Source of the DNA: a virus
Lineage: Duplodnaviria; Caudoviricetes
Direction: 5' to 3' (one strand)
Virus record (IMG/VR): IMGVR_UViG_3300005573_000089
Span: 4,420-68,419 of that record
Length of the DNA stretch: 64,000 bases
Position numbers and translations under genes: made by a program. The notes beneath the pieces are model-generated. The model was not told the DNA's origin. It did no database searches and saw only the letters and a list, made by a program, of their open reading frames with translations. Positions 1 to 64,000 of the stretch are shown piece by piece; the stretch's first letter is position 1; each line of letters begins with the position of its first letter.

Positions 1-34
1 TTCCTTTAGTTAATTATCGTAGAGTGATTATTGT

Positions 35-325
35 ATGAATAAAGATACTGACTCAGATAAGTTTAGAGATCAAATTAAAGATCTGATTGAAGATCCTAAG
101 GAAAAAGAAGCTAGAAAGGAGATAGAAGATATGTACAGAGAAGAAGAGAATCTAAGAATAGATATTCTAAAGACCTTACTTAGAACTAAAAGACAGATCT
201 TTGAATGTTTTGACAAATATAATTTCGATCTAACTAAGTTTGAAATACATATTAACCTCTATGTTTCTATAGATGATACCTCTATAACTGTAAAGGAAAT
301 AGTAGAAGAAGAAGAAGATCCTTAA
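35..325 (+). CDS. hypothetical protein (acidic, 96 aa)
   Basis: ORF with genome-typical codon usage, followed by a T-tract. Confidence 0.6.
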   Translation: MNKDTDSDKFRDQIKDLIEDPKEKEARKEIEDMYREEENLRIDILKTLLRTKRQIFECFDKYNFDLTKFEIHINLYVSIDDTSITVKEIVEEEEDP

Positions 326-335
326 AATCAATTCC

Positions 336-355
336 TTTCTTTTTTTTTATTTTTA
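336..355 (+). terminator. archaeal oligo-T terminator candidate
   Basis: long T-tract just after the stop at 325. Confidence 0.5.
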
Positions 356-498
356 TCAATAAAATTTTATTGGATCTTCCTAAAAATTGCTATCAGGAAA
401 GTGGCATTTAATTAAATAATTGTTCTTTAATCTCAAGATCAATAAACTTTTAGACAATTGTTAAATATTTGTTAAAGCATCTCTGTAGTTGAAATAAT

Positions 499-879
499 AT
501 GTCAGGAAATATTAGAAAGGTTGTAATAGGAAAAGGTAAGTTCTTTAGACCAGACTTTGAGATCTATTCAGATAGTTCATTGACAACTCCTTTAACAAAT
601 ATAGATCTAGGTGTTCTAACAGCACCATCATCTAAAGTTATTCCATGTTATGTTAAGAATACAGGAAATGTACCAATGCAATTAGAGATCAATTCAGTTA
701 ATTGGAATCCTCCAGTAGATGGATCAATTGTTTTCTCTACAGATTATACATCTGGTACAATATTGAATCCTGGAAGTGTAATACAATTATTAATGACATT
801 TGATATCTCTAGTGTAATACCAGATATTGATGACTTTACATTTGAAATAGAGTTTATAGGTTCTTTTCAGAGTCCTTGA
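499..879 (+). CDS. Ig-like beta-sandwich protein, paralog of 921..1394
   Basis: IDLGVL..YVKNTGNVP..NWNPP..FTFEIEF pattern shared with the next ORF. Confidence 0.6.
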   Translation: MSGNIRKVVIGKGKFFRPDFEIYSDSSLTTPLTNIDLGVLTAPSSKVIPCYVKNTGNVPMQLEINSVNWNPPVDGSIVFSTDYTSGTILNPGSVIQLLMTFDISSVIPDIDDFTFEIEFIGSFQSP

Positions 880-920
880 TCTATTAATCTACATAATTAA
901 AAGGATCTTATGGTGGTTGT

Positions 921-1394
921 TTGGTAAAAAAGAAAATAATCAGAGAAAGAGTATCAAGATTATTTGTACTACTTGCTCTAGTTCTTCCAATATCTGTAGT
1001 TACAATAGCAGGAGTATACCTATCTACTGTTCAAATAATTGCAGTAGGTAAAGTAAAGACAGTTGGAGTAGAAGTATATCAATATGAATTAGTTAATAAC
1101 AACTATGTTCCATTAAGCTCTATTAATTGGGGATCATTATCTCCAGGAACTAGTACATCAATATATGCATGGATAAAGAATGTAGGTAATTCTCAAGTAA
1201 CATTATCTATTGGTACATCTGACTGGAATCCACCTGTTGCTAATCAGTACATGATCTTAACATGGGATAAACAAAATGCAGTTATTAATCCAAATCAAAT
1301 AGTACTTGCTAAGTTTACATTATCTGTATCAGAAAGCATTAAAGATGTTACTACATTTTCATTTACAATTATAGTGAAAGGAGAATCTCCTTAA
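921..1394 (+). CDS. membrane-anchored/secreted Ig-like protein resembling an abundant Bathyarchaeia family
   Basis: N-terminal basic plus hydrophobic segment; SINWGSLSPG..IKNVGN..VTLS..SDWNPP..FSFTIIV. Confidence 0.6.
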   Translation: MVKKKIIRERVSRLFVLLALVLPISVVTIAGVYLSTVQIIAVGKVKTVGVEVYQYELVNNNYVPLSSINWGSLSPGTSTSIYAWIKNVGNSQVTLSIGTSDWNPPVANQYMILTWDKQNAVINPNQIVLAKFTLSVSESIKDVTTFSFTIIVKGESP

Positions 1395-1402
1395 GTTCCA
1401 TA

Positions 1403-1425
1403 TTTTTTTTATTTTTTTTTATTTT
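1403..1425 (+). terminator. oligo-T terminator candidate
   Basis: two T8-9 tracts after the stop at 1394. Confidence 0.55.
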
Positions 1426-1452
1426 ATTAATTGTTTTTCATTTCATTTATCA

Positions 1453-1698
1453 TTGTCCATAAGGAAAGGAGGTGATATTATGGATATGAACATAAGTGTT
1501 TTTATGGAGAACTTAAAAGATACAGAGATCAAGGTATTTACTAATGCAAAAGAAGGGAAATATACATTTGCTGTACTAAACATTTACCTAAAGAATACAC
1601 AGATCAATTTGTTTTTTGAAAACATAGAACAACTAAAGAAATTCTTAGAGGAACAACTATCGATCATAAACAATAATGTAATGCAAGTAATTCAATGA
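1453..1698 (+). CDS. hypothetical protein (true start probably ATG near 1480)
   Basis: GGAGGTGA RBS at about 1468-1475 precedes the internal ATG. Confidence 0.6.
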   Translation: MSIRKGGDIMDMNISVFMENLKDTEIKVFTNAKEGKYTFAVLNIYLKNTQINLFFENIEQLKKFLEEQLSIINNNVMQVIQ

Positions 1699-1714
1699 AT
1701 CAAATCTATTAAAA

Positions 1715-1737
1715 ATCGATTTATCCCCTAAATCGAT
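1715..1737. repeat. 23-bp palindrome copy (core TCCCC)
   Basis: atcgattta tcccc taaatcgat, 16 nt after the stop at 1698. Confidence 0.95.
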
Positions 1738-1822
1738 TCTGAGATCAATTATCTAAAAACAATCTAAGTCTTTAGTCAGTTTTATTAGAAACATAAATAA
1801 ACATGAGATTACTTCTAAGGAG

Positions 1823-2812
1823 GTGGTTAAAGAAATGTTATGTATAGGAATAGATAAGGAAAAGATCTTAGAACATCTTAAGAAACTTGGATCTATAAAC
1901 GTAGCATCTCATCATGATGCAGATGGAGTATACTCAGCAGTACTATTAAGTAAGGTTATAGATATAGGAAACATTTCATTTCCAGATAAGTTTGGAGATT
2001 ATTCAGAAAGTCAAATAGCTTTGGATCTTGGATCTCCATTAGACAAAGATTGGGATGGAATAATAATAGATCATCATCCTCATGATCAGACAGATATGAA
2101 ATATACTCTAATATGGGACATTTATCCTACAGGTCTGATAGTCTATGAACTATTCAAGAAATATATTCCTACAGAGTATTCTTGGTTAACAGTAGGATCT
2201 TTAGTAGGAGATGGACAACCATCTGTAACACCAGCAGAGATATGGAATGATCATCCTACTCTATTAGAGATGAGAGGATCTATCTATGAGTCATATGGTA
2301 AATTAAACATGTATGAATATCCTCTTTATACTCTCTTATCATCACCAATAAATGCTACTTGTAGAGTAGGTAATCCATATACAGCATATAAGATCCTTAA
2401 GACTTGTAAGACACCAGATGATGTTATTTCACATCCTACATTTAAAGAAGATCAAGAAATCCTTAACCAAGAATATGATCGTATTATAGGTGAATTTGGT
2501 AGGGATAAGAAAGCAAGAAGGAATACAATAGAGATCAGTCAATTCCTAATAATACCATTTGAATCACAATTTAAAATAGCATCTAGAATAGCTAGCAGTT
2601 TACAACCTAATGTTAAGAAAACTGTAATAGCAATTAACTATAAGACTGGTGAAATATCTGTTAGAGGAGATCTAGCATATTTATTATTAGATAAAATGAT
2701 CCCATTAGGTTGGAATCTAGGTGGACATGCAGGTTATGTTGGTGGAGATCTTAGCAATAAAACAGTTAATGATTTCCTATTAGATCTTAGAAAACAATTC
2801 AAAGGATTGTAA
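1823..2812 (+). CDS. DHH-family phosphoesterase (RecJ/NrnA-like)
   Basis: HHDADG, DLGS, IIIDHH and C-terminal GGHAGYVGG motifs. Confidence 0.85.
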   Translation: MVKEMLCIGIDKEKILEHLKKLGSINVASHHDADGVYSAVLLSKVIDIGNISFPDKFGDYSESQIALDLGSPLDKDWDGIIIDHHPHDQTDMKYTLIWDIYPTGLIVYELFKKYIPTEYSWLTVGSLVGDGQPSVTPAEIWNDHPTLLEMRGSIYESYGKLNMYEYPLYTLLSSPINATCRVGNPYTAYKILKTCKTPDDVISHPTFKEDQEILNQEYDRIIGEFGRDKKARRNTIEISQFLIIPFESQFKIASRIASSLQPNVKKTVIAINYKTGEISVRGDLAYLLLDKMIPLGWNLGGHAGYVGGDLSNKTVNDFLLDLRKQFKGL

Positions 2813-2826
2813 GGAGAGTACGATCT

Positions 2827-3006
2827 TTGAAAATATATATTCTCTTTGATGAAAGAAAGAAAGGTAGTGATTCTGTCATTGAAGTGTATAAAGATGAACT
2901 ATTAGCTCATGTATCAGAGATCTTACATTCAGAATACGAATCTAGTTTCTGTAATAATTTCAATAAATGTTTTAAAGTAAAGGAGTTTGAGATCAAGGAT
3001 GAGTGA
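2827..3006 (+). CDS. small hypothetical protein (59 aa, TTG start; not in ORF track)
   Basis: read manually (LKIYILFDERKKGSD...); AGGAG upstream; stop overlaps the next ATG. Confidence 0.5.
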   Translation: MKIYILFDERKKGSDSVIEVYKDELLAHVSEILHSEYESSFCNNFNKCFKVKEFEIKDE

Positions 3007-3259
3007 TATAGAAGAAGTAATTAATGAATTATGTGAACAATTTCCAGAATTTAAATTATTCTTTGATTCAAGATTTGAGATCAGAAAGAGATCTTCTCTT
3101 ATTCCGATATTTGCATCTAACTTAGATGTTTCATTTGATGAATCTATTGAAATAGTTCGTAAAGATCTAACATTAACTGAACTTAAGAAATATTATGAGG
3201 AGGATCTGAGATTATGGTTGGAAATGTTAATAGAAAAGAGTATAAAGGGTACACAATAG
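2987..3259 (+). CDS. hypothetical protein (start probably 2999)
   Basis: ORF in a tightly coupled operon. Confidence 0.55.
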   Translation: MRSRMSDIEEVINELCEQFPEFKLFFDSRFEIRKRSSLIPIFASNLDVSFDESIEIVRKDLTLTELKKYYEEDLRLWLEMLIEKSIKGTQ

Positions 3260-3450
3260 AAAAAACATCTGAAAGAACATTCTATATTCTAACACCAGAA
3301 GGAGATGAAGTCTATGTATGGGCAGATCCTCATTCAAAATATCTTAAGTGTTCTTGTCAAGTAGGAACTATGGAAGCTAAACATCATCTATGTTCTCATA
3401 TTGCCTTAGTAAAGAAATTGTTCAATCATAAGGTGAATAGAAATGGATAA
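3214..3450 (+). CDS. SWIM zinc-finger protein
   Basis: CSC...CSH (CxC-xn-CxH) directly upstream of radA. Confidence 0.7.
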   Translation: MVGNVNRKEYKGYTIEKTSERTFYILTPEGDEVYVWADPHSKYLKCSCQVGTMEAKHHLCSHIALVKKLFNHKVNRNG

Positions 3451-4453
3451 GCAAAAAGATCTAAATGATCTTACATTAGCTAGAGGTATAGGACCTAAAA
3501 GTGCAGAGAAATTAATAGAAGAAGGAATTAAAGATCTACCAGCATTAGCAGTACTTAGACCAGAAGAATTAGCAGATATACTTAGGATCACTAAAAAAGC
3601 AGCAGTAGAAGCAATTAATTCTGCTAAAGAAATAGCATTAGATGAAGCACTTAGATTAATGAGTTTAGAAGAAGTACAAGAAGAAATAACAAAGAAAGTG
3701 ATCAGATATTCAACTGGATCTTTGGCATTAGATCATTTAATAGGAGGAGGTATAGCTACTAATGAAATTACAGGACTTAGAGGACCATTTAGTGTAGGTA
3801 AAACACAGATAGCAAAGAGTGTAGCAGTGTCTTGTATAGAATCTGGTAGAAAAGTAGCATGGATAGAAACAGAACCAGGTACATTTAAAGAAGATAGGAT
3901 CTTAGAAATAGCATCTGCTAGACATGTATCTGTTGATCTTAAAGAAGATATGTTTGTAATTCCATCTAAGTTTATAGTGTCTCCTAATCATCAATTCTTA
4001 GCATATGAAAGGATCAATGGAGAATTATCTAAAGGAAAGGACTTTGGATTAATAGTAGTAGATTCATTCTCTCCTAGATTTAGAGAATTCTATCCAAGAA
4101 GAGAGATGTTTCCAGCTAGATCTCAAGAGACTGGTAGACATATAGGATACTTACAATCATTAGCAGCAAAGTATAATCTAGCTGTACTAATAACTGTTCA
4201 AGTAATGGGTATTCCAGATGAATCTAGAATGAGATTAACACAAATGCAAGAAGCATCTGAAGAGGCAATGTATGGTGGACATGTAATTAAACATGGAGTA
4301 CAAACATGGATTGCATTAAGAAAGAAATCTAAAGCAGATAGTATATGGGAAGCAGAACTAATAGATTCTTCTTATCTACCTCCTGGATCAGCTCTATTTA
4401 GAATTGATCAATCAGGAGTATGTGATATAGAAGCTAAGAGAGGTAAAGGATAA
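3443..4453 (+). CDS. radA: RadA recombinase
   Basis: N-terminal HhH (GIGPKSAEKL), Walker A GPFSVGKT, IETEPGTF, Walker B LIVVDS. Confidence 0.9.
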   Translation: MDKQKDLNDLTLARGIGPKSAEKLIEEGIKDLPALAVLRPEELADILRITKKAAVEAINSAKEIALDEALRLMSLEEVQEEITKKVIRYSTGSLALDHLIGGGIATNEITGLRGPFSVGKTQIAKSVAVSCIESGRKVAWIETEPGTFKEDRILEIASARHVSVDLKEDMFVIPSKFIVSPNHQFLAYERINGELSKGKDFGLIVVDSFSPRFREFYPRREMFPARSQETGRHIGYLQSLAAKYNLAVLITVQVMGIPDESRMRLTQMQEASEEAMYGGHVIKHGVQTWIALRKKSKADSIWEAELIDSSYLPPGSALFRIDQSGVCDIEAKRGKG

Positions 4454-4648
4454 TTGTCTAAAGAATGGATTAAGTTAGGAGAAGAATTGATCTATATCTT
4501 AGAATGTCCAGAGTGCAATAATATTATCTTTGTACCTGTAAAGATCTCACATCAAAATAATTTAGAAAAATATCCAGATATTTCTAAGTCTGTAAGCTAT
4601 AGATGTCCTAAATGTAACATAGAATTATTGTTACCTTTTGTTCGGTGA
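4454..4648 (+). CDS. small Zn-ribbon protein
   Basis: CPECN...CPKCN; paralog of the next ORF. Confidence 0.7.
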   Translation: MSKEWIKLGEELIYILECPECNNIIFVPVKISHQNNLEKYPDISKSVSYRCPKCNIELLLPFVR

Positions 4649-4856
4649 TGACATGTCAAATAATATGGATCAGAGATGGATTAAATTAGCTGAAATAAAA
4701 ATGGATATATTACGATGTCCTAATTGCAATAAGGTAGTATTTGTTCCTAGAAAGATCATTGATTATTCTAATGTTATTTCCTATGAACAAGATATATCTA
4801 AAGCAATAGGATTTATTTGTGAATATTGTAATTCTAAGTTCTATTTCCCAGATTGA
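4638..4856 (+). CDS. small Zn-ribbon protein (paralog of 4454..4648)
   Basis: WIKL..CPNCN..FVP..DISKA..CEYCN. Confidence 0.7.
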   Translation: MFGDDMSNNMDQRWIKLAEIKMDILRCPNCNKVVFVPRKIIDYSNVISYEQDISKAIGFICEYCNSKFYFPD

Positions 4857-4886
4857 TCTTTATCTAATTTTTTAGAAGGTGTTTAA

Positions 4887-5564
4887 TTGAATATAATTGT
4901 AGATTCTAATGAACCATCAGATTTTGTAGAACAATTGAAGATTATGGGAGTACCAGTAGAGGTATCTAAATTAGAAATATCTGATTATGTATGTGGAGAA
5001 TTTATTATAGAAAGGAAAGATAGTAGAGATTTTCTTAATTCTATATTTGATGGTAGACTATTTAGACAGATGAATGAAATGAACAACGATCTTGATCATA
5101 AGCCATTGTTAATCGTATACGGTAATCTACCTCCTAGACAAAAATGGATCAAGATCAATAATAGAGTAGTTAGAAAGGTTATATCCAAAGATGAATTAAT
5201 GAGAAGAGAACAGACAATCATATCAACAATCTCTACTATCGTTAATTCATACAGTAGAGTTTCTGTTATTACATTGAAAGATAAGAATCAATTCATTACA
5301 TTCCTTTCAGATCTTTATTATAGACAGACATCTCATGAATCTAAGAAACCAGCTATTAAAAGGAAAGCAAATAACATAGATGATTACAAATGGAATATCT
5401 TTAGTCAATTACCTGGAATTGGATCAAGTGGTTGTAAGATCCTTTTAGAAAAGAAGATCTCTATTCATCAATTATCTGAAATGACTCCAGAAGAAATAAA
5501 GAATAATTTTAGGAATGTAGGAGAAAGTAGATCTAAGTTGATCTATGAAATCCTAAATTCCTAG
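4887..5564 (+). CDS. ERCC4/XPF-Mus81-Hef family structure-specific nuclease with C-terminal HhH
   Basis: IIVDSNE, SDY, IERK..DF, LPGIG. Confidence 0.88.
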   Translation: MNIIVDSNEPSDFVEQLKIMGVPVEVSKLEISDYVCGEFIIERKDSRDFLNSIFDGRLFRQMNEMNNDLDHKPLLIVYGNLPPRQKWIKINNRVVRKVISKDELMRREQTIISTISTIVNSYSRVSVITLKDKNQFITFLSDLYYRQTSHESKKPAIKRKANNIDDYKWNIFSQLPGIGSSGCKILLEKKISIHQLSEMTPEEIKNNFRNVGESRSKLIYEILNS

Positions 5565-5587
5565 ATCGATTTAGGTGATAAATCGAT
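5565..5587. repeat. 23-bp palindrome copy (core GGTGA)
   Basis: starts at the base after the TAG stop. Confidence 0.95.
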
Positions 5588-5620
5588 TGTCCGCAATAAT
5601 ACTTTTAAAGATGTTTTAAT

Positions 5621-6676
5621 GTGTTAGGGTTGGTCAATATGACTATACCAAAAGAGTTTGAAGATAAGATAGATAAACTCGTAGATAAGTTAGGTAGAAG
5701 TAAAGAAGATCTTGTCTCTTTGCTTGAAGGGACATATAAGGAAATAAGACAGATCTCTAAGGATTCTGATAATAAGATAGTTTGGAAGAAAGCATATAAT
5801 AGATTCATAGGGATCTTAGCAAGAGAAGAATCAGTATTCTCTTCTGCAGATCATTATACTGGACAGATCTGGGGAGATACAGGGATTGTAGACTTTATAG
5901 AAATAATGAAGAGAAAAGCAGAATATGTCTTTAAGACCGATTCATTTAAGGCAATATCAAGTGGATTAACAGATAGATCTGGTACTCCTTTAGATACAAG
6001 AAAGAAGATCAATTTTGGTAGAGATGATAATCCTAATTATGGTAAACCATTTCCAGAAGGAGAGAGATCATTAGCTAGATCAGTATTTGGTATCTGTAAT
6101 AAAGGAACTTCTATAATTCCAGAGAATATATCATTCTTTAGACTAAATATAGTAGGAGATAATATCGATACAATTAAAGTACCAGAAGTAGGAACATTTG
6201 TACAATTCAGAGCAAATGCTAAGAGAGATAAGAAAGTTCCATTTCTAGATCTTAATTCGATCTACAGTGCTGAGAATATATTCAAAGAAATAGAACCAAT
6301 TAAGATCACAGGTATTAGAGAAATACTTAATAAAACATCTTGGAGTGTATTCACATTATCTGACGTACCAACATTATATGATCTCTACTCATCTGATAGA
6401 ACACTTCCAATATTGATAGAAGCAAATGTAGCATCTATAGGCTTAGATCCAGATCCAAGAACTGGGAATAGAACTTTATGGTTATTAGAACCAGATCAAA
6501 TATTCGATACAGCACCTATACCTTGTTATATAAATTCAGAAATACCATTAAAGTTTGGATTAGATTCTAGAGTGATCTTTGTAGGAAGAGTAGATAAATT
6601 CTCATCTGAAGAAGATAATTCAAGATATATGATAGTTGCTAATGGTTATTGTCCTATAGAAGAAGAAACACTATAA
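5621..6676 (+). CDS. putative RPA/SSB-like OB-fold protein (start probably 5639)
   Basis: helical N-terminus, OB-like C-terminal strands (IEANV...RVIFVGRV), replication context; no diagnostic motif. Confidence 0.4.
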   Translation: MLGLVNMTIPKEFEDKIDKLVDKLGRSKEDLVSLLEGTYKEIRQISKDSDNKIVWKKAYNRFIGILAREESVFSSADHYTGQIWGDTGIVDFIEIMKRKAEYVFKTDSFKAISSGLTDRSGTPLDTRKKINFGRDDNPNYGKPFPEGERSLARSVFGICNKGTSIIPENISFFRLNIVGDNIDTIKVPEVGTFVQFRANAKRDKKVPFLDLNSIYSAENIFKEIEPIKITGIREILNKTSWSVFTLSDVPTLYDLYSSDRTLPILIEANVASIGLDPDPRTGNRTLWLLEPDQIFDTAPIPCYINSEIPLKFGLDSRVIFVGRVDKFSSEEDNSRYMIVANGYCPIEEETL

Positions 6677-6677
6677 G

Positions 6678-7604
6678 GTGATCTATCTAATGGTTCATTT
6701 ACAGAAAGTCTCTGAAGACGTTGAGAGTATTCCTATAGATCAGATAAAATTTGATCAAGTAATGATTGTTGATCCTAGAGACTATACAATTAGTAAATGG
6801 AATGCAAGAGTAGAAGATCAAGAGAGAAATATAGCTTCACTTACAGATTCTATAATCAATTACGGTTTCATTAATCCATTGATCTCTGATGAAAATAAAG
6901 AGATCATAGATGGTCTAAGAAGATGGAAAATAGCTATTAAATATGGACTTAAGATTCCAGTAATACATAAGAACTATAATGGAGATGAGACTAAGAAAGC
7001 ATTAGATAGTTTACTTTACAATATGAAAGAGGAAAATACTCCTTTAGAGAGAGCTAAGTTATTAGACAAATTACTTAAGAAAGGTATTTCTTTAAAAGTT
7101 ATATCAGAAGCATTAGGTGTATCAATATCACAAATAAATAATTGGTTAGTTCAGATCAATGCACCTAAGGAAATTATACCAGACAATGATCTAGAAGCTA
7201 TAGAATCTTACAAGAGCCTTTCTGAAAGAGATCGTAGAACATTTAATAGAGCAGTTAAAACAATTGGTCTTACTCCAGAAGAATCTAAAGAAGAACTAAA
7301 ATACTTTTCTAAACTTACTAGCAGAGAAAGGGATGAATACATTAAAGATATTGTATCTGGTATGAAAGTAGAAAAGAAAGATACTACAGTAGCAGAAAAT
7401 AAGGATGATTATGAACTATGGAACTATTACGTTTATAAGAAATGGGGTAATAAATGGAAGGATAAGATCAGAAAGAGAGGATGGGACAGATTTAAGACAA
7501 TAAATGCTTTAATGAATGGATTCTATTTAGGTAAGTTCAATCTATCCCAAGAGGAATATAATGATCTGAACTCATCAGGTGTCTTAGATGGTAAAGATCT
7601 TTGA
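6678..7604 (+). CDS. ParB/Srx-domain protein with central HTH
   Basis: SI..YGFINPL, IIDGLRRWKIA (GxxR box), HTH SLKVISEALGVSISQINNWL. Confidence 0.8.
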   Translation: MIYLMVHLQKVSEDVESIPIDQIKFDQVMIVDPRDYTISKWNARVEDQERNIASLTDSIINYGFINPLISDENKEIIDGLRRWKIAIKYGLKIPVIHKNYNGDETKKALDSLLYNMKEENTPLERAKLLDKLLKKGISLKVISEALGVSISQINNWLVQINAPKEIIPDNDLEAIESYKSLSERDRRTFNRAVKTIGLTPEESKEELKYFSKLTSRERDEYIKDIVSGMKVEKKDTTVAENKDDYELWNYYVYKKWGNKWKDKIRKRGWDRFKTINALMNGFYLGKFNLSQEEYNDLNSSGVLDGKDL

Positions 7605-7896
7605 TCTTGAAGTAAGAGAACTGGTAATTGATAAAAATGGATTAATATTTAGACCAAGATCTAGAGAGAAAGAGAATCTTAATCCAAAGATCTTTACAGC
7701 AAATTACATAGATCTTTTGAATGTTATTTCTTTCTTTCATAAGCATAATGCAATACATTCTATAAGTAAATGGGAAATACCTGCTTTAACATTGTTCATA
7801 CAGAAATACATCTTTAAAGGAAATATCAGTAAGTTCAAAGCTAGAGAATTATCAATTACATTAAAGGCAATATCTAAAATGGTAGATGTTTTCTAA
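7588..7896 (+). CDS. hypothetical protein
   Basis: ORF overlapping the ParB-like stop. Confidence 0.6.
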   Translation: MVKIFDLEVRELVIDKNGLIFRPRSREKENLNPKIFTANYIDLLNVISFFHKHNAIHSISKWEIPALTLFIQKYIFKGNISKFKARELSITLKAISKMVDVF

Positions 7897-7898
7897 AG

Positions 7899-7921
7899 AT
7901 CGATTTAGGTGATAAATCGAT
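7899..7921. repeat. 23-bp palindrome copy (core GGTGA)
   Basis: 2 nt after the stop at 7896. Confidence 0.95.
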
Positions 7922-8036
7922 AATTTCTTTCTAAAGTCAATTAATGATCTGATCTTTATTGTTTTTTTCAATATTCTTACAAGAGAACTTTCTAATATCC
8001 GTTTAGAATATTTTCTTTTGTTTAAGGTGTTCTTGG

Positions 8037-9935
8037 ATGAATGAAGAAAGTAAATTCAGATCACTGGTCAAAATCTATGATCAGGACTTTGGTAATTTCC
8101 TTGATAAGATCAATTTCGATCTAATTAAAATAGAAGGTATTCAGGATATTGATCCATTCTCTCTAAGAAAGAAATACTGGTCTAAACCTATAGATGAATT
8201 TACTATTAGTCCAAATGCAAATCTAGGCAATGTAGGAGACAATAAGAGTTTTGTTAATCAAATAGCAGAAGTAAATAATCCAATAGAGAAATTATCTTGT
8301 TATCATCTGTACAGGAAATATGCAAATAGAAGAGGATTTAATGGAGATAAAGATATAGAAGATGTACTTAAAGGAAGATTATACATTCATAATTCAACAT
8401 TATTCTCATTGCCTTATTGTGTTGGTGTATCTACTACTCCTATATTAACAGGTAAAATGCAATATTCAGATCTACCTACTCTACCACCTAAAAGACCTAC
8501 TAGTTTTACTAATCTATGTATTAGAATGATCCAGAAAGCAGCTAATCTATTTGCAGGTGCTACTGCATTAACAGATTTCTTTGTCAATTATTCTTATTTT
8601 ACAATTCAAGATAGATCGTACTCAGATAAGAATAGAGAAAATGATTTTCAATTATTAATACATGGAGTATCAGATGAAGAGAGAATATCTGGACAATCTC
8701 CTTTTACAAATGTATCAATACTATGTCCAAATACAATTAGAGGAATGTTCAATGGATATGAATGGGATGGATTTACAGTAGAAGATCTAGTTGAGGAGAT
8801 TATAAAAAATCAGTTAATATACTTACGATTAATGTCTAAAGGACAAATAGGATTAGATGGTAACAGACTAAATATACCTTACAGATTTCCAATTACTACA
8901 TTTGTAGTTGATCCATCTATGGAAAAGGAATATCCAGATGCATACAAAGAGATCTTATTTTTGAATAAGGATCTTTGTTTTCTTAATTTTATGAGAAATA
9001 TGGATCAAGATCTCAAAGTACTGAATATGTGCTGTAGATTAAATCTTAGATTGGAAGATATGCTAAAGATCCAAATAAACAATACATTTGGTAGTTATCT
9101 TACTTTAGGATCTCATGCAGTAATTACGATCAATTTACCAAGGATAGCCTTAGAGTCTAATGGAGATTGGAATGAATTCTATAGGATCTTAGAAGAAAGA
9201 GCTAATGAAGTTAGAGAACTACTATTAGTACATAGAAAGGATATTCTCAATGATAGGAGATTAAAATATCATGATTTCTTTAAGACAAAGATCTTAGATC
9301 TAAAAAAGAATTTCTTCTCTACAATTGGATTTACTGGTGTACCAGATGCTGTAGATTATATGGGATCTTCTATCTTAGATAATGATGGATTAAAGAATAT
9401 TCTAAATGCTATTACATTGCTCAAAGATCTATCAATTAAGTTCTCTCAAGATGATCAATGTATGTACAATATTGAAGAAGTACCAGCAGAATCAGCATCT
9501 GGATCATTAGCTAGGAAAGATAAGATCTTCTATCCAGATAAAGCAACTAAGAGTTTCTATTCCAGTCAATTTGTTCCTTTAAATATTGATGTACCATTAA
9601 CAGAAAGAATAAGGATAGAGGGAATATTACAGAATGTTACTACAGGTGGATCTATATCTCATTTAAATATTCTTGGATGGTTAGATGAGATCAATGGATT
9701 TAAATTACAGAATAGACTAATTAAAAATACAAATCTGGTACAATATGCTTTGAATAGAGGATTTACATTGTGTAATAATGGACATAATATGATTGGAATA
9801 TTTGATGAATGTCCTATCTGTCATAGCAATGATCTAGATTATCTAACTAGGATTGTAGGATATTTTGTACCAGTAAGTAAATGGTCTAAGGTAAAGAAAC
9901 TAGAATTCAAAACTAGGATATGGTTCAATGAGTAG
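8037..9935 (+). CDS. nrdD: anaerobic (class III) ribonucleoside-triphosphate reductase, no ATP cone
   Basis: LYIHN, SGQSPFTN, MCCRL, YNIEEVPAES, C..H...CPIC, glycyl-radical motif TRIVGY. Confidence 0.92.
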   Translation: MNEESKFRSLVKIYDQDFGNFLDKINFDLIKIEGIQDIDPFSLRKKYWSKPIDEFTISPNANLGNVGDNKSFVNQIAEVNNPIEKLSCYHLYRKYANRRGFNGDKDIEDVLKGRLYIHNSTLFSLPYCVGVSTTPILTGKMQYSDLPTLPPKRPTSFTNLCIRMIQKAANLFAGATALTDFFVNYSYFTIQDRSYSDKNRENDFQLLIHGVSDEERISGQSPFTNVSILCPNTIRGMFNGYEWDGFTVEDLVEEIIKNQLIYLRLMSKGQIGLDGNRLNIPYRFPITTFVVDPSMEKEYPDAYKEILFLNKDLCFLNFMRNMDQDLKVLNMCCRLNLRLEDMLKIQINNTFGSYLTLGSHAVITINLPRIALESNGDWNEFYRILEERANEVRELLLVHRKDILNDRRLKYHDFFKTKILDLKKNFFSTIGFTGVPDAVDYMGSSILDNDGLKNILNAITLLKDLSIKFSQDDQCMYNIEEVPAESASGSLARKDKIFYPDKATKSFYSSQFVPLNIDVPLTERIRIEGILQNVTTGGSISHLNILGWLDEINGFKLQNRLIKNTNLVQYALNRGFTLCNNGHNMIGIFDECPICHSNDLDYLTRIVGYFVPVSKWSKVKKLEFKTRIWFNE

Positions 9936-10107
9936 AATAGAAAGTAAAGATCTATCTGTTTCTTATTCTAAAATTTCTAAGTTTATTGAAGAACATATAC
10001 CAAAGGAATGTTATGGTAATTATAGAAATCTAAGGAAATGTTCTGGTTGTAATTGGTTTAGAGATTGTAAAATAGAAACATCTAGGAATAAAAGAAGAAC
10101 CAGGTGA
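9928..10107 (+). CDS. small 4-Cys protein (59 aa; not in ORF track)
   Basis: read manually: MSRIESK...CYGNYRNLRKCSGCNWFRDCK; fills the nrdD-polB gap. Confidence 0.6.
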   Translation: MSRIESKDLSVSYSKISKFIEEHIPKECYGNYRNLRKCSGCNWFRDCKIETSRNKRRTR

Positions 10108-10114
10108 TCTTATT

Positions 10115-12823
10115 TTGGAATCATATGAATCGTATGATTCTTTATTACCAGATATAGAATTAGAAACAGAGAATATTCCTTATAAACTTCCAATTAAACC
10201 TATTGAACTTAGTTTATGCAATACTGAGTACATTGTAGAGAATGATAGACCTGTTATTCTTTTGTTTACAAGAGATAAAGATCTAAATGATTACATCATA
10301 CCAGTCTATGGATTCAAACCATACTTCTATATTTCTAAGAATGATCTTAGTGTATATGAATCATTAGGATATCTTAAAGATCTTGAATATTCCTTTACAG
10401 ATTTTTATGGTTACAATTCTTCAGATAAATTAGTAAAGATCTGTACAAAGATTCCAAGCGAAGTAGAGATCTATAGAAATGTAACTAATCCAGCAACTAA
10501 GAGAAAGATCAAGACATGGGAAGCAGATATATTATTTCCTTTAAGATTTCTGATAGATAATAATATTAGAACTGGATTATATTATGTACCAATTCCTAAA
10601 AACGATTTAGGTGATAAATCGATCGATTATTCTAAGTACATTATTCCAAGAGATGTTCCTTCAATTTATAGAAAATTATACATTGATATTGAGACATATT
10701 CCTATAAAATTCCAGATACAAAAGAGTTTAATGATCCAATAATAGTCATAGGTACATTTGATTCATTTTCTAAGAGATTTGTAATCTTTACTACTAAAGG
10801 TACAGATGAAGATCTTTCTAATTACTTAACTAAAAAATCTGAAGTACAATTGATTATTTGTAAAAATGAGAAAATATTATTGTCTAAGTTCAAAGAATAT
10901 ATCAAGACAATTAATCCAGATCTGTTCTTATCTTTCTCTGACTTTGATTGGATCTATATATTCAATAGAATGAAGAAATTAAAAATCAGTATCAATGATA
11001 TTTCAAGAGTCAATGTATGTTCAGTTACTCCTCATAGAGTAAAGATCCATGGAATACAGTTCTTAGATCTACAGACACTTTACTATGAGAAATTCCTTAG
11101 AGGATCTAAATGGGAAACATTACATGAAATAGCACATAGAGAACTTAATATGGAAAAATTATACAGAGAAGAGTCTGTTTATGATAACTGGAATAATGAT
11201 CATGTTAGAGTATTAGCTAGGAATATTAGGGATGTAGAGATCATTTATAGATTAGATTCAGAGAAAGATCTAATAACTCATTTTGAATCAATTAGAAGAA
11301 CAGTAGGATGTAATCTATCAGATACTTTATACAAAACTAGAATTGCAGATATAGCTTATCTTAGAATGTGTCATAATAAAATAGCATTACCAACAAGAAC
11401 ATTTATGAAAAAAGTAGAATATGAAGGTGCAGTAGTATATCCAGTTGTACCAGGAATCTATAAAAATATTGCAGTATTTGATTGGAGTTCTATGTATCCT
11501 AATATTATAATTGCATTTAACATTTCATTTGAAACACAAACAATTAGAGACTTTGGTGATCTTACTTACAATATTGATGACAAATATTTCTTCTTTAAAG
11601 AACCAGAAGGAATGACACCTAAATTACTCAAAGAACTAATGCCTTTAAGAGATCCATTTAAAAAATTACTTAAAGATCCAAATATTACTTCTCAAGAGAA
11701 GAGTTACTATAAAGCAGTATCTGATGGAATAAAAAGTGTAATTAATTCAATATATGGTGTATTTGGCAATGCAGGTGATCAAGATACTATTAAATCATTT
11801 AGATTGTATAGTCCTAACATTGCATCTGCTATTACTTATATTGGTAGACAATTAGAATTAGAAGGTATAATTCCTATATGTCAAGAACTTGGATTAGAAG
11901 TAATATACTTTGACACTGATAGTGTTTTTGTTAAAATGAAATCATCTAATAAAGAAGATTGTATTGCCTTAGAGAAGATATTAAACAATAAGATTAAAGA
12001 TTTTATTCAGAAGAGATGGAATGTAGATCCTAAACCACTTAATATTTCATTTGATAAGATGTTTGATACATTGATTATGCTTTCTAAGAAAAGATATGCT
12101 GGTAAAGAGATAGATGGAAATATTGATGTAAAAGGATTAGAGATCGTAAGGAGAAATGCATCTGAAGTATCATCTGAAATACAAGAGAAATTCTCTAATG
12201 CAATATTTGATAATAAGTCTAGGGAAGAAATGATTCAAATGATCAGAGACTTTGTAAGATCGTTTAAAGATAGACCAATAGAACAAATAGGTATTCCACA
12301 GAACTTAACTAAAGATCTAGATAATTACAAAGTTCAATCATCTCATCTTAAAGCATTTAATTTTTCTAGAGATGTTATAGGATTACACTTAGTACAAGGA
12401 AAGAGATTTTGGACTATTTATGTAAAGGATATTCCAGATCATTTAAAGACAATTGCTCAAGAGAAAGGATACAAAGATCCTAAGATGATTGCATGGGATA
12501 GAGATAATCAATTACCAGATACTTTGTTAAATTACATTGATTATGATCTAATGTTAGAAAAGACTGTTAGAGATAAAGTAGATGACTTTATGAAACTTAC
12601 AAATATTGATTGGTACACTGACATTTTACAGATCAAAGATCCTGTACTAGAAAAATCATATCAAATGTGGTTAAAGAGATTAAAGAAACATAAAATTGAT
12701 TTGATATTGCCTCAAGATGTATTTGATAAACTTTATAAAAATAAATTTAGATGTGATCAATCTCTTTGTCCATGTAATAATTTTATTAAATCGAAACTAT
12801 GTAAATATAGTGAATTGAAATGA
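10115..12823 (+). CDS. polB: family B DNA polymerase with 3'-5' exonuclease
   Basis: YIDIET, FDW, FDWSSMYPNII, K..INSIYG, YFDTDS, KKRY, KGLE. Confidence 0.95.
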   Translation: MESYESYDSLLPDIELETENIPYKLPIKPIELSLCNTEYIVENDRPVILLFTRDKDLNDYIIPVYGFKPYFYISKNDLSVYESLGYLKDLEYSFTDFYGYNSSDKLVKICTKIPSEVEIYRNVTNPATKRKIKTWEADILFPLRFLIDNNIRTGLYYVPIPKNDLGDKSIDYSKYIIPRDVPSIYRKLYIDIETYSYKIPDTKEFNDPIIVIGTFDSFSKRFVIFTTKGTDEDLSNYLTKKSEVQLIICKNEKILLSKFKEYIKTINPDLFLSFSDFDWIYIFNRMKKLKISINDISRVNVCSVTPHRVKIHGIQFLDLQTLYYEKFLRGSKWETLHEIAHRELNMEKLYREESVYDNWNNDHVRVLARNIRDVEIIYRLDSEKDLITHFESIRRTVGCNLSDTLYKTRIADIAYLRMCHNKIALPTRTFMKKVEYEGAVVYPVVPGIYKNIAVFDWSSMYPNIIIAFNISFETQTIRDFGDLTYNIDDKYFFFKEPEGMTPKLLKELMPLRDPFKKLLKDPNITSQEKSYYKAVSDGIKSVINSIYGVFGNAGDQDTIKSFRLYSPNIASAITYIGRQLELEGIIPICQELGLEVIYFDTDSVFVKMKSSNKEDCIALEKILNNKIKDFIQKRWNVDPKPLNISFDKMFDTLIMLSKKRYAGKEIDGNIDVKGLEIVRRNASEVSSEIQEKFSNAIFDNKSREEMIQMIRDFVRSFKDRPIEQIGIPQNLTKDLDNYKVQSSHLKAFNFSRDVIGLHLVQGKRFWTIYVKDIPDHLKTIAQEKGYKDPKMIAWDRDNQLPDTLLNYIDYDLMLEKTVRDKVDDFMKLTNIDWYTDILQIKDPVLEKSYQMWLKRLKKHKIDLILPQDVFDKLYKNKFRCDQSLCPCNNFIKSKLCKYSELK
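10601..10623. repeat. 23-bp palindrome copy inside polB (core GGTGA)
   Basis: aacgattta ggtga taaatcgat, encodes NDLGDKSI. Confidence 0.9.
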
Positions 12824-13131
12824 AAGTTAGAAAGAAGAAGAGAATTATATATTCAGAATCAGAACATAGGAAGGAATGTTTAAGTAAATTAGCTAAAGTG
12901 ATCGATTCAGATAACTTAGAAGGATTTCTTGTCTATGTAAGTGATAAGAACAAAATAAGATTTGCATTGACTGATAATAGCCTAGTAAAAGACATATGTG
13001 GTGGTATTGATTGTATCTTTGAAATGATCAAATTTATCAAAGATCCAGAACATAGGGAATTTATCTATAATTATTTTAAAGATAGATTGCTTGAAGAGAA
13101 TAATGCAAAAGATAACAGTCTAGTAGTTTGA
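12820..13131 (+). CDS. hypothetical protein
   Basis: ATGA overlap with the polB stop. Confidence 0.65.
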   Translation: MKVRKKKRIIYSESEHRKECLSKLAKVIDSDNLEGFLVYVSDKNKIRFALTDNSLVKDICGGIDCIFEMIKFIKDPEHREFIYNYFKDRLLEENNAKDNSLVV

Positions 13132-13134
13132 AAG

Positions 13135-13191
13135 ATCGATTTAGGTGATAAACTGATTTATGCGATAGATCGATTTAGGTGATAAATAGAT
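13135..13191. repeat. palindrome doublet (13135-13157, 13169-13191)
   Basis: two GGTGA-core copies 34 bp apart at a convergent junction. Confidence 0.92.
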
Positions 13192-13205
13192 CTTTATTCA
13201 AAGTT

Positions 13206-13742
13206 CTATAGATGTGTTGCTATGATAACAGATACATCTCCAGTCCAATTGTCATAATAAATTATCTTATAATTGTTCTCTAGCAATTTATTTTTAAAAT
13301 CATTCTCAATCTTTCTTGTATGTGTCTCTACAACGTATGATTCTGGAATAGAGAATATTTCATTTGATAGATCTAAAAATACAATCTCACATCCTTCACA
13401 ATCAATCTTTACTATATCAGGTCTATATTCTTCTAAAAGATCAGATATTTGTTTACTGTTATCTACATACAGAAATATTGGAAACAGTTCTGGAATATAC
13501 TCTGCATTTTTCTTTAATTGATCAAATATACTTTTATTACCTTCTACTCCTATTACCTTACTAGCTCCTTTACAGAAAAAGAAATCTGCAGTAGATCCAT
13601 AATCAGCACCTATATCCAATACAACTTTATCTTTGTAATCTATCTTTCCATAAAATCTCTCATAATCTTCTGGATAAGAAAATACAATTCTCTTGATCAT
13701 ATGCCTTATTACACTCTTTATAAAATTAAATATTATGATCAT
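13206..13742 (-). CDS. FkbM-like class I SAM-dependent methyltransferase
   Basis: VLDIGADYG, VIGVE, VKIDCEGCE. Confidence 0.8.
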   Translation of the reverse strand: MIIIFNFIKSVIRHMIKRIVFSYPEDYERFYGKIDYKDKVVLDIGADYGSTADFFFCKGASKVIGVEGNKSIFDQLKKNAEYIPELFPIFLYVDNSKQISDLLEEYRPDIVKIDCEGCEIVFLDLSNEIFSIPESYVVETHTRKIENDFKNKLLENNYKIIYYDNWTGDVSVIIATHL

Positions 13743-13745
13743 ATT

Positions 13746-13883
13746 ATGAAAGAGAAAGTAGATAAATTTCCTAAAGGAGATGCTTGTCCTAATTGTGGAT
13801 CTAAGTTAACAATACATTTCAATTTACCTAATTATAAATCAGCATCATGTAGTAAATGTGGATGGTATGGATGGAGTGAATAG
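13746..13883 (+). CDS. small Zn-ribbon protein (45 aa)
   Basis: CPNCG...CSKCGW; true start is probably the ATG at 13746 within ORF-track 13518..13883. Confidence 0.6.
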   Translation: MKEKVDKFPKGDACPNCGSKLTIHFNLPNYKSASCSKCGWYGWSE

Positions 13884-13921
13884 ACACTAAAAATAAATTC
13901 AACATATTTGTTTAGTTTCTA

Positions 13922-14380
13922 ATGATATATATGAGTCTTGACATAAGTATTTATTTAGGAATTGCTTCACTATCTGTTTCATTTATTACATTACTTACAA
14001 CTCAATGGAGATATTCTTTAATAAACTCTAAAGAATTAGAAAAGAGATTATCAACTGTAGAATCTCATACAATGACACCAGAAGAAAGAAAGTGTCTTAA
14101 TGATATTAAAATTAAAACAGATCTTCTCTGGAGTATTATAGAAGACGAATTACCTAAGATTTTAAAAAGAGATGATACACCTTTATTTGATTTTTATTTA
14201 GATAAGTTAATGACTAAAAAAGATTTCAATAATAAAGAACTTAAAGAATTTCTTGATCTAACTGATAATGAAATCAAGACTGCTATTGAGTCAAAAGACA
14301 GAGTAAGATTTACTACTTTATCTTTATTAAAAGCTAGGATTATGTACTCATTAATAGAGAAAGGAGAAGTTTGTAAATGA
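13922..14380 (+). CDS. N-terminally membrane-anchored hypothetical protein
   Basis: hydrophobic ISIYLGIASLSVSFITLLTT followed by a charged helical region. Confidence 0.6.
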   Translation: MIYMSLDISIYLGIASLSVSFITLLTTQWRYSLINSKELEKRLSTVESHTMTPEERKCLNDIKIKTDLLWSIIEDELPKILKRDDTPLFDFYLDKLMTKKDFNNKELKEFLDLTDNEIKTAIESKDRVRFTTLSLLKARIMYSLIEKGEVCK

Positions 14381-15363
14381 CTGAAAAAGAGATCATTCAA
14401 GTTATTAAGGAATTTAGAAAGAAAAAGAATGTTCTAGGTGGATCATCAGTACTTCAACCTAAGATCAAGAATGGTAAGATAATAGAAGGATCTAAAGTTA
14501 TCAGAATATACGTTTCTAGAAAAGAAATGAAATGTATGTTATCTAGTAAGGACATTGTACCTTCTACTGTTAAGATTAATAATAGGGAATATGAAACAGA
14601 TATTGTTGAAATAGGTGATATTAGAGCATTAGAAGGTAATTATCCAGATCCAAAATTAAAGTATAGACCATTAGTACCTGGAATTTCTACAATGAATGCA
14701 AATAGTAATGGTGCTTGTTCTTTAGGATTCTTTGCTAGAGATCTGACAAGTGATCAGATAGTTCAATTATCCAATAATCACTGTTTTGGACTTGAAAACA
14801 AGGCACATTATGGAGATCCAGTTATACAACCATCTATTTTAGATGGTGGAAATAAAAACACAGATTATACTGGAAAATTTATTAGATCTGTAGAGCTTAA
14901 ATTTACTAGTTTTACATGTCCATATAGAAATTCACTTCATTCAATATATAGAAGTTTATTTGGTGTAGATACAAATAAAGTAGATGTATCTTGTGCTTCT
15001 ATTACAATACCAGAAGGATATTCATTAAAGACATTAAATGGAATAGAGATTACAGGATGTAAAGATCCAGATATAGTTGCTAGACCATGGTCATATGGGA
15101 GAAGTTCTGGATATTCTTATGATGGAATTTATACCGATCTAAATGGAGTAGTACAAGTTCAGTATTCTAGAGGATATTGTATGTTTGAAGATGTAATTAT
15201 AGGATTACAGAATGACACATTCAAATGTATACCAGGAGATTCTGGTAGTCCATTATTTGAAGATGATAAAATAGTAGGACTTAGATTTGCTGGATCAAAT
15301 GTTTCTTGGATAGCATGTAAATGGAAGAATATTGAAGAACTATTACAAGTATCATTCCCATAA
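14377..15363 (+). CDS. trypsin-like (S1/PA clan) serine protease, Nal1-like N-terminus
   Basis: LSNNHC (His), VDVS (Asp), PGDSGSP (Ser); N-terminal IRIYVSRK..IVP..TDIVEIG. Confidence 0.85.
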   Translation: MTEKEIIQVIKEFRKKKNVLGGSSVLQPKIKNGKIIEGSKVIRIYVSRKEMKCMLSSKDIVPSTVKINNREYETDIVEIGDIRALEGNYPDPKLKYRPLVPGISTMNANSNGACSLGFFARDLTSDQIVQLSNNHCFGLENKAHYGDPVIQPSILDGGNKNTDYTGKFIRSVELKFTSFTCPYRNSLHSIYRSLFGVDTNKVDVSCASITIPEGYSLKTLNGIEITGCKDPDIVARPWSYGRSSGYSYDGIYTDLNGVVQVQYSRGYCMFEDVIIGLQNDTFKCIPGDSGSPLFEDDKIVGLRFAGSNVSWIACKWKNIEELLQVSFP

Positions 15364-15379
15364 TTGATTAATGCGATAG

Positions 15380-15402
15380 ATCGATTTATCCCCTAAATCG
15401 AT
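15380..15402. repeat. 23-bp palindrome copy (core TCCCC) preceded by TAATGCGATAG
   Basis: 16 nt after the protease stop. Confidence 0.95.
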
Positions 15403-15469
15403 TTTCTTAACATTTATTTTCTAGGAAATGTTTTTAAGGATAAAGTATGATTAAAGGTGTTGAATTAAT

Positions 15470-15679
15470 ATGAGTGAAGATGAAACAATTGTAGAAGAGG
15501 AATATAATCCATTAACTAGAGCTTTATCAACAACAGAAGGTGCATTAATTGCTTTATTGTCTTTTTGGATGATCTTAGCAGTTCTAATATTCTTTGGTAG
15601 AATATCAGAAGAGACATTTGTACAGTTATTCCTAACATCTGGTATTGTATATCCTTTATTAAGGCGAATAACAGAATAA
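15470..15679 (+). CDS. small two-TM membrane protein (holin-like size and topology)
   Basis: two hydrophobic helices, 69 aa. Confidence 0.55.
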   Translation: MSEDETIVEEEYNPLTRALSTTEGALIALLSFWMILAVLIFFGRISEETFVQLFLTSGIVYPLLRRITE

Positions 15680-15693
15680 ATAATTGATCTGTT

Positions 15694-16986
15694 ATGTCAT
15701 TCTTAAAATCCATTAAAAGAGTAAAACCAGTACAAAAAGAAGAAAGAGAAATACATAAACTAGTTTCATCTGGAGTATCAGTACCAGTTACTTCTTTTAC
15801 AAATCTTAGAAGTACTTTATTAGCAGTTGAAAAGAGAAAAGGATCTACTGTACAGGCTAGTCAATTAGAGACTTTATTTAGAATTGATTCACTTACATTC
15901 AGAATTGTACAGAAATATATTGAGAAGATCTTAGGTGGATCTTATGTTATAAAAGGAGAAAATAAGATCATTCAGAATCTTTGTATAGATTTCTGTAAGG
16001 ATATTGATCTTCTTAATTTGTTATCTGGAATAATATTTGATATTTTTGTAACAGGTAATGGTACTGCATGGATAGAATTAGGATATACAGAAGATGGATC
16101 AGATATTAAGAAAATTACATTAATTAATCCTAAGTCTGGAATAGATCTAATTAGAGATGAACAAGGTAACATTCTATATGACAAAGATCTTAAACCTGTA
16201 GGCTATTGTATAAAAGCAATTGGTTATCCTAAGATAGAATGGAGAAAGGATAAGATCATTCAAGATGGAGAAGTAGTATGGAAGGCTAATAGTCCTAAAG
16301 ATGATGGTAGAGATCGAATAGCATATTTCAGATTTATCAATACAGGAGATGAATTAGGTATGTCTCCATTAGAACCATCATATAAAGCAGCATTGATCAG
16401 ATTAAACTTAGAAGATACTGTAGGTAATGTTGCCTTTAGATCATCTGGATTGATCGGTGTAGTAGGATCAGAAAATGAAGATCCAAGGAATATTACAGAT
16501 CAACAGTTAGATACTTTAAAGAATGAACTTGTTAATGCAGATCAATTCAGTGTATGGGCTGTTAGGAATAATGTAGATATCAAATCATTTCCTACACCTA
16601 ATATAACTAATTTTGAGAGATTAATGTACTACTTTGCAGATCTGCAATCATCTGGATCTGGAGTAGGAATATCTTTAATCTTACAACCATTAGAACGAGG
16701 ATATAGAGGAGATATAGAAATAGCTAGAGAAGAATTCTTTGACACTGTTAAACTATTCCAAGAAAGTCTATCTTATCAGATCAGAGAATATATTTTCAAG
16801 AGATTATTGAAATGCAAAGGATATGATCCTAATAAAGCTCCTATAATAATATTCAAAGGAAGAGAAGCTGGTATTGCTCTATCTACTGCTAGGAGATTAT
16901 CTGCATATGCTAGATACAATTTAATTAAACCTACTCCAGAATTAGAGAAATGGATTAGAATACAAGAAGGATTACCAGAAGAGTGA
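15694..16986 (+). CDS. portal protein (putative)
   Basis: 430 aa; GNGTAWIEL, GMSPLEPSY and helical wing/stem pattern typical of tailed-virus portals. Confidence 0.7.
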   Translation: MSFLKSIKRVKPVQKEEREIHKLVSSGVSVPVTSFTNLRSTLLAVEKRKGSTVQASQLETLFRIDSLTFRIVQKYIEKILGGSYVIKGENKIIQNLCIDFCKDIDLLNLLSGIIFDIFVTGNGTAWIELGYTEDGSDIKKITLINPKSGIDLIRDEQGNILYDKDLKPVGYCIKAIGYPKIEWRKDKIIQDGEVVWKANSPKDDGRDRIAYFRFINTGDELGMSPLEPSYKAALIRLNLEDTVGNVAFRSSGLIGVVGSENEDPRNITDQQLDTLKNELVNADQFSVWAVRNNVDIKSFPTPNITNFERLMYYFADLQSSGSGVGISLILQPLERGYRGDIEIAREEFFDTVKLFQESLSYQIREYIFKRLLKCKGYDPNKAPIIIFKGREAGIALSTARRLSAYARYNLIKPTPELEKWIRIQEGLPEE

Positions 16987-16990
16987 TCTG

Positions 16991-17239
16991 ATGATCAAAG
17001 AGGCTAATGTATCGGATCTTAGTTTTAAATCTAAGTACAATAATATTTCCAAAGAGATTATTGAGTACTTAAAGGATCATGATGCTTGTTATTTAGAGTT
17101 TGATCTTAACAGAGATGCAGATATCTATAAGAGATCTTTGAGTAGAATACTAATCGATTATGGGATCAAAGTAACCAAAAGAGATAAAAGAGTATATTGT
17201 TATAAGGTTGATAAGATTGAAAATACATCAAATAGATGA
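16991..17239 (+). CDS. hypothetical protein
   Basis: ORF with GTGA RBS-like context. Confidence 0.55.
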   Translation: MIKEANVSDLSFKSKYNNISKEIIEYLKDHDACYLEFDLNRDADIYKRSLSRILIDYGIKVTKRDKRVYCYKVDKIENTSNR

Positions 17240-18170
17240 AGATATTGGAACATTACATGAATACGTTCTTTCAATTCTACAGAAGTCTGATCCAATTAGT
17301 TTAAATGAACTTATAGAGAAAGCATCTAAGAAATTTATTAATCCATCAGAAGAATCTATTAGATCTTCCATAAGGACAATTATAGAGAAAGGATATGATG
17401 TAAAGGAATTAATTGTAAATGGAGAAAGAGTATACTCCCTTGTTAGATCTCCTGAATTGAATGAAGAGAACATGTACAGATCTATGGGAGATATATCTAC
17501 TCCAATTATTCTTACAGGTGATTTTCATTTTGGTAGTAAATCATTTTATAAATTAGCATTTGATCAATTGGTAGAAGATTCTAAGAAATTTAATATTAAA
17601 GACATTATGATAGCAGGAGATCTAATACAGGGAAGAGGAGTATATCCTACAGAATTAGAAGAATTATCATTACCTTCTATATCTGATCAAATATCTGGTG
17701 TATCTGATCTTTTATCTAAGTTAGATTGTAATGTTCATTTAATATCTGGTAATCATGAAGAAAAAGTACAAGGATCTGTAGACGTAGGATTAGAACCATT
17801 AAAGATAGTTGCTAGGACTTGTAGAAATGTTTCTTATTATGGACATGTAGCTAATCTGAAATTAAACAAAGATTATACTTACATGATGATCCATGGTTCA
17901 GGATCTGTTACTACAGCAGTTACACATATGATTGAAAAAGTATGGAGAGAATTAATTTCTAAACCTAATATACTCCATATGGGACATACACATCAATCAG
18001 CATTTGTAAGGAAAGGAAATCAAAGATATCTGATAATGAGTGGTACATTACAAAGAACTAATTCATTCTTAATACAGAAAGGATGGAATGCTAAGATTGG
18101 TTGGTTTATTATTAAATCAATAGGTAGTGAATATATTGAAATCATTGAAAGATCTCCTCCAGTCTATTAA
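17208..18170 (+). CDS. calcineurin-like metallophosphoesterase (PolD DP1-like) with N-terminal wHTH
   Basis: GDFH, AGDLIQGRGVYP, GNHE, HG, GHTH. Confidence 0.85.
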   Translation: MIRLKIHQIDEDIGTLHEYVLSILQKSDPISLNELIEKASKKFINPSEESIRSSIRTIIEKGYDVKELIVNGERVYSLVRSPELNEENMYRSMGDISTPIILTGDFHFGSKSFYKLAFDQLVEDSKKFNIKDIMIAGDLIQGRGVYPTELEELSLPSISDQISGVSDLLSKLDCNVHLISGNHEEKVQGSVDVGLEPLKIVARTCRNVSYYGHVANLKLNKDYTYMMIHGSGSVTTAVTHMIEKVWRELISKPNILHMGHTHQSAFVRKGNQRYLIMSGTLQRTNSFLIQKGWNAKIGWFIIKSIGSEYIEIIERSPPVY

Positions 18171-18180
18171 CAATTCACAG

Positions 18181-18203
18181 ATCGATTTATCACCTAAATC
18201 GAT
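18181..18203. repeat. 23-bp palindrome copy (core TCACC)
   Basis: 10 nt after the stop at 18170. Confidence 0.95.
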
Positions 18204-18209
18204 CTTTTC

Positions 18210-18515
18210 ATGGTGATTGATATGAAGAGTGTATATGATAAAATAAAAGAAAATCTATACAGTAAGAAGGAAAATAATAGACACTCTTTCAAGGTATGGG
18301 TATGTACAGAAGTATGTACTGAAGAAGAACTTAAGAGTCTATCTTCTATCAACACAGCATTTGTATTTGCTAGAGAAAAGATCTTAGAAAATGTTGTAAA
18401 AGAATCAGATCCAGAACTTTATTACAAAGTAAAAACAAGTGATAATAAAGTTCCTATTTTTAATCTTGCAGAATATGTAGAAGAATACAAGAAAAAGATA
18501 TCTAATTTGCAGTAA
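18210..18515 (+). CDS. hypothetical protein
   Basis: ORF; GGTGA RBS precedes the ATG at 18222. Confidence 0.6.
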   Translation: MVIDMKSVYDKIKENLYSKKENNRHSFKVWVCTEVCTEEELKSLSSINTAFVFAREKILENVVKESDPELYYKVKTSDNKVPIFNLAEYVEEYKKKISNLQ

Positions 18516-18575
18516 AAATAAAGTTCTATTTTTTTCTCTCTAAATCTATAATAAGATGACTTAGTCAATTAGGTT

Positions 18576-19835
18576 TTGATTACTATGTTTATTGAACAAG
18601 AGAAATTAGATAATTTTAATAAGAAAGATCATCCATCTGTAGACAACTTAAAGATTATTTGGCATTCTGTAGCTGCATATGTAAGAAGTGGATATGGCAA
18701 TATAACTAAGAATATTACATCTAGACTACATGAATTAGGATATGATATAATAGTATCTTGTTATTATGGACTAGAACCAGGAGGTGTAATGATGATCAAT
18801 GATGTACCTCATTTACCAGTTGCTAGGCATATGGGTACATTTGGAGAAGGATCATACATTAAACACTATCAATCATTTAGAAGAAACTTAGGTGTACTAG
18901 CAAGTGATTGGTGGGCATTTCCATGGTTTCCTAGTAAGGATAGAAATAGTTTATTGTACTCTCCTATGGATCATATCAATTATCCAGAACATATTGTACA
19001 ACTAACTAAACAATATACTAAAGTATGTGCATTCTTACCATTTCAACAAAAGGAATTAGCTAAGAATAACATAGAATCTACTATAATTCCACATGGAGTA
19101 GATAAAGTCTTTAGACCTATGGACAAAGATAAGTGTAGAGAAATAACAGGACTTTCTAAAGATGCATTTATAATTGGTATTGTAGCTGCTAATTCAGATA
19201 AAGAAACTAGAAAGGCATGGGGAGAGATCTTTCAAGCAGCAGAATATGTAAAAGATAATTATCCAGACATTAGAGATATTAGATATTTCATTCATACAGA
19301 TCCAGAAGATCCTAAAGGAGTATCTCTTAAAGCATTAGCATATCATCACAAAGTATATGATCTATGTGCCTTTGAAGATCCACATCTATCAGTAATAGGA
19401 CTACCAGATGAAGAAATGGCTTTATTGTATAATTCATTTGATATTCTATTATCTCCAAGCAAGAGAGAAGGATTTGGATTACCAATATTAGAGAGTATGG
19501 CATGTGGTAAACCAGTAATAGGACATAGATTTTCATCAATGCCTGATCTAATAGGAGAGAATGAAGAAAGAGGATGGTTATGTAAGACTGCTTTATATTT
19601 GGATACTCCTATAATTGCTACTACAGGTGTACCTGATTATAGATCAATTGCTGAATGTATAGTAGATGCTTATAATCATCCAAATAAAATAGAAGAGAAA
19701 GGAAAGAAAGCTAGAGAATTCTCATTAGATTTCTTATGGGATGATATTATTTTAAACAAATGGGTTACAGTGTTAGATGAAGTATGGGATAAGATATCAA
19801 CTAAGACAGAAGATGTATATAGATTGGAGTTGTGA
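18576..19835 (+). CDS. GT-B glycosyltransferase (GT4-like)
   Basis: SGYG, IPHGVD, EGFGLPILESMACGKPVI. Confidence 0.9.
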   Translation: MITMFIEQEKLDNFNKKDHPSVDNLKIIWHSVAAYVRSGYGNITKNITSRLHELGYDIIVSCYYGLEPGGVMMINDVPHLPVARHMGTFGEGSYIKHYQSFRRNLGVLASDWWAFPWFPSKDRNSLLYSPMDHINYPEHIVQLTKQYTKVCAFLPFQQKELAKNNIESTIIPHGVDKVFRPMDKDKCREITGLSKDAFIIGIVAANSDKETRKAWGEIFQAAEYVKDNYPDIRDIRYFIHTDPEDPKGVSLKALAYHHKVYDLCAFEDPHLSVIGLPDEEMALLYNSFDILLSPSKREGFGLPILESMACGKPVIGHRFSSMPDLIGENEERGWLCKTALYLDTPIIATTGVPDYRSIAECIVDAYNHPNKIEEKGKKAREFSLDFLWDDIILNKWVTVLDEVWDKISTKTEDVYRLEL

Positions 19836-20653
19836 GATCATTGGCTAAATTAACATTGGAATGTTGGACTTATAATAGACCTACTTATCTTAGTGCATTA
19901 TTGATTTCTCTTTATAATCAAACATTTCAAGATTGGGATCTTACAATCTTAGAAGAATTTGATCAGAACTATTTATTAGAACCATTGTTTGCAGGTGCTA
20001 TTAGATTATTGAGAAATCAAGGACATAAGATATTGTTCTTACATCCTACAACATATTACGGTTGTGTTAAAGCAGCTAAGAGAGTAATGTCAGAAACTAA
20101 GACTAAATATGCAATGAAATTAGATGATGATCATGTATTTGAGAAAGATGTGTTAGAGAAATTAATTACTGCTATGGAAGATGATCCAGAAATAGGATCT
20201 ATTGGAGGAATGTTATATACAATAGGTAGAAAAACTATTCCAGTTAATTGGATACCTAAGGACTTTAACAAATGGACTGGTAAAACAGGTAAAGTATGGA
20301 ATGATTATTCAACTTTTCTCTTTAAATTTCCAGAACAAATAGTTAGAGTACATTTCTTAAGAGCACCTTTAATGTATAATGCAGAATTACTTAGAAAGAC
20401 AGATTTTATTGAAAAATATGATCAGTTAGGTTATACAAGATCTGCATTTAGGATAGAATCTGAAATATCAAATACATTAGAACAGAACTTTGGAGTTAAG
20501 ACTTGTATGCATACTGGTGCTATTATGTGGCATTATGGTGCTGAAGGTGGAGTAAGATCTTATAATTTCTTGGATGATATTAAGAAGGATTCAGAAGTAT
20601 ATTACTCTAGATGGAGTGATTATCATCTACAGAAAGTATTGTTAGGTGATTGA
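19832..20653 (+). CDS. GT-A glycosyltransferase (GT2-like)
   Basis: TYNRP, QTFQDW, KLDDD. Confidence 0.82.
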   Translation: MRSLAKLTLECWTYNRPTYLSALLISLYNQTFQDWDLTILEEFDQNYLLEPLFAGAIRLLRNQGHKILFLHPTTYYGCVKAAKRVMSETKTKYAMKLDDDHVFEKDVLEKLITAMEDDPEIGSIGGMLYTIGRKTIPVNWIPKDFNKWTGKTGKVWNDYSTFLFKFPEQIVRVHFLRAPLMYNAELLRKTDFIEKYDQLGYTRSAFRIESEISNTLEQNFGVKTCMHTGAIMWHYGAEGGVRSYNFLDDIKKDSEVYYSRWSDYHLQKVLLGD

Positions 20654-21686
20654 TTTGAAGAGAGTTGTATTGTCTGATATTAAGAAGATTGAAATAATAG
20701 ATGAAGAAATACCATACGATCCTAATAAAGTCCTTGTAAAGATAAAATACACTGGTATATGTGGATCTGATCTTCATTATTACAGAAATGGAGGACTTGG
20801 ATCTTTTAAATCTAAAATGCCTATGTATTTAGGACATGAAGCAATAGGATATGTTCAAGAGGACTTTGATAATTTTAAGAAAGGAGATCTAGTCTATATT
20901 GATCCATTAGAATCTTGTCATAAATGTTTAGAATGTTATCGTAGATATCCAAATCTTTGTAAAGAATCAAAGTTCTTAGGTGCTAATGTTAAAGGAACAT
21001 TTGTAGAATACATATCTGTAAATCCTAAACAATTGTTTAAATTAGAAAGATTATCTCCAGAAAAAGGTATTATTACTGAACCATTATGTGTATCTGCTTA
21101 TGCAATAGAAGAATCACTTAAACAACTATTTACCAAAGATCTAATACTCCATAGAGCTAATAGAATCATACCGAATATACTTTCTATAGGATTAGGACCA
21201 ATAGGATTACTCTCATTAATCTATGCTAAATTCAAATTAGAACAATATAATCGTTTAGGACTTAGTTCAGATCATGTATTTGGCATTGATTCACTTGACT
21301 ATAGAAATAATTTTGCTAAAGATAATTTTGGAATTGAAATGCATAATGATCAAAGATCATATAACATTATAGTTGATAGTTATGGTATGGACAAAATAGA
21401 TCTTAATGAATTTAATGTAGAATCTCCATCTATCTTCACAATCTTAGGAATACATGAAAGATATGATTACATTAGTATAAATCCACATTCATTTAGGATC
21501 AGAGGTGCTAAGATCATTTTCATTAGAAGAACTCCATTTTCTTTATACAATGTAATACGTATACTAGAAAATGTAAATATAGAGAAATTAGTTACACATA
21601 AGTTCAAATTAGAAGATGCAGATAAAGCATTTGAGATTGCTTCTAATTATGAAGACAATTGTATGAAAGTTGTTTTAGAACCATAG
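20646..21686 (+). CDS. Zn-dependent medium-chain dehydrogenase (sorbitol/threonine-DH-like)
   Basis: GICGSDLH, GHE, C-x2-C-x2-C-x7-C, EPL, GLGPIG. Confidence 0.9.
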   Translation: MIDLKRVVLSDIKKIEIIDEEIPYDPNKVLVKIKYTGICGSDLHYYRNGGLGSFKSKMPMYLGHEAIGYVQEDFDNFKKGDLVYIDPLESCHKCLECYRRYPNLCKESKFLGANVKGTFVEYISVNPKQLFKLERLSPEKGIITEPLCVSAYAIEESLKQLFTKDLILHRANRIIPNILSIGLGPIGLLSLIYAKFKLEQYNRLGLSSDHVFGIDSLDYRNNFAKDNFGIEMHNDQRSYNIIVDSYGMDKIDLNEFNVESPSIFTILGIHERYDYISINPHSFRIRGAKIIFIRRTPFSLYNVIRILENVNIEKLVTHKFKLEDADKAFEIASNYEDNCMKVVLEP

Positions 21687-21744
21687 ATCGATTTATCACC
21701 TAAATCGTTTTAATGCGATAAATCGATTTATCACCTAAATCGTT
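21687..21744. repeat. palindrome doublet (21687-21709, 21722-21744)
   Basis: two TCACC-core copies 35 bp apart, linker TTAATGCGATAA, starting right after the stop. Confidence 0.93.
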
Positions 21745-21811
21745 TTTGATCATTGTCTCTTCTAAGATATATTCAATAAGATGTTTTCAATCCTAATGAA
21801 AAGATGATAAG

Positions 21812-22462
21812 ATGAAAGTTGTAATAATAGGTGGATCTGCTGGATCTAAGATTGCTCAAGATATATTTGAATTAACTAAAGTACAGATCTTAGGATTTAT
21901 GAACAACTATGTACCTCTTGAGAATAGATATCAGTTAAAATACAAAGTATTAGGAGATTATTTAGCAGAAGAGAACTTAGCATTATTGAAACAGAAAGAC
22001 ATAGCATATTTTGTTGCTACAGGAGATAATTATATGAGGAAAACGATCACTGAAGAACTTATAGAACTTACAGGTAAATATCCAATTAATGCTATACATC
22101 CATTTGCAATATTATCTCCAAGTATTATTAGTCTTGGATATGGTAATCTTATAATGCCTTTATCAGTTATCAATACATGTTCTGTAATAGGCAATGGTAC
22201 AATTATCAATACACATGCAGATATAGAACATGACTGTACCATAGGAGATTATGCACAGATAGCACCTGGAGTTAAATTAGGTGGATATGTTACTGTAAAG
22301 AGTTTAGCATTATTAGGAATAGGATGTAGCATTAGACCTCATATAACTATAGGAGAAGGTGCTATAGTAGCTGAAGGATCTTCTGTAATAAAAGATGTAG
22401 ATCCTTATACTATGGTTGCAGGAGTACCAGCAGTATATAAGAAAGATTTACCTCATATGTGA
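21812..22462 (+). CDS. PglD/NeuD-family sugar acetyltransferase (hexapeptide repeats)
   Basis: ATGDN..R, IHPFA, IEHDC, GVPA. Confidence 0.88.
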   Translation: MKVVIIGGSAGSKIAQDIFELTKVQILGFMNNYVPLENRYQLKYKVLGDYLAEENLALLKQKDIAYFVATGDNYMRKTITEELIELTGKYPINAIHPFAILSPSIISLGYGNLIMPLSVINTCSVIGNGTIINTHADIEHDCTIGDYAQIAPGVKLGGYVTVKSLALLGIGCSIRPHITIGEGAIVAEGSSVIKDVDPYTMVAGVPAVYKKDLPHM

Positions 22463-22468
22463 TCTGCT

Positions 22469-23638
22469 ATGAGTAACTTAATTGTTAAGACAATTATTCC
22501 TAAGTTCAGATTGCATTTTGATAAAGATCAGATAGAACATTATCATAGTTTAGTTGATAACATTTTAACTAAAGATAGACCAATATCTAATGGAGATCTA
22601 ACAGAAGAATTTGAAGAAAGATTTGCTAAAGAGATAGGATCTAAATATGCAATTGCTGTAGGATCTGGTACAGATGCTTTAGAACTTAGTTGTAGAATGA
22701 TAGAAGGATCTAAAAAGAAAGTTGTATTGATCCCTACTAACTCAATGATCAGTGATGCATTATCAGTAGAGAGATCTGGATTTCAATTCTCATTGTATGA
22801 TATGGATACTTTTAATTTAGGTGCTATGGCACAAGAAGTAAGAAGATATATAGAAACTTTAGAGATATTCTCTGGTGCTGTTATAGGTGTACATATAGGA
22901 GGAATAGTTGCTAATAATATTGATTATTTAATTGAGATCACTAAGGAGAATGGATTATTGTTTATTGAAGATGCTTGTCAAGCACATTTCTCTAAGTACA
23001 AAGATCAGTATGCTGGTACATTAGGAGATCTTAGTTGTTTTTCATTCTCTGCTACTAAAGTAATGACTACTGGTGAAGGTGGAATGATCCTTACAAATGT
23101 AGAAGAATATGCAAATAAGATCAAATGTATAAGAGAATTTGGATCTACTACTAAGGACAAACATTTACATGAAATGATAGGTGGTAATTTTAAAATGACA
23201 GAGTTACAATCTGCTTTAGGTCTTACAGAGTTAGAAAGAGTACATAAGAGAATTGAAAGAAGATCTGAAATAACTAAGAGATATATTGAAGGACTTGATC
23301 AAAAGAAATACAAAGTTATAGAACCATTCTATTTATCTTCTAATTATAAAACAATTGTAATGATCAGTGGACTTAGAAAAGATCTTTATAATCATATGGA
23401 GAAACATGGGATCAGTATGACTGGTGAAGTATATCCTATTCCATTACATGATCAACCAGTATTTAGAGGAAGATTCAGTAAATTAGCATTTCCTAATGCA
23501 GATCAATTCTGTAAGAATCATGTATGTCCTCCTAATTATCCTGAATTGACAGATGAAGAAGTAGATCTAATTATCCAAACAATGAATAGTTGGAAACCTA
23601 ATCATGCATTAAGAAAATTAAAAGGATCTTATTATTGA
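22469..23638 (+). CDS. DegT/DnrJ/EryC1/StrS PLP-dependent sugar aminotransferase
   Basis: SGTDAL, IEDACQAH, SFSATKVMTTGEGG, GGNFKM. Confidence 0.92.
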   Translation: MSNLIVKTIIPKFRLHFDKDQIEHYHSLVDNILTKDRPISNGDLTEEFEERFAKEIGSKYAIAVGSGTDALELSCRMIEGSKKKVVLIPTNSMISDALSVERSGFQFSLYDMDTFNLGAMAQEVRRYIETLEIFSGAVIGVHIGGIVANNIDYLIEITKENGLLFIEDACQAHFSKYKDQYAGTLGDLSCFSFSATKVMTTGEGGMILTNVEEYANKIKCIREFGSTTKDKHLHEMIGGNFKMTELQSALGLTELERVHKRIERRSEITKRYIEGLDQKKYKVIEPFYLSSNYKTIVMISGLRKDLYNHMEKHGISMTGEVYPIPLHDQPVFRGRFSKLAFPNADQFCKNHVCPPNYPELTDEEVDLIIQTMNSWKPNHALRKLKGSYY

Positions 23639-23657
23639 GTTTTGGAGTGTGATATGA

Positions 23658-24575
23658 TTGGTTGATTTAAAAATAATAAATGTACAAACAAACTCTCTTT
23701 GTAATGCTAACTGTGTATTTTGTCCTTACGTAGAATCATGGCATAAGAACAATCCAGGCAGTATGAAAGAGAGTTTGTATAGGAAGATATTAGATGATCT
23801 GGAAGAATATCCTAACTTTGAGGTATTCTGTCCTTATTTCCAGAATGATCCGTTATTAGATAAACGAATATTTGATTTGATAGAAATGTTCTATGATAAG
23901 TATCCAGATAAAAAATTAGAACTATCTGTAAATCCATTTAATATTCATAAGACTAACAGAGATAAACTATTCAAAGTTCTTAATGACAGAGATTATACAT
24001 TGATCATTTCCTTTAATGGTAGAAATGAAGTATCATTTGAATATACAATGAAAATTCCTTATTATCATTGCTTGGATCAAGTACTTAAGTTAGTAGAAGA
24101 ACATCCTTCTCCTAAAATTATTATCAGAGGACTTGGAGAATCTATTAATAATGAATACATTCTCTTTGACAATAGATCTTACTTTGGATATTGGTGGGAT
24201 ATTCTAGAAGATCAAGATCTTCTTAAAGAAGTTAAATTTGCTGTAGGTAAATTTGATGATAGAGCAGGACAATTAACAAGGGAAGATAGAATTGCTAATA
24301 AGATCAATTTCAACTATAAGAGAATAATTAACTCAAAGAATCCATTGAAATGTAAGAATATTGATAATAGATTATGTATTAGATGGAATGGAGATATTGC
24401 TATATGTCCAGTAGACTTTAAGAAAGAAATTACATTAGGTAATATTTCTGAAATGAGTATAACAGAATATTTCAATAGTGAACCTTATAATCTTTTAGTT
24501 AAGGTCTCTAAAGGAGAAGTACAAGCACCAGAGAACTTTATCTGTACAAGATGTTCTAATCCAGGTGCTGAATAA
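23658..24575 (+). CDS. radical SAM protein with C-terminal SPASM/Twitch domain
   Basis: CNANCVFC; C...WNGDIAIC...LGNI...CTRC. Confidence 0.88.
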   Translation: MVDLKIINVQTNSLCNANCVFCPYVESWHKNNPGSMKESLYRKILDDLEEYPNFEVFCPYFQNDPLLDKRIFDLIEMFYDKYPDKKLELSVNPFNIHKTNRDKLFKVLNDRDYTLIISFNGRNEVSFEYTMKIPYYHCLDQVLKLVEEHPSPKIIIRGLGESINNEYILFDNRSYFGYWWDILEDQDLLKEVKFAVGKFDDRAGQLTREDRIANKINFNYKRIINSKNPLKCKNIDNRLCIRWNGDIAICPVDFKKEITLGNISEMSITEYFNSEPYNLLVKVSKGEVQAPENFICTRCSNPGAE

Positions 24576-24913
24576 TGTCAGATTTAGAGATAGAAGAAAG
24601 ATCATTTATTAGATCTGTTAGAAGAAGTAAATTAGAAGTGTACTTAGATGCTCTAAGGATCATTGCTAATGGAGAAGGATTAAAGACTAGAATAATGTAC
24701 AAGACTGGTGTTTGTTATCCAGTTTTAAATAATGTTATGACATATCTATTAGACAATGGTTTCATCACTAAAGTACTTATACTTAAAAGAGGTAAATCAA
24801 AAAAGAGAGAGAAGTATTTCTATAAAGTTACTGATAAGGGTATGGAACTCATACAATTATATTATAAGCTATGTCAATTATTGTTCAGAGAAGAAAAAAA
24901 AAAGAGTGAGTGA
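24575..24913 (+). CDS. archaeal winged-HTH transcription regulator
   Basis: RRSKLEVYLD..KTRIMYK..L...YKVTDKG. Confidence 0.8.
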   Translation: MSDLEIEERSFIRSVRRSKLEVYLDALRIIANGEGLKTRIMYKTGVCYPVLNNVMTYLLDNGFITKVLILKRGKSKKREKYFYKVTDKGMELIQLYYKLCQLLFREEKKKSE

Positions 24914-24916
24914 ACA

Positions 24917-25099
24917 ATGGTAAAGAGGATTGGTTATTTCATGAAAGAACATTGGAATAGTCCATTACCATATTATTCCTTCAAATGTTCTAAACATGGT
25001 ACAGTGTATAATTATCCATCTGGTTTTGATCAGAAACTAATATGTCCTAAATGTTTAGAAGAATTAAAAAATAGATATAGAAATCGATTTATCCCCTAA
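24917..25099 (+). CDS. small Zn-binding protein
   Basis: CSKHG...CPKC. Confidence 0.6.
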   Translation: MVKRIGYFMKEHWNSPLPYYSFKCSKHGTVYNYPSGFDQKLICPKCLEELKNRYRNRFIP

Positions 25100-25105
25100 A
25101 TCGAT
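25083..25105. repeat. 23-bp palindrome copy (core TCCCC)
   Basis: supplies the TAA stop of 24917..25099. Confidence 0.95.
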
Positions 25106-25171
25106 TTGTCTATTGAACTATAATGAAATTCTTTTTAAAGATCTTTTTCTATCAATGGTAGATGATTAATA

Positions 25172-25321
25172 ATGACTTATGCATGTTCTGATCCCAAGGA
25201 GTGTCAATTCTTCTGTCCAAACTATGGTTGGAATGTGAAAGAATGTCCCTTAAAATATAGTACTGTTGAATGTCCTACTAAAAGTTGTTTTAAAAAGTGC
25301 ACATATACAAGTATGATGTAA
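25172..25321 (+). CDS. 49-aa peptide with 7 Cys (not in ORF track)
   Basis: read manually: MTYACSDPKECQFFCPNYGWNVKECPLKYSTVECPTKSCFKKCTYTSMM. Confidence 0.45.
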   Translation: MTYACSDPKECQFFCPNYGWNVKECPLKYSTVECPTKSCFKKCTYTSMM

Positions 25322-25371
25322 TTAATAGAACTTAAGAAATATTCTATTCTTTTTTTATTTGTATTTTGAAA

Positions 25372-25394
25372 ATCGATTTAGGTGATAAATCGAA
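25372..25394. repeat. 23-bp palindrome copy (core GGTGA) followed by TTATCGCATTAA
   Basis: atcgattta ggtga taaatcgaa. Confidence 0.92.
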
Positions 25395-25449
25395 TTATCG
25401 CATTAAGCAAATAATCTTAAATATTGAATCGTATTCTCTTTAAATCAAA

Positions 25450-25989
25450 ATGTTATCTGAACAGTTACAGAACTTTGTTGATTTGATTAAAGATCCAGAT
25501 CTTAGAAATGACATACGAACATATCTGTCATTCTACTCCAAAGATCTATTAATTGTTCCAGGTAGTATCAATTATCATCATAATAATGAAGGTGGATTGT
25601 TAGAACATTTATTAGAAGTAGCAGATCTTTGTCTATCTATTTCAGAGATCTTAGAGAGAACGTATGGAATAGTAGTAAACAATGATTACTTACTAGCATC
25701 TGCATTGATCCATGACATAGGTAAGATCAAAGAGTACTATTATAATGAAAATTATAGACAATGGAAGTACAAGAGATTACCTTATAATATGAGTCATTCT
25801 CTGTATCCAATATTAGATTTTCAGATCAAGATGAAGAAGAATTTACCAGTTAAGATCCAAATAATGATTCTTACTCATATGGGTGGATGGGAAGACAATA
25901 TTATAGAATGCAATGATCTTGAGACATCTATCTTACATGCTGCAGATCTATTATCTTCTAGATTAGAGACTTTATCAGAGGAATTATGA
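25450..25989 (+). CDS. HD-domain phosphohydrolase (YhaM-like)
   Basis: YHH..GGLLEH, HDIGK, H, AAD. Confidence 0.85.
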   Translation: MLSEQLQNFVDLIKDPDLRNDIRTYLSFYSKDLLIVPGSINYHHNNEGGLLEHLLEVADLCLSISEILERTYGIVVNNDYLLASALIHDIGKIKEYYYNENYRQWKYKRLPYNMSHSLYPILDFQIKMKKNLPVKIQIMILTHMGGWEDNIIECNDLETSILHAADLLSSRLETLSEEL

Positions 25990-26253
25990 ATGATCAATAA
26001 ATCATTGCTTAAACATGCTTTATTTTGGTTTGGATTTATGTTAGCATTTTTAGGATCATTTGAACAAGCATTAGATGCTGGTAATGATCCAATATTCTCT
26101 GGTGTATATGGATTTCCTATACCTCATCATTATGTAACTGGATTCATTATCATATTCATTGCTTATTTTCTATTCAATAGAAAGGATTGGGTATTGACAG
26201 AATCCTATAATAAGATGATTAGAGATTTCAAGAGATTGATTAAGGAGATATGA
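25990..26253 (+). CDS. small membrane protein
   Basis: two hydrophobic segments around PHHY. Confidence 0.6.
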   Translation: MINKSLLKHALFWFGFMLAFLGSFEQALDAGNDPIFSGVYGFPIPHHYVTGFIIIFIAYFLFNRKDWVLTESYNKMIRDFKRLIKEI

Positions 26254-26259
26254 AATGAA

Positions 26260-27213
26260 ATGTATAGATGGAAGGATAAGAGATGTCTAGTAACAGGAGG
26301 ATCAGGATTTATAGGAGGATCTCTTGTAAAGGAACTATTAAAAAGAGAATCAATAGTTGATATAGTTGATAATTTCTCTGTAGGAACACCTGAATCAGTA
26401 CCTGAAGGAGTTAACGAAATATATGAAGGAGATCTTAGTAAAGAACTCCTATTAAAGATCAAAAATAATTATGATATTGTATTTCACTTTGGTTCTCCTT
26501 GTACTATTTTGTTCTTTGATAAAGATCCATTGAAATATTATTTTAATTCTGTAACAGGATCTTATGGAGTAAGAGAATTCTGTAAAGAGAGAAAGATCCC
26601 TTATTTAGTATATGCTAGTTCAGCATCTTGTTATGGATCATTCTCTGAAATTAAAAATGATAATGGCTATCAAGAAGATAGAAAGAGTACTCCTGCTAGT
26701 ATGTATGGATTAGAGAAAGCTACTGAAGAGAATATGGATTGGATGTATCCAGAAATACCATTTAAATTAGGACTTAGAATATTTCCAGCATATGGATCTA
26801 GAGAATATCTAAAAGGAGATGTAGCTAGTGTACCGTATAAGTTCTGTAAAGAAATGATCAAAGGTAGACAACCAGAGATATGGGGTTCTGGTAAACAATC
26901 TAGAGACTTTATTTACATTGATGATCTGGTTGATTGTATTTTAAGTTTAATAGATAGATTTGCTTATGGGATCTTTAACATTGGTACTGGTACATCTGTT
27001 ACATACTTACAATTAGTTGATATAATAAACCAAGTATTAGATACTGATATAGAACCTAAGTTCTCTAATAAGCCATTTGAATATAATTATGTAAGAGATC
27101 TTGTTTGTGATACTACTAAATTATTAGAGTACTTAGGTAGAATTAGATTTACTTGTATTGAAGATGGGATCAAGAGAATGATAGATGAAATGTTAGAAAT
27201 GGAGATAGATTAA
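26260..27213 (+). CDS. NAD-dependent nucleotide-sugar epimerase/dehydratase (extended SDR)
   Basis: VTGGSGFIG, YASSAS, YGLEK (YxxxK), RDFIYIDD. Confidence 0.92.
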   Translation: MYRWKDKRCLVTGGSGFIGGSLVKELLKRESIVDIVDNFSVGTPESVPEGVNEIYEGDLSKELLLKIKNNYDIVFHFGSPCTILFFDKDPLKYYFNSVTGSYGVREFCKERKIPYLVYASSASCYGSFSEIKNDNGYQEDRKSTPASMYGLEKATEENMDWMYPEIPFKLGLRIFPAYGSREYLKGDVASVPYKFCKEMIKGRQPEIWGSGKQSRDFIYIDDLVDCILSLIDRFAYGIFNIGTGTSVTYLQLVDIINQVLDTDIEPKFSNKPFEYNYVRDLVCDTTKLLEYLGRIRFTCIEDGIKRMIDEMLEMEID

Positions 27214-27215
27214 TT

Positions 27216-28367
27216 ATGAAAGTAGCTATAGTTACTACTTCTTTAGAAACACCTAAGAACTTTATTTCTATTTACAAGAATCAATTGAAATATGATCATA
27301 ATGATGTACATTACTATTGGGTAGGAGATCTTAATGCTAGACCAATACAAAGAGTTAGATCTGATCTTATTAAAACAATACCAGAAGAGAACTTTACTCT
27401 TTTTACTTACAATGATCAGTTGAAATGGATCAAGAAGACTTTTGATAAAGATTCTTATGATCAATACTGTTCTGTATTTCAAGTAAGTAATTATCAAAGA
27501 AGGATCATTGGATTTCTAAAAGCTGTACAGGATGGATCTGATATGATTATAGCAGTAGATTCAGATAATTTTGCTATAGATGAAGAAGATTTTATTGGAT
27601 CTCATATTAGATCATTAGGATCACATGATAATTCTATGTTTGTTTATCCTAATAGAGGCTATGTTAATCTCTTAGATTTCTTAGAGAAAAATATTAGTTC
27701 TAATGTATATGTAAGAGGAATTCCATTATATCTTAGGACTTATACAGATTATTCTATTGATTTTAAACCTAGTAATGTAGGTGTACATATTGGTCTATGG
27801 TATCAAGATCCAGATATAGAAGCAATATCAAGAATAGCCTATCCAGATCTAAAAATAAATAGAAAAGATACTGTTCCATTACAGTTCTGTTTAGATAAGA
27901 ACATCAATACATCAATGTGTTTACAGAACATTTCATTTCTATCTAAGTTCTTAATTGCACAATATGAATTTCCTATGAATGAAATGATAGATGGAATACC
28001 ATTAGGTAGATATGATGACATATGGGCTGGATATGTATGTAAAAAGATCTTAGATCAATTTAATTACAATATGTCATTTGGATCTCCTATAGCCTTACAT
28101 GATAGATTACCACATGATATACAGAAAGATTTCTTAAATGAATTCTGGGGAATGTACATTAATCTACTATTCTATCCACAGATCACTTCTATTGAATTAG
28201 AAGAAAAAGACAATATAATAGATTGTTTTGCTGAATTAGTATCTAAGTTATCTGAAAAGATTAGATTCTCTACTCCATCTATACGGAATTACTTTGATAG
28301 GATATGGATGCAAATGTTCTTATGGAAAGAGATGGTAGAGGTGATACAAGACGAATATAGAGATTAA
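27216..28367 (+). CDS. GT75 / reversibly glycosylated polypeptide (UDP-sugar mutase)-like protein
   Basis: AVDSDN, RGIP, GLWYQDPDIEA, GRYDDIWAGY, FGSP..H. Confidence 0.72.
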   Translation: MKVAIVTTSLETPKNFISIYKNQLKYDHNDVHYYWVGDLNARPIQRVRSDLIKTIPEENFTLFTYNDQLKWIKKTFDKDSYDQYCSVFQVSNYQRRIIGFLKAVQDGSDMIIAVDSDNFAIDEEDFIGSHIRSLGSHDNSMFVYPNRGYVNLLDFLEKNISSNVYVRGIPLYLRTYTDYSIDFKPSNVGVHIGLWYQDPDIEAISRIAYPDLKINRKDTVPLQFCLDKNINTSMCLQNISFLSKFLIAQYEFPMNEMIDGIPLGRYDDIWAGYVCKKILDQFNYNMSFGSPIALHDRLPHDIQKDFLNEFWGMYINLLFYPQITSIELEEKDNIIDCFAELVSKLSEKIRFSTPSIRNYFDRIWMQMFLWKEMVEVIQDEYRD

Positions 28368-28401
28368 AAATGAATCAATCTATGTAATAGGATCTGAACT
28401 T

Positions 28402-28671
28402 TTGTCTAATACTATCTTTTTCTATATTCCAGAAGACATGGTTAAAGATGGTAATATTGTATGTAATCTTCCTAGTTATGATCAAGAGATCTCAAAAGAA
28501 GATAATATAGAAGATTTTATTGCTAAAGGTATCATATGGGAATCTTTCCTTATAGCAATAGCCAATAATGTAAGTCCATTTATAGCATTTTTATTAGACA
28601 GTCTAGGAAGGAAAGATCCTAAATGGTATGAGGAACTTTGTTATTTTTATAAATCTGATCAAAGTTCTTAA
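28402..28671 (+). CDS. hypothetical protein
   Basis: ORF, last gene before a convergent junction. Confidence 0.55.
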   Translation: MSNTIFFYIPEDMVKDGNIVCNLPSYDQEISKEDNIEDFIAKGIIWESFLIAIANNVSPFIAFLLDSLGRKDPKWYEELCYFYKSDQSS

Positions 28672-28679
28672 ATCTAGAA

Positions 28680-28702
28680 AACGATTTATCACCTAAATCG
28701 AT
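28680..28702. repeat. 23-bp palindrome copy (core TCACC)
   Basis: fills most of the 32-nt gap between convergent genes. Confidence 0.92.
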
Positions 28703-28703
28703 C

Positions 28704-29630
28704 TTATACTGAATCTGCTAATGCATTTTTGAAGAATACTGCTTTATAGATCAAAGTTCTTGTAAATAGATCTTCTCTAGGAGATACCATAGGTGAAATA
28801 TTAGATGGATGTATTATTCTAAGACTAGGTACATTGATCCTTTCCTTCCATAGAGCTTTATCTACTATAGAAATAAGATCATCAATCTCCTTAGGAGACT
28901 TAGAATAAATCACTACAGCAATATTAAGTACAAATTCAGATATCCTATGATCTAACCATGGTTGTCTTATTTCTGGTCTACCTACTATATCTACAGCTAT
29001 TCTAGGGAAAGAATAAAGACTTAGATCATCATATGGAAAATCTGGATAGATCCATGTAGGCACACTTGCTTTAAAGTTAATATCTGCATTAAGATCATTC
29101 CAAGTACTTTCATTTTTATTTTTCCATATTGCAGTACCAAATGGATAATTGACATCTACAGTATCTTTACTAAGAACAACATAATTGTCATCATCTCCAG
29201 ATTCTTCAGCATATAATTTGATCCAATACTTTGTACTAGTACCAAGTCTATAATCTGTTCCAGCATCCAATAGATCAAATGTACCTTTAACATAAGTAAA
29301 ATCACTTAAAATATTCTGATATGAAATTACAGATGAACAAATAGTATTGCTTGGAGATCCATCTGAATCTGTACAAAGTTCTATATTAAAGTCATGATCA
29401 GGATCATTGTACTTTTTCATCCTGAATGATATTTCAAATTTATCCTTATCTTGTCCTCTGTTTACTGTAGAGAATGGTACAAATGATTGAGCTATTTCTA
29501 TTATTGTTCCCTTATCAAGTTCTATTGTAGAGTCTGTTACTATAGTATTCTGTGGATAGACATAATCTCTGATCACATTTACTATTTCACTTTTTATACC
29601 ATAGAAATCAAAAGAGAAAGAACCTAACAT
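28704..29630 (-). CDS. putative tail terminator/completion protein with an inserted beta-sandwich domain
   Basis: C-terminal FPRIAV...LNIAVVIYS..EIDDL pattern; position after the neck genes. Confidence 0.5.
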   Translation of the reverse strand: MLGSFSFDFYGIKSEIVNVIRDYVYPQNTIVTDSTIELDKGTIIEIAQSFVPFSTVNRGQDKDKFEISFRMKKYNDPDHDFNIELCTDSDGSPSNTICSSVISYQNILSDFTYVKGTFDLLDAGTDYRLGTSTKYWIKLYAEESGDDDNYVVLSKDTVDVNYPFGTAIWKNKNESTWNDLNADINFKASVPTWIYPDFPYDDLSLYSFPRIAVDIVGRPEIRQPWLDHRISEFVLNIAVVIYSKSPKEIDDLISIVDKALWKERINVPSLRIIHPSNISPMVSPREDLFTRTLIYKAVFFKNALADSV

Positions 29631-29633
29631 AGA

Positions 29634-30065
29634 TCATAATCCCTCATATGCTCTCTTAAACAATTCTTCAAAATCAGAACTAATACCTCTAAGGAGATCT
29701 TCCTTAATGCTTAAGTTAAATAGATCTTTCTCTACTGTTTGTTGATATTTAGGTGTATGTTCTTTAGAATAATTCCTCCAAGCAGCATATTCAGTATTAA
29801 GATTAGGACATTTGATCTTAGATCTCCTAGTACCTTTCTGTATCTTACCTATTTTCTTAACCATAGGTTTCTTTTTCTTTAATTCCTTTGAATAGAGTGT
29901 AACATCAATAACAACTCTATCAAATTCTCTTTTTACAACACTTTCTTCCATTAATTCTGGATAAGTTTCTCTACCAATATCAAGTACTTTAGTAGCAATA
30001 GATTCTCCTACTCTGTACAATTCCCTAAGCACTATTTCTCTTAAAGCATCTCCTATTAATAGCAT
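29634..30065 (-). CDS. putative neck protein
   Basis: synteny between head closure and terminator. Confidence 0.4.
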   Translation of the reverse strand: MLLIGDALREIVLRELYRVGESIATKVLDIGRETYPELMEESVVKREFDRVVIDVTLYSKELKKKKPMVKKIGKIQKGTRRSKIKCPNLNTEYAAWRNYSKEHTPKYQQTVEKDLFNLSIKEDLLRGISSDFEELFKRAYEGL

Positions 30066-30433
30066 TATTTTTCTCTCCTCTTCAATAATACTTCTAAGAA
30101 ATCTATCATTTCACTTTTCCCTCTAGTAACAATTGTATCTACTAGACATTCAGTACCATCATGTAAAATAACTAGATCATTAGGATGAATAGAATCCTTG
30201 AACTTAGAAGAAAATAATGCAATATAATCAATATCATTTTCTACACCAACGATCATCCAATTTTCTCTAAGTCCTCCAGATTGATGTACTAATGCTATTG
30301 TTTCAAACCAATCTTCTTCTGGATATGAATATTCAAAACCACCATATTGATCCATTGTACCAGATCTTGGTTTAACAGTTACTGGTTCTCCCCATTTAGA
30401 TATTATTTTATTGACAGATCTAGATGCAGACAA
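30065..30433 (-). CDS. putative head-closure protein (SPP1 gp16-like)
   Basis: 122 aa beta-rich, GEPVTV start, synteny. Confidence 0.55.
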   Translation of the reverse strand: MSASRSVNKIISKWGEPVTVKPRSGTMDQYGGFEYSYPEEDWFETIALVHQSGGLRENWMIVGVENDIDYIALFSSKFKDSIHPNDLVILHDGTECLVDTIVTRGKSEMIDFLEVLLKRREK

Positions 30434-30439
30434 TTATGA

Positions 30440-31054
30440 TCATCCTCTCAATATTAACTTAGATTTAATTCTACTCATAGTTGTAAGATATGAATTCCAA
30501 CATCTATTAGCAGGACTATTATCATATTTGTACGTATGAGCACCTAATCTAACATATGTTGGTAATTCCATATATTCTGCTGTAAAGTACAAATATCCTG
30601 CTAAATAACAAATAGCTGTTTTTAATAAAGTACTATTAACTTCATAGTTAGAATATCTATAATCTGCTGTAACACCTTCATAATCTGTACTTACAGGATC
30701 TTTGGTAGTAAAGAATCCATTCAAATAATCAATAGAATCTATATCAATCTCTGTTTTTGTCTGTACATCATCTAAGTCTTCCCATACATAAACTTCTATA
30801 TCATCAGTATCAATTGTTCCATCTAAATTCTGATCGATTATAGGCTTATATGAAGTATAGAAAATAGTATTAGAAGAATCAATAGTTCCAGCACATTGAT
30901 CATCTCTAACCTGAATTGAAAAATCTGGTAATATAGAATACTTAGCTATTTGAATATAATACTCTAACGTTTCATCATCTGCATAATTAAGATCAGTAAC
31001 TATAGAAGGCAATCCATTAATGATTCTTACATCATAAGGAGTGATCCAAGTCAT
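30440..31054 (-). CDS. putative head-tail adaptor
   Basis: helical N- and C-termini (LKTAICYLAGYL), synteny. Confidence 0.5.
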   Translation of the reverse strand: MTWITPYDVRIINGLPSIVTDLNYADDETLEYYIQIAKYSILPDFSIQVRDDQCAGTIDSSNTIFYTSYKPIIDQNLDGTIDTDDIEVYVWEDLDDVQTKTEIDIDSIDYLNGFFTTKDPVSTDYEGVTADYRYSNYEVNSTLLKTAICYLAGYLYFTAEYMELPTYVRLGAHTYKYDNSPANRCWNSYLTTMSRIKSKLILRG

Positions 31055-31136
31055 ATTCTTTCCCTCATCTATTATCTAATTGACTCAATTTAAAAAGATT
31101 GTTTACATATCAAAAATAAGTCTTATTTCTCCTACG

Positions 31137-31159
31137 ATCGATTTAGGAGATAAATCGAT
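31137..31159. repeat. 23-bp palindrome copy (core GGAGA)
   Basis: 1 nt beyond the minus-strand stop at 31161. Confidence 0.95.
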
Positions 31160-31160
31160 T

Positions 31161-31436
31161 TTAGAATTTGTACCAGACACAAGGTAGATCTATAGAAGGA
31201 TCTTGTATTTTCTCAAAACATCTAAAACAATTCTTTACTCCAAGACAAGATCCTCTTCTAACGTACAATGGTTTCTTTTGATATAAAATACATTTTACTT
31301 CTAATGTACTACCAGATACAAAAACAATTGGTTCTGTACTTTTAGCATATACACATCTATAACATGGTTTCAATATTCCATAAGAAATAGTACCCTTTAG
31401 TAAATAACCAAAAAATAACTTGATCCTTTCAAACAA
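31161..31436 (-). CDS. Cys-rich hypothetical protein
   Basis: CYRC, C, C, CFRC, C. Confidence 0.55.
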   Translation of the reverse strand: MFERIKLFFGYLLKGTISYGILKPCYRCVYAKSTEPIVFVSGSTLEVKCILYQKKPLYVRRGSCLGVKNCFRCFEKIQDPSIDLPCVWYKF

Positions 31437-32090
31437 TTAGCATCTTCCTATTATCTGCTTATCATGAAATACTTTCTCTACATTGAATGCATTTCTATCC
31501 CAAGAGATCTTAAAGTCAGTTATTATTCTATAGATATATGGACTAGCAGATGTTTCTCCTTCTACTCTCAAAGTACAAGATCTATTATTATATGCTGCTG
31601 CACTTGCAGGTACAGATCTTCTTAACCAGAATCCAGCCCAATCATCTGCACCTACAGATCCAGTATAATCTTTTCCTGAAACAGTTACAGTACTAGAGGG
31701 AGATCCTTCATCAACCCATGAAATACCACTTGGTGCTGTTGTGTCATTAGCAATTGTTTGAATAGTTCCATCAGGGTTTCCTCCAGCTCCAGCAGGTCTC
31801 TCTGTACCAAATGAAATTACATCATAGTTAGATCCAGATCTTGTATAACCAGTAATGTATGCTTTAGTATTCATCCATGTATATCCTGCTTTAGTATTAT
31901 GAATTCCAATAGCTCTATATTCAACTCTACCAGTTAATGCTTCATCTCCAGTAACATCATCAAATATATTATTTGCTACACCAGATGGAATAGTATTCGT
32001 ACCTAACGTTCCACCTAATGATAATGCAGGGTTAGTTGTACTACCAGTTGCTGTATATTTAAACAATAAATCTGATTCTGCTATGGGCAT
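31437..32090 (-). CDS. putative virion structural protein
   Basis: SLGG..NNIFDDV..EYR pattern, Gly/Thr/Ser rich, follows the MCP. Confidence 0.5.
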   Translation of the reverse strand: MPIAESDLLFKYTATGSTTNPALSLGGTLGTNTIPSGVANNIFDDVTGDEALTGRVEYRAIGIHNTKAGYTWMNTKAYITGYTRSGSNYDVISFGTERPAGAGGNPDGTIQTIANDTTAPSGISWVDEGSPSSTVTVSGKDYTGSVGADDWAGFWLRRSVPASAAAYNNRSCTLRVEGETSASPYIYRIITDFKISWDRNAFNVEKVFHDKQIIGRC

Positions 32091-32148
32091 ATTACATCAC
32101 AATCTTATTAATTATATTTGGTATTAAAAAACATTACTAGATACAAAA

Positions 32149-32171
32149 ATTGATTTATCACCTAAACTGAT
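32149..32171. repeat. degenerate palindrome copy (core TCACC)
   Basis: attgattta tcacc taaactgat, downstream of the MCP. Confidence 0.85.
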
Positions 32172-32240
32172 CTTACAATTAGAAAGTTTTAAGGTAATGC
32201 AAAAATGCATTACCATTCTCTATCAAAAAATTCTTAGGTA

Positions 32241-33317
32241 CTAAGTAATAGTTGCAGGATATAGATTTGCTCTTCCACCAACAACAATTGCTACAGCTAG
32301 ATCATCAACTACTCCAAATCCTCTTTCAGTCCATAAGTGATACCAGACAGAATCATATTCATATTTGTCTTCTCTATAGCCATTAAGTTCTCTCTTTATT
32401 ACATCATATCCTAGTCTACTTGAATCTAATGCTATACCAACACCTTCTGGTACTCTTGTAGATGTTACTACCTTCATTCCAAATACTTTACCTATTTCAC
32501 CATTGACTATTGCTTCTGAACTACCATATGCAGATTTATCTAAGAACTTTAAGCTAGCATCATATAATAAGCCAGGTAGATCAGCTGGATTCATTAGGAA
32601 GAAATCTGGATTTCTATTATTTCCTACTATTTTATTCTTAGCCTGTAGCATATCCCAAGCTGAAATTGTCTTAGCAGCTTTTACTTCAAGTGTCATTGTA
32701 TTGCTATTTGGTCTGTAAGCATAAGTATAGACAAATGTTGATGCAGGTGCAGTAGCTTTAAAGTATACAACACCATCATAGTAATCAACTTTATCTATTG
32801 TATTACCATTTACAGAGATTATTTCTAATATAGGTGCATAACTAGCTGATACAGTATAACTTAATGTACCAGTTCCACCTTCAAATGAAGCAGTTCTTTG
32901 TTTAATATCTAACATAACTGTTTTAGCAACATTATCTATCTGTTCAGCCCATTGTAAACCTGCTTCATAGATATGATCTTTAATAACATCTCTCATTGCA
33001 GCTTCTAATGCTTCATTAGTAAATTCTAGTCTAGTTCCACCTTTAGATACTCTGATAGTTACAGCATCATAAGCAAATGAACTAGGAGCTATACTCTGTC
33101 CTGGACTTACACCCCAAGAAGTAGTTATACCTGTACTTTTCTTTGCAAATACAATTTCATGTGGAGTATTAGGACCTACAAGATCTCTATTCTGTTTAAA
33201 GAACTGAGCAAATATTGTTTTACCTCTAGCTACTTCCTCTAAAGTCTTACTTATAACTTTTGGAGTAATTGCAGCTACATCTGCAGTACCTAAAGCTAAT
33301 TCTTCTATTCCTTTCAT
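32241..33317 (-). CDS. major capsid protein (HK97 fold)
   Basis: ITPKVISKTL, E-loop/spine-helix pattern, GEIGKVFGMKVVTSTRVP; downstream of the protease/scaffold. Confidence 0.8.
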   Translation of the reverse strand: MKGIEELALGTADVAAITPKVISKTLEEVARGKTIFAQFFKQNRDLVGPNTPHEIVFAKKSTGITTSWGVSPGQSIAPSSFAYDAVTIRVSKGGTRLEFTNEALEAAMRDVIKDHIYEAGLQWAEQIDNVAKTVMLDIKQRTASFEGGTGTLSYTVSASYAPILEIISVNGNTIDKVDYYDGVVYFKATAPASTFVYTYAYRPNSNTMTLEVKAAKTISAWDMLQAKNKIVGNNRNPDFFLMNPADLPGLLYDASLKFLDKSAYGSSEAIVNGEIGKVFGMKVVTSTRVPEGVGIALDSSRLGYDVIKRELNGYREDKYEYDSVWYHLWTERGFGVVDDLAVAIVVGGRANLYPATIT

Positions 33318-33397
33318 GGGTTTTTCAATATAAGATATGATAATAAGCTTATTAATTAATCATTCTAAATATAAAAAAATAACCTAATAAAAAATAT

Positions 33398-33685
33398 CTA
33401 TCCTGGTGTTCTATTCTTTGGTGGATTTAATCTATAATCTTGTATAGCATAATTAGCTGCTTGTTCTAACATTTCTTCTGATCTCTTCCTAAGTTCTAAA
33501 GATTCTCTATCAGAAACTTCTTCTATTTTCTTAACTGTATGTAGAACTGTTCCACTATTTTCATTACTGTAATTAGTTCCCTTAGATCTTAGTTCTTCTA
33601 TTTCAGATTTTAAAGAGTTAACTTCTATTAATAAACCTCTAATCATATCAGAAAGTTCTTTAATCGGATCTTTATTCTCTGACAT
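33398..33685 (-). CDS. coiled-coil protein, possible scaffold
   Basis: heptad-rich, lies between the protease and the MCP. Confidence 0.45.
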   Translation of the reverse strand: MSENKDPIKELSDMIRGLLIEVNSLKSEIEELRSKGTNYSNENSGTVLHTVKKIEEVSDRESLELRKRSEEMLEQAANYAIQDYRLNPPKNRTPG

Positions 33686-33687
33686 TT

Positions 33688-35247
33688 CTATCTCCTTTTC
33701 TTCTCTCCAAATATGATCAATTCAGCTACTTTATCTAAAGATTTAGAAGTCTCATCAATTATCTGATCAATATCAAATTCTATTTTAGGTTCTTCTTTTA
33801 TCTCTTCTTTAGGTTGTACTTCTGGTTGTTCTACTGGTTTGATCTCTTCCTTAGGTGATTCTATATGTTCCTCTTTAACTGGTACTTGTTCTGAAGGTTG
33901 TACTACTGATTGAACTGGTTGTACAGATGTATTTTCCTCTATAGATTCCTTCTTTTCCTCTTTAGTAGATTCTTCTTCTACAGATGGATATTCTTCCTTA
34001 CCTTCTTTCTTCTCTAGATCATTAACATATTTCTTAGCTTCTTCCTCAGTATCAAATTCTTTTAATAGCTTATCATCTTTGTCAAATACACCAAACTTAC
34101 CATTATCCAATTTTTTGATCTTGTATTCTGAAGCAAGATCTGATAAGCCTTCTATGTACTTATCTGCTTCTTCCTTAGTATCAAATGATTTAACAATCTT
34201 CCATAATCCACCATCAGATGGAACTTTAAAGACAGTATACTTACCAGTTTTCTTATTTTTAATTACTTTGTATTCAGAAAGGATCTCTATATCATCAATT
34301 GTAAGATCATCTTCTGTAAGTTTCTTAGTCTTTCTTTGCTTAGGAGAAGGGTAATAATATGGATAATAATATGGATATGGATATTCGTAATAGTAAGGAT
34401 ATGGATATTCGTAATATGGATAATAATAGTAACCAGTCTTTCTCTTTACTTTCTCTTTAGATCCATCTGGTTTAGCATACTTAAAGATCCTTTTATTCTC
34501 TAAAATTGCTTTAGATAATGGCATAGATTCTAGTTCGATCTCTATCTCAGGTTGATCATTTAGTTCATTCTCATCTGGAAGTACATATACAAGTGGATCA
34601 TTAGTTTCAGACATAGTTTCCTCAACCTTACATAGTTCATTCTTAGTTAAAAGTTTTTGTATTGAATCAGATGGATATATACCAAAGAATGACTTAGATG
34701 ATGATCCAGATGAAAGTTCTTGGAAATATGTAATAACACAAGGTGCACATGCTGGATATTCTGTTAAAGAATTGTCTATTGGTTTAATATCTTTTCCTTT
34801 AGGAGTTCCTCTTTCAAGTACTCTGATCATTGAAGATTTAAGTGATGTAGCTGTAAATCTCTTATTCTTTACATCTTCAATCGCTTTAGGATCTGTAATT
34901 GTAGCTTCATAGACTATTGATTTGATTGTATCATCCCAATTTACATTATCTATTTTCCCTACTGTCTTAGGACCATATTCTGGATCTTTTTCATGTTCTA
35001 CTTTAATAGGCATATTAATCAGAGTATCTTTCTCTCTTTCATACATTTTCTTTAGTTCTTCTGGAGAATATACAACTCCATTCCAAATACCAGGTGCTAT
35101 TAATATTCCACTGATCTTTATTTTGTCTTGTAATTCTTCAAATGTAAAATGAGATAATGAATGTACATCCATCTGAGAACTATCTGATTCATTCCTTAGT
35201 TCTTTGATCTCTGCTAATAGTTCTGATATAATGCTCTGTTCACTCAT
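33688..35247 (-). CDS. putative prohead protease-scaffold fusion
   Basis: N-terminal beta-rich domain (G..YSPEEL, H, VG, SL..PAC) as in assemblin-fold head proteases; Tyr/Pro and Glu/Lys low-complexity C-terminus. Confidence 0.6.
   Translation of the reverse strand: MSEQSIISELLAEIKELRNESDSSQMDVHSLSHFTFEELQDKIKISGILIAPGIWNGVVYSPEELKKMYEREKDTLINMPIKVEHEKDPEYGPKTVGKIDNVNWDDTIKSIVYEATITDPKAIEDVKNKRFTATSLKSSMIRVLERGTPKGKDIKPIDNSLTEYPACAPCVITYFQELSSGSSSKSFFGIYPSDSIQKLLTKNELCKVEETMSETNDPLVYVLPDENELNDQPEIEIELESMPLSKAILENKRIFKYAKPDGSKEKVKRKTGYYYYPYYEYPYPYYYEYPYPYYYPYYYPSPKQRKTKKLTEDDLTIDDIEILSEYKVIKNKKTGKYTVFKVPSDGGLWKIVKSFDTKEEADKYIEGLSDLASEYKIKKLDNGKFGVFDKDDKLLKEFDTEEEAKKYVNDLEKKEGKEEYPSVEEESTKEEKKESIEENTSVQPVQSVVQPSEQVPVKEEHIESPKEEIKPVEQPEVQPKEEIKEEPKIEFDIDQIIDETSKSLDKVAELIIFGEKKRR
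34349..34433 (-). repeat. Tyr-Pro low-complexity repeat in the protease/scaffold
   Basis: YYYYPYYEYPYPYYYEYPYPYYYPYYYP. Confidence 0.85.
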
Positions 35248-35347
35248 TAATGCTTCACTAAAATTGAATTATATTACTCTAAATAATAAATCTATTCAAT
35301 TTGTCAAATAATACACGTTTATATTTACAAAAAGATTTTAAATGTAA

Positions 35348-37873
35348 ATGATTAAAATGGATCAGACTACTTTTGATTCAAGTGAAATAATATGTATAGA
35401 AACTAGTAAATTTAATCTATTATTTCCAGATGGATTTCCTATGAGTATTTTAGAAGATCTATGTTCACATTCAGATGAGGATGTTATAGGATTTGTTAAG
35501 GAGATATCAGATGAATCATTAGAGATCTTACATACTTTATCTCATGCTTATTTCAAAGAATTAGGAGATATTGCTTGTAGATCTCATTTCTATGTAGCTA
35601 ATGAAATGTTAGATAGAGGACTTAAACATATTAACAGAACTATTTGTGATCAAGTTGTAGAATTAATTAGAAACTATAAAACATATGATCCATCTAAAGT
35701 TCCTGATAAGGTCTTATTGGATGACAACAGAATTGTACATGCTTGGATCTCTAGATTAGAGAAAGGACTTAGATTTAACTCAGATCAATTTAAAGATCTA
35801 TCTCTAGAAGAACAAAAGAAAGTTATTTACAAATTAAAAGAAGAAATAGAAAAAGAAATGATCAAAAGAGGATTCAAAATATCAGAGAAAGATTCAGATA
35901 AAGACAAAATCGATTTATCCCCTAAATCGATCTTTGAAGAGATCAATCCATCTGAAATTGATCCTTCATATGTTATTGATCTTAGTGATGATGAATTAAT
36001 AGCCTTATATAGAAAAATACATGATATGGCTAAAGAACATATTTCTGAAGATTTAATGAATGCTAATATCTTTATAGGTATTGAATTATTCAAAAGAGGA
36101 CTTTATGATGATTATAAAATAGATGACAAATTAACTGAAATTACAGAAGTTAACATATCTGAATATCCTACGATCAAAGGATTCTCTAAAGATACAATTA
36201 CATTAGAAGATGTAATAGAAGCATTTCAAGAAACACCTAATATCCCTGTAGAAGGACAACCATATTCTTGTTATTTAGCTGGTAGGATAGTAAATGAAGG
36301 ATCTATTCCTTCTGATCATGATATAGATCTAATATTTAGACAAAGACCAGATCCAAGATTAATTGCAAGCATTAAAAGAATATTACCTAATTGGTTATCT
36401 GAAAGATTACATATAGTATTTGATCCTAATGGACCTGAAGTAGGATATTCTATTCCCCTATACAATTATGGATTCTTCTTAGTACCAGAAAATGAAATGA
36501 AGAAAGGATTTGGTCCATTTAGATATGAATCATTATCAAAACTTAAACCTGGAATGATCTTTAGATTACTTAAACAAAAGACTGGATGGAATAAGAATGA
36601 ATTTTGGCAATATGAAGATCTTTGGAATAATTGGGCTTCTAAGTATATTCAAAATAAAATTCACTGTAGTAAGAAATATGATGGTAGAAGTTTTTTGATC
36701 TGGATACTAAAGAATGGAGATGTTAAAATCATTACAGAAGATGAAATGAGAGATAGATCAGATCAATTACCTAATGTAATAGAAGAATTCTCAAAGATCT
36801 TCAAAGATCATGATGTATCCATTCATGCAGAATGTGTTGCATACAGTACAGAAGGTAAGATCATTAAATCAGCAGATGTTAAAGAGAATTCTTGTGAAGA
36901 AATACCTAGAGAAGATACAGCATTCCTTACAATTGGAAAGATAACAGAAGAACAAGAAAATAGTTTAGTCTTTCATGCACATGATCTTATTTACTATGAT
37001 GAAGATCTATCTGAAAAACCATATTGTGAAAGATTTGAGATCTTAGAGAACATTGTACCAGATAATTGTAGATTCATTAATGTTGTTAAGTTTGAAATAG
37101 CTAAGAATCCAAGAGAATTTAAAGAAGCAGTAGATAAGTTAAGATCTCTTAAAGGAAGTGAAGGAGTATTTTTTAGATCTTGTAATGCTACTTATCCTAT
37201 TAAGACATCTGGAGAGAATAGATCACCATTATTAGCAAAGATCAAGAACCTTAAGAGTGTAGATGTTATGGTATGGGATCGTATAGCAAAAGAAGAGAAA
37301 GAGACTCATAAGAGATTACCAGAATATATGTACGATTGTGTTTTCTTAATTCCTAAAGAACTTAAAGATAAATTTGATAAAGTCTTTGAATATAATGGGA
37401 ATTATTATTCTTACATTGGAAGGACATATGCTACTTCTGATAAAAGAGAAAGAGGAGATATTATAGAAGTACTTGTAGGTAGAATTAGAGAATACATTAA
37501 CAAAAGAACTGGTAAGACATACATATCTTGGATGTTCCCTAAGTACAAAGAATTTAGATCTGATAAGAAAGAACCAGATAATCTTAACACTATTAGAAAA
37601 TTAAGTAAAGTTGGACCAGGAATATTAAATTTAGATAATAAGATCGTTAAATTGAAACTATGTCCTTACTTTGAAGATTTTGATATTTGTCTTTTAAAGA
37701 GGATATTTGGTAGAACTAGAGATGAAGAACTTACTAAATTTGAATATCTTAAGTTTCCAATAATATGTCCTATAGCATCTTTCTACAGATGTAGATATCT
37801 TAAGTCTTATTATTATGGAATTAAAGATTTTGATATCGGAGATATAATTGTAGAGGAGGATGATGATCAGTGA
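35348..37873 (+). CDS. multidomain protein: His-rich helical repeats, Pol-beta-type nucleotidyltransferase, ATP-dependent ligase
   Basis: LAGR..EG..SDHDIDL; KKYDG, HAE, FHAHD, EG.F.R, AKIK, OB-like tail. Confidence 0.75.
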   Translation: MIKMDQTTFDSSEIICIETSKFNLLFPDGFPMSILEDLCSHSDEDVIGFVKEISDESLEILHTLSHAYFKELGDIACRSHFYVANEMLDRGLKHINRTICDQVVELIRNYKTYDPSKVPDKVLLDDNRIVHAWISRLEKGLRFNSDQFKDLSLEEQKKVIYKLKEEIEKEMIKRGFKISEKDSDKDKIDLSPKSIFEEINPSEIDPSYVIDLSDDELIALYRKIHDMAKEHISEDLMNANIFIGIELFKRGLYDDYKIDDKLTEITEVNISEYPTIKGFSKDTITLEDVIEAFQETPNIPVEGQPYSCYLAGRIVNEGSIPSDHDIDLIFRQRPDPRLIASIKRILPNWLSERLHIVFDPNGPEVGYSIPLYNYGFFLVPENEMKKGFGPFRYESLSKLKPGMIFRLLKQKTGWNKNEFWQYEDLWNNWASKYIQNKIHCSKKYDGRSFLIWILKNGDVKIITEDEMRDRSDQLPNVIEEFSKIFKDHDVSIHAECVAYSTEGKIIKSADVKENSCEEIPREDTAFLTIGKITEEQENSLVFHAHDLIYYDEDLSEKPYCERFEILENIVPDNCRFINVVKFEIAKNPREFKEAVDKLRSLKGSEGVFFRSCNATYPIKTSGENRSPLLAKIKNLKSVDVMVWDRIAKEEKETHKRLPEYMYDCVFLIPKELKDKFDKVFEYNGNYYSYIGRTYATSDKRERGDIIEVLVGRIREYINKRTGKTYISWMFPKYKEFRSDKKEPDNLNTIRKLSKVGPGILNLDNKIVKLKLCPYFEDFDICLLKRIFGRTRDEELTKFEYLKFPIICPIASFYRCRYLKSYYYGIKDFDIGDIIVEEDDDQ
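35909..35931. repeat. 23-bp palindrome copy inside the ligase gene (core TCCCC)
   Basis: perfect arms, encodes IDLSPKSI. Confidence 0.95.
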
Positions 37874-39744
37874 GTATATATGAAGATGATCTAGACTTAA
37901 ATAAAATCGATTTATCACCTAAATTGATTGAGATCTTACAGTCTAGATATTTAGAATATCCTAAAGACAATAAAGAGACAGAAGGAGTAATAGAAAGACA
38001 TTGTATAGGTAATGCTTGTCATTTTGATATTAGGTTTTTAGTTGATGATCATTTAGTTGGTTTCTCTATTGTAGGTTTTAATAGAGAATCTGATCCAGAT
38101 GTTAAAGATCTTAAAGTAAATGAAAATCATAGATCAGAAACTAAAGCAGTACAACCAGTTACTTGGTTATTTAAGAATAGAAAGATAGGAGAAGAATTTG
38201 AATTTAAACCAGGTACTGTAGGTGCTGGTGTAGAGAAAGAAGGAACTATGAAAATATTAGATCGTTTTAAAGTAATATTTGGTACATTAAAACCATATTT
38301 TGTAGAGTATTTTATTAAAGGAGAAAAGAACTTTAAAGATTGGACTAGAATTACATTTACTTCTTTAAAAGCTAAGAGATTAGATCCTGAAACTAAAGAA
38401 CCTATAGGAGAATTTGAGAGAATATGGATCTTTAAGATACCTTCTGATCAAATGCCTTATGCAATATCTGATAGAGCTATGAAGAAGAACTATAAGCCTA
38501 AAGAAGGTATAATTCCTTTTCCAGAAGAATGGACTAAAGAACATTACAAAGAACAATATAAGAAATGGTTAGATTATATGTCTAATAAGAAAGAAGAACT
38601 TAGTGATATTCAATACTCATTTGTAGTAGTATCTTGGATGGGTGCTAGAGCTAAATCTGGTAGGAATATGCCTCAATTTAGATATTATCTTCTTTTAAAA
38701 GATCAATCTGATTCTGTAATGGCTTATTTAGTAGATGGTAATTTATTATATGAAAATACACTTACTATATTTGAATTTGATAGGGTATCTACTAAATGGT
38801 TAGATTATGAAGGATTAATAAGTCCAGATTCAGTATTCAATCCAAATAAAGAGATTCAAGCAAAGTATACAATTATTTCTAAAGGCAGAGTATCTTATAA
38901 TAAAGAGATTGAAAATGAAATTGAGATCATTAAACTTAATTTCAAATCTGGACTGATCAAAGGTAAGTGGATTATAAAACAAGATGAGAAAGGATCTGAT
39001 ATTAGAACTATTGAGAAACTAATGATAGAAGAAATTAAAGAAGAACTTAAGAGATCTGAATTTGTCTATCATGAACATACTATAGATGGTAAGACACATT
39101 GGGATATTAGATTTAAAAATGGTACAGAATATAATCTTACAGATAATTTACTTGATACAAACAGTACTAAGGCTTATAGAAAGATGTGCTATGATATAGA
39201 CAAATGGTGGATCACTTCTGGAGAAAGAGATCTTAAAGTTGGTAGTATAATAACTCATGTTAAGCATCTAGATCATGGTAATGTTACAATCTTTAATGAT
39301 ACAGATAATTTCTCTTCTTATGATTTTAAAGGAGATCTGTTAAAAGGATTATATGTTGCTATCAAAGAAGATGGATATTACTTATTTAAGAAATCAGAAT
39401 TACCTGGAGAAGAAAAATTAAGTGAAGGAGATCCAAATACTGGTGATTACTATGATCCTTTCAAAATAATTGATATTAAAGGTAGAGATACATTTAGGAT
39501 AGAACTTTATGATATTAAGAAATTTACTAGATGTGAATTACCTTCTAAAGCTAAAGAATATATCAAAGATATTCCAGATGGTGTATCTATAGGTATTTGT
39601 TTATTCCCTAGAGAAGGAACATTACATGGTGCTAGAGTATCATATGTTATCTTCAAGAGAGATAAATGGACAATTGAACAAGCAATTAAATGGATAAATG
39701 ATAATAAAATATACAATTTTCTTTCTACTATGATCAGAGAATAA
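37870..39744 (+). CDS. protein with two LigD 3'-phosphoesterase-like motifs
   Basis: VIERHCIGNACHFDIRF and FVYHEHTIDGKTHWDIRF resemble the LigD-PE H-x4-6-H-[YFW]-D-x-R motif. Confidence 0.6.
   Translation: MSIYEDDLDLNKIDLSPKLIEILQSRYLEYPKDNKETEGVIERHCIGNACHFDIRFLVDDHLVGFSIVGFNRESDPDVKDLKVNENHRSETKAVQPVTWLFKNRKIGEEFEFKPGTVGAGVEKEGTMKILDRFKVIFGTLKPYFVEYFIKGEKNFKDWTRITFTSLKAKRLDPETKEPIGEFERIWIFKIPSDQMPYAISDRAMKKNYKPKEGIIPFPEEWTKEHYKEQYKKWLDYMSNKKEELSDIQYSFVVVSWMGARAKSGRNMPQFRYYLLLKDQSDSVMAYLVDGNLLYENTLTIFEFDRVSTKWLDYEGLISPDSVFNPNKEIQAKYTIISKGRVSYNKEIENEIEIIKLNFKSGLIKGKWIIKQDEKGSDIRTIEKLMIEEIKEELKRSEFVYHEHTIDGKTHWDIRFKNGTEYNLTDNLLDTNSTKAYRKMCYDIDKWWITSGERDLKVGSIITHVKHLDHGNVTIFNDTDNFSSYDFKGDLLKGLYVAIKEDGYYLFKKSELPGEEKLSEGDPNTGDYYDPFKIIDIKGRDTFRIELYDIKKFTRCELPSKAKEYIKDIPDGVSIGICLFPREGTLHGARVSYVIFKRDKWTIEQAIKWINDNKIYNFLSTMIRE
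37906..37928. repeat. palindrome copy inside a CDS (core TCACC)
   Basis: atcgattta tcacc taaattgat, encodes IDLSPKLI. Confidence 0.9.
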
Positions 39745-39745
39745 A

Positions 39746-39803
39746 ATCGATTTATCACCTAAATCGATATATCGCTGTAAATCGATTTATCACCTAAATC
39801 GAT
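39746..39803. repeat. palindrome doublet (39746-39768, 39781-39803)
   Basis: two perfect TCACC copies 35 bp apart, linker ATATCGCTGTAA. Confidence 0.95.
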
Positions 39804-39965
39804 TTCTGTCCATGAAATTTTATATGGATCTCTTTGATAAATAGATTAATGGTGTTGTTAAATGAGTTCTAAGAAGAGATTTATGTCTTTAAGATTATCA
39901 CTTGTTACTAAGGACTTTGTAATTATAAAGAATAAAATTCATAAGTTCAGAAGTAAATACTTGAA

Positions 39966-40262
39966 TTGATTGATATGATTGAGATTCATAAAGGAGATTA
40001 TGGCTTCTATTTCAGATTTTATATTAAAAATACAGATGTAACTGCTTATACAATTGTATTCGATGTATGGAATCCTAATACGATAATTTTAGATGGAGTT
40101 ACTTGTTCTTCTAGTCTTGATGGTAAACATACAATTGCATTATGGAAAGTACCTAAAGGTGCATTTGATGTAACAGAAGGAACATACAAAGGACAACTAA
40201 GAATTCTTGGTGACAATTATGAAGAAAGTACAGAAGTATTTCCTGTCATTGTTGAGGAGTGA
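39966..40262 (+). CDS. BppU-N-like Ig-fold virion protein
   Basis: IHKGD..F.F..DVT.YTI..G.Y.GQL pattern. Confidence 0.5.
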   Translation: MIDMIEIHKGDYGFYFRFYIKNTDVTAYTIVFDVWNPNTIILDGVTCSSSLDGKHTIALWKVPKGAFDVTEGTYKGQLRILGDNYEESTEVFPVIVEE

Positions 40263-40366
40263 ACTACCATCCTACAAATAGGATTGCTTCATACATCCAT
40301 TGAAATAAGTGATCTTCTTGCGTAATGATTATAAGAAGCTCTGATATTTTAGTTAAGTGATCTTAT

Positions 40367-40621
40367 ATGGGCAAAATAATAGAATTAGAACGAAAGGAAA
40401 TTAGAAATGATGCAGGAGAATTATTAGCATATTCTGTAATTGAAGTAGATCTAGATGATTATAAGGCTATGTGGAATGTTGCTTGTTCAGAATTAAAAAT
40501 TAATCCAAATGATACTAGCATTACAAATAAATTACAAGTCTTTAAAAAAATGGGATATGAGAAGTACAAAGATATATTAATGAAAGAAGAGGGATTTGAA
40601 TGGCTGTCAGAGACGTTGTAG
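40367..40621 (+). CDS. hypothetical protein
   Basis: ORF in the structural operon. Confidence 0.55.
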   Translation: MGKIIELERKEIRNDAGELLAYSVIEVDLDDYKAMWNVACSELKINPNDTSITNKLQVFKKMGYEKYKDILMKEEGFEWLSETL

Positions 40622-40887
40622 CAGATATTCAGTCAATTGCTTCTGGTTCTTATTTAGATATTCAACCAGCATCTGGTACTGAAATTGTTATTCATAATAT
40701 TGTACATGCTAGTGATGCTACATTAAATAGATATGATGATACTAATTCAATAGATGTAGAAACTCAATATGGATCTGGTGGATGGTTTGGTTATTTCTTA
40801 CATGCTAATAACACTGATCGATGGAGAGTAAAAAATTCAAACAGTAGTGCTGCATTAATAGGCTATGATGGAATAGTTACTAAATAG
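40600..40887 (+). CDS. putative small virion protein
   Basis: beta-rich, small-residue composition. Confidence 0.5.
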   Translation: MAVRDVVADIQSIASGSYLDIQPASGTEIVIHNIVHASDATLNRYDDTNSIDVETQYGSGGWFGYFLHANNTDRWRVKNSNSSAALIGYDGIVTK

Positions 40888-42002
40888 TGTTTGATATGTC
40901 TAGACCATACCTAGAATATTACTCATTTGAAAGATTCAAAACATCAGCTAGACCAACAATTCTATCTGTTGCAAGTGAATCTGCTTCTTATACTGTTACA
41001 GCAAATGTACTAACAGCTATTCCTTTTATATCACCAGTTACATGTAGAATTGGAACTGTTAATGTTAATGTAGCTACTGCTGCAACTGGATCATTAAGAG
41101 TAGGATTATACAGAGATTCAGGATCAATATCTCCTGGTGGTTTAGTATATGATTTTGGTGCTGTAGATACTGGATCTACTGGAGAAAAGAATATTTCACC
41201 TACTAATGCATTCTTATATAGAGATAACTTATATTGGATTTCATTTTTACCCAATGCAGCACCAGCAATAACAGGACATGTTGATGCATATGGTGATATA
41301 TTAGGATCTTCTGCTGTAGCAGGTCAACCATATTTTGCTATTACTACTGGTTATACATATGGTGCATTGCCTAATCCTTTTCCATCTCCTCAAACAATTG
41401 CTTATTCATCTAACATAATTAGACTAACATTATTAGCAAATAAACTATCAAAGAAGAGACCATATATGGAAGATGTTTACTTTACTGATTATAGAAAATC
41501 TGGTAGATATTTCCATGGAACAGCAATTTCTAGATCTACTGCTAATTATGCAATCAATGGTGGAACTATAGCATTTTGTCCATTTATTGTTACTAAATCA
41601 GAGAAGTTTGATCAGATAGGGATCAATGTAAATACAGCTGGAAGTGGAAATGCTAGATTGGGAGTGTATAAAGCAGCAGAGAAAAGCAAAGATCCTAGAG
41701 GTTTAATTATAGATGCTGGAGAAGTTAGTATTGCAAGTACAGGAGTTAAAACTATCAGTACTACTATTAAATTAAATAAAGGACTATATTATTTAGTTGT
41801 ATTTCCATCATCAAATGTTACATTAAGTAGTGTATCTTATGGTTCTTATGTTAACTTTTTAGGTTGTGATTCTGGATTTACTGGTCTTTATACTATACCG
41901 ACATTAGCATATACATATGGATCTTTACCAAGTTTAATTACTTCTCCTCCAACTACATTTTATTCTCAAATAGGACCTTTAGTTGCATTAAGGAAGGCAT
42001 AG
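40887..42002 (+). CDS. virion/fibre protein with two tandem beta-sandwich repeats
   Basis: GSLRVGLY..D.G.V..GEK and GNARLGVY..IDAGEVS..GVKTI. Confidence 0.6.
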   Translation: MFDMSRPYLEYYSFERFKTSARPTILSVASESASYTVTANVLTAIPFISPVTCRIGTVNVNVATAATGSLRVGLYRDSGSISPGGLVYDFGAVDTGSTGEKNISPTNAFLYRDNLYWISFLPNAAPAITGHVDAYGDILGSSAVAGQPYFAITTGYTYGALPNPFPSPQTIAYSSNIIRLTLLANKLSKKRPYMEDVYFTDYRKSGRYFHGTAISRSTANYAINGGTIAFCPFIVTKSEKFDQIGINVNTAGSGNARLGVYKAAEKSKDPRGLIIDAGEVSIASTGVKTISTTIKLNKGLYYLVVFPSSNVTLSSVSYGSYVNFLGCDSGFTGLYTIPTLAYTYGSLPSLITSPPTTFYSQIGPLVALRKA

Positions 42003-42004
42003 AT

Positions 42005-42556
42005 ATGTCTGTAGTTGGATCTAGAGAAGCATATTTTTATGAAACAAGATCCAATATAGGTCGTTGGAATAGTGCCCAATATAACTGTACTTCGATTAAT
42101 AATACATCATCATTATCTGCAAATTACTTATATGCAGTTCCATGTATATTGTATGCTGGTACTAAAATAACTGGATTAGGAATTTATGTAAGTACAAGTG
42201 GATCTGGTAATGCAAGATTAGGAATATATGCTGATTCTAATGTTTCACCTAGTAGAAGAATAATAGATGCAGGAGAAGTAAGTGTATCTACTACAGGTGC
42301 TAAGACTATTACAGGATTAAATGTTTATATTAATTCTACAAATCTATACTGGTTTTCATTTGCAACTAGTGTAGCATTTTCAATTTATAGAGGAACTGCA
42401 TTAGGATCAGGTCCATTTCTAGGAGTATCTGGATCAAATGCATATACATGTATTAGGAGAAGTTTCACATATGCAGCATTACCAGATCCTTGGGGAACTC
42501 CTGCTCTTAGGACAACCGATTTATATGGAGGAGGAATTTATTATAAGGTTGGATAA
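42005..42556 (+). CDS. third, stand-alone copy of the same beta-sandwich domain
   Basis: GSGNARLGIY..IIDAGEVSVSTTGAKTI. Confidence 0.6.
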   Translation: MSVVGSREAYFYETRSNIGRWNSAQYNCTSINNTSSLSANYLYAVPCILYAGTKITGLGIYVSTSGSGNARLGIYADSNVSPSRRIIDAGEVSVSTTGAKTITGLNVYINSTNLYWFSFATSVAFSIYRGTALGSGPFLGVSGSNAYTCIRRSFTYAALPDPWGTPALRTTDLYGGGIYYKVG

Positions 42557-42558
42557 TT

Positions 42559-42771
42559 ATGAGTGAAAATGAAAGGATCAGAGTAGAAGAATATGAATAT
42601 GGTACTGGTAGACTTCTTAGTAGTTATGAAATAGAATTACCTCCAGAAGAATCAGAAAGAGTAAGAAAAAGAAGAAGATTAGATGAATTAAAGCAAATAA
42701 AGAAAGAAGATTGGACTTTAAAAGATCTTAGAGAAATAATAGAATTAATACTTTACTTCATGGAGAAATAA
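42559..42771 (+). CDS. small hypothetical protein, possible fibre chaperone
   Basis: 70 aa charged/helical, lies between fibre-like genes. Confidence 0.45.
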   Translation: MSENERIRVEEYEYGTGRLLSSYEIELPPEESERVRKRRRLDELKQIKKEDWTLKDLREIIELILYFMEK

Positions 42772-42775
42772 TAGT

Positions 42776-45700
42776 GTGTCAGAAAGTACTGATGAACTCG
42801 GATTCGTTACATCTGACCAGATAGATGAATGGGGATTCTTCTGGGATAGTAATGTATCTGAATCTGGGTTAACCAGTACTGAAACAATTACATCTACTTC
42901 TTGTTATTCTATACAAAGACCATTTCAAAATAAAACATTTTATGCTAATGGTAGATATTGGATATTTTACTTTAGTTCAACTGGCAATTTTGCCTATAAC
43001 TCAAGTACAAATGGTTCTTCATGGGGTACTCCAGTTACTATTAGTACTGATGTTCCAAATGAATATGCAGCAGTTTACTTTGATGGTACTTATGTTCATT
43101 ATACATATTACAAAACATCATATGATGTTATTTATAGAAGAGGTACTCCAAATAGTGATGGAACAATCTCTTGGTCTGCATCAGAACAAACTGTATACAA
43201 TGGTACTTCTTCCTCATATTACACTGTAAAAACTATTTCAGTTGATATAAATGGTCATGCATGGATAGGATGTACTAAATTCACTGATGGTGTAGAAGAT
43301 GCTGGTGTTATATTTAGAAATGCTAATACAGATGGTACTTGGGCAAATGATACTGGATTCCCATATACCATAAGCAGTTCAGATCAAGATCATACAATTC
43401 TTTTAGTTCCTCTCTCTAATGGTTCTGTCTATGCTATTTCATGTAAAGAAGATTCATCTATTTATGGTCGATTATGGTTATATGGAACTGGATGGCAAAG
43501 TAATGAGACAGTTACTAGCTCTTACCCAGAATCACGTCTTTATGTTGATGCAACTGCTTCTGGAAATGACGTAATGTTTGTATATGAAAATAGTTCATCA
43601 CAAGTTAGATATGTTTATAGAACATATGGATCAGGTTGGGGAACTGATACTTTACTTTCATCTACTGGCTATGACGGTATTAAAGTAACAAACTCTTTAA
43701 TTGGGATTTATTGTATTATAAGTGATCAATCTAATAATAGATTTCTTTATAGTGTTTACTCTAATGGTTCTTGGAGTTCATTAACTAATCTTACTTCTGC
43801 TAGCATCTATAGCAATACAGAATTTACTGGTTCAATGTTTGAAAATTCACATATAATTGCAATTGCATGGAAAACATCTGACTCTAAAGTAGGATTCTAT
43901 TATCTGCAAACAGCTACTACAGTAAGTAAAGATCTGTATGGAGAATTTTATCTTAAGAATAAGATCTATAAGCTCAGTTCTGCATTACAAAGTATTAAAA
44001 ATAAGGTCTTTACATTGGGTAGTTATCTATACAACACAAGAAGTATTGTCTATAAAGCATCTGATCACCTATATAATTTGAAAAATAAAGTATACTCACT
44101 AGGATCATTACCATACAACGTAAGGAATAAAGTAGGTAATATTTCCAATTCAATCTATACTTTAAGAAACAATGTCTATAAACTTTCATCTTCTATCCAT
44201 ACTGTAAGAAACAATGTTCAGAATAGTATTCAAAGTCTCTATTCAATATTAAGTAGGGTATTCGTACTTAACATATTCCTGTATTCATTATTTAATAAAG
44301 TAAGTGTAGGTTCATCTTTCTTATTTACAATTTTAAATAAAGTCTATAATTCGATCTCATTCAGTTTCATTGTTAGAAATATTGTAAGTGCATTGCAATC
44401 GTCTATCTATTCAATTAGAAATTCGATTTATCTCTTAAATCGATTTTCTTACAATTTATTTATGAAAATTTATAATATTCAATCCCTGTCCTATTATGTT
44501 AGAAACTTAGTCTATAAACTTAATTCGTTTAGCTATTTGATCAAAAATATTGTACAAGCAACTGAATCACTTGTCTATTCGATTAAAAATATAATCTATG
44601 TTACAATCTCTTCAATACACTTTGTATTAACTGGATTATACAAGTCATTAGAATTCATTTATAATTCATTCCAGAAGACTGTTAAAGAAATACAGATCAT
44701 TTGGAACATTAGAGGACTTATTCTATATTTGATATTCGATGATTATGAATACAATCAAAGTGTTTATGATCAAATACATGGAATAGAATTTAGACCAGAA
44801 ACATATGTAATTGATAGTTGTGAAAGTACTAGTTCATGGTCTGGAACTAATGTATCTCTATCAACTGATAGAAAGGTAGGATCTTATTCTATCAAAGAAG
44901 AGATCATTTCACCTGTAAGTGGAAATGTTTATTCATTGATCAATACTAATACCAAAGAATTTATATGGGAAGAAAGAAGGAATCTGTCATTTTATCTAAA
45001 GTGCAATAGACAGTCTAGTGATTTCGATTATGCTAGAATATATTTGGTAGACAGTGCTGGATATTATAGATATTGGAATCTGAATTTCAATCAAGATGAA
45101 TGGACTTTATTTAGAAAGAAATTTACTTTAGATGAACGTTATTATTTGCAATTACCTTCAGATGAAGATGGTGCATCTTATACTATTATAAATGATTGTG
45201 AATCAGTAAATGATTGGAGTTCTAATTTACCAGGAATGGTACTTGAAGATATTTCAGTTCATGGTTCATATTCCATATACTCATATGGAAATATAACTAA
45301 AGACTCATCTTATTATATTAAATATGATCCAAGCTCTGCTATAGATCTCTCTAATGGAAGATATCTTTCTATAACATTCTGTACTTATGAAGATCAGAGT
45401 ACATTCAATTATCTTAGATTAAAAATTGTAGATACCTCTGGAAATTATGCTTATAAAGATCTTGAACCAGAACAATGGTTATTTAGGAATTACGTTATTG
45501 ATTTAGAAAATATGGACTATGAGTCTAGTCCACCTCCAGACTTAGATAGTATTGATTATATTGCAATAGAAGTTAGTTACAATACTAATCAATATGTTCA
45601 TCTATTTGTAGATTTCATTAGATTAGATGATATTTCATTCTTGGATTCTGTACATGTTGAGTTTAGATTCAAAACTAAAGATACTAATTCATTCTATTAT

Positions 45701-48700
45701 CTAATTGATGATGTAGAACTAACTTCAAGTCCAATATTATCTGATGAAGGAAGAGTAGGCAAATCTATAGAATCAAATGGATTAGATTATCTTTTAGAAC
45801 GGAATTCTACAGATCCAAAGCTGGATGGAAAAGAATCTACAATTACTTGCTGGTTTAAGGCATATAGTGATAAAACTTGTCAGAAGATTTATGGAAAATG
45901 GAGACCTAATCTAATGTACCTTCCAGGTCTTTCACTTGTTTGGGAAATGCATGACCAATTAGGATGGGAACGATATGAATCTTTGAACTATAGTCCTATA
46001 TCGAATAATAAATGGTATTTTGCTGTTCAAAGAATAATTCCAGAAAGTTCTTATAATCAGTTTGATGGTAAAGTAGATTATTTCTTGTATGATGAAAATG
46101 GATTAGTTTCTTCTGGTACATATTCTGGATTTGGAACACCTGTAGATTCGGATAATGATACTATTAGGATTCCTTGGATAAATTGGATGGGAATCAATAA
46201 CTCTTCTTTCTTAGGCAAAATAGATGAATTTAGAATTTACAACAGAGCATTAAGTGATCAGGAAATAGAAGATCTATGGAAATTTCCATATGCATATAGA
46301 ATTTTATCATCCACTTATAGGTCATTCCAAATAATTCATGATATTATAGATTCTGTCTTTACAATTAGAAATTTATTGTATAAAGTTACAGAACTTCCTT
46401 ACATGATAAGAAATACATTGAATAGAATAGTAGAAGGATCTTATTCTATCTTAAACAAATTACAGCTATCATTAATTTGGATCTATGGTATATTTGGTCA
46501 TATTTCTACTTCTATATCACTAGGGATCTATTACATTCTAAATAAGATCAGTAACTTGGTTGATTTACCATATAAGCTATTTAATAAAATAGAAGTGTCT
46601 TTAAATGGATTCTATAATATAATCGAGAAGATAATTGCTAAATTAGAATTAGGTAGAACATCTTTAAGCTTCGACGGAGTGGATGACTACGTTCAAGTGT
46701 CAAATTCACCGTCTCTCAAGAACTTCTCGGCTATGACGTTTTTAGTATGGATTAAACCTCCTGCTTTTAATGGCGTAAACAGATTTTTAGTTGATGTTGG
46801 TTACTGGGACTATCCCTACGGATATTTGAGTTATTTTTCAGATTTCTACAATGATTTGTATATATTCCTTAGAAATACTGAAGGGACAGCAGTAAGTGCT
46901 ACTCAGATAGCTTTTACACCTGACGTATGGATACAGGTTGGATGGGTATGGGATGGAACTACGGTATACTCAATAAAGAATGGGGTGTTACAGACGGGAG
47001 TCGCTTTTTCAGGATTGATTGACCCCACGGCAAACATTATTATGGGACTGAATTTTAATGGTCTCATCAACGAAGTTCGCATCTACAACCGTGCCCTCTC
47101 AGAAGATGAAATCAAAAAACTTTACTATGGTTATAGAATTAAAGATGGTTTAGTAGCTGAATATTTATTTGATGAACAATCTGGTAATACTGCTTATGAT
47201 ACTTCTGGAAACGGAAATAATGGTACAATTTATGGTGCTACATGGACTATAGAAGGATCTTATTTAATTAAAAATATTCTAGCTAAGATCACTGATTTAT
47301 CCTATAAGATGTTTGGTTATGTTCAATCTTCTATCTCAAGTCTTTATGGAGTATTACAGAATGTATTCCTTAACCTAGGATATGGCAATTATACTATTAG
47401 GAACTTAGTATCTGCAATTAAAGACATATCTTATAATATTTCAAATATTGTCAAATCATCTATCAGTAGTGTTCATAACATATTACAGAAGATATTTGCT
47501 AATGTAAATGGAAGTTACTTTATAAGAAATACCATGTATAAGATTACTGAAATACCATATGGATTGTTTAATATTGTTAAGTCTTCAATTAATACTGCTT
47601 ACACATTAATGCAAAGATTATTTGTTAATTTAGAGTATGGTACTTATTTAATTAGAAATCTTGTATCTAAGATTGCAGATGTATCGTATAATGTTATAAG
47701 AATTGTCCAATCATCTATTACAAGCATTTATTCTGTCTTATGGAATGTCCTAGTTAATCTAGCATATGGAAATTATCTGATAAAGAACATTACATCAAAG
47801 ATCTTAGATGTATCTTACAAATTATTTGAAACTGTTAAATCAACAGTAATAATGCTTTATAGTTCAATAGAAAAGATCTTTGCTAATGTTAATTGGAGTT
47901 ATATAATTTGGAATTCGATATCTAAGATAATAGATGTTTCTTACAATTTAATTAACAGATTATATGCTTTGATCTCAGGTCTTTACGGTATATTTGAGGA
48001 GAAGATCATTGACTCTACAATTGTTTATTCTATAGGCAGTATCATAAGTAAGATAATAGATCAGACCTATACGATCAGAAACATTATTGGTAATTCTATA
48101 ATTTCCTTGTATTATGTCCTCAATAAGGTATACAATATTTCTGTTCTAGGTGTATATTCAATAATTAACTTAGTTTACAGTGGTATATCTTTCATTTATT
48201 CAATTGCTGGTTTAATTGTTCAAAATATCTCTGTATTGTACAACTTAATTGAGAAGATTTTACCAAGTATATCTTTGGATTATTCTTTAAGAAATATAAT
48301 ATCCAAAATTACAGATCTACCTTACAGTGTCCTTAATCTTATAAAGAATGATATTGAAATAATCTTTAATGTTCTCAATAAAGTCTTCAATGTTACAGAA
48401 TTAAGCTATAATATTTCTAATATTGTAAAGAACTCTGTAGAAATAGTCTATGGATTGCTTAATAAGGTATTACAACTATCTGAATTATCTTATAGCATCA
48501 GGAACATCACTGATAAAGTAATTTCATTCATTTACATAATATACGAACAATTACCAATATACAAGATTATTAGCACATCTTACTCTATAGTAGAGATTAT
48601 TTCTGCAATAATGGATTCGATCTATTCAAATCTAAATAGAGTATATCTGTCAATTGTAAAGACTTACAATATCAATAATTTGATTTACCAGATAAATCGA

Positions 48701-49624
48701 TTTGGATATAGCATCTATAACTTAGTTGTAAAAGAAGTTCTATCTATTTACAATTTACTGAATAAAGTACTTAATTCAATTTCAGTATTATTCAATGTCA
48801 GAAACATTACTGGGATAATCATAGATTCTGCCTATGCAATTAGAAGTATAATTGGAAACATCATATCATTTCTTTACAACATATATGAAGGATTACCAGT
48901 CTATCAGATCATAAGCACTACTTATTCTATAGTTGAATGGATTTATGCAGTAATTGATTCAATCCATACAAATCTAAACAAAGCATATCAATCTATCATC
49001 AAAACTTACAATATTAGAGAATCGATTTACCTGGTAAATCGATTTAGTTATGGATTATTTAATTTAGTTGAAAAGGAATTAGAGTCTTTATTCAATCTTT
49101 TAATGAAAGTCATTAACTCAATTGTTAATGTATTTAACATCAGAAATGTAGTACAGACAATCATAGAACAGATTTACTCAATTAGGAACTTAGTTATTAG
49201 ATCAATTGATCAATCTTATTTCATAAAGGAGTTAGTCTATTTTGTGATAGAACTTAATCACAATGTTAGAAACATAATAACTTATGTCTTTACATTAATT
49301 AGTAGAATTCTGAACAAAATACATTTAGAACAATCATTCATGTACAGTTTGAGGAGTTTAATATTAATTGAAATAAAACTAATTTACACAGTTATATCTA
49401 ATATCGTTATCAATGTCTTAATCATTACAACTAATGTTAGAAAAAATGTATACAGTTTCATAAGTTTAGTCTATGATTATGTAACGGAATACTTTAAGTA
49501 TATTGATGTCTTTCTTGGCTTAGTTAATAAGAAGTTTATGTTTGAACTTACAACTAAAATACATTCATTACAATTGATTGTTAAGAAAATATATTTAACT
49601 CTTAAATCAGAAGAAGAACAATAG
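42776..49624 (+). CDS. giant tail fibre/adhesin (2282 aa): beta-propeller-like N-terminus, 14-aa repeats, carbohydrate-binding-like and two LamG domains
   Basis: IDEFRIYNRALS and INEVRIYNRALS; LSFDGVDDYV; Y-x-I-x-N-x-V repeats. Confidence 0.75.
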   Translation: MSESTDELGFVTSDQIDEWGFFWDSNVSESGLTSTETITSTSCYSIQRPFQNKTFYANGRYWIFYFSSTGNFAYNSSTNGSSWGTPVTISTDVPNEYAAVYFDGTYVHYTYYKTSYDVIYRRGTPNSDGTISWSASEQTVYNGTSSSYYTVKTISVDINGHAWIGCTKFTDGVEDAGVIFRNANTDGTWANDTGFPYTISSSDQDHTILLVPLSNGSVYAISCKEDSSIYGRLWLYGTGWQSNETVTSSYPESRLYVDATASGNDVMFVYENSSSQVRYVYRTYGSGWGTDTLLSSTGYDGIKVTNSLIGIYCIISDQSNNRFLYSVYSNGSWSSLTNLTSASIYSNTEFTGSMFENSHIIAIAWKTSDSKVGFYYLQTATTVSKDLYGEFYLKNKIYKLSSALQSIKNKVFTLGSYLYNTRSIVYKASDHLYNLKNKVYSLGSLPYNVRNKVGNISNSIYTLRNNVYKLSSSIHTVRNNVQNSIQSLYSILSRVFVLNIFLYSLFNKVSVGSSFLFTILNKVYNSISFSFIVRNIVSALQSSIYSIRNSIYLLNRFSYNLFMKIYNIQSLSYYVRNLVYKLNSFSYLIKNIVQATESLVYSIKNIIYVTISSIHFVLTGLYKSLEFIYNSFQKTVKEIQIIWNIRGLILYLIFDDYEYNQSVYDQIHGIEFRPETYVIDSCESTSSWSGTNVSLSTDRKVGSYSIKEEIISPVSGNVYSLINTNTKEFIWEERRNLSFYLKCNRQSSDFDYARIYLVDSAGYYRYWNLNFNQDEWTLFRKKFTLDERYYLQLPSDEDGASYTIINDCESVNDWSSNLPGMVLEDISVHGSYSIYSYGNITKDSSYYIKYDPSSAIDLSNGRYLSITFCTYEDQSTFNYLRLKIVDTSGNYAYKDLEPEQWLFRNYVIDLENMDYESSPPPDLDSIDYIAIEVSYNTNQYVHLFVDFIRLDDISFLDSVHVEFRFKTKDTNSFYYLIDDVELTSSPILSDEGRVGKSIESNGLDYLLERNSTDPKLDGKESTITCWFKAYSDKTCQKIYGKWRPNLMYLPGLSLVWEMHDQLGWERYESLNYSPISNNKWYFAVQRIIPESSYNQFDGKVDYFLYDENGLVSSGTYSGFGTPVDSDNDTIRIPWINWMGINNSSFLGKIDEFRIYNRALSDQEIEDLWKFPYAYRILSSTYRSFQIIHDIIDSVFTIRNLLYKVTELPYMIRNTLNRIVEGSYSILNKLQLSLIWIYGIFGHISTSISLGIYYILNKISNLVDLPYKLFNKIEVSLNGFYNIIEKIIAKLELGRTSLSFDGVDDYVQVSNSPSLKNFSAMTFLVWIKPPAFNGVNRFLVDVGYWDYPYGYLSYFSDFYNDLYIFLRNTEGTAVSATQIAFTPDVWIQVGWVWDGTTVYSIKNGVLQTGVAFSGLIDPTANIIMGLNFNGLINEVRIYNRALSEDEIKKLYYGYRIKDGLVAEYLFDEQSGNTAYDTSGNGNNGTIYGATWTIEGSYLIKNILAKITDLSYKMFGYVQSSISSLYGVLQNVFLNLGYGNYTIRNLVSAIKDISYNISNIVKSSISSVHNILQKIFANVNGSYFIRNTMYKITEIPYGLFNIVKSSINTAYTLMQRLFVNLEYGTYLIRNLVSKIADVSYNVIRIVQSSITSIYSVLWNVLVNLAYGNYLIKNITSKILDVSYKLFETVKSTVIMLYSSIEKIFANVNWSYIIWNSISKIIDVSYNLINRLYALISGLYGIFEEKIIDSTIVYSIGSIISKIIDQTYTIRNIIGNSIISLYYVLNKVYNISVLGVYSIINLVYSGISFIYSIAGLIVQNISVLYNLIEKILPSISLDYSLRNIISKITDLPYSVLNLIKNDIEIIFNVLNKVFNVTELSYNISNIVKNSVEIVYGLLNKVLQLSELSYSIRNITDKVISFIYIIYEQLPIYKIISTSYSIVEIISAIMDSIYSNLNRVYLSIVKTYNINNLIYQINRFGYSIYNLVVKEVLSIYNLLNKVLNSISVLFNVRNITGIIIDSAYAIRSIIGNIISFLYNIYEGLPVYQIISTTYSIVEWIYAVIDSIHTNLNKAYQSIIKTYNIRESIYLVNRFSYGLFNLVEKELESLFNLLMKVINSIVNVFNIRNVVQTIIEQIYSIRNLVIRSIDQSYFIKELVYFVIELNHNVRNIITYVFTLISRILNKIHLEQSFMYSLRSLILIEIKLIYTVISNIVINVLIITTNVRKNVYSFISLVYDYVTEYFKYIDVFLGLVNKKFMFELTTKIHSLQLIVKKIYLTLKSEEEQ
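44422..44444. repeat. palindrome copy inside the fibre gene (core TCTCT)
   Basis: ttcgattta tctct taaatcgat. Confidence 0.8.
48679..48701. repeat. degenerate palindrome copy inside the fibre gene (core CCAGA)
   Basis: tttgattta ccaga taaatcgat. Confidence 0.65.
49021..49043. repeat. palindrome copy inside the fibre gene (core CCTGG)
   Basis: perfect 9-bp arms, non-consensus core. Confidence 0.85.
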
Positions 49625-49752
49625 TGAACTCTTAAATATTGCGATTATCTTATTCCTAATTAGATTTCCAAGTAATCTCCAAGTGGAGATCTTGGCAATG
49701 TATAATATGCTAATCCTCAAGAGAGGAAAGCAAATAATAGGAGTGATATGAA

Positions 49753-50715
49753 ATGAGTGAATATGTAGAGAGATATGTAAGATTTGGACATGAAAGTACA
49801 TGGGGATCATTACCTAGTTCATGGAGTATTGCATCATATCCATTATCATTTGAAGCTACTACTACAGAGAACTTAGTTGAAGAAGATATTATAGGTGCAT
49901 CTAGACAAGCAAAGTCTAATGTATGGGTTAATAGAGAGGTTACTGGATCTTATTCTGGTAATTTCTTATCACCTAGATTAATGTACTATGCTTTAGGTTA
50001 TGCATCATCAAATGCTAATTCTCCTTATACTGTTAATGTTTCTGGTACTTTATCTGTACCTAGTTTTTCAGTAGAGAAAGGACTTAGAGGTGCTAGTACA
50101 ATATATGCTACTTATAAAGGATGTAAAGTAGATAGATATGAATTAGAAATAGAGAACTTACAAGATATAGTACAGACTGTTGATTTTGTTGCTAGAGATA
50201 CTGATATACCTTCTTATGGAAATTGGAATACAATTGCAGTAGGTTCTAGTTGGGTAACTGATCCATTTGCTTATCATGAATCTTGTTTCATATTTGAGTC
50301 TAGTACACTTAGACTTAGAAGAGTAAGACTAGAGATCAATAATAATTTATCTGCTAGATATGCTGGTTTATGTACTTCACAAGATCCATTACCATATGAA
50401 ATAAGAGAAGGTGCACAGGAGATATCTGGAGAATTTGTACTTGATGAGGATATAGAAGATCTAGTTGATAATTATGTATTAGCTAGAGAGAAAGGAACAA
50501 TTGTAATCAAAATAGGCAATAGTAATAGAGGAACTATAACTATTACATTAAATAATGTTGTACTTGGAGAATTTAGAGATTCTACTAGAGGAGCTGAACC
50601 ATATGAAGTAACATTTCCATTTAAGGCTAAGCCATCTGGTCCTAGTGATTATGATGCAATTACAGTTCAATATGTTAATACAATTGCAGGAACAATACAT
50701 GATATGCTTTGGTGA
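49753..50715 (+). CDS. tail tube (major tail) protein
   Basis: 320 aa, beta-rich; GCKVDRYELEI, EISGEF, VTFPFKA; upstream of chaperone and TMP. Confidence 0.75.
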   Translation: MSEYVERYVRFGHESTWGSLPSSWSIASYPLSFEATTTENLVEEDIIGASRQAKSNVWVNREVTGSYSGNFLSPRLMYYALGYASSNANSPYTVNVSGTLSVPSFSVEKGLRGASTIYATYKGCKVDRYELEIENLQDIVQTVDFVARDTDIPSYGNWNTIAVGSSWVTDPFAYHESCFIFESSTLRLRRVRLEINNNLSARYAGLCTSQDPLPYEIREGAQEISGEFVLDEDIEDLVDNYVLAREKGTIVIKIGNSNRGTITITLNNVVLGEFRDSTRGAEPYEVTFPFKAKPSGPSDYDAITVQYVNTIAGTIHDMLW

Positions 50716-50730
50716 TATGGTGATTGATCG

Positions 50731-51177
50731 ATGTCTGAAAAGAAATACTTAACACTGTCTGAGATATTACATTCAAATGAACCAGTAGATCTGTATATTG
50801 ATTCTTTAGATGTCTGGGTAAAGATCAAGAATGCTTCTACAAAAGATAGAATAGAAGCAGAGAAATTAGCTATGAAACATCCATCTTGGAATGAAATGGA
50901 TCAAAATGATCGTAGTAGAGAGATTGGTAGAATGTTAGCCTTACAATTATTAGTAGAACCAAAAATCACTTATGAAGACTATTTGAAATGTGATGATATA
51001 ACTATTCAAACAATTCTAAGTTCTGTTAGTTCTGCATATTTAGAAAAGATCATAGCTTTATCAGATAAACAAGGTAAGATCATTAAGAGTTTTTTACAAC
51101 AAGTGAAGGACAAAGATCTATTGAATTCCTTAACCTCCTCAAAGTTAGAAACTTTGAATGGGAACAAACAGCAATGA
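50731..51177 (+). CDS. tail assembly chaperone (gpG-like)
   Basis: lies between tail tube and tape measure; contains a slippery site. Confidence 0.75.
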   Translation: MSEKKYLTLSEILHSNEPVDLYIDSLDVWVKIKNASTKDRIEAEKLAMKHPSWNEMDQNDRSREIGRMLALQLLVEPKITYEDYLKCDDITIQTILSSVSSAYLEKIIALSDKQGKIIKSFLQQVKDKDLLNSLTSSKLETLNGNKQQ

Positions 51178-51308
51178 TCTATGAAAATCTTACAGATATA
51201 CAGAAGATATGGCTTAATCATGTAATGAAGAGTGAACAGTCTAGTGAGACTGCTAAATTAAGAGCAGAACAAACAAGAGCAAGAGTATTCTCAAGGAGTA
51301 GATTTTAA
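50731..51308 (+). CDS. tail assembly chaperone -1 frameshift product (gpGT-like, about 192 aa)
   Basis: T TTT TTA at 51090-51096; the -1 frame is open to TAA at 51306-51308. Confidence 0.75.
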
Positions 51309-51317
51309 ATGATCAAG

Positions 51318-51340
51318 ATCGATTTAGGGGATAAATCGAT
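51318..51340. repeat. 23-bp palindrome copy (core GGGGA)
   Basis: 9 nt after the frameshift ORF stop. Confidence 0.95.
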
Positions 51341-51402
51341 CTGTGATCTATCCAATTATCATTTTATTTTTGTTATGAATGAATATGGTTAAGGTGATCT
51401 GA

Positions 51403-53415
51403 TTGCCTGGAGATATAGAAATAGGAATTGAATTAAAGCTAGTAGGTGAGACAGATAGAACTATTGCTAAATTAAATGATCTTACTAGAACATTTGAGAA
51501 TCTTAGGAATTTTAGTCTACTTACATCTGAGAGTCAAGAACAACTTGGTAAAGGAATGATCCGTATTGGAGATAGTGCAATCAAAGTACACAAATTATTA
51601 ACTGCATGGTCTGATGCTGCTGAGAGTGCTGGAATTGATTTTGATCAATTATCTGAAAGTACTAAGAAAGTTAATACTATATTAAGAGCTTTGAATGCAC
51701 AATCTAAGTTAGCATCTGCTTATTTGATCACTGTTGGTAATTCTGCTACTGTACTTGGTTCACAATTACAACCTAGTGAAGAAGATATGAAGAAATTTAA
51801 TGATCAATTGATAGATCTTAGAGATAAAGGATTACTAACACAAAGAGCATTTGATCAAATGTCTAGAGGATTTGCAGAAGCAGGTATGAAGATCCCATCT
51901 GATGTATTAAGAGCATTATTTGAAGCAGATCCAAGTAACTTTATTCAAAATGTAAGACAATTAGGTCCATTACTTACATCTACTTCAACAACTTATAGAG
52001 AATATGCAGATGCAATTAGACAAGGTGTACCTGCATTTAAAGAAGCATTAGAATATCACATGCAATTAGAGAATGCAATACAAAGACTTAGTGAAAGAGC
52101 TAGATCTTTAGATTATTTATCTAAGTTAGGTACTTCTATTGTTTCTTCTGTTAAACCTAGTGAAGAAGAGATTAGATTGTTCAATGATCAATTAAACAAA
52201 CTAAAAGAAAGTGGTATTGATACTAATCTTGTGTTTGAAGAACTATCAAGAGGATTTGCTAGAGCAGGTCCTAGAATACCTGCTGATCTATTAAAAGGGA
52301 TCTATGAAACTACAGGTCCAGAGAGATTTACTGATGCTGTAAAAGAAATACAGAATGCTATGAGATCTACATCAGCAGAGTCTCTAATGTATGCAGGAGC
52401 TATTAAAGAAGGTATACCTGCATTAGTACAAAGTATTCAGAAACATAAAGAAGCAGAGATAGAATTAACAAAGTACAGATTAGCTACACAAATGGCTATG
52501 GGAAGTATTGGAGCTTTAGGAATGACTTTAATGGATTTCTCTAGAACATTATTCTGGATAGGTTTAGGATCTATGTTTGCTATGATGTCTTTATCTAGAT
52601 TATCTAAATCATATCTTCAGGTAGAATCAGCACAAATGCAAGTTATTAGAGCACAAGTTAGTTTAGAAGATGCACAAGAAAGATTACAGAAGTATTATGA
52701 TGCTGGTATTACATCTGGTAAAGGATTTAGAAATGCACAATTAGAAGTTATGGAAGCTACATTAGCTACTAAATTAGCAGAAGATCGATTATCACAATCA
52801 ATAGAACAAAATTGGTATAATTGGTTAATGTTAGTATTTGGTACATTCCCTACAGTTATCAGAGGATTTGTAGATTTATTCTCTGTTAGTGCTAGAGTTG
52901 CTCAGGTATTAGAATTACAAGGTAATATGTCTTTGATAGCTGGTATTAAGAATTTGATATCTGGTCAATTAACAGAACAAGGAAGTATAGGATTTGAGAT
53001 ATTTAATGCTGCAGCCATAAAGACATTTGTTTTATTAAGTGCTATTACTTTTGGTCTTACTTTATTAATTGCAGTAGTATCATATTTCATTAGTAAATGG
53101 CAAATTGAAAGTATGATAGAAGACACTAACAAACAATTAGAGAAACTAGGATATAATCTGAATAAAAGAAGACATTCACCTACATTAGTTGAATCATTTA
53201 AGAACTTAGCAAAAGATTCTAAAGATGCTAGTGAATCTGTTATGAAATTGGCTAAAGCAAATGATATGATCAGTGCTTCTGGTATTCCTGGAACTACTGT
53301 TAAAAGTATATCTATTAATTTTAGTGGACCTGTAAATGTAAGGAGTGAATCAGATATGAGTAGGATATCAGAGTACATTGTTAGAGCAATTAGAACAAGA
53401 GGTGCACTTACATGA
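51403..53415 (+). CDS. tape measure protein
   Basis: long helical Ala/Leu-rich protein with hydrophobic segments, canonical position. Confidence 0.8.
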   Translation: MPGDIEIGIELKLVGETDRTIAKLNDLTRTFENLRNFSLLTSESQEQLGKGMIRIGDSAIKVHKLLTAWSDAAESAGIDFDQLSESTKKVNTILRALNAQSKLASAYLITVGNSATVLGSQLQPSEEDMKKFNDQLIDLRDKGLLTQRAFDQMSRGFAEAGMKIPSDVLRALFEADPSNFIQNVRQLGPLLTSTSTTYREYADAIRQGVPAFKEALEYHMQLENAIQRLSERARSLDYLSKLGTSIVSSVKPSEEEIRLFNDQLNKLKESGIDTNLVFEELSRGFARAGPRIPADLLKGIYETTGPERFTDAVKEIQNAMRSTSAESLMYAGAIKEGIPALVQSIQKHKEAEIELTKYRLATQMAMGSIGALGMTLMDFSRTLFWIGLGSMFAMMSLSRLSKSYLQVESAQMQVIRAQVSLEDAQERLQKYYDAGITSGKGFRNAQLEVMEATLATKLAEDRLSQSIEQNWYNWLMLVFGTFPTVIRGFVDLFSVSARVAQVLELQGNMSLIAGIKNLISGQLTEQGSIGFEIFNAAAIKTFVLLSAITFGLTLLIAVVSYFISKWQIESMIEDTNKQLEKLGYNLNKRRHSPTLVESFKNLAKDSKDASESVMKLAKANDMISASGIPGTTVKSISINFSGPVNVRSESDMSRISEYIVRAIRTRGALT

Positions 53416-53472
53416 TCGATTTATCACCTAAATCAATTGTCTGCGTAAGATCGATTTATCACCTAAATCGAT
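53415..53472. repeat. palindrome doublet (53415-53437, 53450-53472)
   Basis: two TCACC copies 35 bp apart, overlapping the TMP TGA. Confidence 0.93.
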
Positions 53473-53491
53473 CTGATAGGAGTGATCATAA

Positions 53492-56134
53492 TTGAGTTTC
53501 ATTAATGCTTACTATTCCTCTATTGACATATACACAGTAGGAGGAAAAATATCATGTCCTAGAGTAACTGAATGTGAAGTTAGAAAACCTATAACTGACG
53601 GTATATTTTCTTGTGATATTGTCTTTGATTATAACAGTCTAACTTCTAAAGAAAATCCTCCTGATACAATAGTAGACATAGGTAATACAATTGATGTACA
53701 TATTTGTCAAGAAGGAAGAGATCCTTATCTATGCTTCTCTGGTAAGATTGTTACTATAGAAAAGACGATAGAAGGACAACAACCTAGAGACGTAAGAATA
53801 CAAGCAAATGGTTGGGGAGATGCATTAGTAGGTACTTACTTTGGATATGTAAAATATCAAGAAATAGCAAGTGATCTAATAGAACATTTAGTTCAACCTT
53901 TGATTGATCAAGATATTTTAACTGATTGTTATGTAGATTATGATTCAAGAACTATTACATGGGATCATTTAGGTGATCAAGTACAATTATGGGAAGGAGT
54001 TAAAGAAGTATGCAATAAGATAGACTTTGATTTCTGGGTAGATAATAATAAAATATTATATGCAAGAAGAAGGGGAGACAGGACTGGAACAGTTAATTTG
54101 ACTGATAAGATTACTAAAATTGATTATATTCTGGATGGTTCTAAGATTATAAATAGTCAAAGAGTAATAGGTGGAACTGGTAATTCAATAGGAAGTGATG
54201 ATGAATATACAGAGAGTACTGATCTATGGACATCAAATGGATCATTAGACGTTTATACAGAGGTAGTTTTAGATTATGGAGAAGTAACTGTACCTGATCC
54301 TAAATATGGTGCTGGAGATTATGCAGTAAGATCAGTAATATCTAATGCATCTACTACTACTCCATGGGCTAGGATTACATTTCCAGAACCATTAGATCTA
54401 TCATTCTTTGGTGTATTGTGTTTTGCATTATATTGGGGAGTAGATACTACATTAAATCCATTGACTTCACCATCAGGTACTGTAATAGGTGTTAGATTCG
54501 AAACTACTAGTAATGATTGGATAGAATACATTAAAGAATTATCTGGAATCAAAATACAAAATCTATTTCCACTTTATTCTAAGTACTTATGTGGATGGTA
54601 CTCTGTAGAACTTGGATTTAATGTTAGAGCTAAAGGAGATAAAGTAATTACATCTGGTAGACCAAGATGGTCTGAAATTAACAGTATTAAATTTATAATA
54701 TATGGACCTTTATCTACATCTCCTTTGTATCATGAAGGTAGATTAATGATAGATAATATGTACTTTGCAGATGGATACTATTATTATTTCTTAGAAGATT
54801 CAGATTCAATCAATGTATTTGGTGAAAGAAGAGGTAAATTACTCTATATGCCTGAATTATCCTCTACTGAAGAATGTTATGATGTTGCAGAACAAATTAT
54901 AGGTTATTTTTCTCAACCTATTAAAGAAGTCAAGTCAATACAATCTCTTGATATAATAGATGATTTTGAACTTGGATATCAGTATACAATCTCACTTGAG
55001 GATATTTCTGAAGTAGAATGCATCTTAAAAGAGATAGATTATTCAATCAGAGATCAGAAACTTGTTGTTACATATAATCTCTCAGAAGTAAGAACAAAAG
55101 ATCTCTATGATTTGTTGTCAGATCTAAAGAAAACAGTAGATGAATTAGATCAAGAAGCAATACCAGATAATTTATTGTCTAGTGCATTAGTTCCATATCA
55201 AACAGGACCATTAGGACCAAAGGATGTAGATCTATCTCAAACAGGTAGAAATCTTGTACCTAATTTTAGCTTTGAAATAGATTCAAATGGTGATCTAATC
55301 CCAGATAGATGGTATCCAAGTGATCCATCTATGATTTATATGTCCGTGGATGAAAGAGTATTAGGACAATATTCTGCATGGTTAAGAGATGATTTAACAT
55401 TAGAATCAGACTATTTCCAAATTGATATAGAATGGGGATATCATTCTTGGTTCTTTGCTAAATGTGCTCATGGAACTGAAGTAGGAACTTTATCTGTAGA
55501 TCTAATTTTCTATGACTATGCACCATATGTGAATCCATTAGGAACTATTAATATCTGTGAAAATGTTAGTCCAAGCACATGGACTTATTACTATAAAACC
55601 ATTTATTCAAATGATGTACCTAATAATGCTAGATGGGCTAAAATTAGATTAAGTGCTAAAGGTGGTGAAGCTATTTATGTTGATGATGTATGTGTACAGA
55701 GATTAGAAGGAATAGATGTAGGTCCTCTTATGAGTGAAAAATATGTTATATTGGATACAAATCAAACAGATTGGGAAACTGTTTGGTGGGACTATTGGGA
55801 ACCTAAATTCGAAAATACTAAACTAATTGTTACTCATGTTGGTTGTGATCTTATGTCTGGATCAGGTGATCATGTAGCAAGTACAAGAGTAATTATTAAA
55901 TCAAATGAAGTACCTGTGAGTACTATAGAATGGAGTACACTAGAAATGTCATGGCAACATTTTAAATGGGATGGAGAAGTAGATGCATGTGGTTTTAAGG
56001 ATATGTTATCAGTAGAATTTCAATTAAAGACTGAATATGGTGGTGTAGCTTATATTAAATGTCCACAAGTATGGATGAATGTTTATTCTTTAGATAAGAA
56101 GTTATTAAATCCATTTACAGGTGAACCATTATGA
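53492..56134 (+). CDS. putative baseplate hub/tail tip protein with carbohydrate-binding-like domains
   Basis: follows the TMP; FDFWVD..LYARRRG hub pattern; NLVPNFSFE CBM-like start. Confidence 0.6.
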   Translation: MSFINAYYSSIDIYTVGGKISCPRVTECEVRKPITDGIFSCDIVFDYNSLTSKENPPDTIVDIGNTIDVHICQEGRDPYLCFSGKIVTIEKTIEGQQPRDVRIQANGWGDALVGTYFGYVKYQEIASDLIEHLVQPLIDQDILTDCYVDYDSRTITWDHLGDQVQLWEGVKEVCNKIDFDFWVDNNKILYARRRGDRTGTVNLTDKITKIDYILDGSKIINSQRVIGGTGNSIGSDDEYTESTDLWTSNGSLDVYTEVVLDYGEVTVPDPKYGAGDYAVRSVISNASTTTPWARITFPEPLDLSFFGVLCFALYWGVDTTLNPLTSPSGTVIGVRFETTSNDWIEYIKELSGIKIQNLFPLYSKYLCGWYSVELGFNVRAKGDKVITSGRPRWSEINSIKFIIYGPLSTSPLYHEGRLMIDNMYFADGYYYYFLEDSDSINVFGERRGKLLYMPELSSTEECYDVAEQIIGYFSQPIKEVKSIQSLDIIDDFELGYQYTISLEDISEVECILKEIDYSIRDQKLVVTYNLSEVRTKDLYDLLSDLKKTVDELDQEAIPDNLLSSALVPYQTGPLGPKDVDLSQTGRNLVPNFSFEIDSNGDLIPDRWYPSDPSMIYMSVDERVLGQYSAWLRDDLTLESDYFQIDIEWGYHSWFFAKCAHGTEVGTLSVDLIFYDYAPYVNPLGTINICENVSPSTWTYYYKTIYSNDVPNNARWAKIRLSAKGGEAIYVDDVCVQRLEGIDVGPLMSEKYVILDTNQTDWETVWWDYWEPKFENTKLIVTHVGCDLMSGSGDHVASTRVIIKSNEVPVSTIEWSTLEMSWQHFKWDGEVDACGFKDMLSVEFQLKTEYGGVAYIKCPQVWMNVYSLDKKLLNPFTGEPL

Positions 56135-56376
56135 ATAAGAAATTTGAACGTAAGGGAATATCTAGGACATTTGTTAAGACAAAGAAAATACATGATGAAT
56201 TAAAGAAAGAGAAGATCATTAGGAAGATGGATTCAGGTGATGTAGAAGTAAGTTTATCTGATTACATTCTCAGTACAGAATATGATCCTATATCTATTAC
56301 CTTTCATTTCAAAGAAGATACTCCTAAAGAAGTGATTGATAGAATTAAGCAGAAGATGGATGAAATGCAATGGTAG
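56131..56376 (+). CDS. hypothetical protein
   Basis: ATGA overlap. Confidence 0.55.
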   Translation: MNKKFERKGISRTFVKTKKIHDELKKEKIIRKMDSGDVEVSLSDYILSTEYDPISITFHFKEDTPKEVIDRIKQKMDEMQW

Positions 56377-56444
56377 AAAGATCGAAAAGTAAACTTCTAA
56401 ATTTTTATTCTGTTTCAATAGGAAATTATTCATAGTGATCAGCA

Positions 56445-57422
56445 ATGAAATATACTAGAAATTATCTTAGTTTTAGTAAGATAATGCCTTATAGAATCAT
56501 TCAAATTTCAATACCACCACCAGATGGAGAATGGTTACAGGTTTATGGTTATAGAAAATATCATCGAATTTATCATTCTTATGGTGCTGGAGAAAATTAT
56601 CAAATAATGATCAGGGCTTTTATGGGAAGTGGATTTGATAATGATAGAAATGTATACCTTAATTATCATTGTAAAGAAGACTTTAGTGATGTACGTTTCA
56701 CTAGATCAGATGGAGTTACATTTTTAAGTTACTGGATAGAAAGAAAATTGGATGGTTATTATGCTGATTTCTGGGTTAAAATTCCAGATAGTCTAGATGA
56801 AAACGATATTTTTATCTATATTTATTATGGAAATCCAAATAGTACATCACTTAGTAATGGAGAGAATACTTTCATATTTTTTGACAGTTTTGAAACTGAT
56901 TTTTCAAAATGGGACAATATTGAAAATATGTCTCGGGGTTACGAAATGCCATGGGAAGGTAGCTTTTCTGCACAGAATAAAGAAGGAGTAAGTAGAATTG
57001 GAAAGAATATTGATATAGAAAATGTTGCTTATGGAATAAAGTATATAGATCTTTTGCACGAACCATTAACAAAACATGGAATGGGAATATATGGAACTAC
57101 ACTTTATCATATAGGTGTTGATGAAGATTTTTCTATAGTACACTATGTATATAGATACAGTATGACTTATGTAGTTACAAATGTTATGAGAACTTGGGGA
57201 TGGCATAATTTCGAAATTGGAGTTGTTTCAGACAAAACTTATTACTTTATAGATTATAATTTAGTAGCAAACCTTAACATGGGTGGAAGAACATCTTATA
57301 TTGGATTCGGTTCAAGTTGGGAACGTAATCAAGAGTGGGGTTATTGGGATTGTGTATATCTTCGTAAGTTTATTTATCCTGAACCTTCTCATGGAGAATG
57401 GGGATTAGAAGAAGTTCAGTAG
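56445..57422 (+). CDS. DUF2341-domain protein
   Basis: DFSDVRFT..DG..LSYWIE..WVKIP..IYIYYGNPNS..F.FFD.FE. Confidence 0.8.
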   Translation: MKYTRNYLSFSKIMPYRIIQISIPPPDGEWLQVYGYRKYHRIYHSYGAGENYQIMIRAFMGSGFDNDRNVYLNYHCKEDFSDVRFTRSDGVTFLSYWIERKLDGYYADFWVKIPDSLDENDIFIYIYYGNPNSTSLSNGENTFIFFDSFETDFSKWDNIENMSRGYEMPWEGSFSAQNKEGVSRIGKNIDIENVAYGIKYIDLLHEPLTKHGMGIYGTTLYHIGVDEDFSIVHYVYRYSMTYVVTNVMRTWGWHNFEIGVVSDKTYYFIDYNLVANLNMGGRTSYIGFGSSWERNQEWGYWDCVYLRKFIYPEPSHGEWGLEEVQ

Positions 57423-57449
57423 CATTGACTTATTTTAAAATATACAAAA

Positions 57450-57472
57450 ATCGATTTATCTCCTAAATCGAT
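57450..57472. repeat. 23-bp palindrome copy (core TCTCC)
   Basis: perfect arms, between DUF2341 and terS. Confidence 0.95.
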
Positions 57473-57522
57473 CATCAGAGAAATAAGGCTTATAACTAAC
57501 ATCTTACTGTTATATTGTTGCT

Positions 57523-58059
57523 ATGAGAAATTGTGATACATGTAGATCTGAATTTGTTAAAGAGATAGATCAATTGATTCTTTCTGGATGGACATATAAA
57601 GAGATACTAAGACATCTTAAGACTAAATATCCAGATAAAGTAATTCCATCTTATGATTCACTTAGAGAACATGGTAAGAATCATGTACATGCAATGATTG
57701 AAAGAGGAGTAGAATCTAATAAAGAAAGAGAGAAGATGATCAAAAAAGAGATCCAATCTACTATTATTGCTATTAAGCAATTAAATAGGAATTTACAAAT
57801 GACATCAGAAGGATTAGAACAAGTATGGAGTGAATGGTCTAGATCTAAGTCTCCTAGTGCATTAAGACAATTAGGAGATCTTATTACAAATACAAACAAA
57901 TCTATCGAATTATTGTTAAAGTTCTCTGATCAAGTAACTAAAGGTGTATTGACAGAAGAAGAGATCTTTGATAAAATAATGTTCTGTATTAGAGATTTTC
58001 CACCTGAATATATTAAAATGTTTAGAGATAGATGGGAAGGTAGATCAGAAGAACAATGA
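57523..58059 (+). CDS. terminase small subunit (putative)
   Basis: CxxC plus HTH-like N-terminus and coiled coil; overlaps the terL start. Confidence 0.65.
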   Translation: MRNCDTCRSEFVKEIDQLILSGWTYKEILRHLKTKYPDKVIPSYDSLREHGKNHVHAMIERGVESNKEREKMIKKEIQSTIIAIKQLNRNLQMTSEGLEQVWSEWSRSKSPSALRQLGDLITNTNKSIELLLKFSDQVTKGVLTEEEIFDKIMFCIRDFPPEYIKMFRDRWEGRSEEQ

Positions 58060-59393
58060 GTGTTGTAAGTAAATCTTTACAGATAATGTCATGGTATCAA
58101 TTTCCTGATGAGTTCTTTAGAGATATTTTCAAATTTGATCCATATGAGTATCAATCTAAGTTCATGAAGATATGGAGACATTATAAAGAACATAAGAGAG
58201 TTCTAATACTAAGTGCTAGTGGTACTGGTAAAACACAATTATTAGCTGGTACTGCATTATACTTTACTTGTGTTCTATCAGTTGTAGAGAAAGATCCTAA
58301 AGACGTAATAATATTATCTGGATCTTTAGCACAAGCAAGGAATGTCTATAAGTACATTAGAGATGCAATAGTAAACAATGATATCTTAAAAGGTATGTAT
58401 GCTGAATTTAGACAATCAGATACAGTATTTAGAGATGGATCTTCTATCAAAGCATTATCTAGTTCTTTAACATCTATACAAGGACAACATGGAGATCTTG
58501 TAATTGTAGATGAAGCAGCATTAGTAGATGACTTCCAATTAAATGACTGTTATAGGATCATAGGTGCTCATGATGGTATAATTATATGGTCAGGTACTCC
58601 TACACAATATGATTCTTTATTTGTTAAAACATTTGAAGAAGAAGAGGCTAAAATGAAGAGAGGAGAAAAGACAATATGGGAGATCTGGACTTGGAGTGCA
58701 TCTGAATGTCCTAAATTACAATCACAATTAGCAGAAGCAAAGTCTAGATTACCTGAAGAAATGTTTAAGATCTTTTGGGAAGGTAGACCATTTCCTCTTA
58801 CAGGTGTACTGATCCCTAGAGATGCAATGGTTAATGCAACTAGAGGTATTAAGAAGTTTAATTATAATCCTGAATGGAAAACTGTAATGGGTATAGACTT
58901 TGGATGGAGTGATCCTACTGCTGTTGTTATATTTCAAACAGATGGAGAGAGATATTATTGTTTAGAATGCTATAAATGGTCTGAAACAGACTTTGATATA
59001 ATTAACAAGATCATTAAAGAGAAATGTAATCAGTACAAAGTTAATGTCATTTATTCTGATGCTTCATATAAAGGAGAGAATCAAAGATTGAAAGCTATGG
59101 GATTACCTGTATTTGAAATTGCTTTTAATAAAGAGAAACAAATAATGCAAAGTCGTCTAAGGGATCTATTTGTTAAAGGATATGTAAGAATACCAGATCA
59201 TCAAGACTTCTATGATTTGATCTATGAACTTAGAACTTATACTTGGACTAAGAAATCAGGAGAAGATCTAGTAGATGCTACTATGTTAGCTCTTAAAGAA
59301 AGTAATATTGTTTCATCAAATGATACTGGTAAGATCATATCTATGGGTAGACCTAGAAGGAACATTAGAAATCCTATATTCAGAGGGATCTAA
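58056..59393 (+). CDS. terL: terminase large subunit
   Basis: SASGTGKT, IQG, VIVDEAA, MGIDFGWSDPTA, D..DA. Confidence 0.9.
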   Translation: MSVVSKSLQIMSWYQFPDEFFRDIFKFDPYEYQSKFMKIWRHYKEHKRVLILSASGTGKTQLLAGTALYFTCVLSVVEKDPKDVIILSGSLAQARNVYKYIRDAIVNNDILKGMYAEFRQSDTVFRDGSSIKALSSSLTSIQGQHGDLVIVDEAALVDDFQLNDCYRIIGAHDGIIIWSGTPTQYDSLFVKTFEEEEAKMKRGEKTIWEIWTWSASECPKLQSQLAEAKSRLPEEMFKIFWEGRPFPLTGVLIPRDAMVNATRGIKKFNYNPEWKTVMGIDFGWSDPTAVVIFQTDGERYYCLECYKWSETDFDIINKIIKEKCNQYKVNVIYSDASYKGENQRLKAMGLPVFEIAFNKEKQIMQSRLRDLFVKGYVRIPDHQDFYDLIYELRTYTWTKKSGEDLVDATMLALKESNIVSSNDTGKIISMGRPRRNIRNPIFRGI

Positions 59394-59411
59394 GAAACAT
59401 GGATCTGAAAG

Positions 59412-59434
59412 ATCGATTTATCACCTAAATCGAT
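59412..59434. repeat. 23-bp palindrome copy (core TCACC)
   Basis: 18 nt after the terL stop. Confidence 0.95.
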
Positions 59435-59805
59435 TTAATTTGCTATATCTCATGTTTTAAAATTAAAGACTTTGTATGAAAAATGATCTAAGTTCTAATT
59501 AAATTTCTTAATCTATAAAGAGACTCTAGGAATAACCAAAATCTCTGGAATAGTAGAGTATTGTACTAGTGATGTCTGTAGTTCTATGAATTCTTTTGAA
59601 ATTAAAGCAAATATAATTGTAAGAAATTTATACTTAGGAATATTATTAAGATTATATTTAATTTTTGAAATGAGAAATTATGATTATCTACTCATTATTC
59701 TATAATGAACCATAGAAACTTAGGGGATTTATCTTTAGGAATAATGTCTGGTGTATCTCTTCTCTTCTCTCTGATCTTGAATTTTAAATTTCCAATCTCA
59801 AAAAG

Positions 59806-59888
59806 CATAATACAGAGCATAATACATGCGTATTACATTTGAAAATCATAATACAAAAACAAAACTCATAATACCTATGCGTATTATT
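59806..59888. repeat. CATAATAC x4 with inverted GTATTA partners
   Basis: copies at 59806, 59818, 59847 and 59867; related GTATTATAATAC at 60713. Confidence 0.7.
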
Positions 59889-59915
59889 CAGAAAATAAAT
59901 AATCAAATGTGATAT

Positions 59916-60632
59916 TCAGTTCCGTATTGGTATTGCTATTTTTCCTTTTTTGATTTCAAGATACTTCACATAATCCAGAACATATTTCGGATACTTCAAA
60001 TCCGATCTAAATTCTTCTATCTCGTTTTCAGCATTCAGATATTGTTCGCATATTTTTGCTAGATGACTAACGATTTGATATGCTTCGTTATAACTACTTT
60101 TTCTTATGATTTTCAAATTTGGATAAATAAACGTTCTTTTTAGCAATCCTATTCTATTTTCTGCAAATACTATGTGAGGCTCTTTAGTAGATTTCTTATG
60201 CTCTTTTATCGTAACAAATGTATCAGAGAATTTTACAGACGAATCCACGATAACAACATTTCTATCATCGAATTTTAGCACATTCTGTAATATCTGACTC
60301 CATAGTTCTTTCGTCTCTCCCTTTGAGTTTGTTTTCATTACAGTAAAATATGTTTTAAACACATTTGTTGTGACTCCTAGTTTAATGTATCTATTTACAT
60401 CATTTTGCCAAGATATGACTCTCTCACCTTTATACGTTTTACCGTTTTTTGTCTTTAATGTTTTATATGTCAAATCAGACATATCTGCTTGAATCAGATA
60501 TGTCTTTTTTTCTTTCCTTTTCCTTACTTTATTTTCTACTTCCTTTATTAGTCTGTTAATTTTATCAGACTTAGATAACCGATTCCTACCACCAAACTTG
60601 TTATTGTTATTCTTTCCGAATACCATTTCCAA
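59916..60632 (-). CDS. basic hypothetical protein (238 aa)
   Basis: Lys-rich ORF, isolated on the minus strand. Confidence 0.65.
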   Translation of the reverse strand: MEMVFGKNNNNKFGGRNRLSKSDKINRLIKEVENKVRKRKEKKTYLIQADMSDLTYKTLKTKNGKTYKGERVISWQNDVNRYIKLGVTTNVFKTYFTVMKTNSKGETKELWSQILQNVLKFDDRNVVIVDSSVKFSDTFVTIKEHKKSTKEPHIVFAENRIGLLKRTFIYPNLKIIRKSSYNEAYQIVSHLAKICEQYLNAENEIEEFRSDLKYPKYVLDYVKYLEIKKGKIAIPIRN

Positions 60633-60870
60633 TCGTATTATAGTTTACCTTATTTTTTTAAATAATTGTGTATTATTTCTTTACCTTCCCTTTTAAATAC
60701 CAAGCCTTCGATGTATTATAATACGTATTATTATGATATTTTGTTGCATGTTTATGTGAACGATCAACTAATATTAGTTACATAAAAAAACATGATTTTT
60801 TAAAAATTGCTTAGCTAAATATTATCAATCGATACATAAAATTTTTAAAGAATAAGATTGAGATTGAACA

Positions 60871-61011
60871 ATGATGATCATAATTATAGATGGAAAAACT
60901 CAGATACCTATAAAGCTAAAAAACGATGGAAACATAGAAATCCCAAAAGAAGAGTTAATAAATATTCTTGCTCTAGTTAGCAAAAACCATAAACTAGACT
61001 TTAGACTTTAA
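60871..61011 (+). CDS. small hypothetical protein (46 aa; not in ORF track)
   Basis: MMIIIIDGKTQIPIKLKNDG..., followed by T10. Confidence 0.4.
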   Translation: MMIIIIDGKTQIPIKLKNDGNIEIPKEELINILALVSKNHKLDFRL

Positions 61012-61278
61012 AATCTATTCTTTTTTTTTTAGTAAATTTTAAATAGAATTAAAGCAGTTTTTAATTTGGAAAAAAAGGAAGGTGATATATTGAAATTTGA
61101 ATGCAAGGAATGTATCGGAATGAGATCTTGCCATTACGAAGACATAAAGATTGGAGAAGAAAGCGTTATTTTATGCCTAAGATGTGGAAGACATTTGATA
61201 AGGGTTTCGTAATGGTATCGTTTCCTATCTTTTTTTTCCTTTTCTTTTTGTTTTGTTCTATGGCATGGTATTGCTTAA

Positions 61279-61378
61279 TGCCTATTGCCTATTCTCTATT
61301 CTCTATTGCCTATTTTCTATTCTCTTACTTACTTATTGTATTGTCTTATTGCCTATTGCCTATTGCCTATTGCCTATT
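61279..61378. repeat. imperfect 7-bp tandem repeat (GCCTATT/CTATTGC)
   Basis: about a dozen degenerate units, with four perfect consecutive units near 61351-61378. Confidence 0.85.
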
Positions 61379-61450
61379 TAGAAACGATAGGATTTTTAAA
61401 AAAAGGAAATAGGAAAAACCATTTGTTTCTCTAGGAAATTGGGAAAATAA

Positions 61451-61468
61451 GAGAAAAGTTTATAAACT
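61451..61468 (+). promoter_or_regulatory. archaeal BRE-TATA promoter
   Basis: GAGAAAAG-TTTATAAA about 30 nt upstream of the ATG at 61498. Confidence 0.65.
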
Positions 61469-61497
61469 GATATAATCTCATTCCTATCGGATAAAAA

Positions 61498-61809
61498 ATG
61501 ACCGTAATAATCGGAAACCAACAATTCCAAGCAAGACCGACGGAAACAGTTCGTTCTGATCTTCTAACGATACGAATAAATCCTTCTACAGAACGTTATA
61601 TTATTTTACAAAAAACAGACTTTGAACAGATTATGATAAACTTGGGGCTTTCGGAAATACTTTCTAAAGAACCAACTAAAAAGTCAGGAAAAGAATATGC
61701 TAAATATTTACGTAGTTCTGGTTCTATTCTTGCTGAACTACTAAAAGCTATTGTTCTGCACCCAGAGTTCAAGACATCTGGAATTGTTGTCGGTTTTCTG
61801 GAACAATAA
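61498..61809 (+). CDS. hypothetical (putative early) protein
   Basis: own promoter and T9 terminator. Confidence 0.65.
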   Translation: MTVIIGNQQFQARPTETVRSDLLTIRINPSTERYIILQKTDFEQIMINLGLSEILSKEPTKKSGKEYAKYLRSSGSILAELLKAIVLHPEFKTSGIVVGFLEQ

Positions 61810-61864
61810 ACGTATCTTTTTTTTTGTTTATGATTAAAATTATGTTAGAAAGATGTGATCAAAA

Positions 61865-62413
61865 ATGGAAAACAAAATAATGTTAAATTCTCAAAACATA
61901 AGGAAATTAGGAAAAATAGACAAAATTATGAATGAATTAAATATTTTCGATAGATATGCATTTTTGAATCGTATTTTTCAAGAACAAGGTATTTATGTAA
62001 ATGATTATAAGATTAATGCCTATCCATTTAAGTCAGCATTTATTTTAAGAGTAAGGAAAAAAGATTTCATCGTAGATTTCTCAGTAAAAGATATACTAAA
62101 TAAAAGTTGGAAAGATAACATAAAACTAGATAACAAAATTAAGGAAATACTTGATCAAATATACTATCAATTCGTTTTACCAAATCTAAATGACTTTAAT
62201 CTAAGTCTTGATACATCAAAAACATTAAATCAAAAACTAGAATTTTCAAAATTTTTAGTCATGAAAAAAGAAACTACTGATGTAATGCTAAAAGTTTATT
62301 GTAAAAAAGATAAATTAGAAAAAAGCATAGATGAATGTTCAAACTGTAATTTGTTTATTCAGTATAGCAATAATAAAGTTATTTGTTATTATACATATCA
62401 GTTAAAAATTTAA
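61865..62413 (+). CDS. hypothetical protein
   Basis: ORF followed by a T-tract at 62417-62435. Confidence 0.6.
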   Translation: MENKIMLNSQNIRKLGKIDKIMNELNIFDRYAFLNRIFQEQGIYVNDYKINAYPFKSAFILRVRKKDFIVDFSVKDILNKSWKDNIKLDNKIKEILDQIYYQFVLPNLNDFNLSLDTSKTLNQKLEFSKFLVMKKETTDVMLKVYCKKDKLEKSIDECSNCNLFIQYSNNKVICYYTYQLKI

Positions 62414-62447
62414 TCATTTTTTTTAATTTTATTTTCACATTCATTAG

Positions 62448-62765
62448 GTGTTCATTATGAAGTTTATTTTTATGTCAGGAAATAAGGAAATTGTGATCTA
62501 TCTAAATGATAAAGTTCTTAAAAGAACTTTAGGAAAATCTGATCTTACAGAGTTAGTTAGGAAAATAGGAAATAGATATGTTGTTAATCCTATGTTAGAA
62601 AAGGAAATTAGGAAATCAATCAAGATATTGTTTAAACAGGAAAAGAAGGAAAAGGAAAAGGAAAAGGAAAAGGAAAAGGACAATGATCTATTGTTTAAAT
62701 TTTATCAAGGTTTATTTATTAAACCAATTCATGATCAAGTTGATTTAGGAAATAAATCAATTTGA
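62448..62765 (+). CDS. hypothetical protein with a (KE)n tract
   Basis: GGAAAA hexamer repeats at about 62640-62680. Confidence 0.6.
   Translation: MFIMKFIFMSGNKEIVIYLNDKVLKRTLGKSDLTELVRKIGNRYVVNPMLEKEIRKSIKILFKQEKKEKEKEKEKEKDNDLLFKFYQGLFIKPIHDQVDLGNKSI
62739..62761. repeat. degenerate palindrome copy (core GGAAA)
   Basis: gttgattta ggaaa taaatcaat, 8-bp perfect arms, at a gene 3' end. Confidence 0.6.
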
Positions 62766-62780
62766 TAAGGTGATGTATGA

Positions 62781-63131
62781 ATGGAAAATGTAACAAATAC
62801 TGCTCTAAGTTTGTTTGAATCAGCAATGCAATCAGTTCAAGAAGATGAAAATGATGATCGTCTAATAACTTATCTTAAAATAAAAACAAAGCTTTCAATG
62901 GTAAGTTCTTCTATACATCTAATAGAAGCATTTATGCAAAATTCAGATTTTGTAAAAGAGTTAGATCCTAAATTTATAAAAGATATTTCAGTAAACTTAG
63001 ATAGTTCTTTATTTCTAATTTACTATATAATTCGTAATTGTTTTATAGAATCTTCGCATGATCCAGAATTTCAGGAAATACTTAGTGAATTTATGAATGT
63101 AACTAAAGAAAATAAATCTAATGTTGTATGA
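62781..63131 (+). CDS. hypothetical protein
   Basis: GGTGA RBS, T11 tract after the stop. Confidence 0.6.
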   Translation: MENVTNTALSLFESAMQSVQEDENDDRLITYLKIKTKLSMVSSSIHLIEAFMQNSDFVKELDPKFIKDISVNLDSSLFLIYYIIRNCFIESSHDPEFQEILSEFMNVTKENKSNVV

Positions 63132-63296
63132 TCGTTTCTATTTTTTTTTTTAATTATATGGTGATCAAAATGAACATAGATAGAGAGTTATTGTTAATCA
63201 AAATGAAATATTTAATATGTCAAGCTATAATTGAAGAATTAAAAACTGAGTTTTCTGAATTAGAAAATTAGGAAAATGATCATTTAGTGATCCATC

Positions 63297-63482
63297 ATGA
63301 AAGTTAAATGTCCTATTTGTGGATTTGATAATGATGAAATTTATTCTTATACTGCACAAGATTATTATGGAAATGATGTAGTATTCTTTCTTTATAAATG
63401 TAAAAAATGTGAATATGATTATTCTTACTCTATTTCATCTGTTTCAACAATAACCTATGATCAAGAAGGAAAGGATAATTGA
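63297..63482 (+). CDS. small Zn-ribbon protein
   Basis: CPICG...CKKC. Confidence 0.65.
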   Translation: MKVKCPICGFDNDEIYSYTAQDYYGNDVVFFLYKCKKCEYDYSYSISSVSTITYDQEGKDN

Positions 63483-63492
63483 TTAGTTAGAG

Positions 63493-63515
63493 ATCGATTT
63501 AGGTGATAAATCGAT
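63493..63515. repeat. 23-bp palindrome copy (core GGTGA)
   Basis: perfect arms, 10 nt after the stop at 63482. Confidence 0.95.
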
Positions 63516-63541
63516 TTTACCAATTTAGGAAATGATCAAAA

Positions 63542-64000
63542 TTGATAGAAAATTACAAAGTTACTAATTGTCCAATATGTAAGGCTCAAGTAACTTATTC
63601 AGAAATAATAATAGAAGAGCCTCATATTGTCATTAAATTTAATTGTCAAAGATGTGATACTGTTTTTCGATTTGATATACATGCATGTTTCCATACTGAT
63701 GTTGAAGTTTCTTATGATGTACATAAAATATTAGATAATATGCATGAAGGATTTATTATTTCAGAAACAATACATGACTTAGATATTTGTCCTTATTGTA
63801 ATGAACCATTTGATTTTAATGAGAAATTTTTCTCTAAGTTCATAGAAAATGATAGACTAGTTTATCGATATTATTGTCATTGTAATTCTTGTGATTACAA
63901 CTTTATGTTAGATCATAAATTTCCATTTGAAATATTATATCGAGTTATTGATGTCAATAAGGAATCTGATCCAAATAAGATCATTTTCTGGAAATTAAAA
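63542..64000 (+). CDS. double Zn-ribbon protein, truncated by the window end (not in ORF track)
   Basis: TTG start, open to 64000; CPIC..CQRC and CPYC..CNSC. Confidence 0.6.
   Translation, partial: MIENYKVTNCPICKAQVTYSEIIIEEPHIVIKFNCQRCDTVFRFDIHACFHTDVEVSYDVHKILDNMHEGFIISETIHDLDICPYCNEPFDFNEKFFSKFIENDRLVYRYYCHCNSCDYNFMLDHKFPFEILYRVIDVNKESDPNKIIFWKLK

Follow-up and report, generated by a model that had tools for sequence, protein, structure and literature searches.

Cluster O mycobacteriophages (Corndog) carry a 17-bp dyad repeat, TGTTCGG-NNN-CCGAACA, in more than 30 copies that lie in genes as well as in spacers; the function of the repeat is unassigned, and a dimeric binding protein was suggested by the authors (PMC4351075). 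On plasmid RK2, KorB loads at palindromic OB operators and can then slide as far as ~1.5 kb (PMC11790492). The L5 repressor stoperators of cluster A mycobacteriophages are read by one phage protein, which blocks transcript elongation when bound and with which the lineage-specific consensus of the sites coevolves (PMC6550527, PMC9283540). The winged-helix dimer AspA binds a 23-bp palindromic centromere on the Sulfolobus plasmid pNOB8, spreads, and recruits a ParB-N protein (PMC5120986). The family of palindromes that we describe here is of a kind already published, that of the Cluster O 17-bp repeats (PMC4351075).

The palindromes are carried by a tailed virus from a hot spring. Its genome is a closed circle of 71.5 kb, and its host is probably archaeal. 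The window is the stretch of 64 kb of this genome in which the family was first analyzed. The motif, ATCGATTTA-N5-TAAATCGAT, is a 23-bp palindrome with 9-bp arms and a 5-bp core. When up to 2 mismatches were allowed, the window contained 27 matches (between positions 1715 and 63515; 21 of them intergenic), compared with 0.02 expected from dinucleotide shuffles. The family is not a product of chance. On the whole circle there are 30 copies, grouped in 23 clusters. As in Cluster O, the repeat is present in tens of copies in a ~70-kb genome, has invariant arms, is absent from other genomes, has a short center that is preferred but can be flipped independently of the direction of transcription, and occurs in copies that are intergenic and in others that are clearly intragenic (PMC4351075). 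Unlike in Cluster O, the site is longer, its sequence and the virus being unrelated to those of Cluster O, and the host is probably archaeal; the intergenic copies hug stop codons and occupy convergent junctions, and tandem doublets occur. Even spacing and codon-level selection, moreover, have been quantified for the present virus.

Judged from the sequences searched, the palindrome family is specific to this virus, a single lineage. The motif was absent from every other IMG/VR contig searched, and relatives whose polB is 42 to 48% identical lack it. Genome and metagenome contigs gave single, scattered matches only, the sole match with a canonical core being the same virus. No close relative carrying the motif was found in IMG/VR, the genome contigs, or the metagenome contigs. 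The motif TAAGAT[CG]ATCTTA of L078 was considered as an independent replicate and rejected, as its enrichment was modest (10 versus 2.3) and its spacing uneven.

The repeated unit is ~27 bp long including the flanks, with sequence conservation ending 2 bp beyond the arms, and its canonical core is TCNCC. The arm sequence is the same at every site, and no compensatory changes were observed among copies: in a hand tally of the listed copies, the 12 variant arm positions produced mismatches or an occasional G-U pair and 0 compensated pairs. The orientation of the core is unrelated to transcription (15:10). Around the circle, core orientation forms ~12 runs by hand count versus 13 expected, and it shows no replication-like polarity. 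Five tandem doublets are present on the full circle. One of these lies at a convergent junction (13135 to 13191), and the others within the window are at 21687 to 21744, 39746 to 39803, and 53415 to 53472. Isolated ATCGAT sites were checked as half-sites, and the flanking arm sequence was found at none. About one-fifth of the CpGs of the genome fall within the motif. Contigs from two DNA runs agreed in sequence and were free of indels at the intragenic sites.

The palindromes recur about once per 3,000 bases. In this one genome, and with a test framed after the pattern had been noticed, the coefficient of variation (CV) of the spacing was 0.33 versus 0.96 and the largest gap was 5.08 kb versus ~11 kb (P ≤ 5e-5). 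When the intergenic copies were held fixed and the intragenic copies were placed randomly, the P values were 4e-5 (CV) and 3e-4 (largest gap). The preliminary description had held that the motif appears inside long genes where these would otherwise break the spacing. Indeed, removal of the intragenic copies opens gaps of 5.2, 8.6, and 11.6 kb, all longer than the largest gap in their presence. There is no hard threshold, since one 5.08-kb interval is without an intragenic copy. A previously unexamined 3.06 kb of the genome held one further doublet, approximately where the spacing rule needs one.

Most intergenic copies lie 0 to 37 nt 3' of a stop codon and 50 to 115 nt 5' of the next start codon. 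A copy is present at 3 of 3 convergent junctions and at 0 of 2 divergent junctions. Placement near stop codons and at convergent junctions is likewise compatible with an action at the ends of transcripts, and the intergenic copies may have a transcription-linked role, for example as a protein roadblock. The GGTGA loop was considered as a Shine-Dalgarno sequence and rejected, the loops being at least ~60 nt from start codons.

The six intragenic copies lie in genes that are backed by homology, namely, polB, the ligase gene, the PE gene, and a gene for a 2282-aa repeat protein. The family B DNA polymerase gene (polB; 10115 to 12823, plus strand) was identified from homologues and from Pfam matches to DNA_pol_B and an exonuclease domain. 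Its palindrome (10601 to 10623; core GGTGA, 1 mismatch, peptide NDLGDKSI) sits in an 11-residue insertion that is missing from 14 homologues. In the AlphaFold model, the copy is part of a loop that separates strands 154-157 and 176-179 and shows a dip in pLDDT to 72. A BHB mini-intron or translational bypass at this insertion was considered and dropped; there are no bulges, and stop-containing frames are avoided by all copies. The 841-aa protein encoded at 35348 to 37873 (plus strand) has an ATP-dependent DNA ligase domain, according to Pfam and its homologues. Its gene, a ligase fusion, contains a perfect copy (35909 to 35931; core TCCCC, 0 mismatches, peptide IDLSPKSI) in a linker of variable length flanked by conserved blocks. 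The linker is 10 and 16 residues longer than in the nearest homologues (P0121 and P0122, respectively), and homologue matches are interrupted at residues 181/196.

The adjacent gene (37870 to 39744, plus strand) encodes, by homology, a 624-aa PE-like (LigD phosphoesterase-like) protein, which in relatives is joined to the ligase as one protein. The palindrome occupies codons 13 to 20 (37906 to 37928; core TCACC, 1 mismatch, peptide IDLSPKLI) and is located 33 nt 3' of the ligase stop codon, so that it is post-stop and intragenic at once. Fused ligase-PE homologues align across this copy without gaps, and a Pro within the alignment is conserved. The preliminary description had asked whether the peptides encoded by the motif fall in indel-tolerant sites. 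They do so in the polB loop insertion and the variable ligase linker; the copies in the PE and repeat-protein genes leave protein length unchanged.

The remaining three copies are in the gene for the 2282-aa repeat protein (42776 to 49624, plus strand), which contains 14-aa units as well as LamG domains and weakly matches a tape-measure protein. It had been labeled a fiber gene, a label that we do not retain in view of the LamG domains and the tape-measure match. The first copy (44422 to 44444; core TCTCT, 1 mismatch, peptide SIYLLNRF) substitutes 8 codons of one 14-aa unit without an indel and includes the rare codons TCG and CGA. The second (48679 to 48701; core CCAGA, 2 mismatches, peptide LIYQINRF) and third (49021 to 49043; core CCTGG, 0 mismatches, peptide SIYLVNRF) are held in paralogous segments that are 62% identical in nucleotide sequence overall and identical at 16 of 18 arm positions.

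All six copies are in-frame, with the coordinates and peptides first reported for them. Two further claims, that the motif is read in two frames and that its cores occur in both orientations, are likewise borne out. The palindrome is read at offset 0 in polB and in the ligase and PE genes and at offset 2 in the repeat-protein gene, and GGTGA in polB is opposed to TCCCC and TCACC in the ligase and PE genes; the cores in the repeat-protein gene are noncanonical. The third frame of the palindrome always contains TAA, and a GGNGA core creates TAG in frame 2, which leaves three of the six combinations of frame and orientation open. That stop-containing frames are avoided throughout suggests that the copies are translated.

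Codon choice at the intragenic copies was compared with what their peptides allow. Under the codon-level null proposed earlier, all six copies had the smallest mismatch count that their peptides permit (individual P values, 5e-5 to 2e-3); for the copy at 49021, the match to the palindrome given the peptide had a P value of 4.8e-5. Synonymous resampling of all genes yielded 0.34 matches, compared with the 6 observed. The intragenic copies contain TCG and CGA, Ser and Arg codons with a usage of 1.7 to 1.8%, and CpG in the genome as a whole is at 0.21 of expectation. Within the repeat-protein gene, mismatch counts were bimodal (0, 1, and 2 and then at least 4). The rare CpG codons, the minimal-mismatch codons at all six copies, the retention of the arms in diverged paralogues, and the placement that evens the spacing all argue for maintenance at the DNA level. 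The claim that the copies were kept or made as DNA, and not via the peptides they encode, is thus supported, as is selection at the DNA level on the intragenic copies. DNA uptake sequences of Haemophilus and Neisseria resemble the present motif in being DNA-level motifs within genes, in permitted frames and at poorly conserved positions, but they are driven by uptake in competent bacteria, number in the thousands, and are nonviral, and uptake is inapplicable here (PMC2817400).

It is scarcely credible that the intragenic copies arose by chance or merely accompany the peptides encoded there, such as those of the 14-aa repeat. The preliminary description had cautioned that the copies in the repeat-protein gene may partly derive from its own repeat, and part of this stands: all three fit the 14-aa unit without indels, two of them were produced by a single duplication within the gene, and at the aligned place a distant homologue contains RIYGLFRV, a related peptide. 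However, the codons of that homologue are not palindromic, the mismatch counts within the gene are bimodal, and the codon null rejects the palindrome as a peptide by-product. A different account places the function in RNA, with a hairpin that ends or stabilizes transcripts, possibly with a protein partner, and with the intragenic copies as strays melted by ribosomes. The hugging of stop codons by intergenic copies and the occupancy of convergent, but not divergent, junctions would be explained in this way. We nevertheless consider it unlikely. Just 2 of the 9 pairs of the hairpin stem are G-C, and the predicted energy of the folded RNA weakens from -6.6 kcal/mol at 37°C to -1.1 kcal/mol at 70°C and vanishes (0) at 85°C, for a virus of hot-spring origin. 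Although T is enriched at positions +23 to +25, a run of T or a consistent U-tract is absent across copies, and among the copies in positions 1 to 20000 there were no terminator-like calls. The arms are invariant rather than merely able to pair, as reflected in the absence of compensatory changes; for the transcribed strand, a hand tally of G-U-compatible variants (3 of 12, versus 17% expected) is uninformative. The motif-free gaps contain oligo-T tracts, which could suffice for termination unaided. Stray copies, moreover, would neither even the spacing nor retain rare CpG codons across old paralogues. A self-acting hairpin terminator therefore fits the sequence poorly, which agrees with the earlier argument against a simple terminator.

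The Rickettsia RPEs are palindromic mobile elements of at least 100 bp that occur in-frame in protein genes, are tolerated in loops, and are not evenly spaced. Coxiella MITEs, as in the present case, place palindromic DNA in-frame in coding genes, where it is tolerated in loops, but they are at least 100 bp long, mobile, and unevenly spaced, whereas here the unit is ~27 bp and half of the intragenic copies are length neutral (PMC5896051). A selfish mini-palindrome of the REP, MITE, or Rickettsia RPE type could copy itself into harmless places and survive after stop codons and, rarely, in-frame in loops; both its self-copying and this pattern of survival seem improbable to us. It would be in keeping with a lineage-specific burst in the midst of relatives without the motif, with the tandem doublets, with the canonical cores common to the intergenic, polB, ligase, and PE copies, and with the lengthening of polB (+11 aa) and the ligase (+10 to +16 aa), and MITEs inserted in-frame have been described in other organisms (PMC5896051). 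Against it, nothing is repeated past ~27 bp, terminal repeats and target duplications are absent, and the Pfam matches of the genome include neither a transposase nor a RAYT or integrase. The copies in the PE and repeat-protein genes brought no gain in length and left the 14-aa period intact, even spacing would be unexpected, and CpGs have been kept in a CpG-purged genome. Even spacing and strand-symmetric arms would suit a process acting on the whole DNA, such as site-specific nicking, priming, or initiation of recombination, or cruciforms targeted by Mre11/SbcD-like, ERCC4, or RadA proteins. The genome encodes an SbcD/Mre11-like nuclease, ERCC4, RadA, and the ligase and PE end-healing pair. 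Relatives share these repair genes but are without the motif, and the cores lack the polarity associated with replication; sites for DNA transactions are a quite unlikely explanation.

Two genes encode candidate readers of the palindrome. The first (6690 to 7604, plus strand) encodes a ParB/Noc-like protein with Pfam matches to ParB_N and HTH_23 and an N-terminal GxRR box, in which GLRRW is aligned with GERRW of Noc. It matches Noc in the PDB (7ng0; E = 6e-9) as well as Spo0J, and its PHROG is ParB-like. The recognition helices of the ParB-like proteins vary among orthologues; the helix of the relative L008 is similar, yet L008 is without the motif. The second candidate (24575 to 24913, plus strand) is a winged-helix protein (Pfam HTH_45; E = 3.7e-15). 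A motif copy lies 169 nt downstream of its gene, and an inverted copy lies another 289 nt on. Similarity of this protein to AspA/Sso10a is weak (E ~0.2), a word-based search for homologues returned no protein but the query, and its single-sequence model is of low quality (pLDDT of 54).

The KorB/RK2 system, like ParB-parS and Noc-NBS, has palindromic loading sites dispersed over a ~60-kb replicon (PMC11790492), and a ParB-family CTPase clamp with a slide of up to ~1.5 kb would fit one site per 3 kb in the present virus. As in the KorB and ParB systems, the replicon has a gene for a ParB/Noc-like protein, in which both a GxRR box and an HTH are present. Unlike RK2, the virus has many more sites, and no ParA or KorA partner was recognized in its genome; also unlike those systems, relatives retain the ParB-like gene without the palindrome. 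The pNOB8/AspA system belongs to an archaeal hot-spring replicon, and winged-helix HTH_45 and ParB-N genes are both present here (PMC5120986). However, pNOB8 has one site, compared with 30 in this virus, in which similarity to AspA is weak and no ParA was found. Stoperators share with our palindromes a number of 20 to 30 sites genome-wide, mainly in short intergenic spaces, but are 13 bp long, asymmetric, monomer bound, and oriented with transcription, whereas the present sites are palindromic, with an orientation unrelated to transcription (PMC6550527, PMC9283540).

The reading that we favor, with about half of our confidence behind it, is that the palindromes are docking or loading sites for a putative virus-encoded dimeric DNA-binding protein. 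That a protein reads them, which protein this is, and how it acts are all matters that we infer. One viral protein with 2-fold symmetry would read the double-stranded palindromes along the whole chromosome and might be a roadblock, a silencer, or a clamp that, like ParB/KorB or AspA, slides or spreads. Selection would retain about one site per 3 kb because the reach of the reader protein is, as we propose, limited. Most sites occupy what would be the cheapest position, immediately 3' of a stop codon; genes of excessive length would have received sites in their interior. This could have happened by two routes, a short in-frame insertion in a loop or linker (polB and the ligase) or the rewriting of ~8 codons in a tolerant stretch (the PE N terminus and the 14-aa repeat units). 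More tentatively, the sites may form a lattice for loading a clamp or spreading protein that the virus itself encodes and that resembles ParB/KorB or AspA, in what is probably an archaeal tailed virus. With such a lattice, a reach of ~1.5 kb to each side would force a site into every stretch longer than ~5 kb, and the stretches receiving sites would include the DNA polymerase gene, the ligase gene, and the 6.8-kb structural gene. The conserved core is a difficulty for the favored reading, as its asymmetry would not be expected of a site for a symmetric dimer.

The intragenic palindromes provide a clean case of essential genes in which codon preference, and even the length of the protein, has yielded to a noncoding signal in the DNA. 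They also turn a class of unexplained phage repeats into a testable hypothesis, that of a need for a site density of about 1 per 3 kb, with named candidate readers. If the reader is indeed ParB- or AspA-like, clamp-and-slide control of a genome would extend from plasmids to viruses, in this case probably an archaeal one. If the lattice reading is correct, this would be a viral system that marks, silences, or compacts a whole chromosome at once.

A search of the window for ATCGATTTA-N5-TAAATCGAT returned 27 matches with ≤2 mismatches, compared with 0.02 expected, and the full circle holds 30 motif copies in total. When all copies are oriented first, the core reads T-C-N-C-C in 27-30 of the 30, and conservation ends 2 bp past each arm. 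Tandem doublets with a period of 34-35 bp were found at five sites. Intergenic copies follow a stop codon by 0-37 nt, and the next start codon usually comes 50-115 nt after the copy; copies are present at all three convergent junctions and at neither of the two divergent ones. An uncalled, zinc-ribbon-like ORF of ~50 codons (24945-25100; CxxH...CPKC) has as its stop codon a TAA within the motif copy at 25083, and similar small Cys-rich ORFs are also present in the 433-bp gap at 4454-4886.

The window covers most of a 68,419-bp IMG/VR viral contig, and the public sequencing runs that contain its sequence are hot-spring metagenomes. Genes for a large terminase, a capsid protein, a tail tube, and a very large protein built of repeats are accompanied by replication and repair genes that look archaeal, including a RadA/Rad51-type recombinase, ERCC4, an Mre11/SbcD-like nuclease, and an anaerobic ribonucleotide reductase; the closest cellular relatives of the family B polymerase are DPANN archaea. 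The window end (63491-64000) is identical at 507 of 507 bases to positions 1-510 of L079, an ENA contig that is a second assembly of this virus. Joined, the two assemblies would give either a closed circle of 71,483 bp or terminal redundancy, which makes it probable that the genome is complete even though its completeness is estimated at 60%. Across the whole genome, 309 CpG were counted versus 1,466 expected (0.21 of expectation), and CGA and TCG make up 1.8% of Arg codons and 1.7% of Ser codons, respectively. GGCC, CCGG, GCGC, and CGCG have zero occurrences in 68 kb, GATC is over-represented 1.6-fold genome-wide, and no DNA methyltransferase was recognised among the genes.

The preliminary description reported six intragenic copies, at 10601 in polB (NDLGDKSI), 35909 in the ligase gene (IDLSPKSI), 37906 in the PE gene (LigD phosphoesterase-like; IDLSPKLI), and 44422, 48679, and 49021 in the repeat-protein gene (SIYLLNRF, LIYQINRF, and SIYLVNRF). 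All six are at these positions and encode these peptides within real coding sequence. Two frames are indeed in use, offset 0 in three copies and offset 2 in the three repeat-protein copies. TAA always occurs in the third frame of the motif, and TAG occurs at offset 2 when the core is GGNGA. This leaves three frame/orientation combinations out of six open, and every intragenic copy uses one of them. Each copy has the codons that the palindrome requires despite the CpG-poor genome, and in 6/6 the mismatch count is the lowest that the peptide permits (per-copy probability given the peptide, 5e-5 to 2e-3). Synonymous resampling of all genes yielded 0.34 matches versus the 6 observed, which is above chance. 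Given this codon choice, the intragenic copies are not a by-product of the encoded peptides, supporting the proposal that selection acts at the DNA level.

The polB copy (gene at 10115..12823, plus strand) lies between conserved blocks just upstream of the Exo I motif, within an 11-residue insertion that is missing from 14/14 aligned homologues (alignment A1, 27-49% identity). In the polB model (mean pLDDT 85), it forms the loop between strands 154-157 and 176-179, where pLDDT dips to 72. The polB of one relative (P0006) has a separate insertion of ~400 residues, probably an intein, at the conserved K-S-x-I-N motif (A1 columns 670-1020). In the ligase gene (35348..37873, plus strand), homologues align on either side of the copy, many database matches start or stop at it, and it occupies a linker of variable length, shorter by 10 and 16 residues in the closest homologues (57-59% identity). 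The copy in the PE gene (37870..39744, plus strand) is 33 nt downstream of the ligase stop codon. Homology to fused ligase-PE proteins runs from residue 2-6 through this copy, indicating that it is translated; the protein there has the same length as in the closest fused homologue, and the Pro of the motif-encoded peptide is conserved. Ligase and PE are separate ORFs overlapping by GTGA (37870-37873) in all contigs of this virus and a single fused polypeptide in several relatives (P0122, P0126, P0127, P0132, and P0138).

Within the repeat-protein gene (42776..49624, plus strand), each copy substitutes exactly 8 codons of the 14-aa unit and leaves the period intact. Three of the five CGA codons of this 2282-aa protein fall within copies, and mismatch counts along the gene are 0, 1, and 2, with the best remaining site at 4. 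The copies at 48679 and 49021 are in paralogous segments (62% DNA identity; arms 16/18), and a distant homologue has RIYGLFRV at the aligned position, in codons without the palindrome. The suggestion that these copies derive partly from the 14-aa repeat itself is borne out insofar as they fit the unit and keep its period, but not by the codon match, which goes beyond the peptide, or by the nonpalindromic homologue. Motif-encoded peptides fall in a loop in polB and in a variable-length linker in ligase, and length is unchanged in PE and the repeat protein. Some intragenic copies thus resemble insertions, and others resemble a rewriting of existing codons. Since none of the three in the repeat protein has the canonical core, it is probably the arms that matter. 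The gene, called a fibre gene in the preliminary description, comprises 14-aa units (Y-x-I-R-N...S-Y), encodes two LamG-type lectin domains, and weakly matches a tape-measure PHROG; the next large gene (51403-53415) also matches a tape-measure family, and either is a candidate tape measure.

On the circle, the copies form 23 clusters 1.5-5.1 kb apart (mean, 3.1 kb). In a test devised after the pattern was noticed, and on one genome, the clusters had a spacing CV of 0.33 and a largest gap of 5.08 kb, whereas random points gave 0.96 and about 11.6 kb (P <= 5e-5 for both). Intergenic copies alone leave gaps of 5.2, 8.6, and 11.6 kb, and all intragenic copies lie within these intervals, as expected if they are placed where spacing would otherwise break; one 5.08-kb interval remains without an intragenic copy. 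With the intergenic copies fixed and the five intragenic clusters scattered randomly, the observed CV had P = 4e-5 and the largest gap P = 3e-4, and counting the PE copy as intergenic gave similar values. In a small out-of-sample check, the remaining 3.06 kb of the genome contained one further doublet, 2 nt past a stop codon; its distance to the next copy is 5.08 kb, a little over the 4.8 kb expected.

As a family, the motif is found nowhere else. A collection search found no other IMG/VR contig with it, matches in genome and metagenome collections were isolated, scattered ones whose cores are unrelated, and the sole canonical-core match came from the same virus. Syntenic relatives (polB 42-48% identical) have no such repeat, nor does an additional relative found in the same samples. 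In L078 (2981-21920), a related virus from those samples, the ATCGAT palindrome is absent; TAAGAT[CG]ATCTTA occurs there 10 times at <=2 mismatches versus 2.3 expected, mostly intragenic and unevenly spaced, an excess for which peptide or codon bias (EDDL, KIIL) may account.

The sites would best fit double-stranded DNA docking sites for a two-fold-symmetric protein, a function to which we give an even chance. A terminator that folds by itself as an RNA hairpin is unlikely: there are 2 G-C pairs in the stem, a U-tract is absent, the folding energy weakens from -6.6 kcal/mol at 37 C to about -1 at 70 C, no copy in 1-20000 was called terminator-like, and the arms are constant in sequence, not in pairing alone. 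Motif-free gaps have what look like archaeal-type termination signals, with 7-10 T directly after the stop codon and no hairpin (1395-1479, 18516-18584, 61012-61040, 61810-61830, and 62414-62440). These results agree with the earlier argument against a simple terminator. Stop-codon hugging and the convergent-junction rule would also suit a protein-roadblock role in transcription. A selfish element fits poorly, since nothing is shared past about 27 bp, a Pfam search of the genome's proteins found no transposase, half of the intragenic copies leave length unchanged, and spacing is even. The genome, with its 30 palindromes, encodes an Mre11/SbcD-like nuclease (17217-18170; "palindrome-specific endonuclease subunit" PHROG), a gene also present in relatives without the palindrome.

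For the docking-site reading, candidate readers are an HTH_45 winged-helix protein (24575..24913, plus strand), whose gene adjoins a pair of inverted copies, and a ParB/Noc-like protein (6690..7604, plus strand) with an arginine box and HTH. The case for the latter is weakened because L008, a related virus, has a similar ParB-like recognition helix yet lacks the motif. Mechanistic analogues would be KorB, which loads at palindromic OB sites and then slides up to 1.5 kb (PMC11790492), AspA, which binds a 23-bp palindrome and then spreads along DNA (PMC5120986), and L5-type stoperators (PMC6550527, PMC9283540). Uptake sequences likewise settle at poorly conserved coding positions (PMC2817400). 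Of published cases, the 17-bp repeat of Cluster O mycobacteriophages comes closest. Its arms are invariant and its centre can be flipped; Corndog has 34 copies, of which 14 are intergenic and 11 clearly intragenic, and the repeat is missing from other genomes and was assigned no role (PMC4351075). The observation is confirmed and its DNA-level reading supported, with a putative functional role, and the palindrome family is a variant of a published but functionally unexplained kind of repeat.
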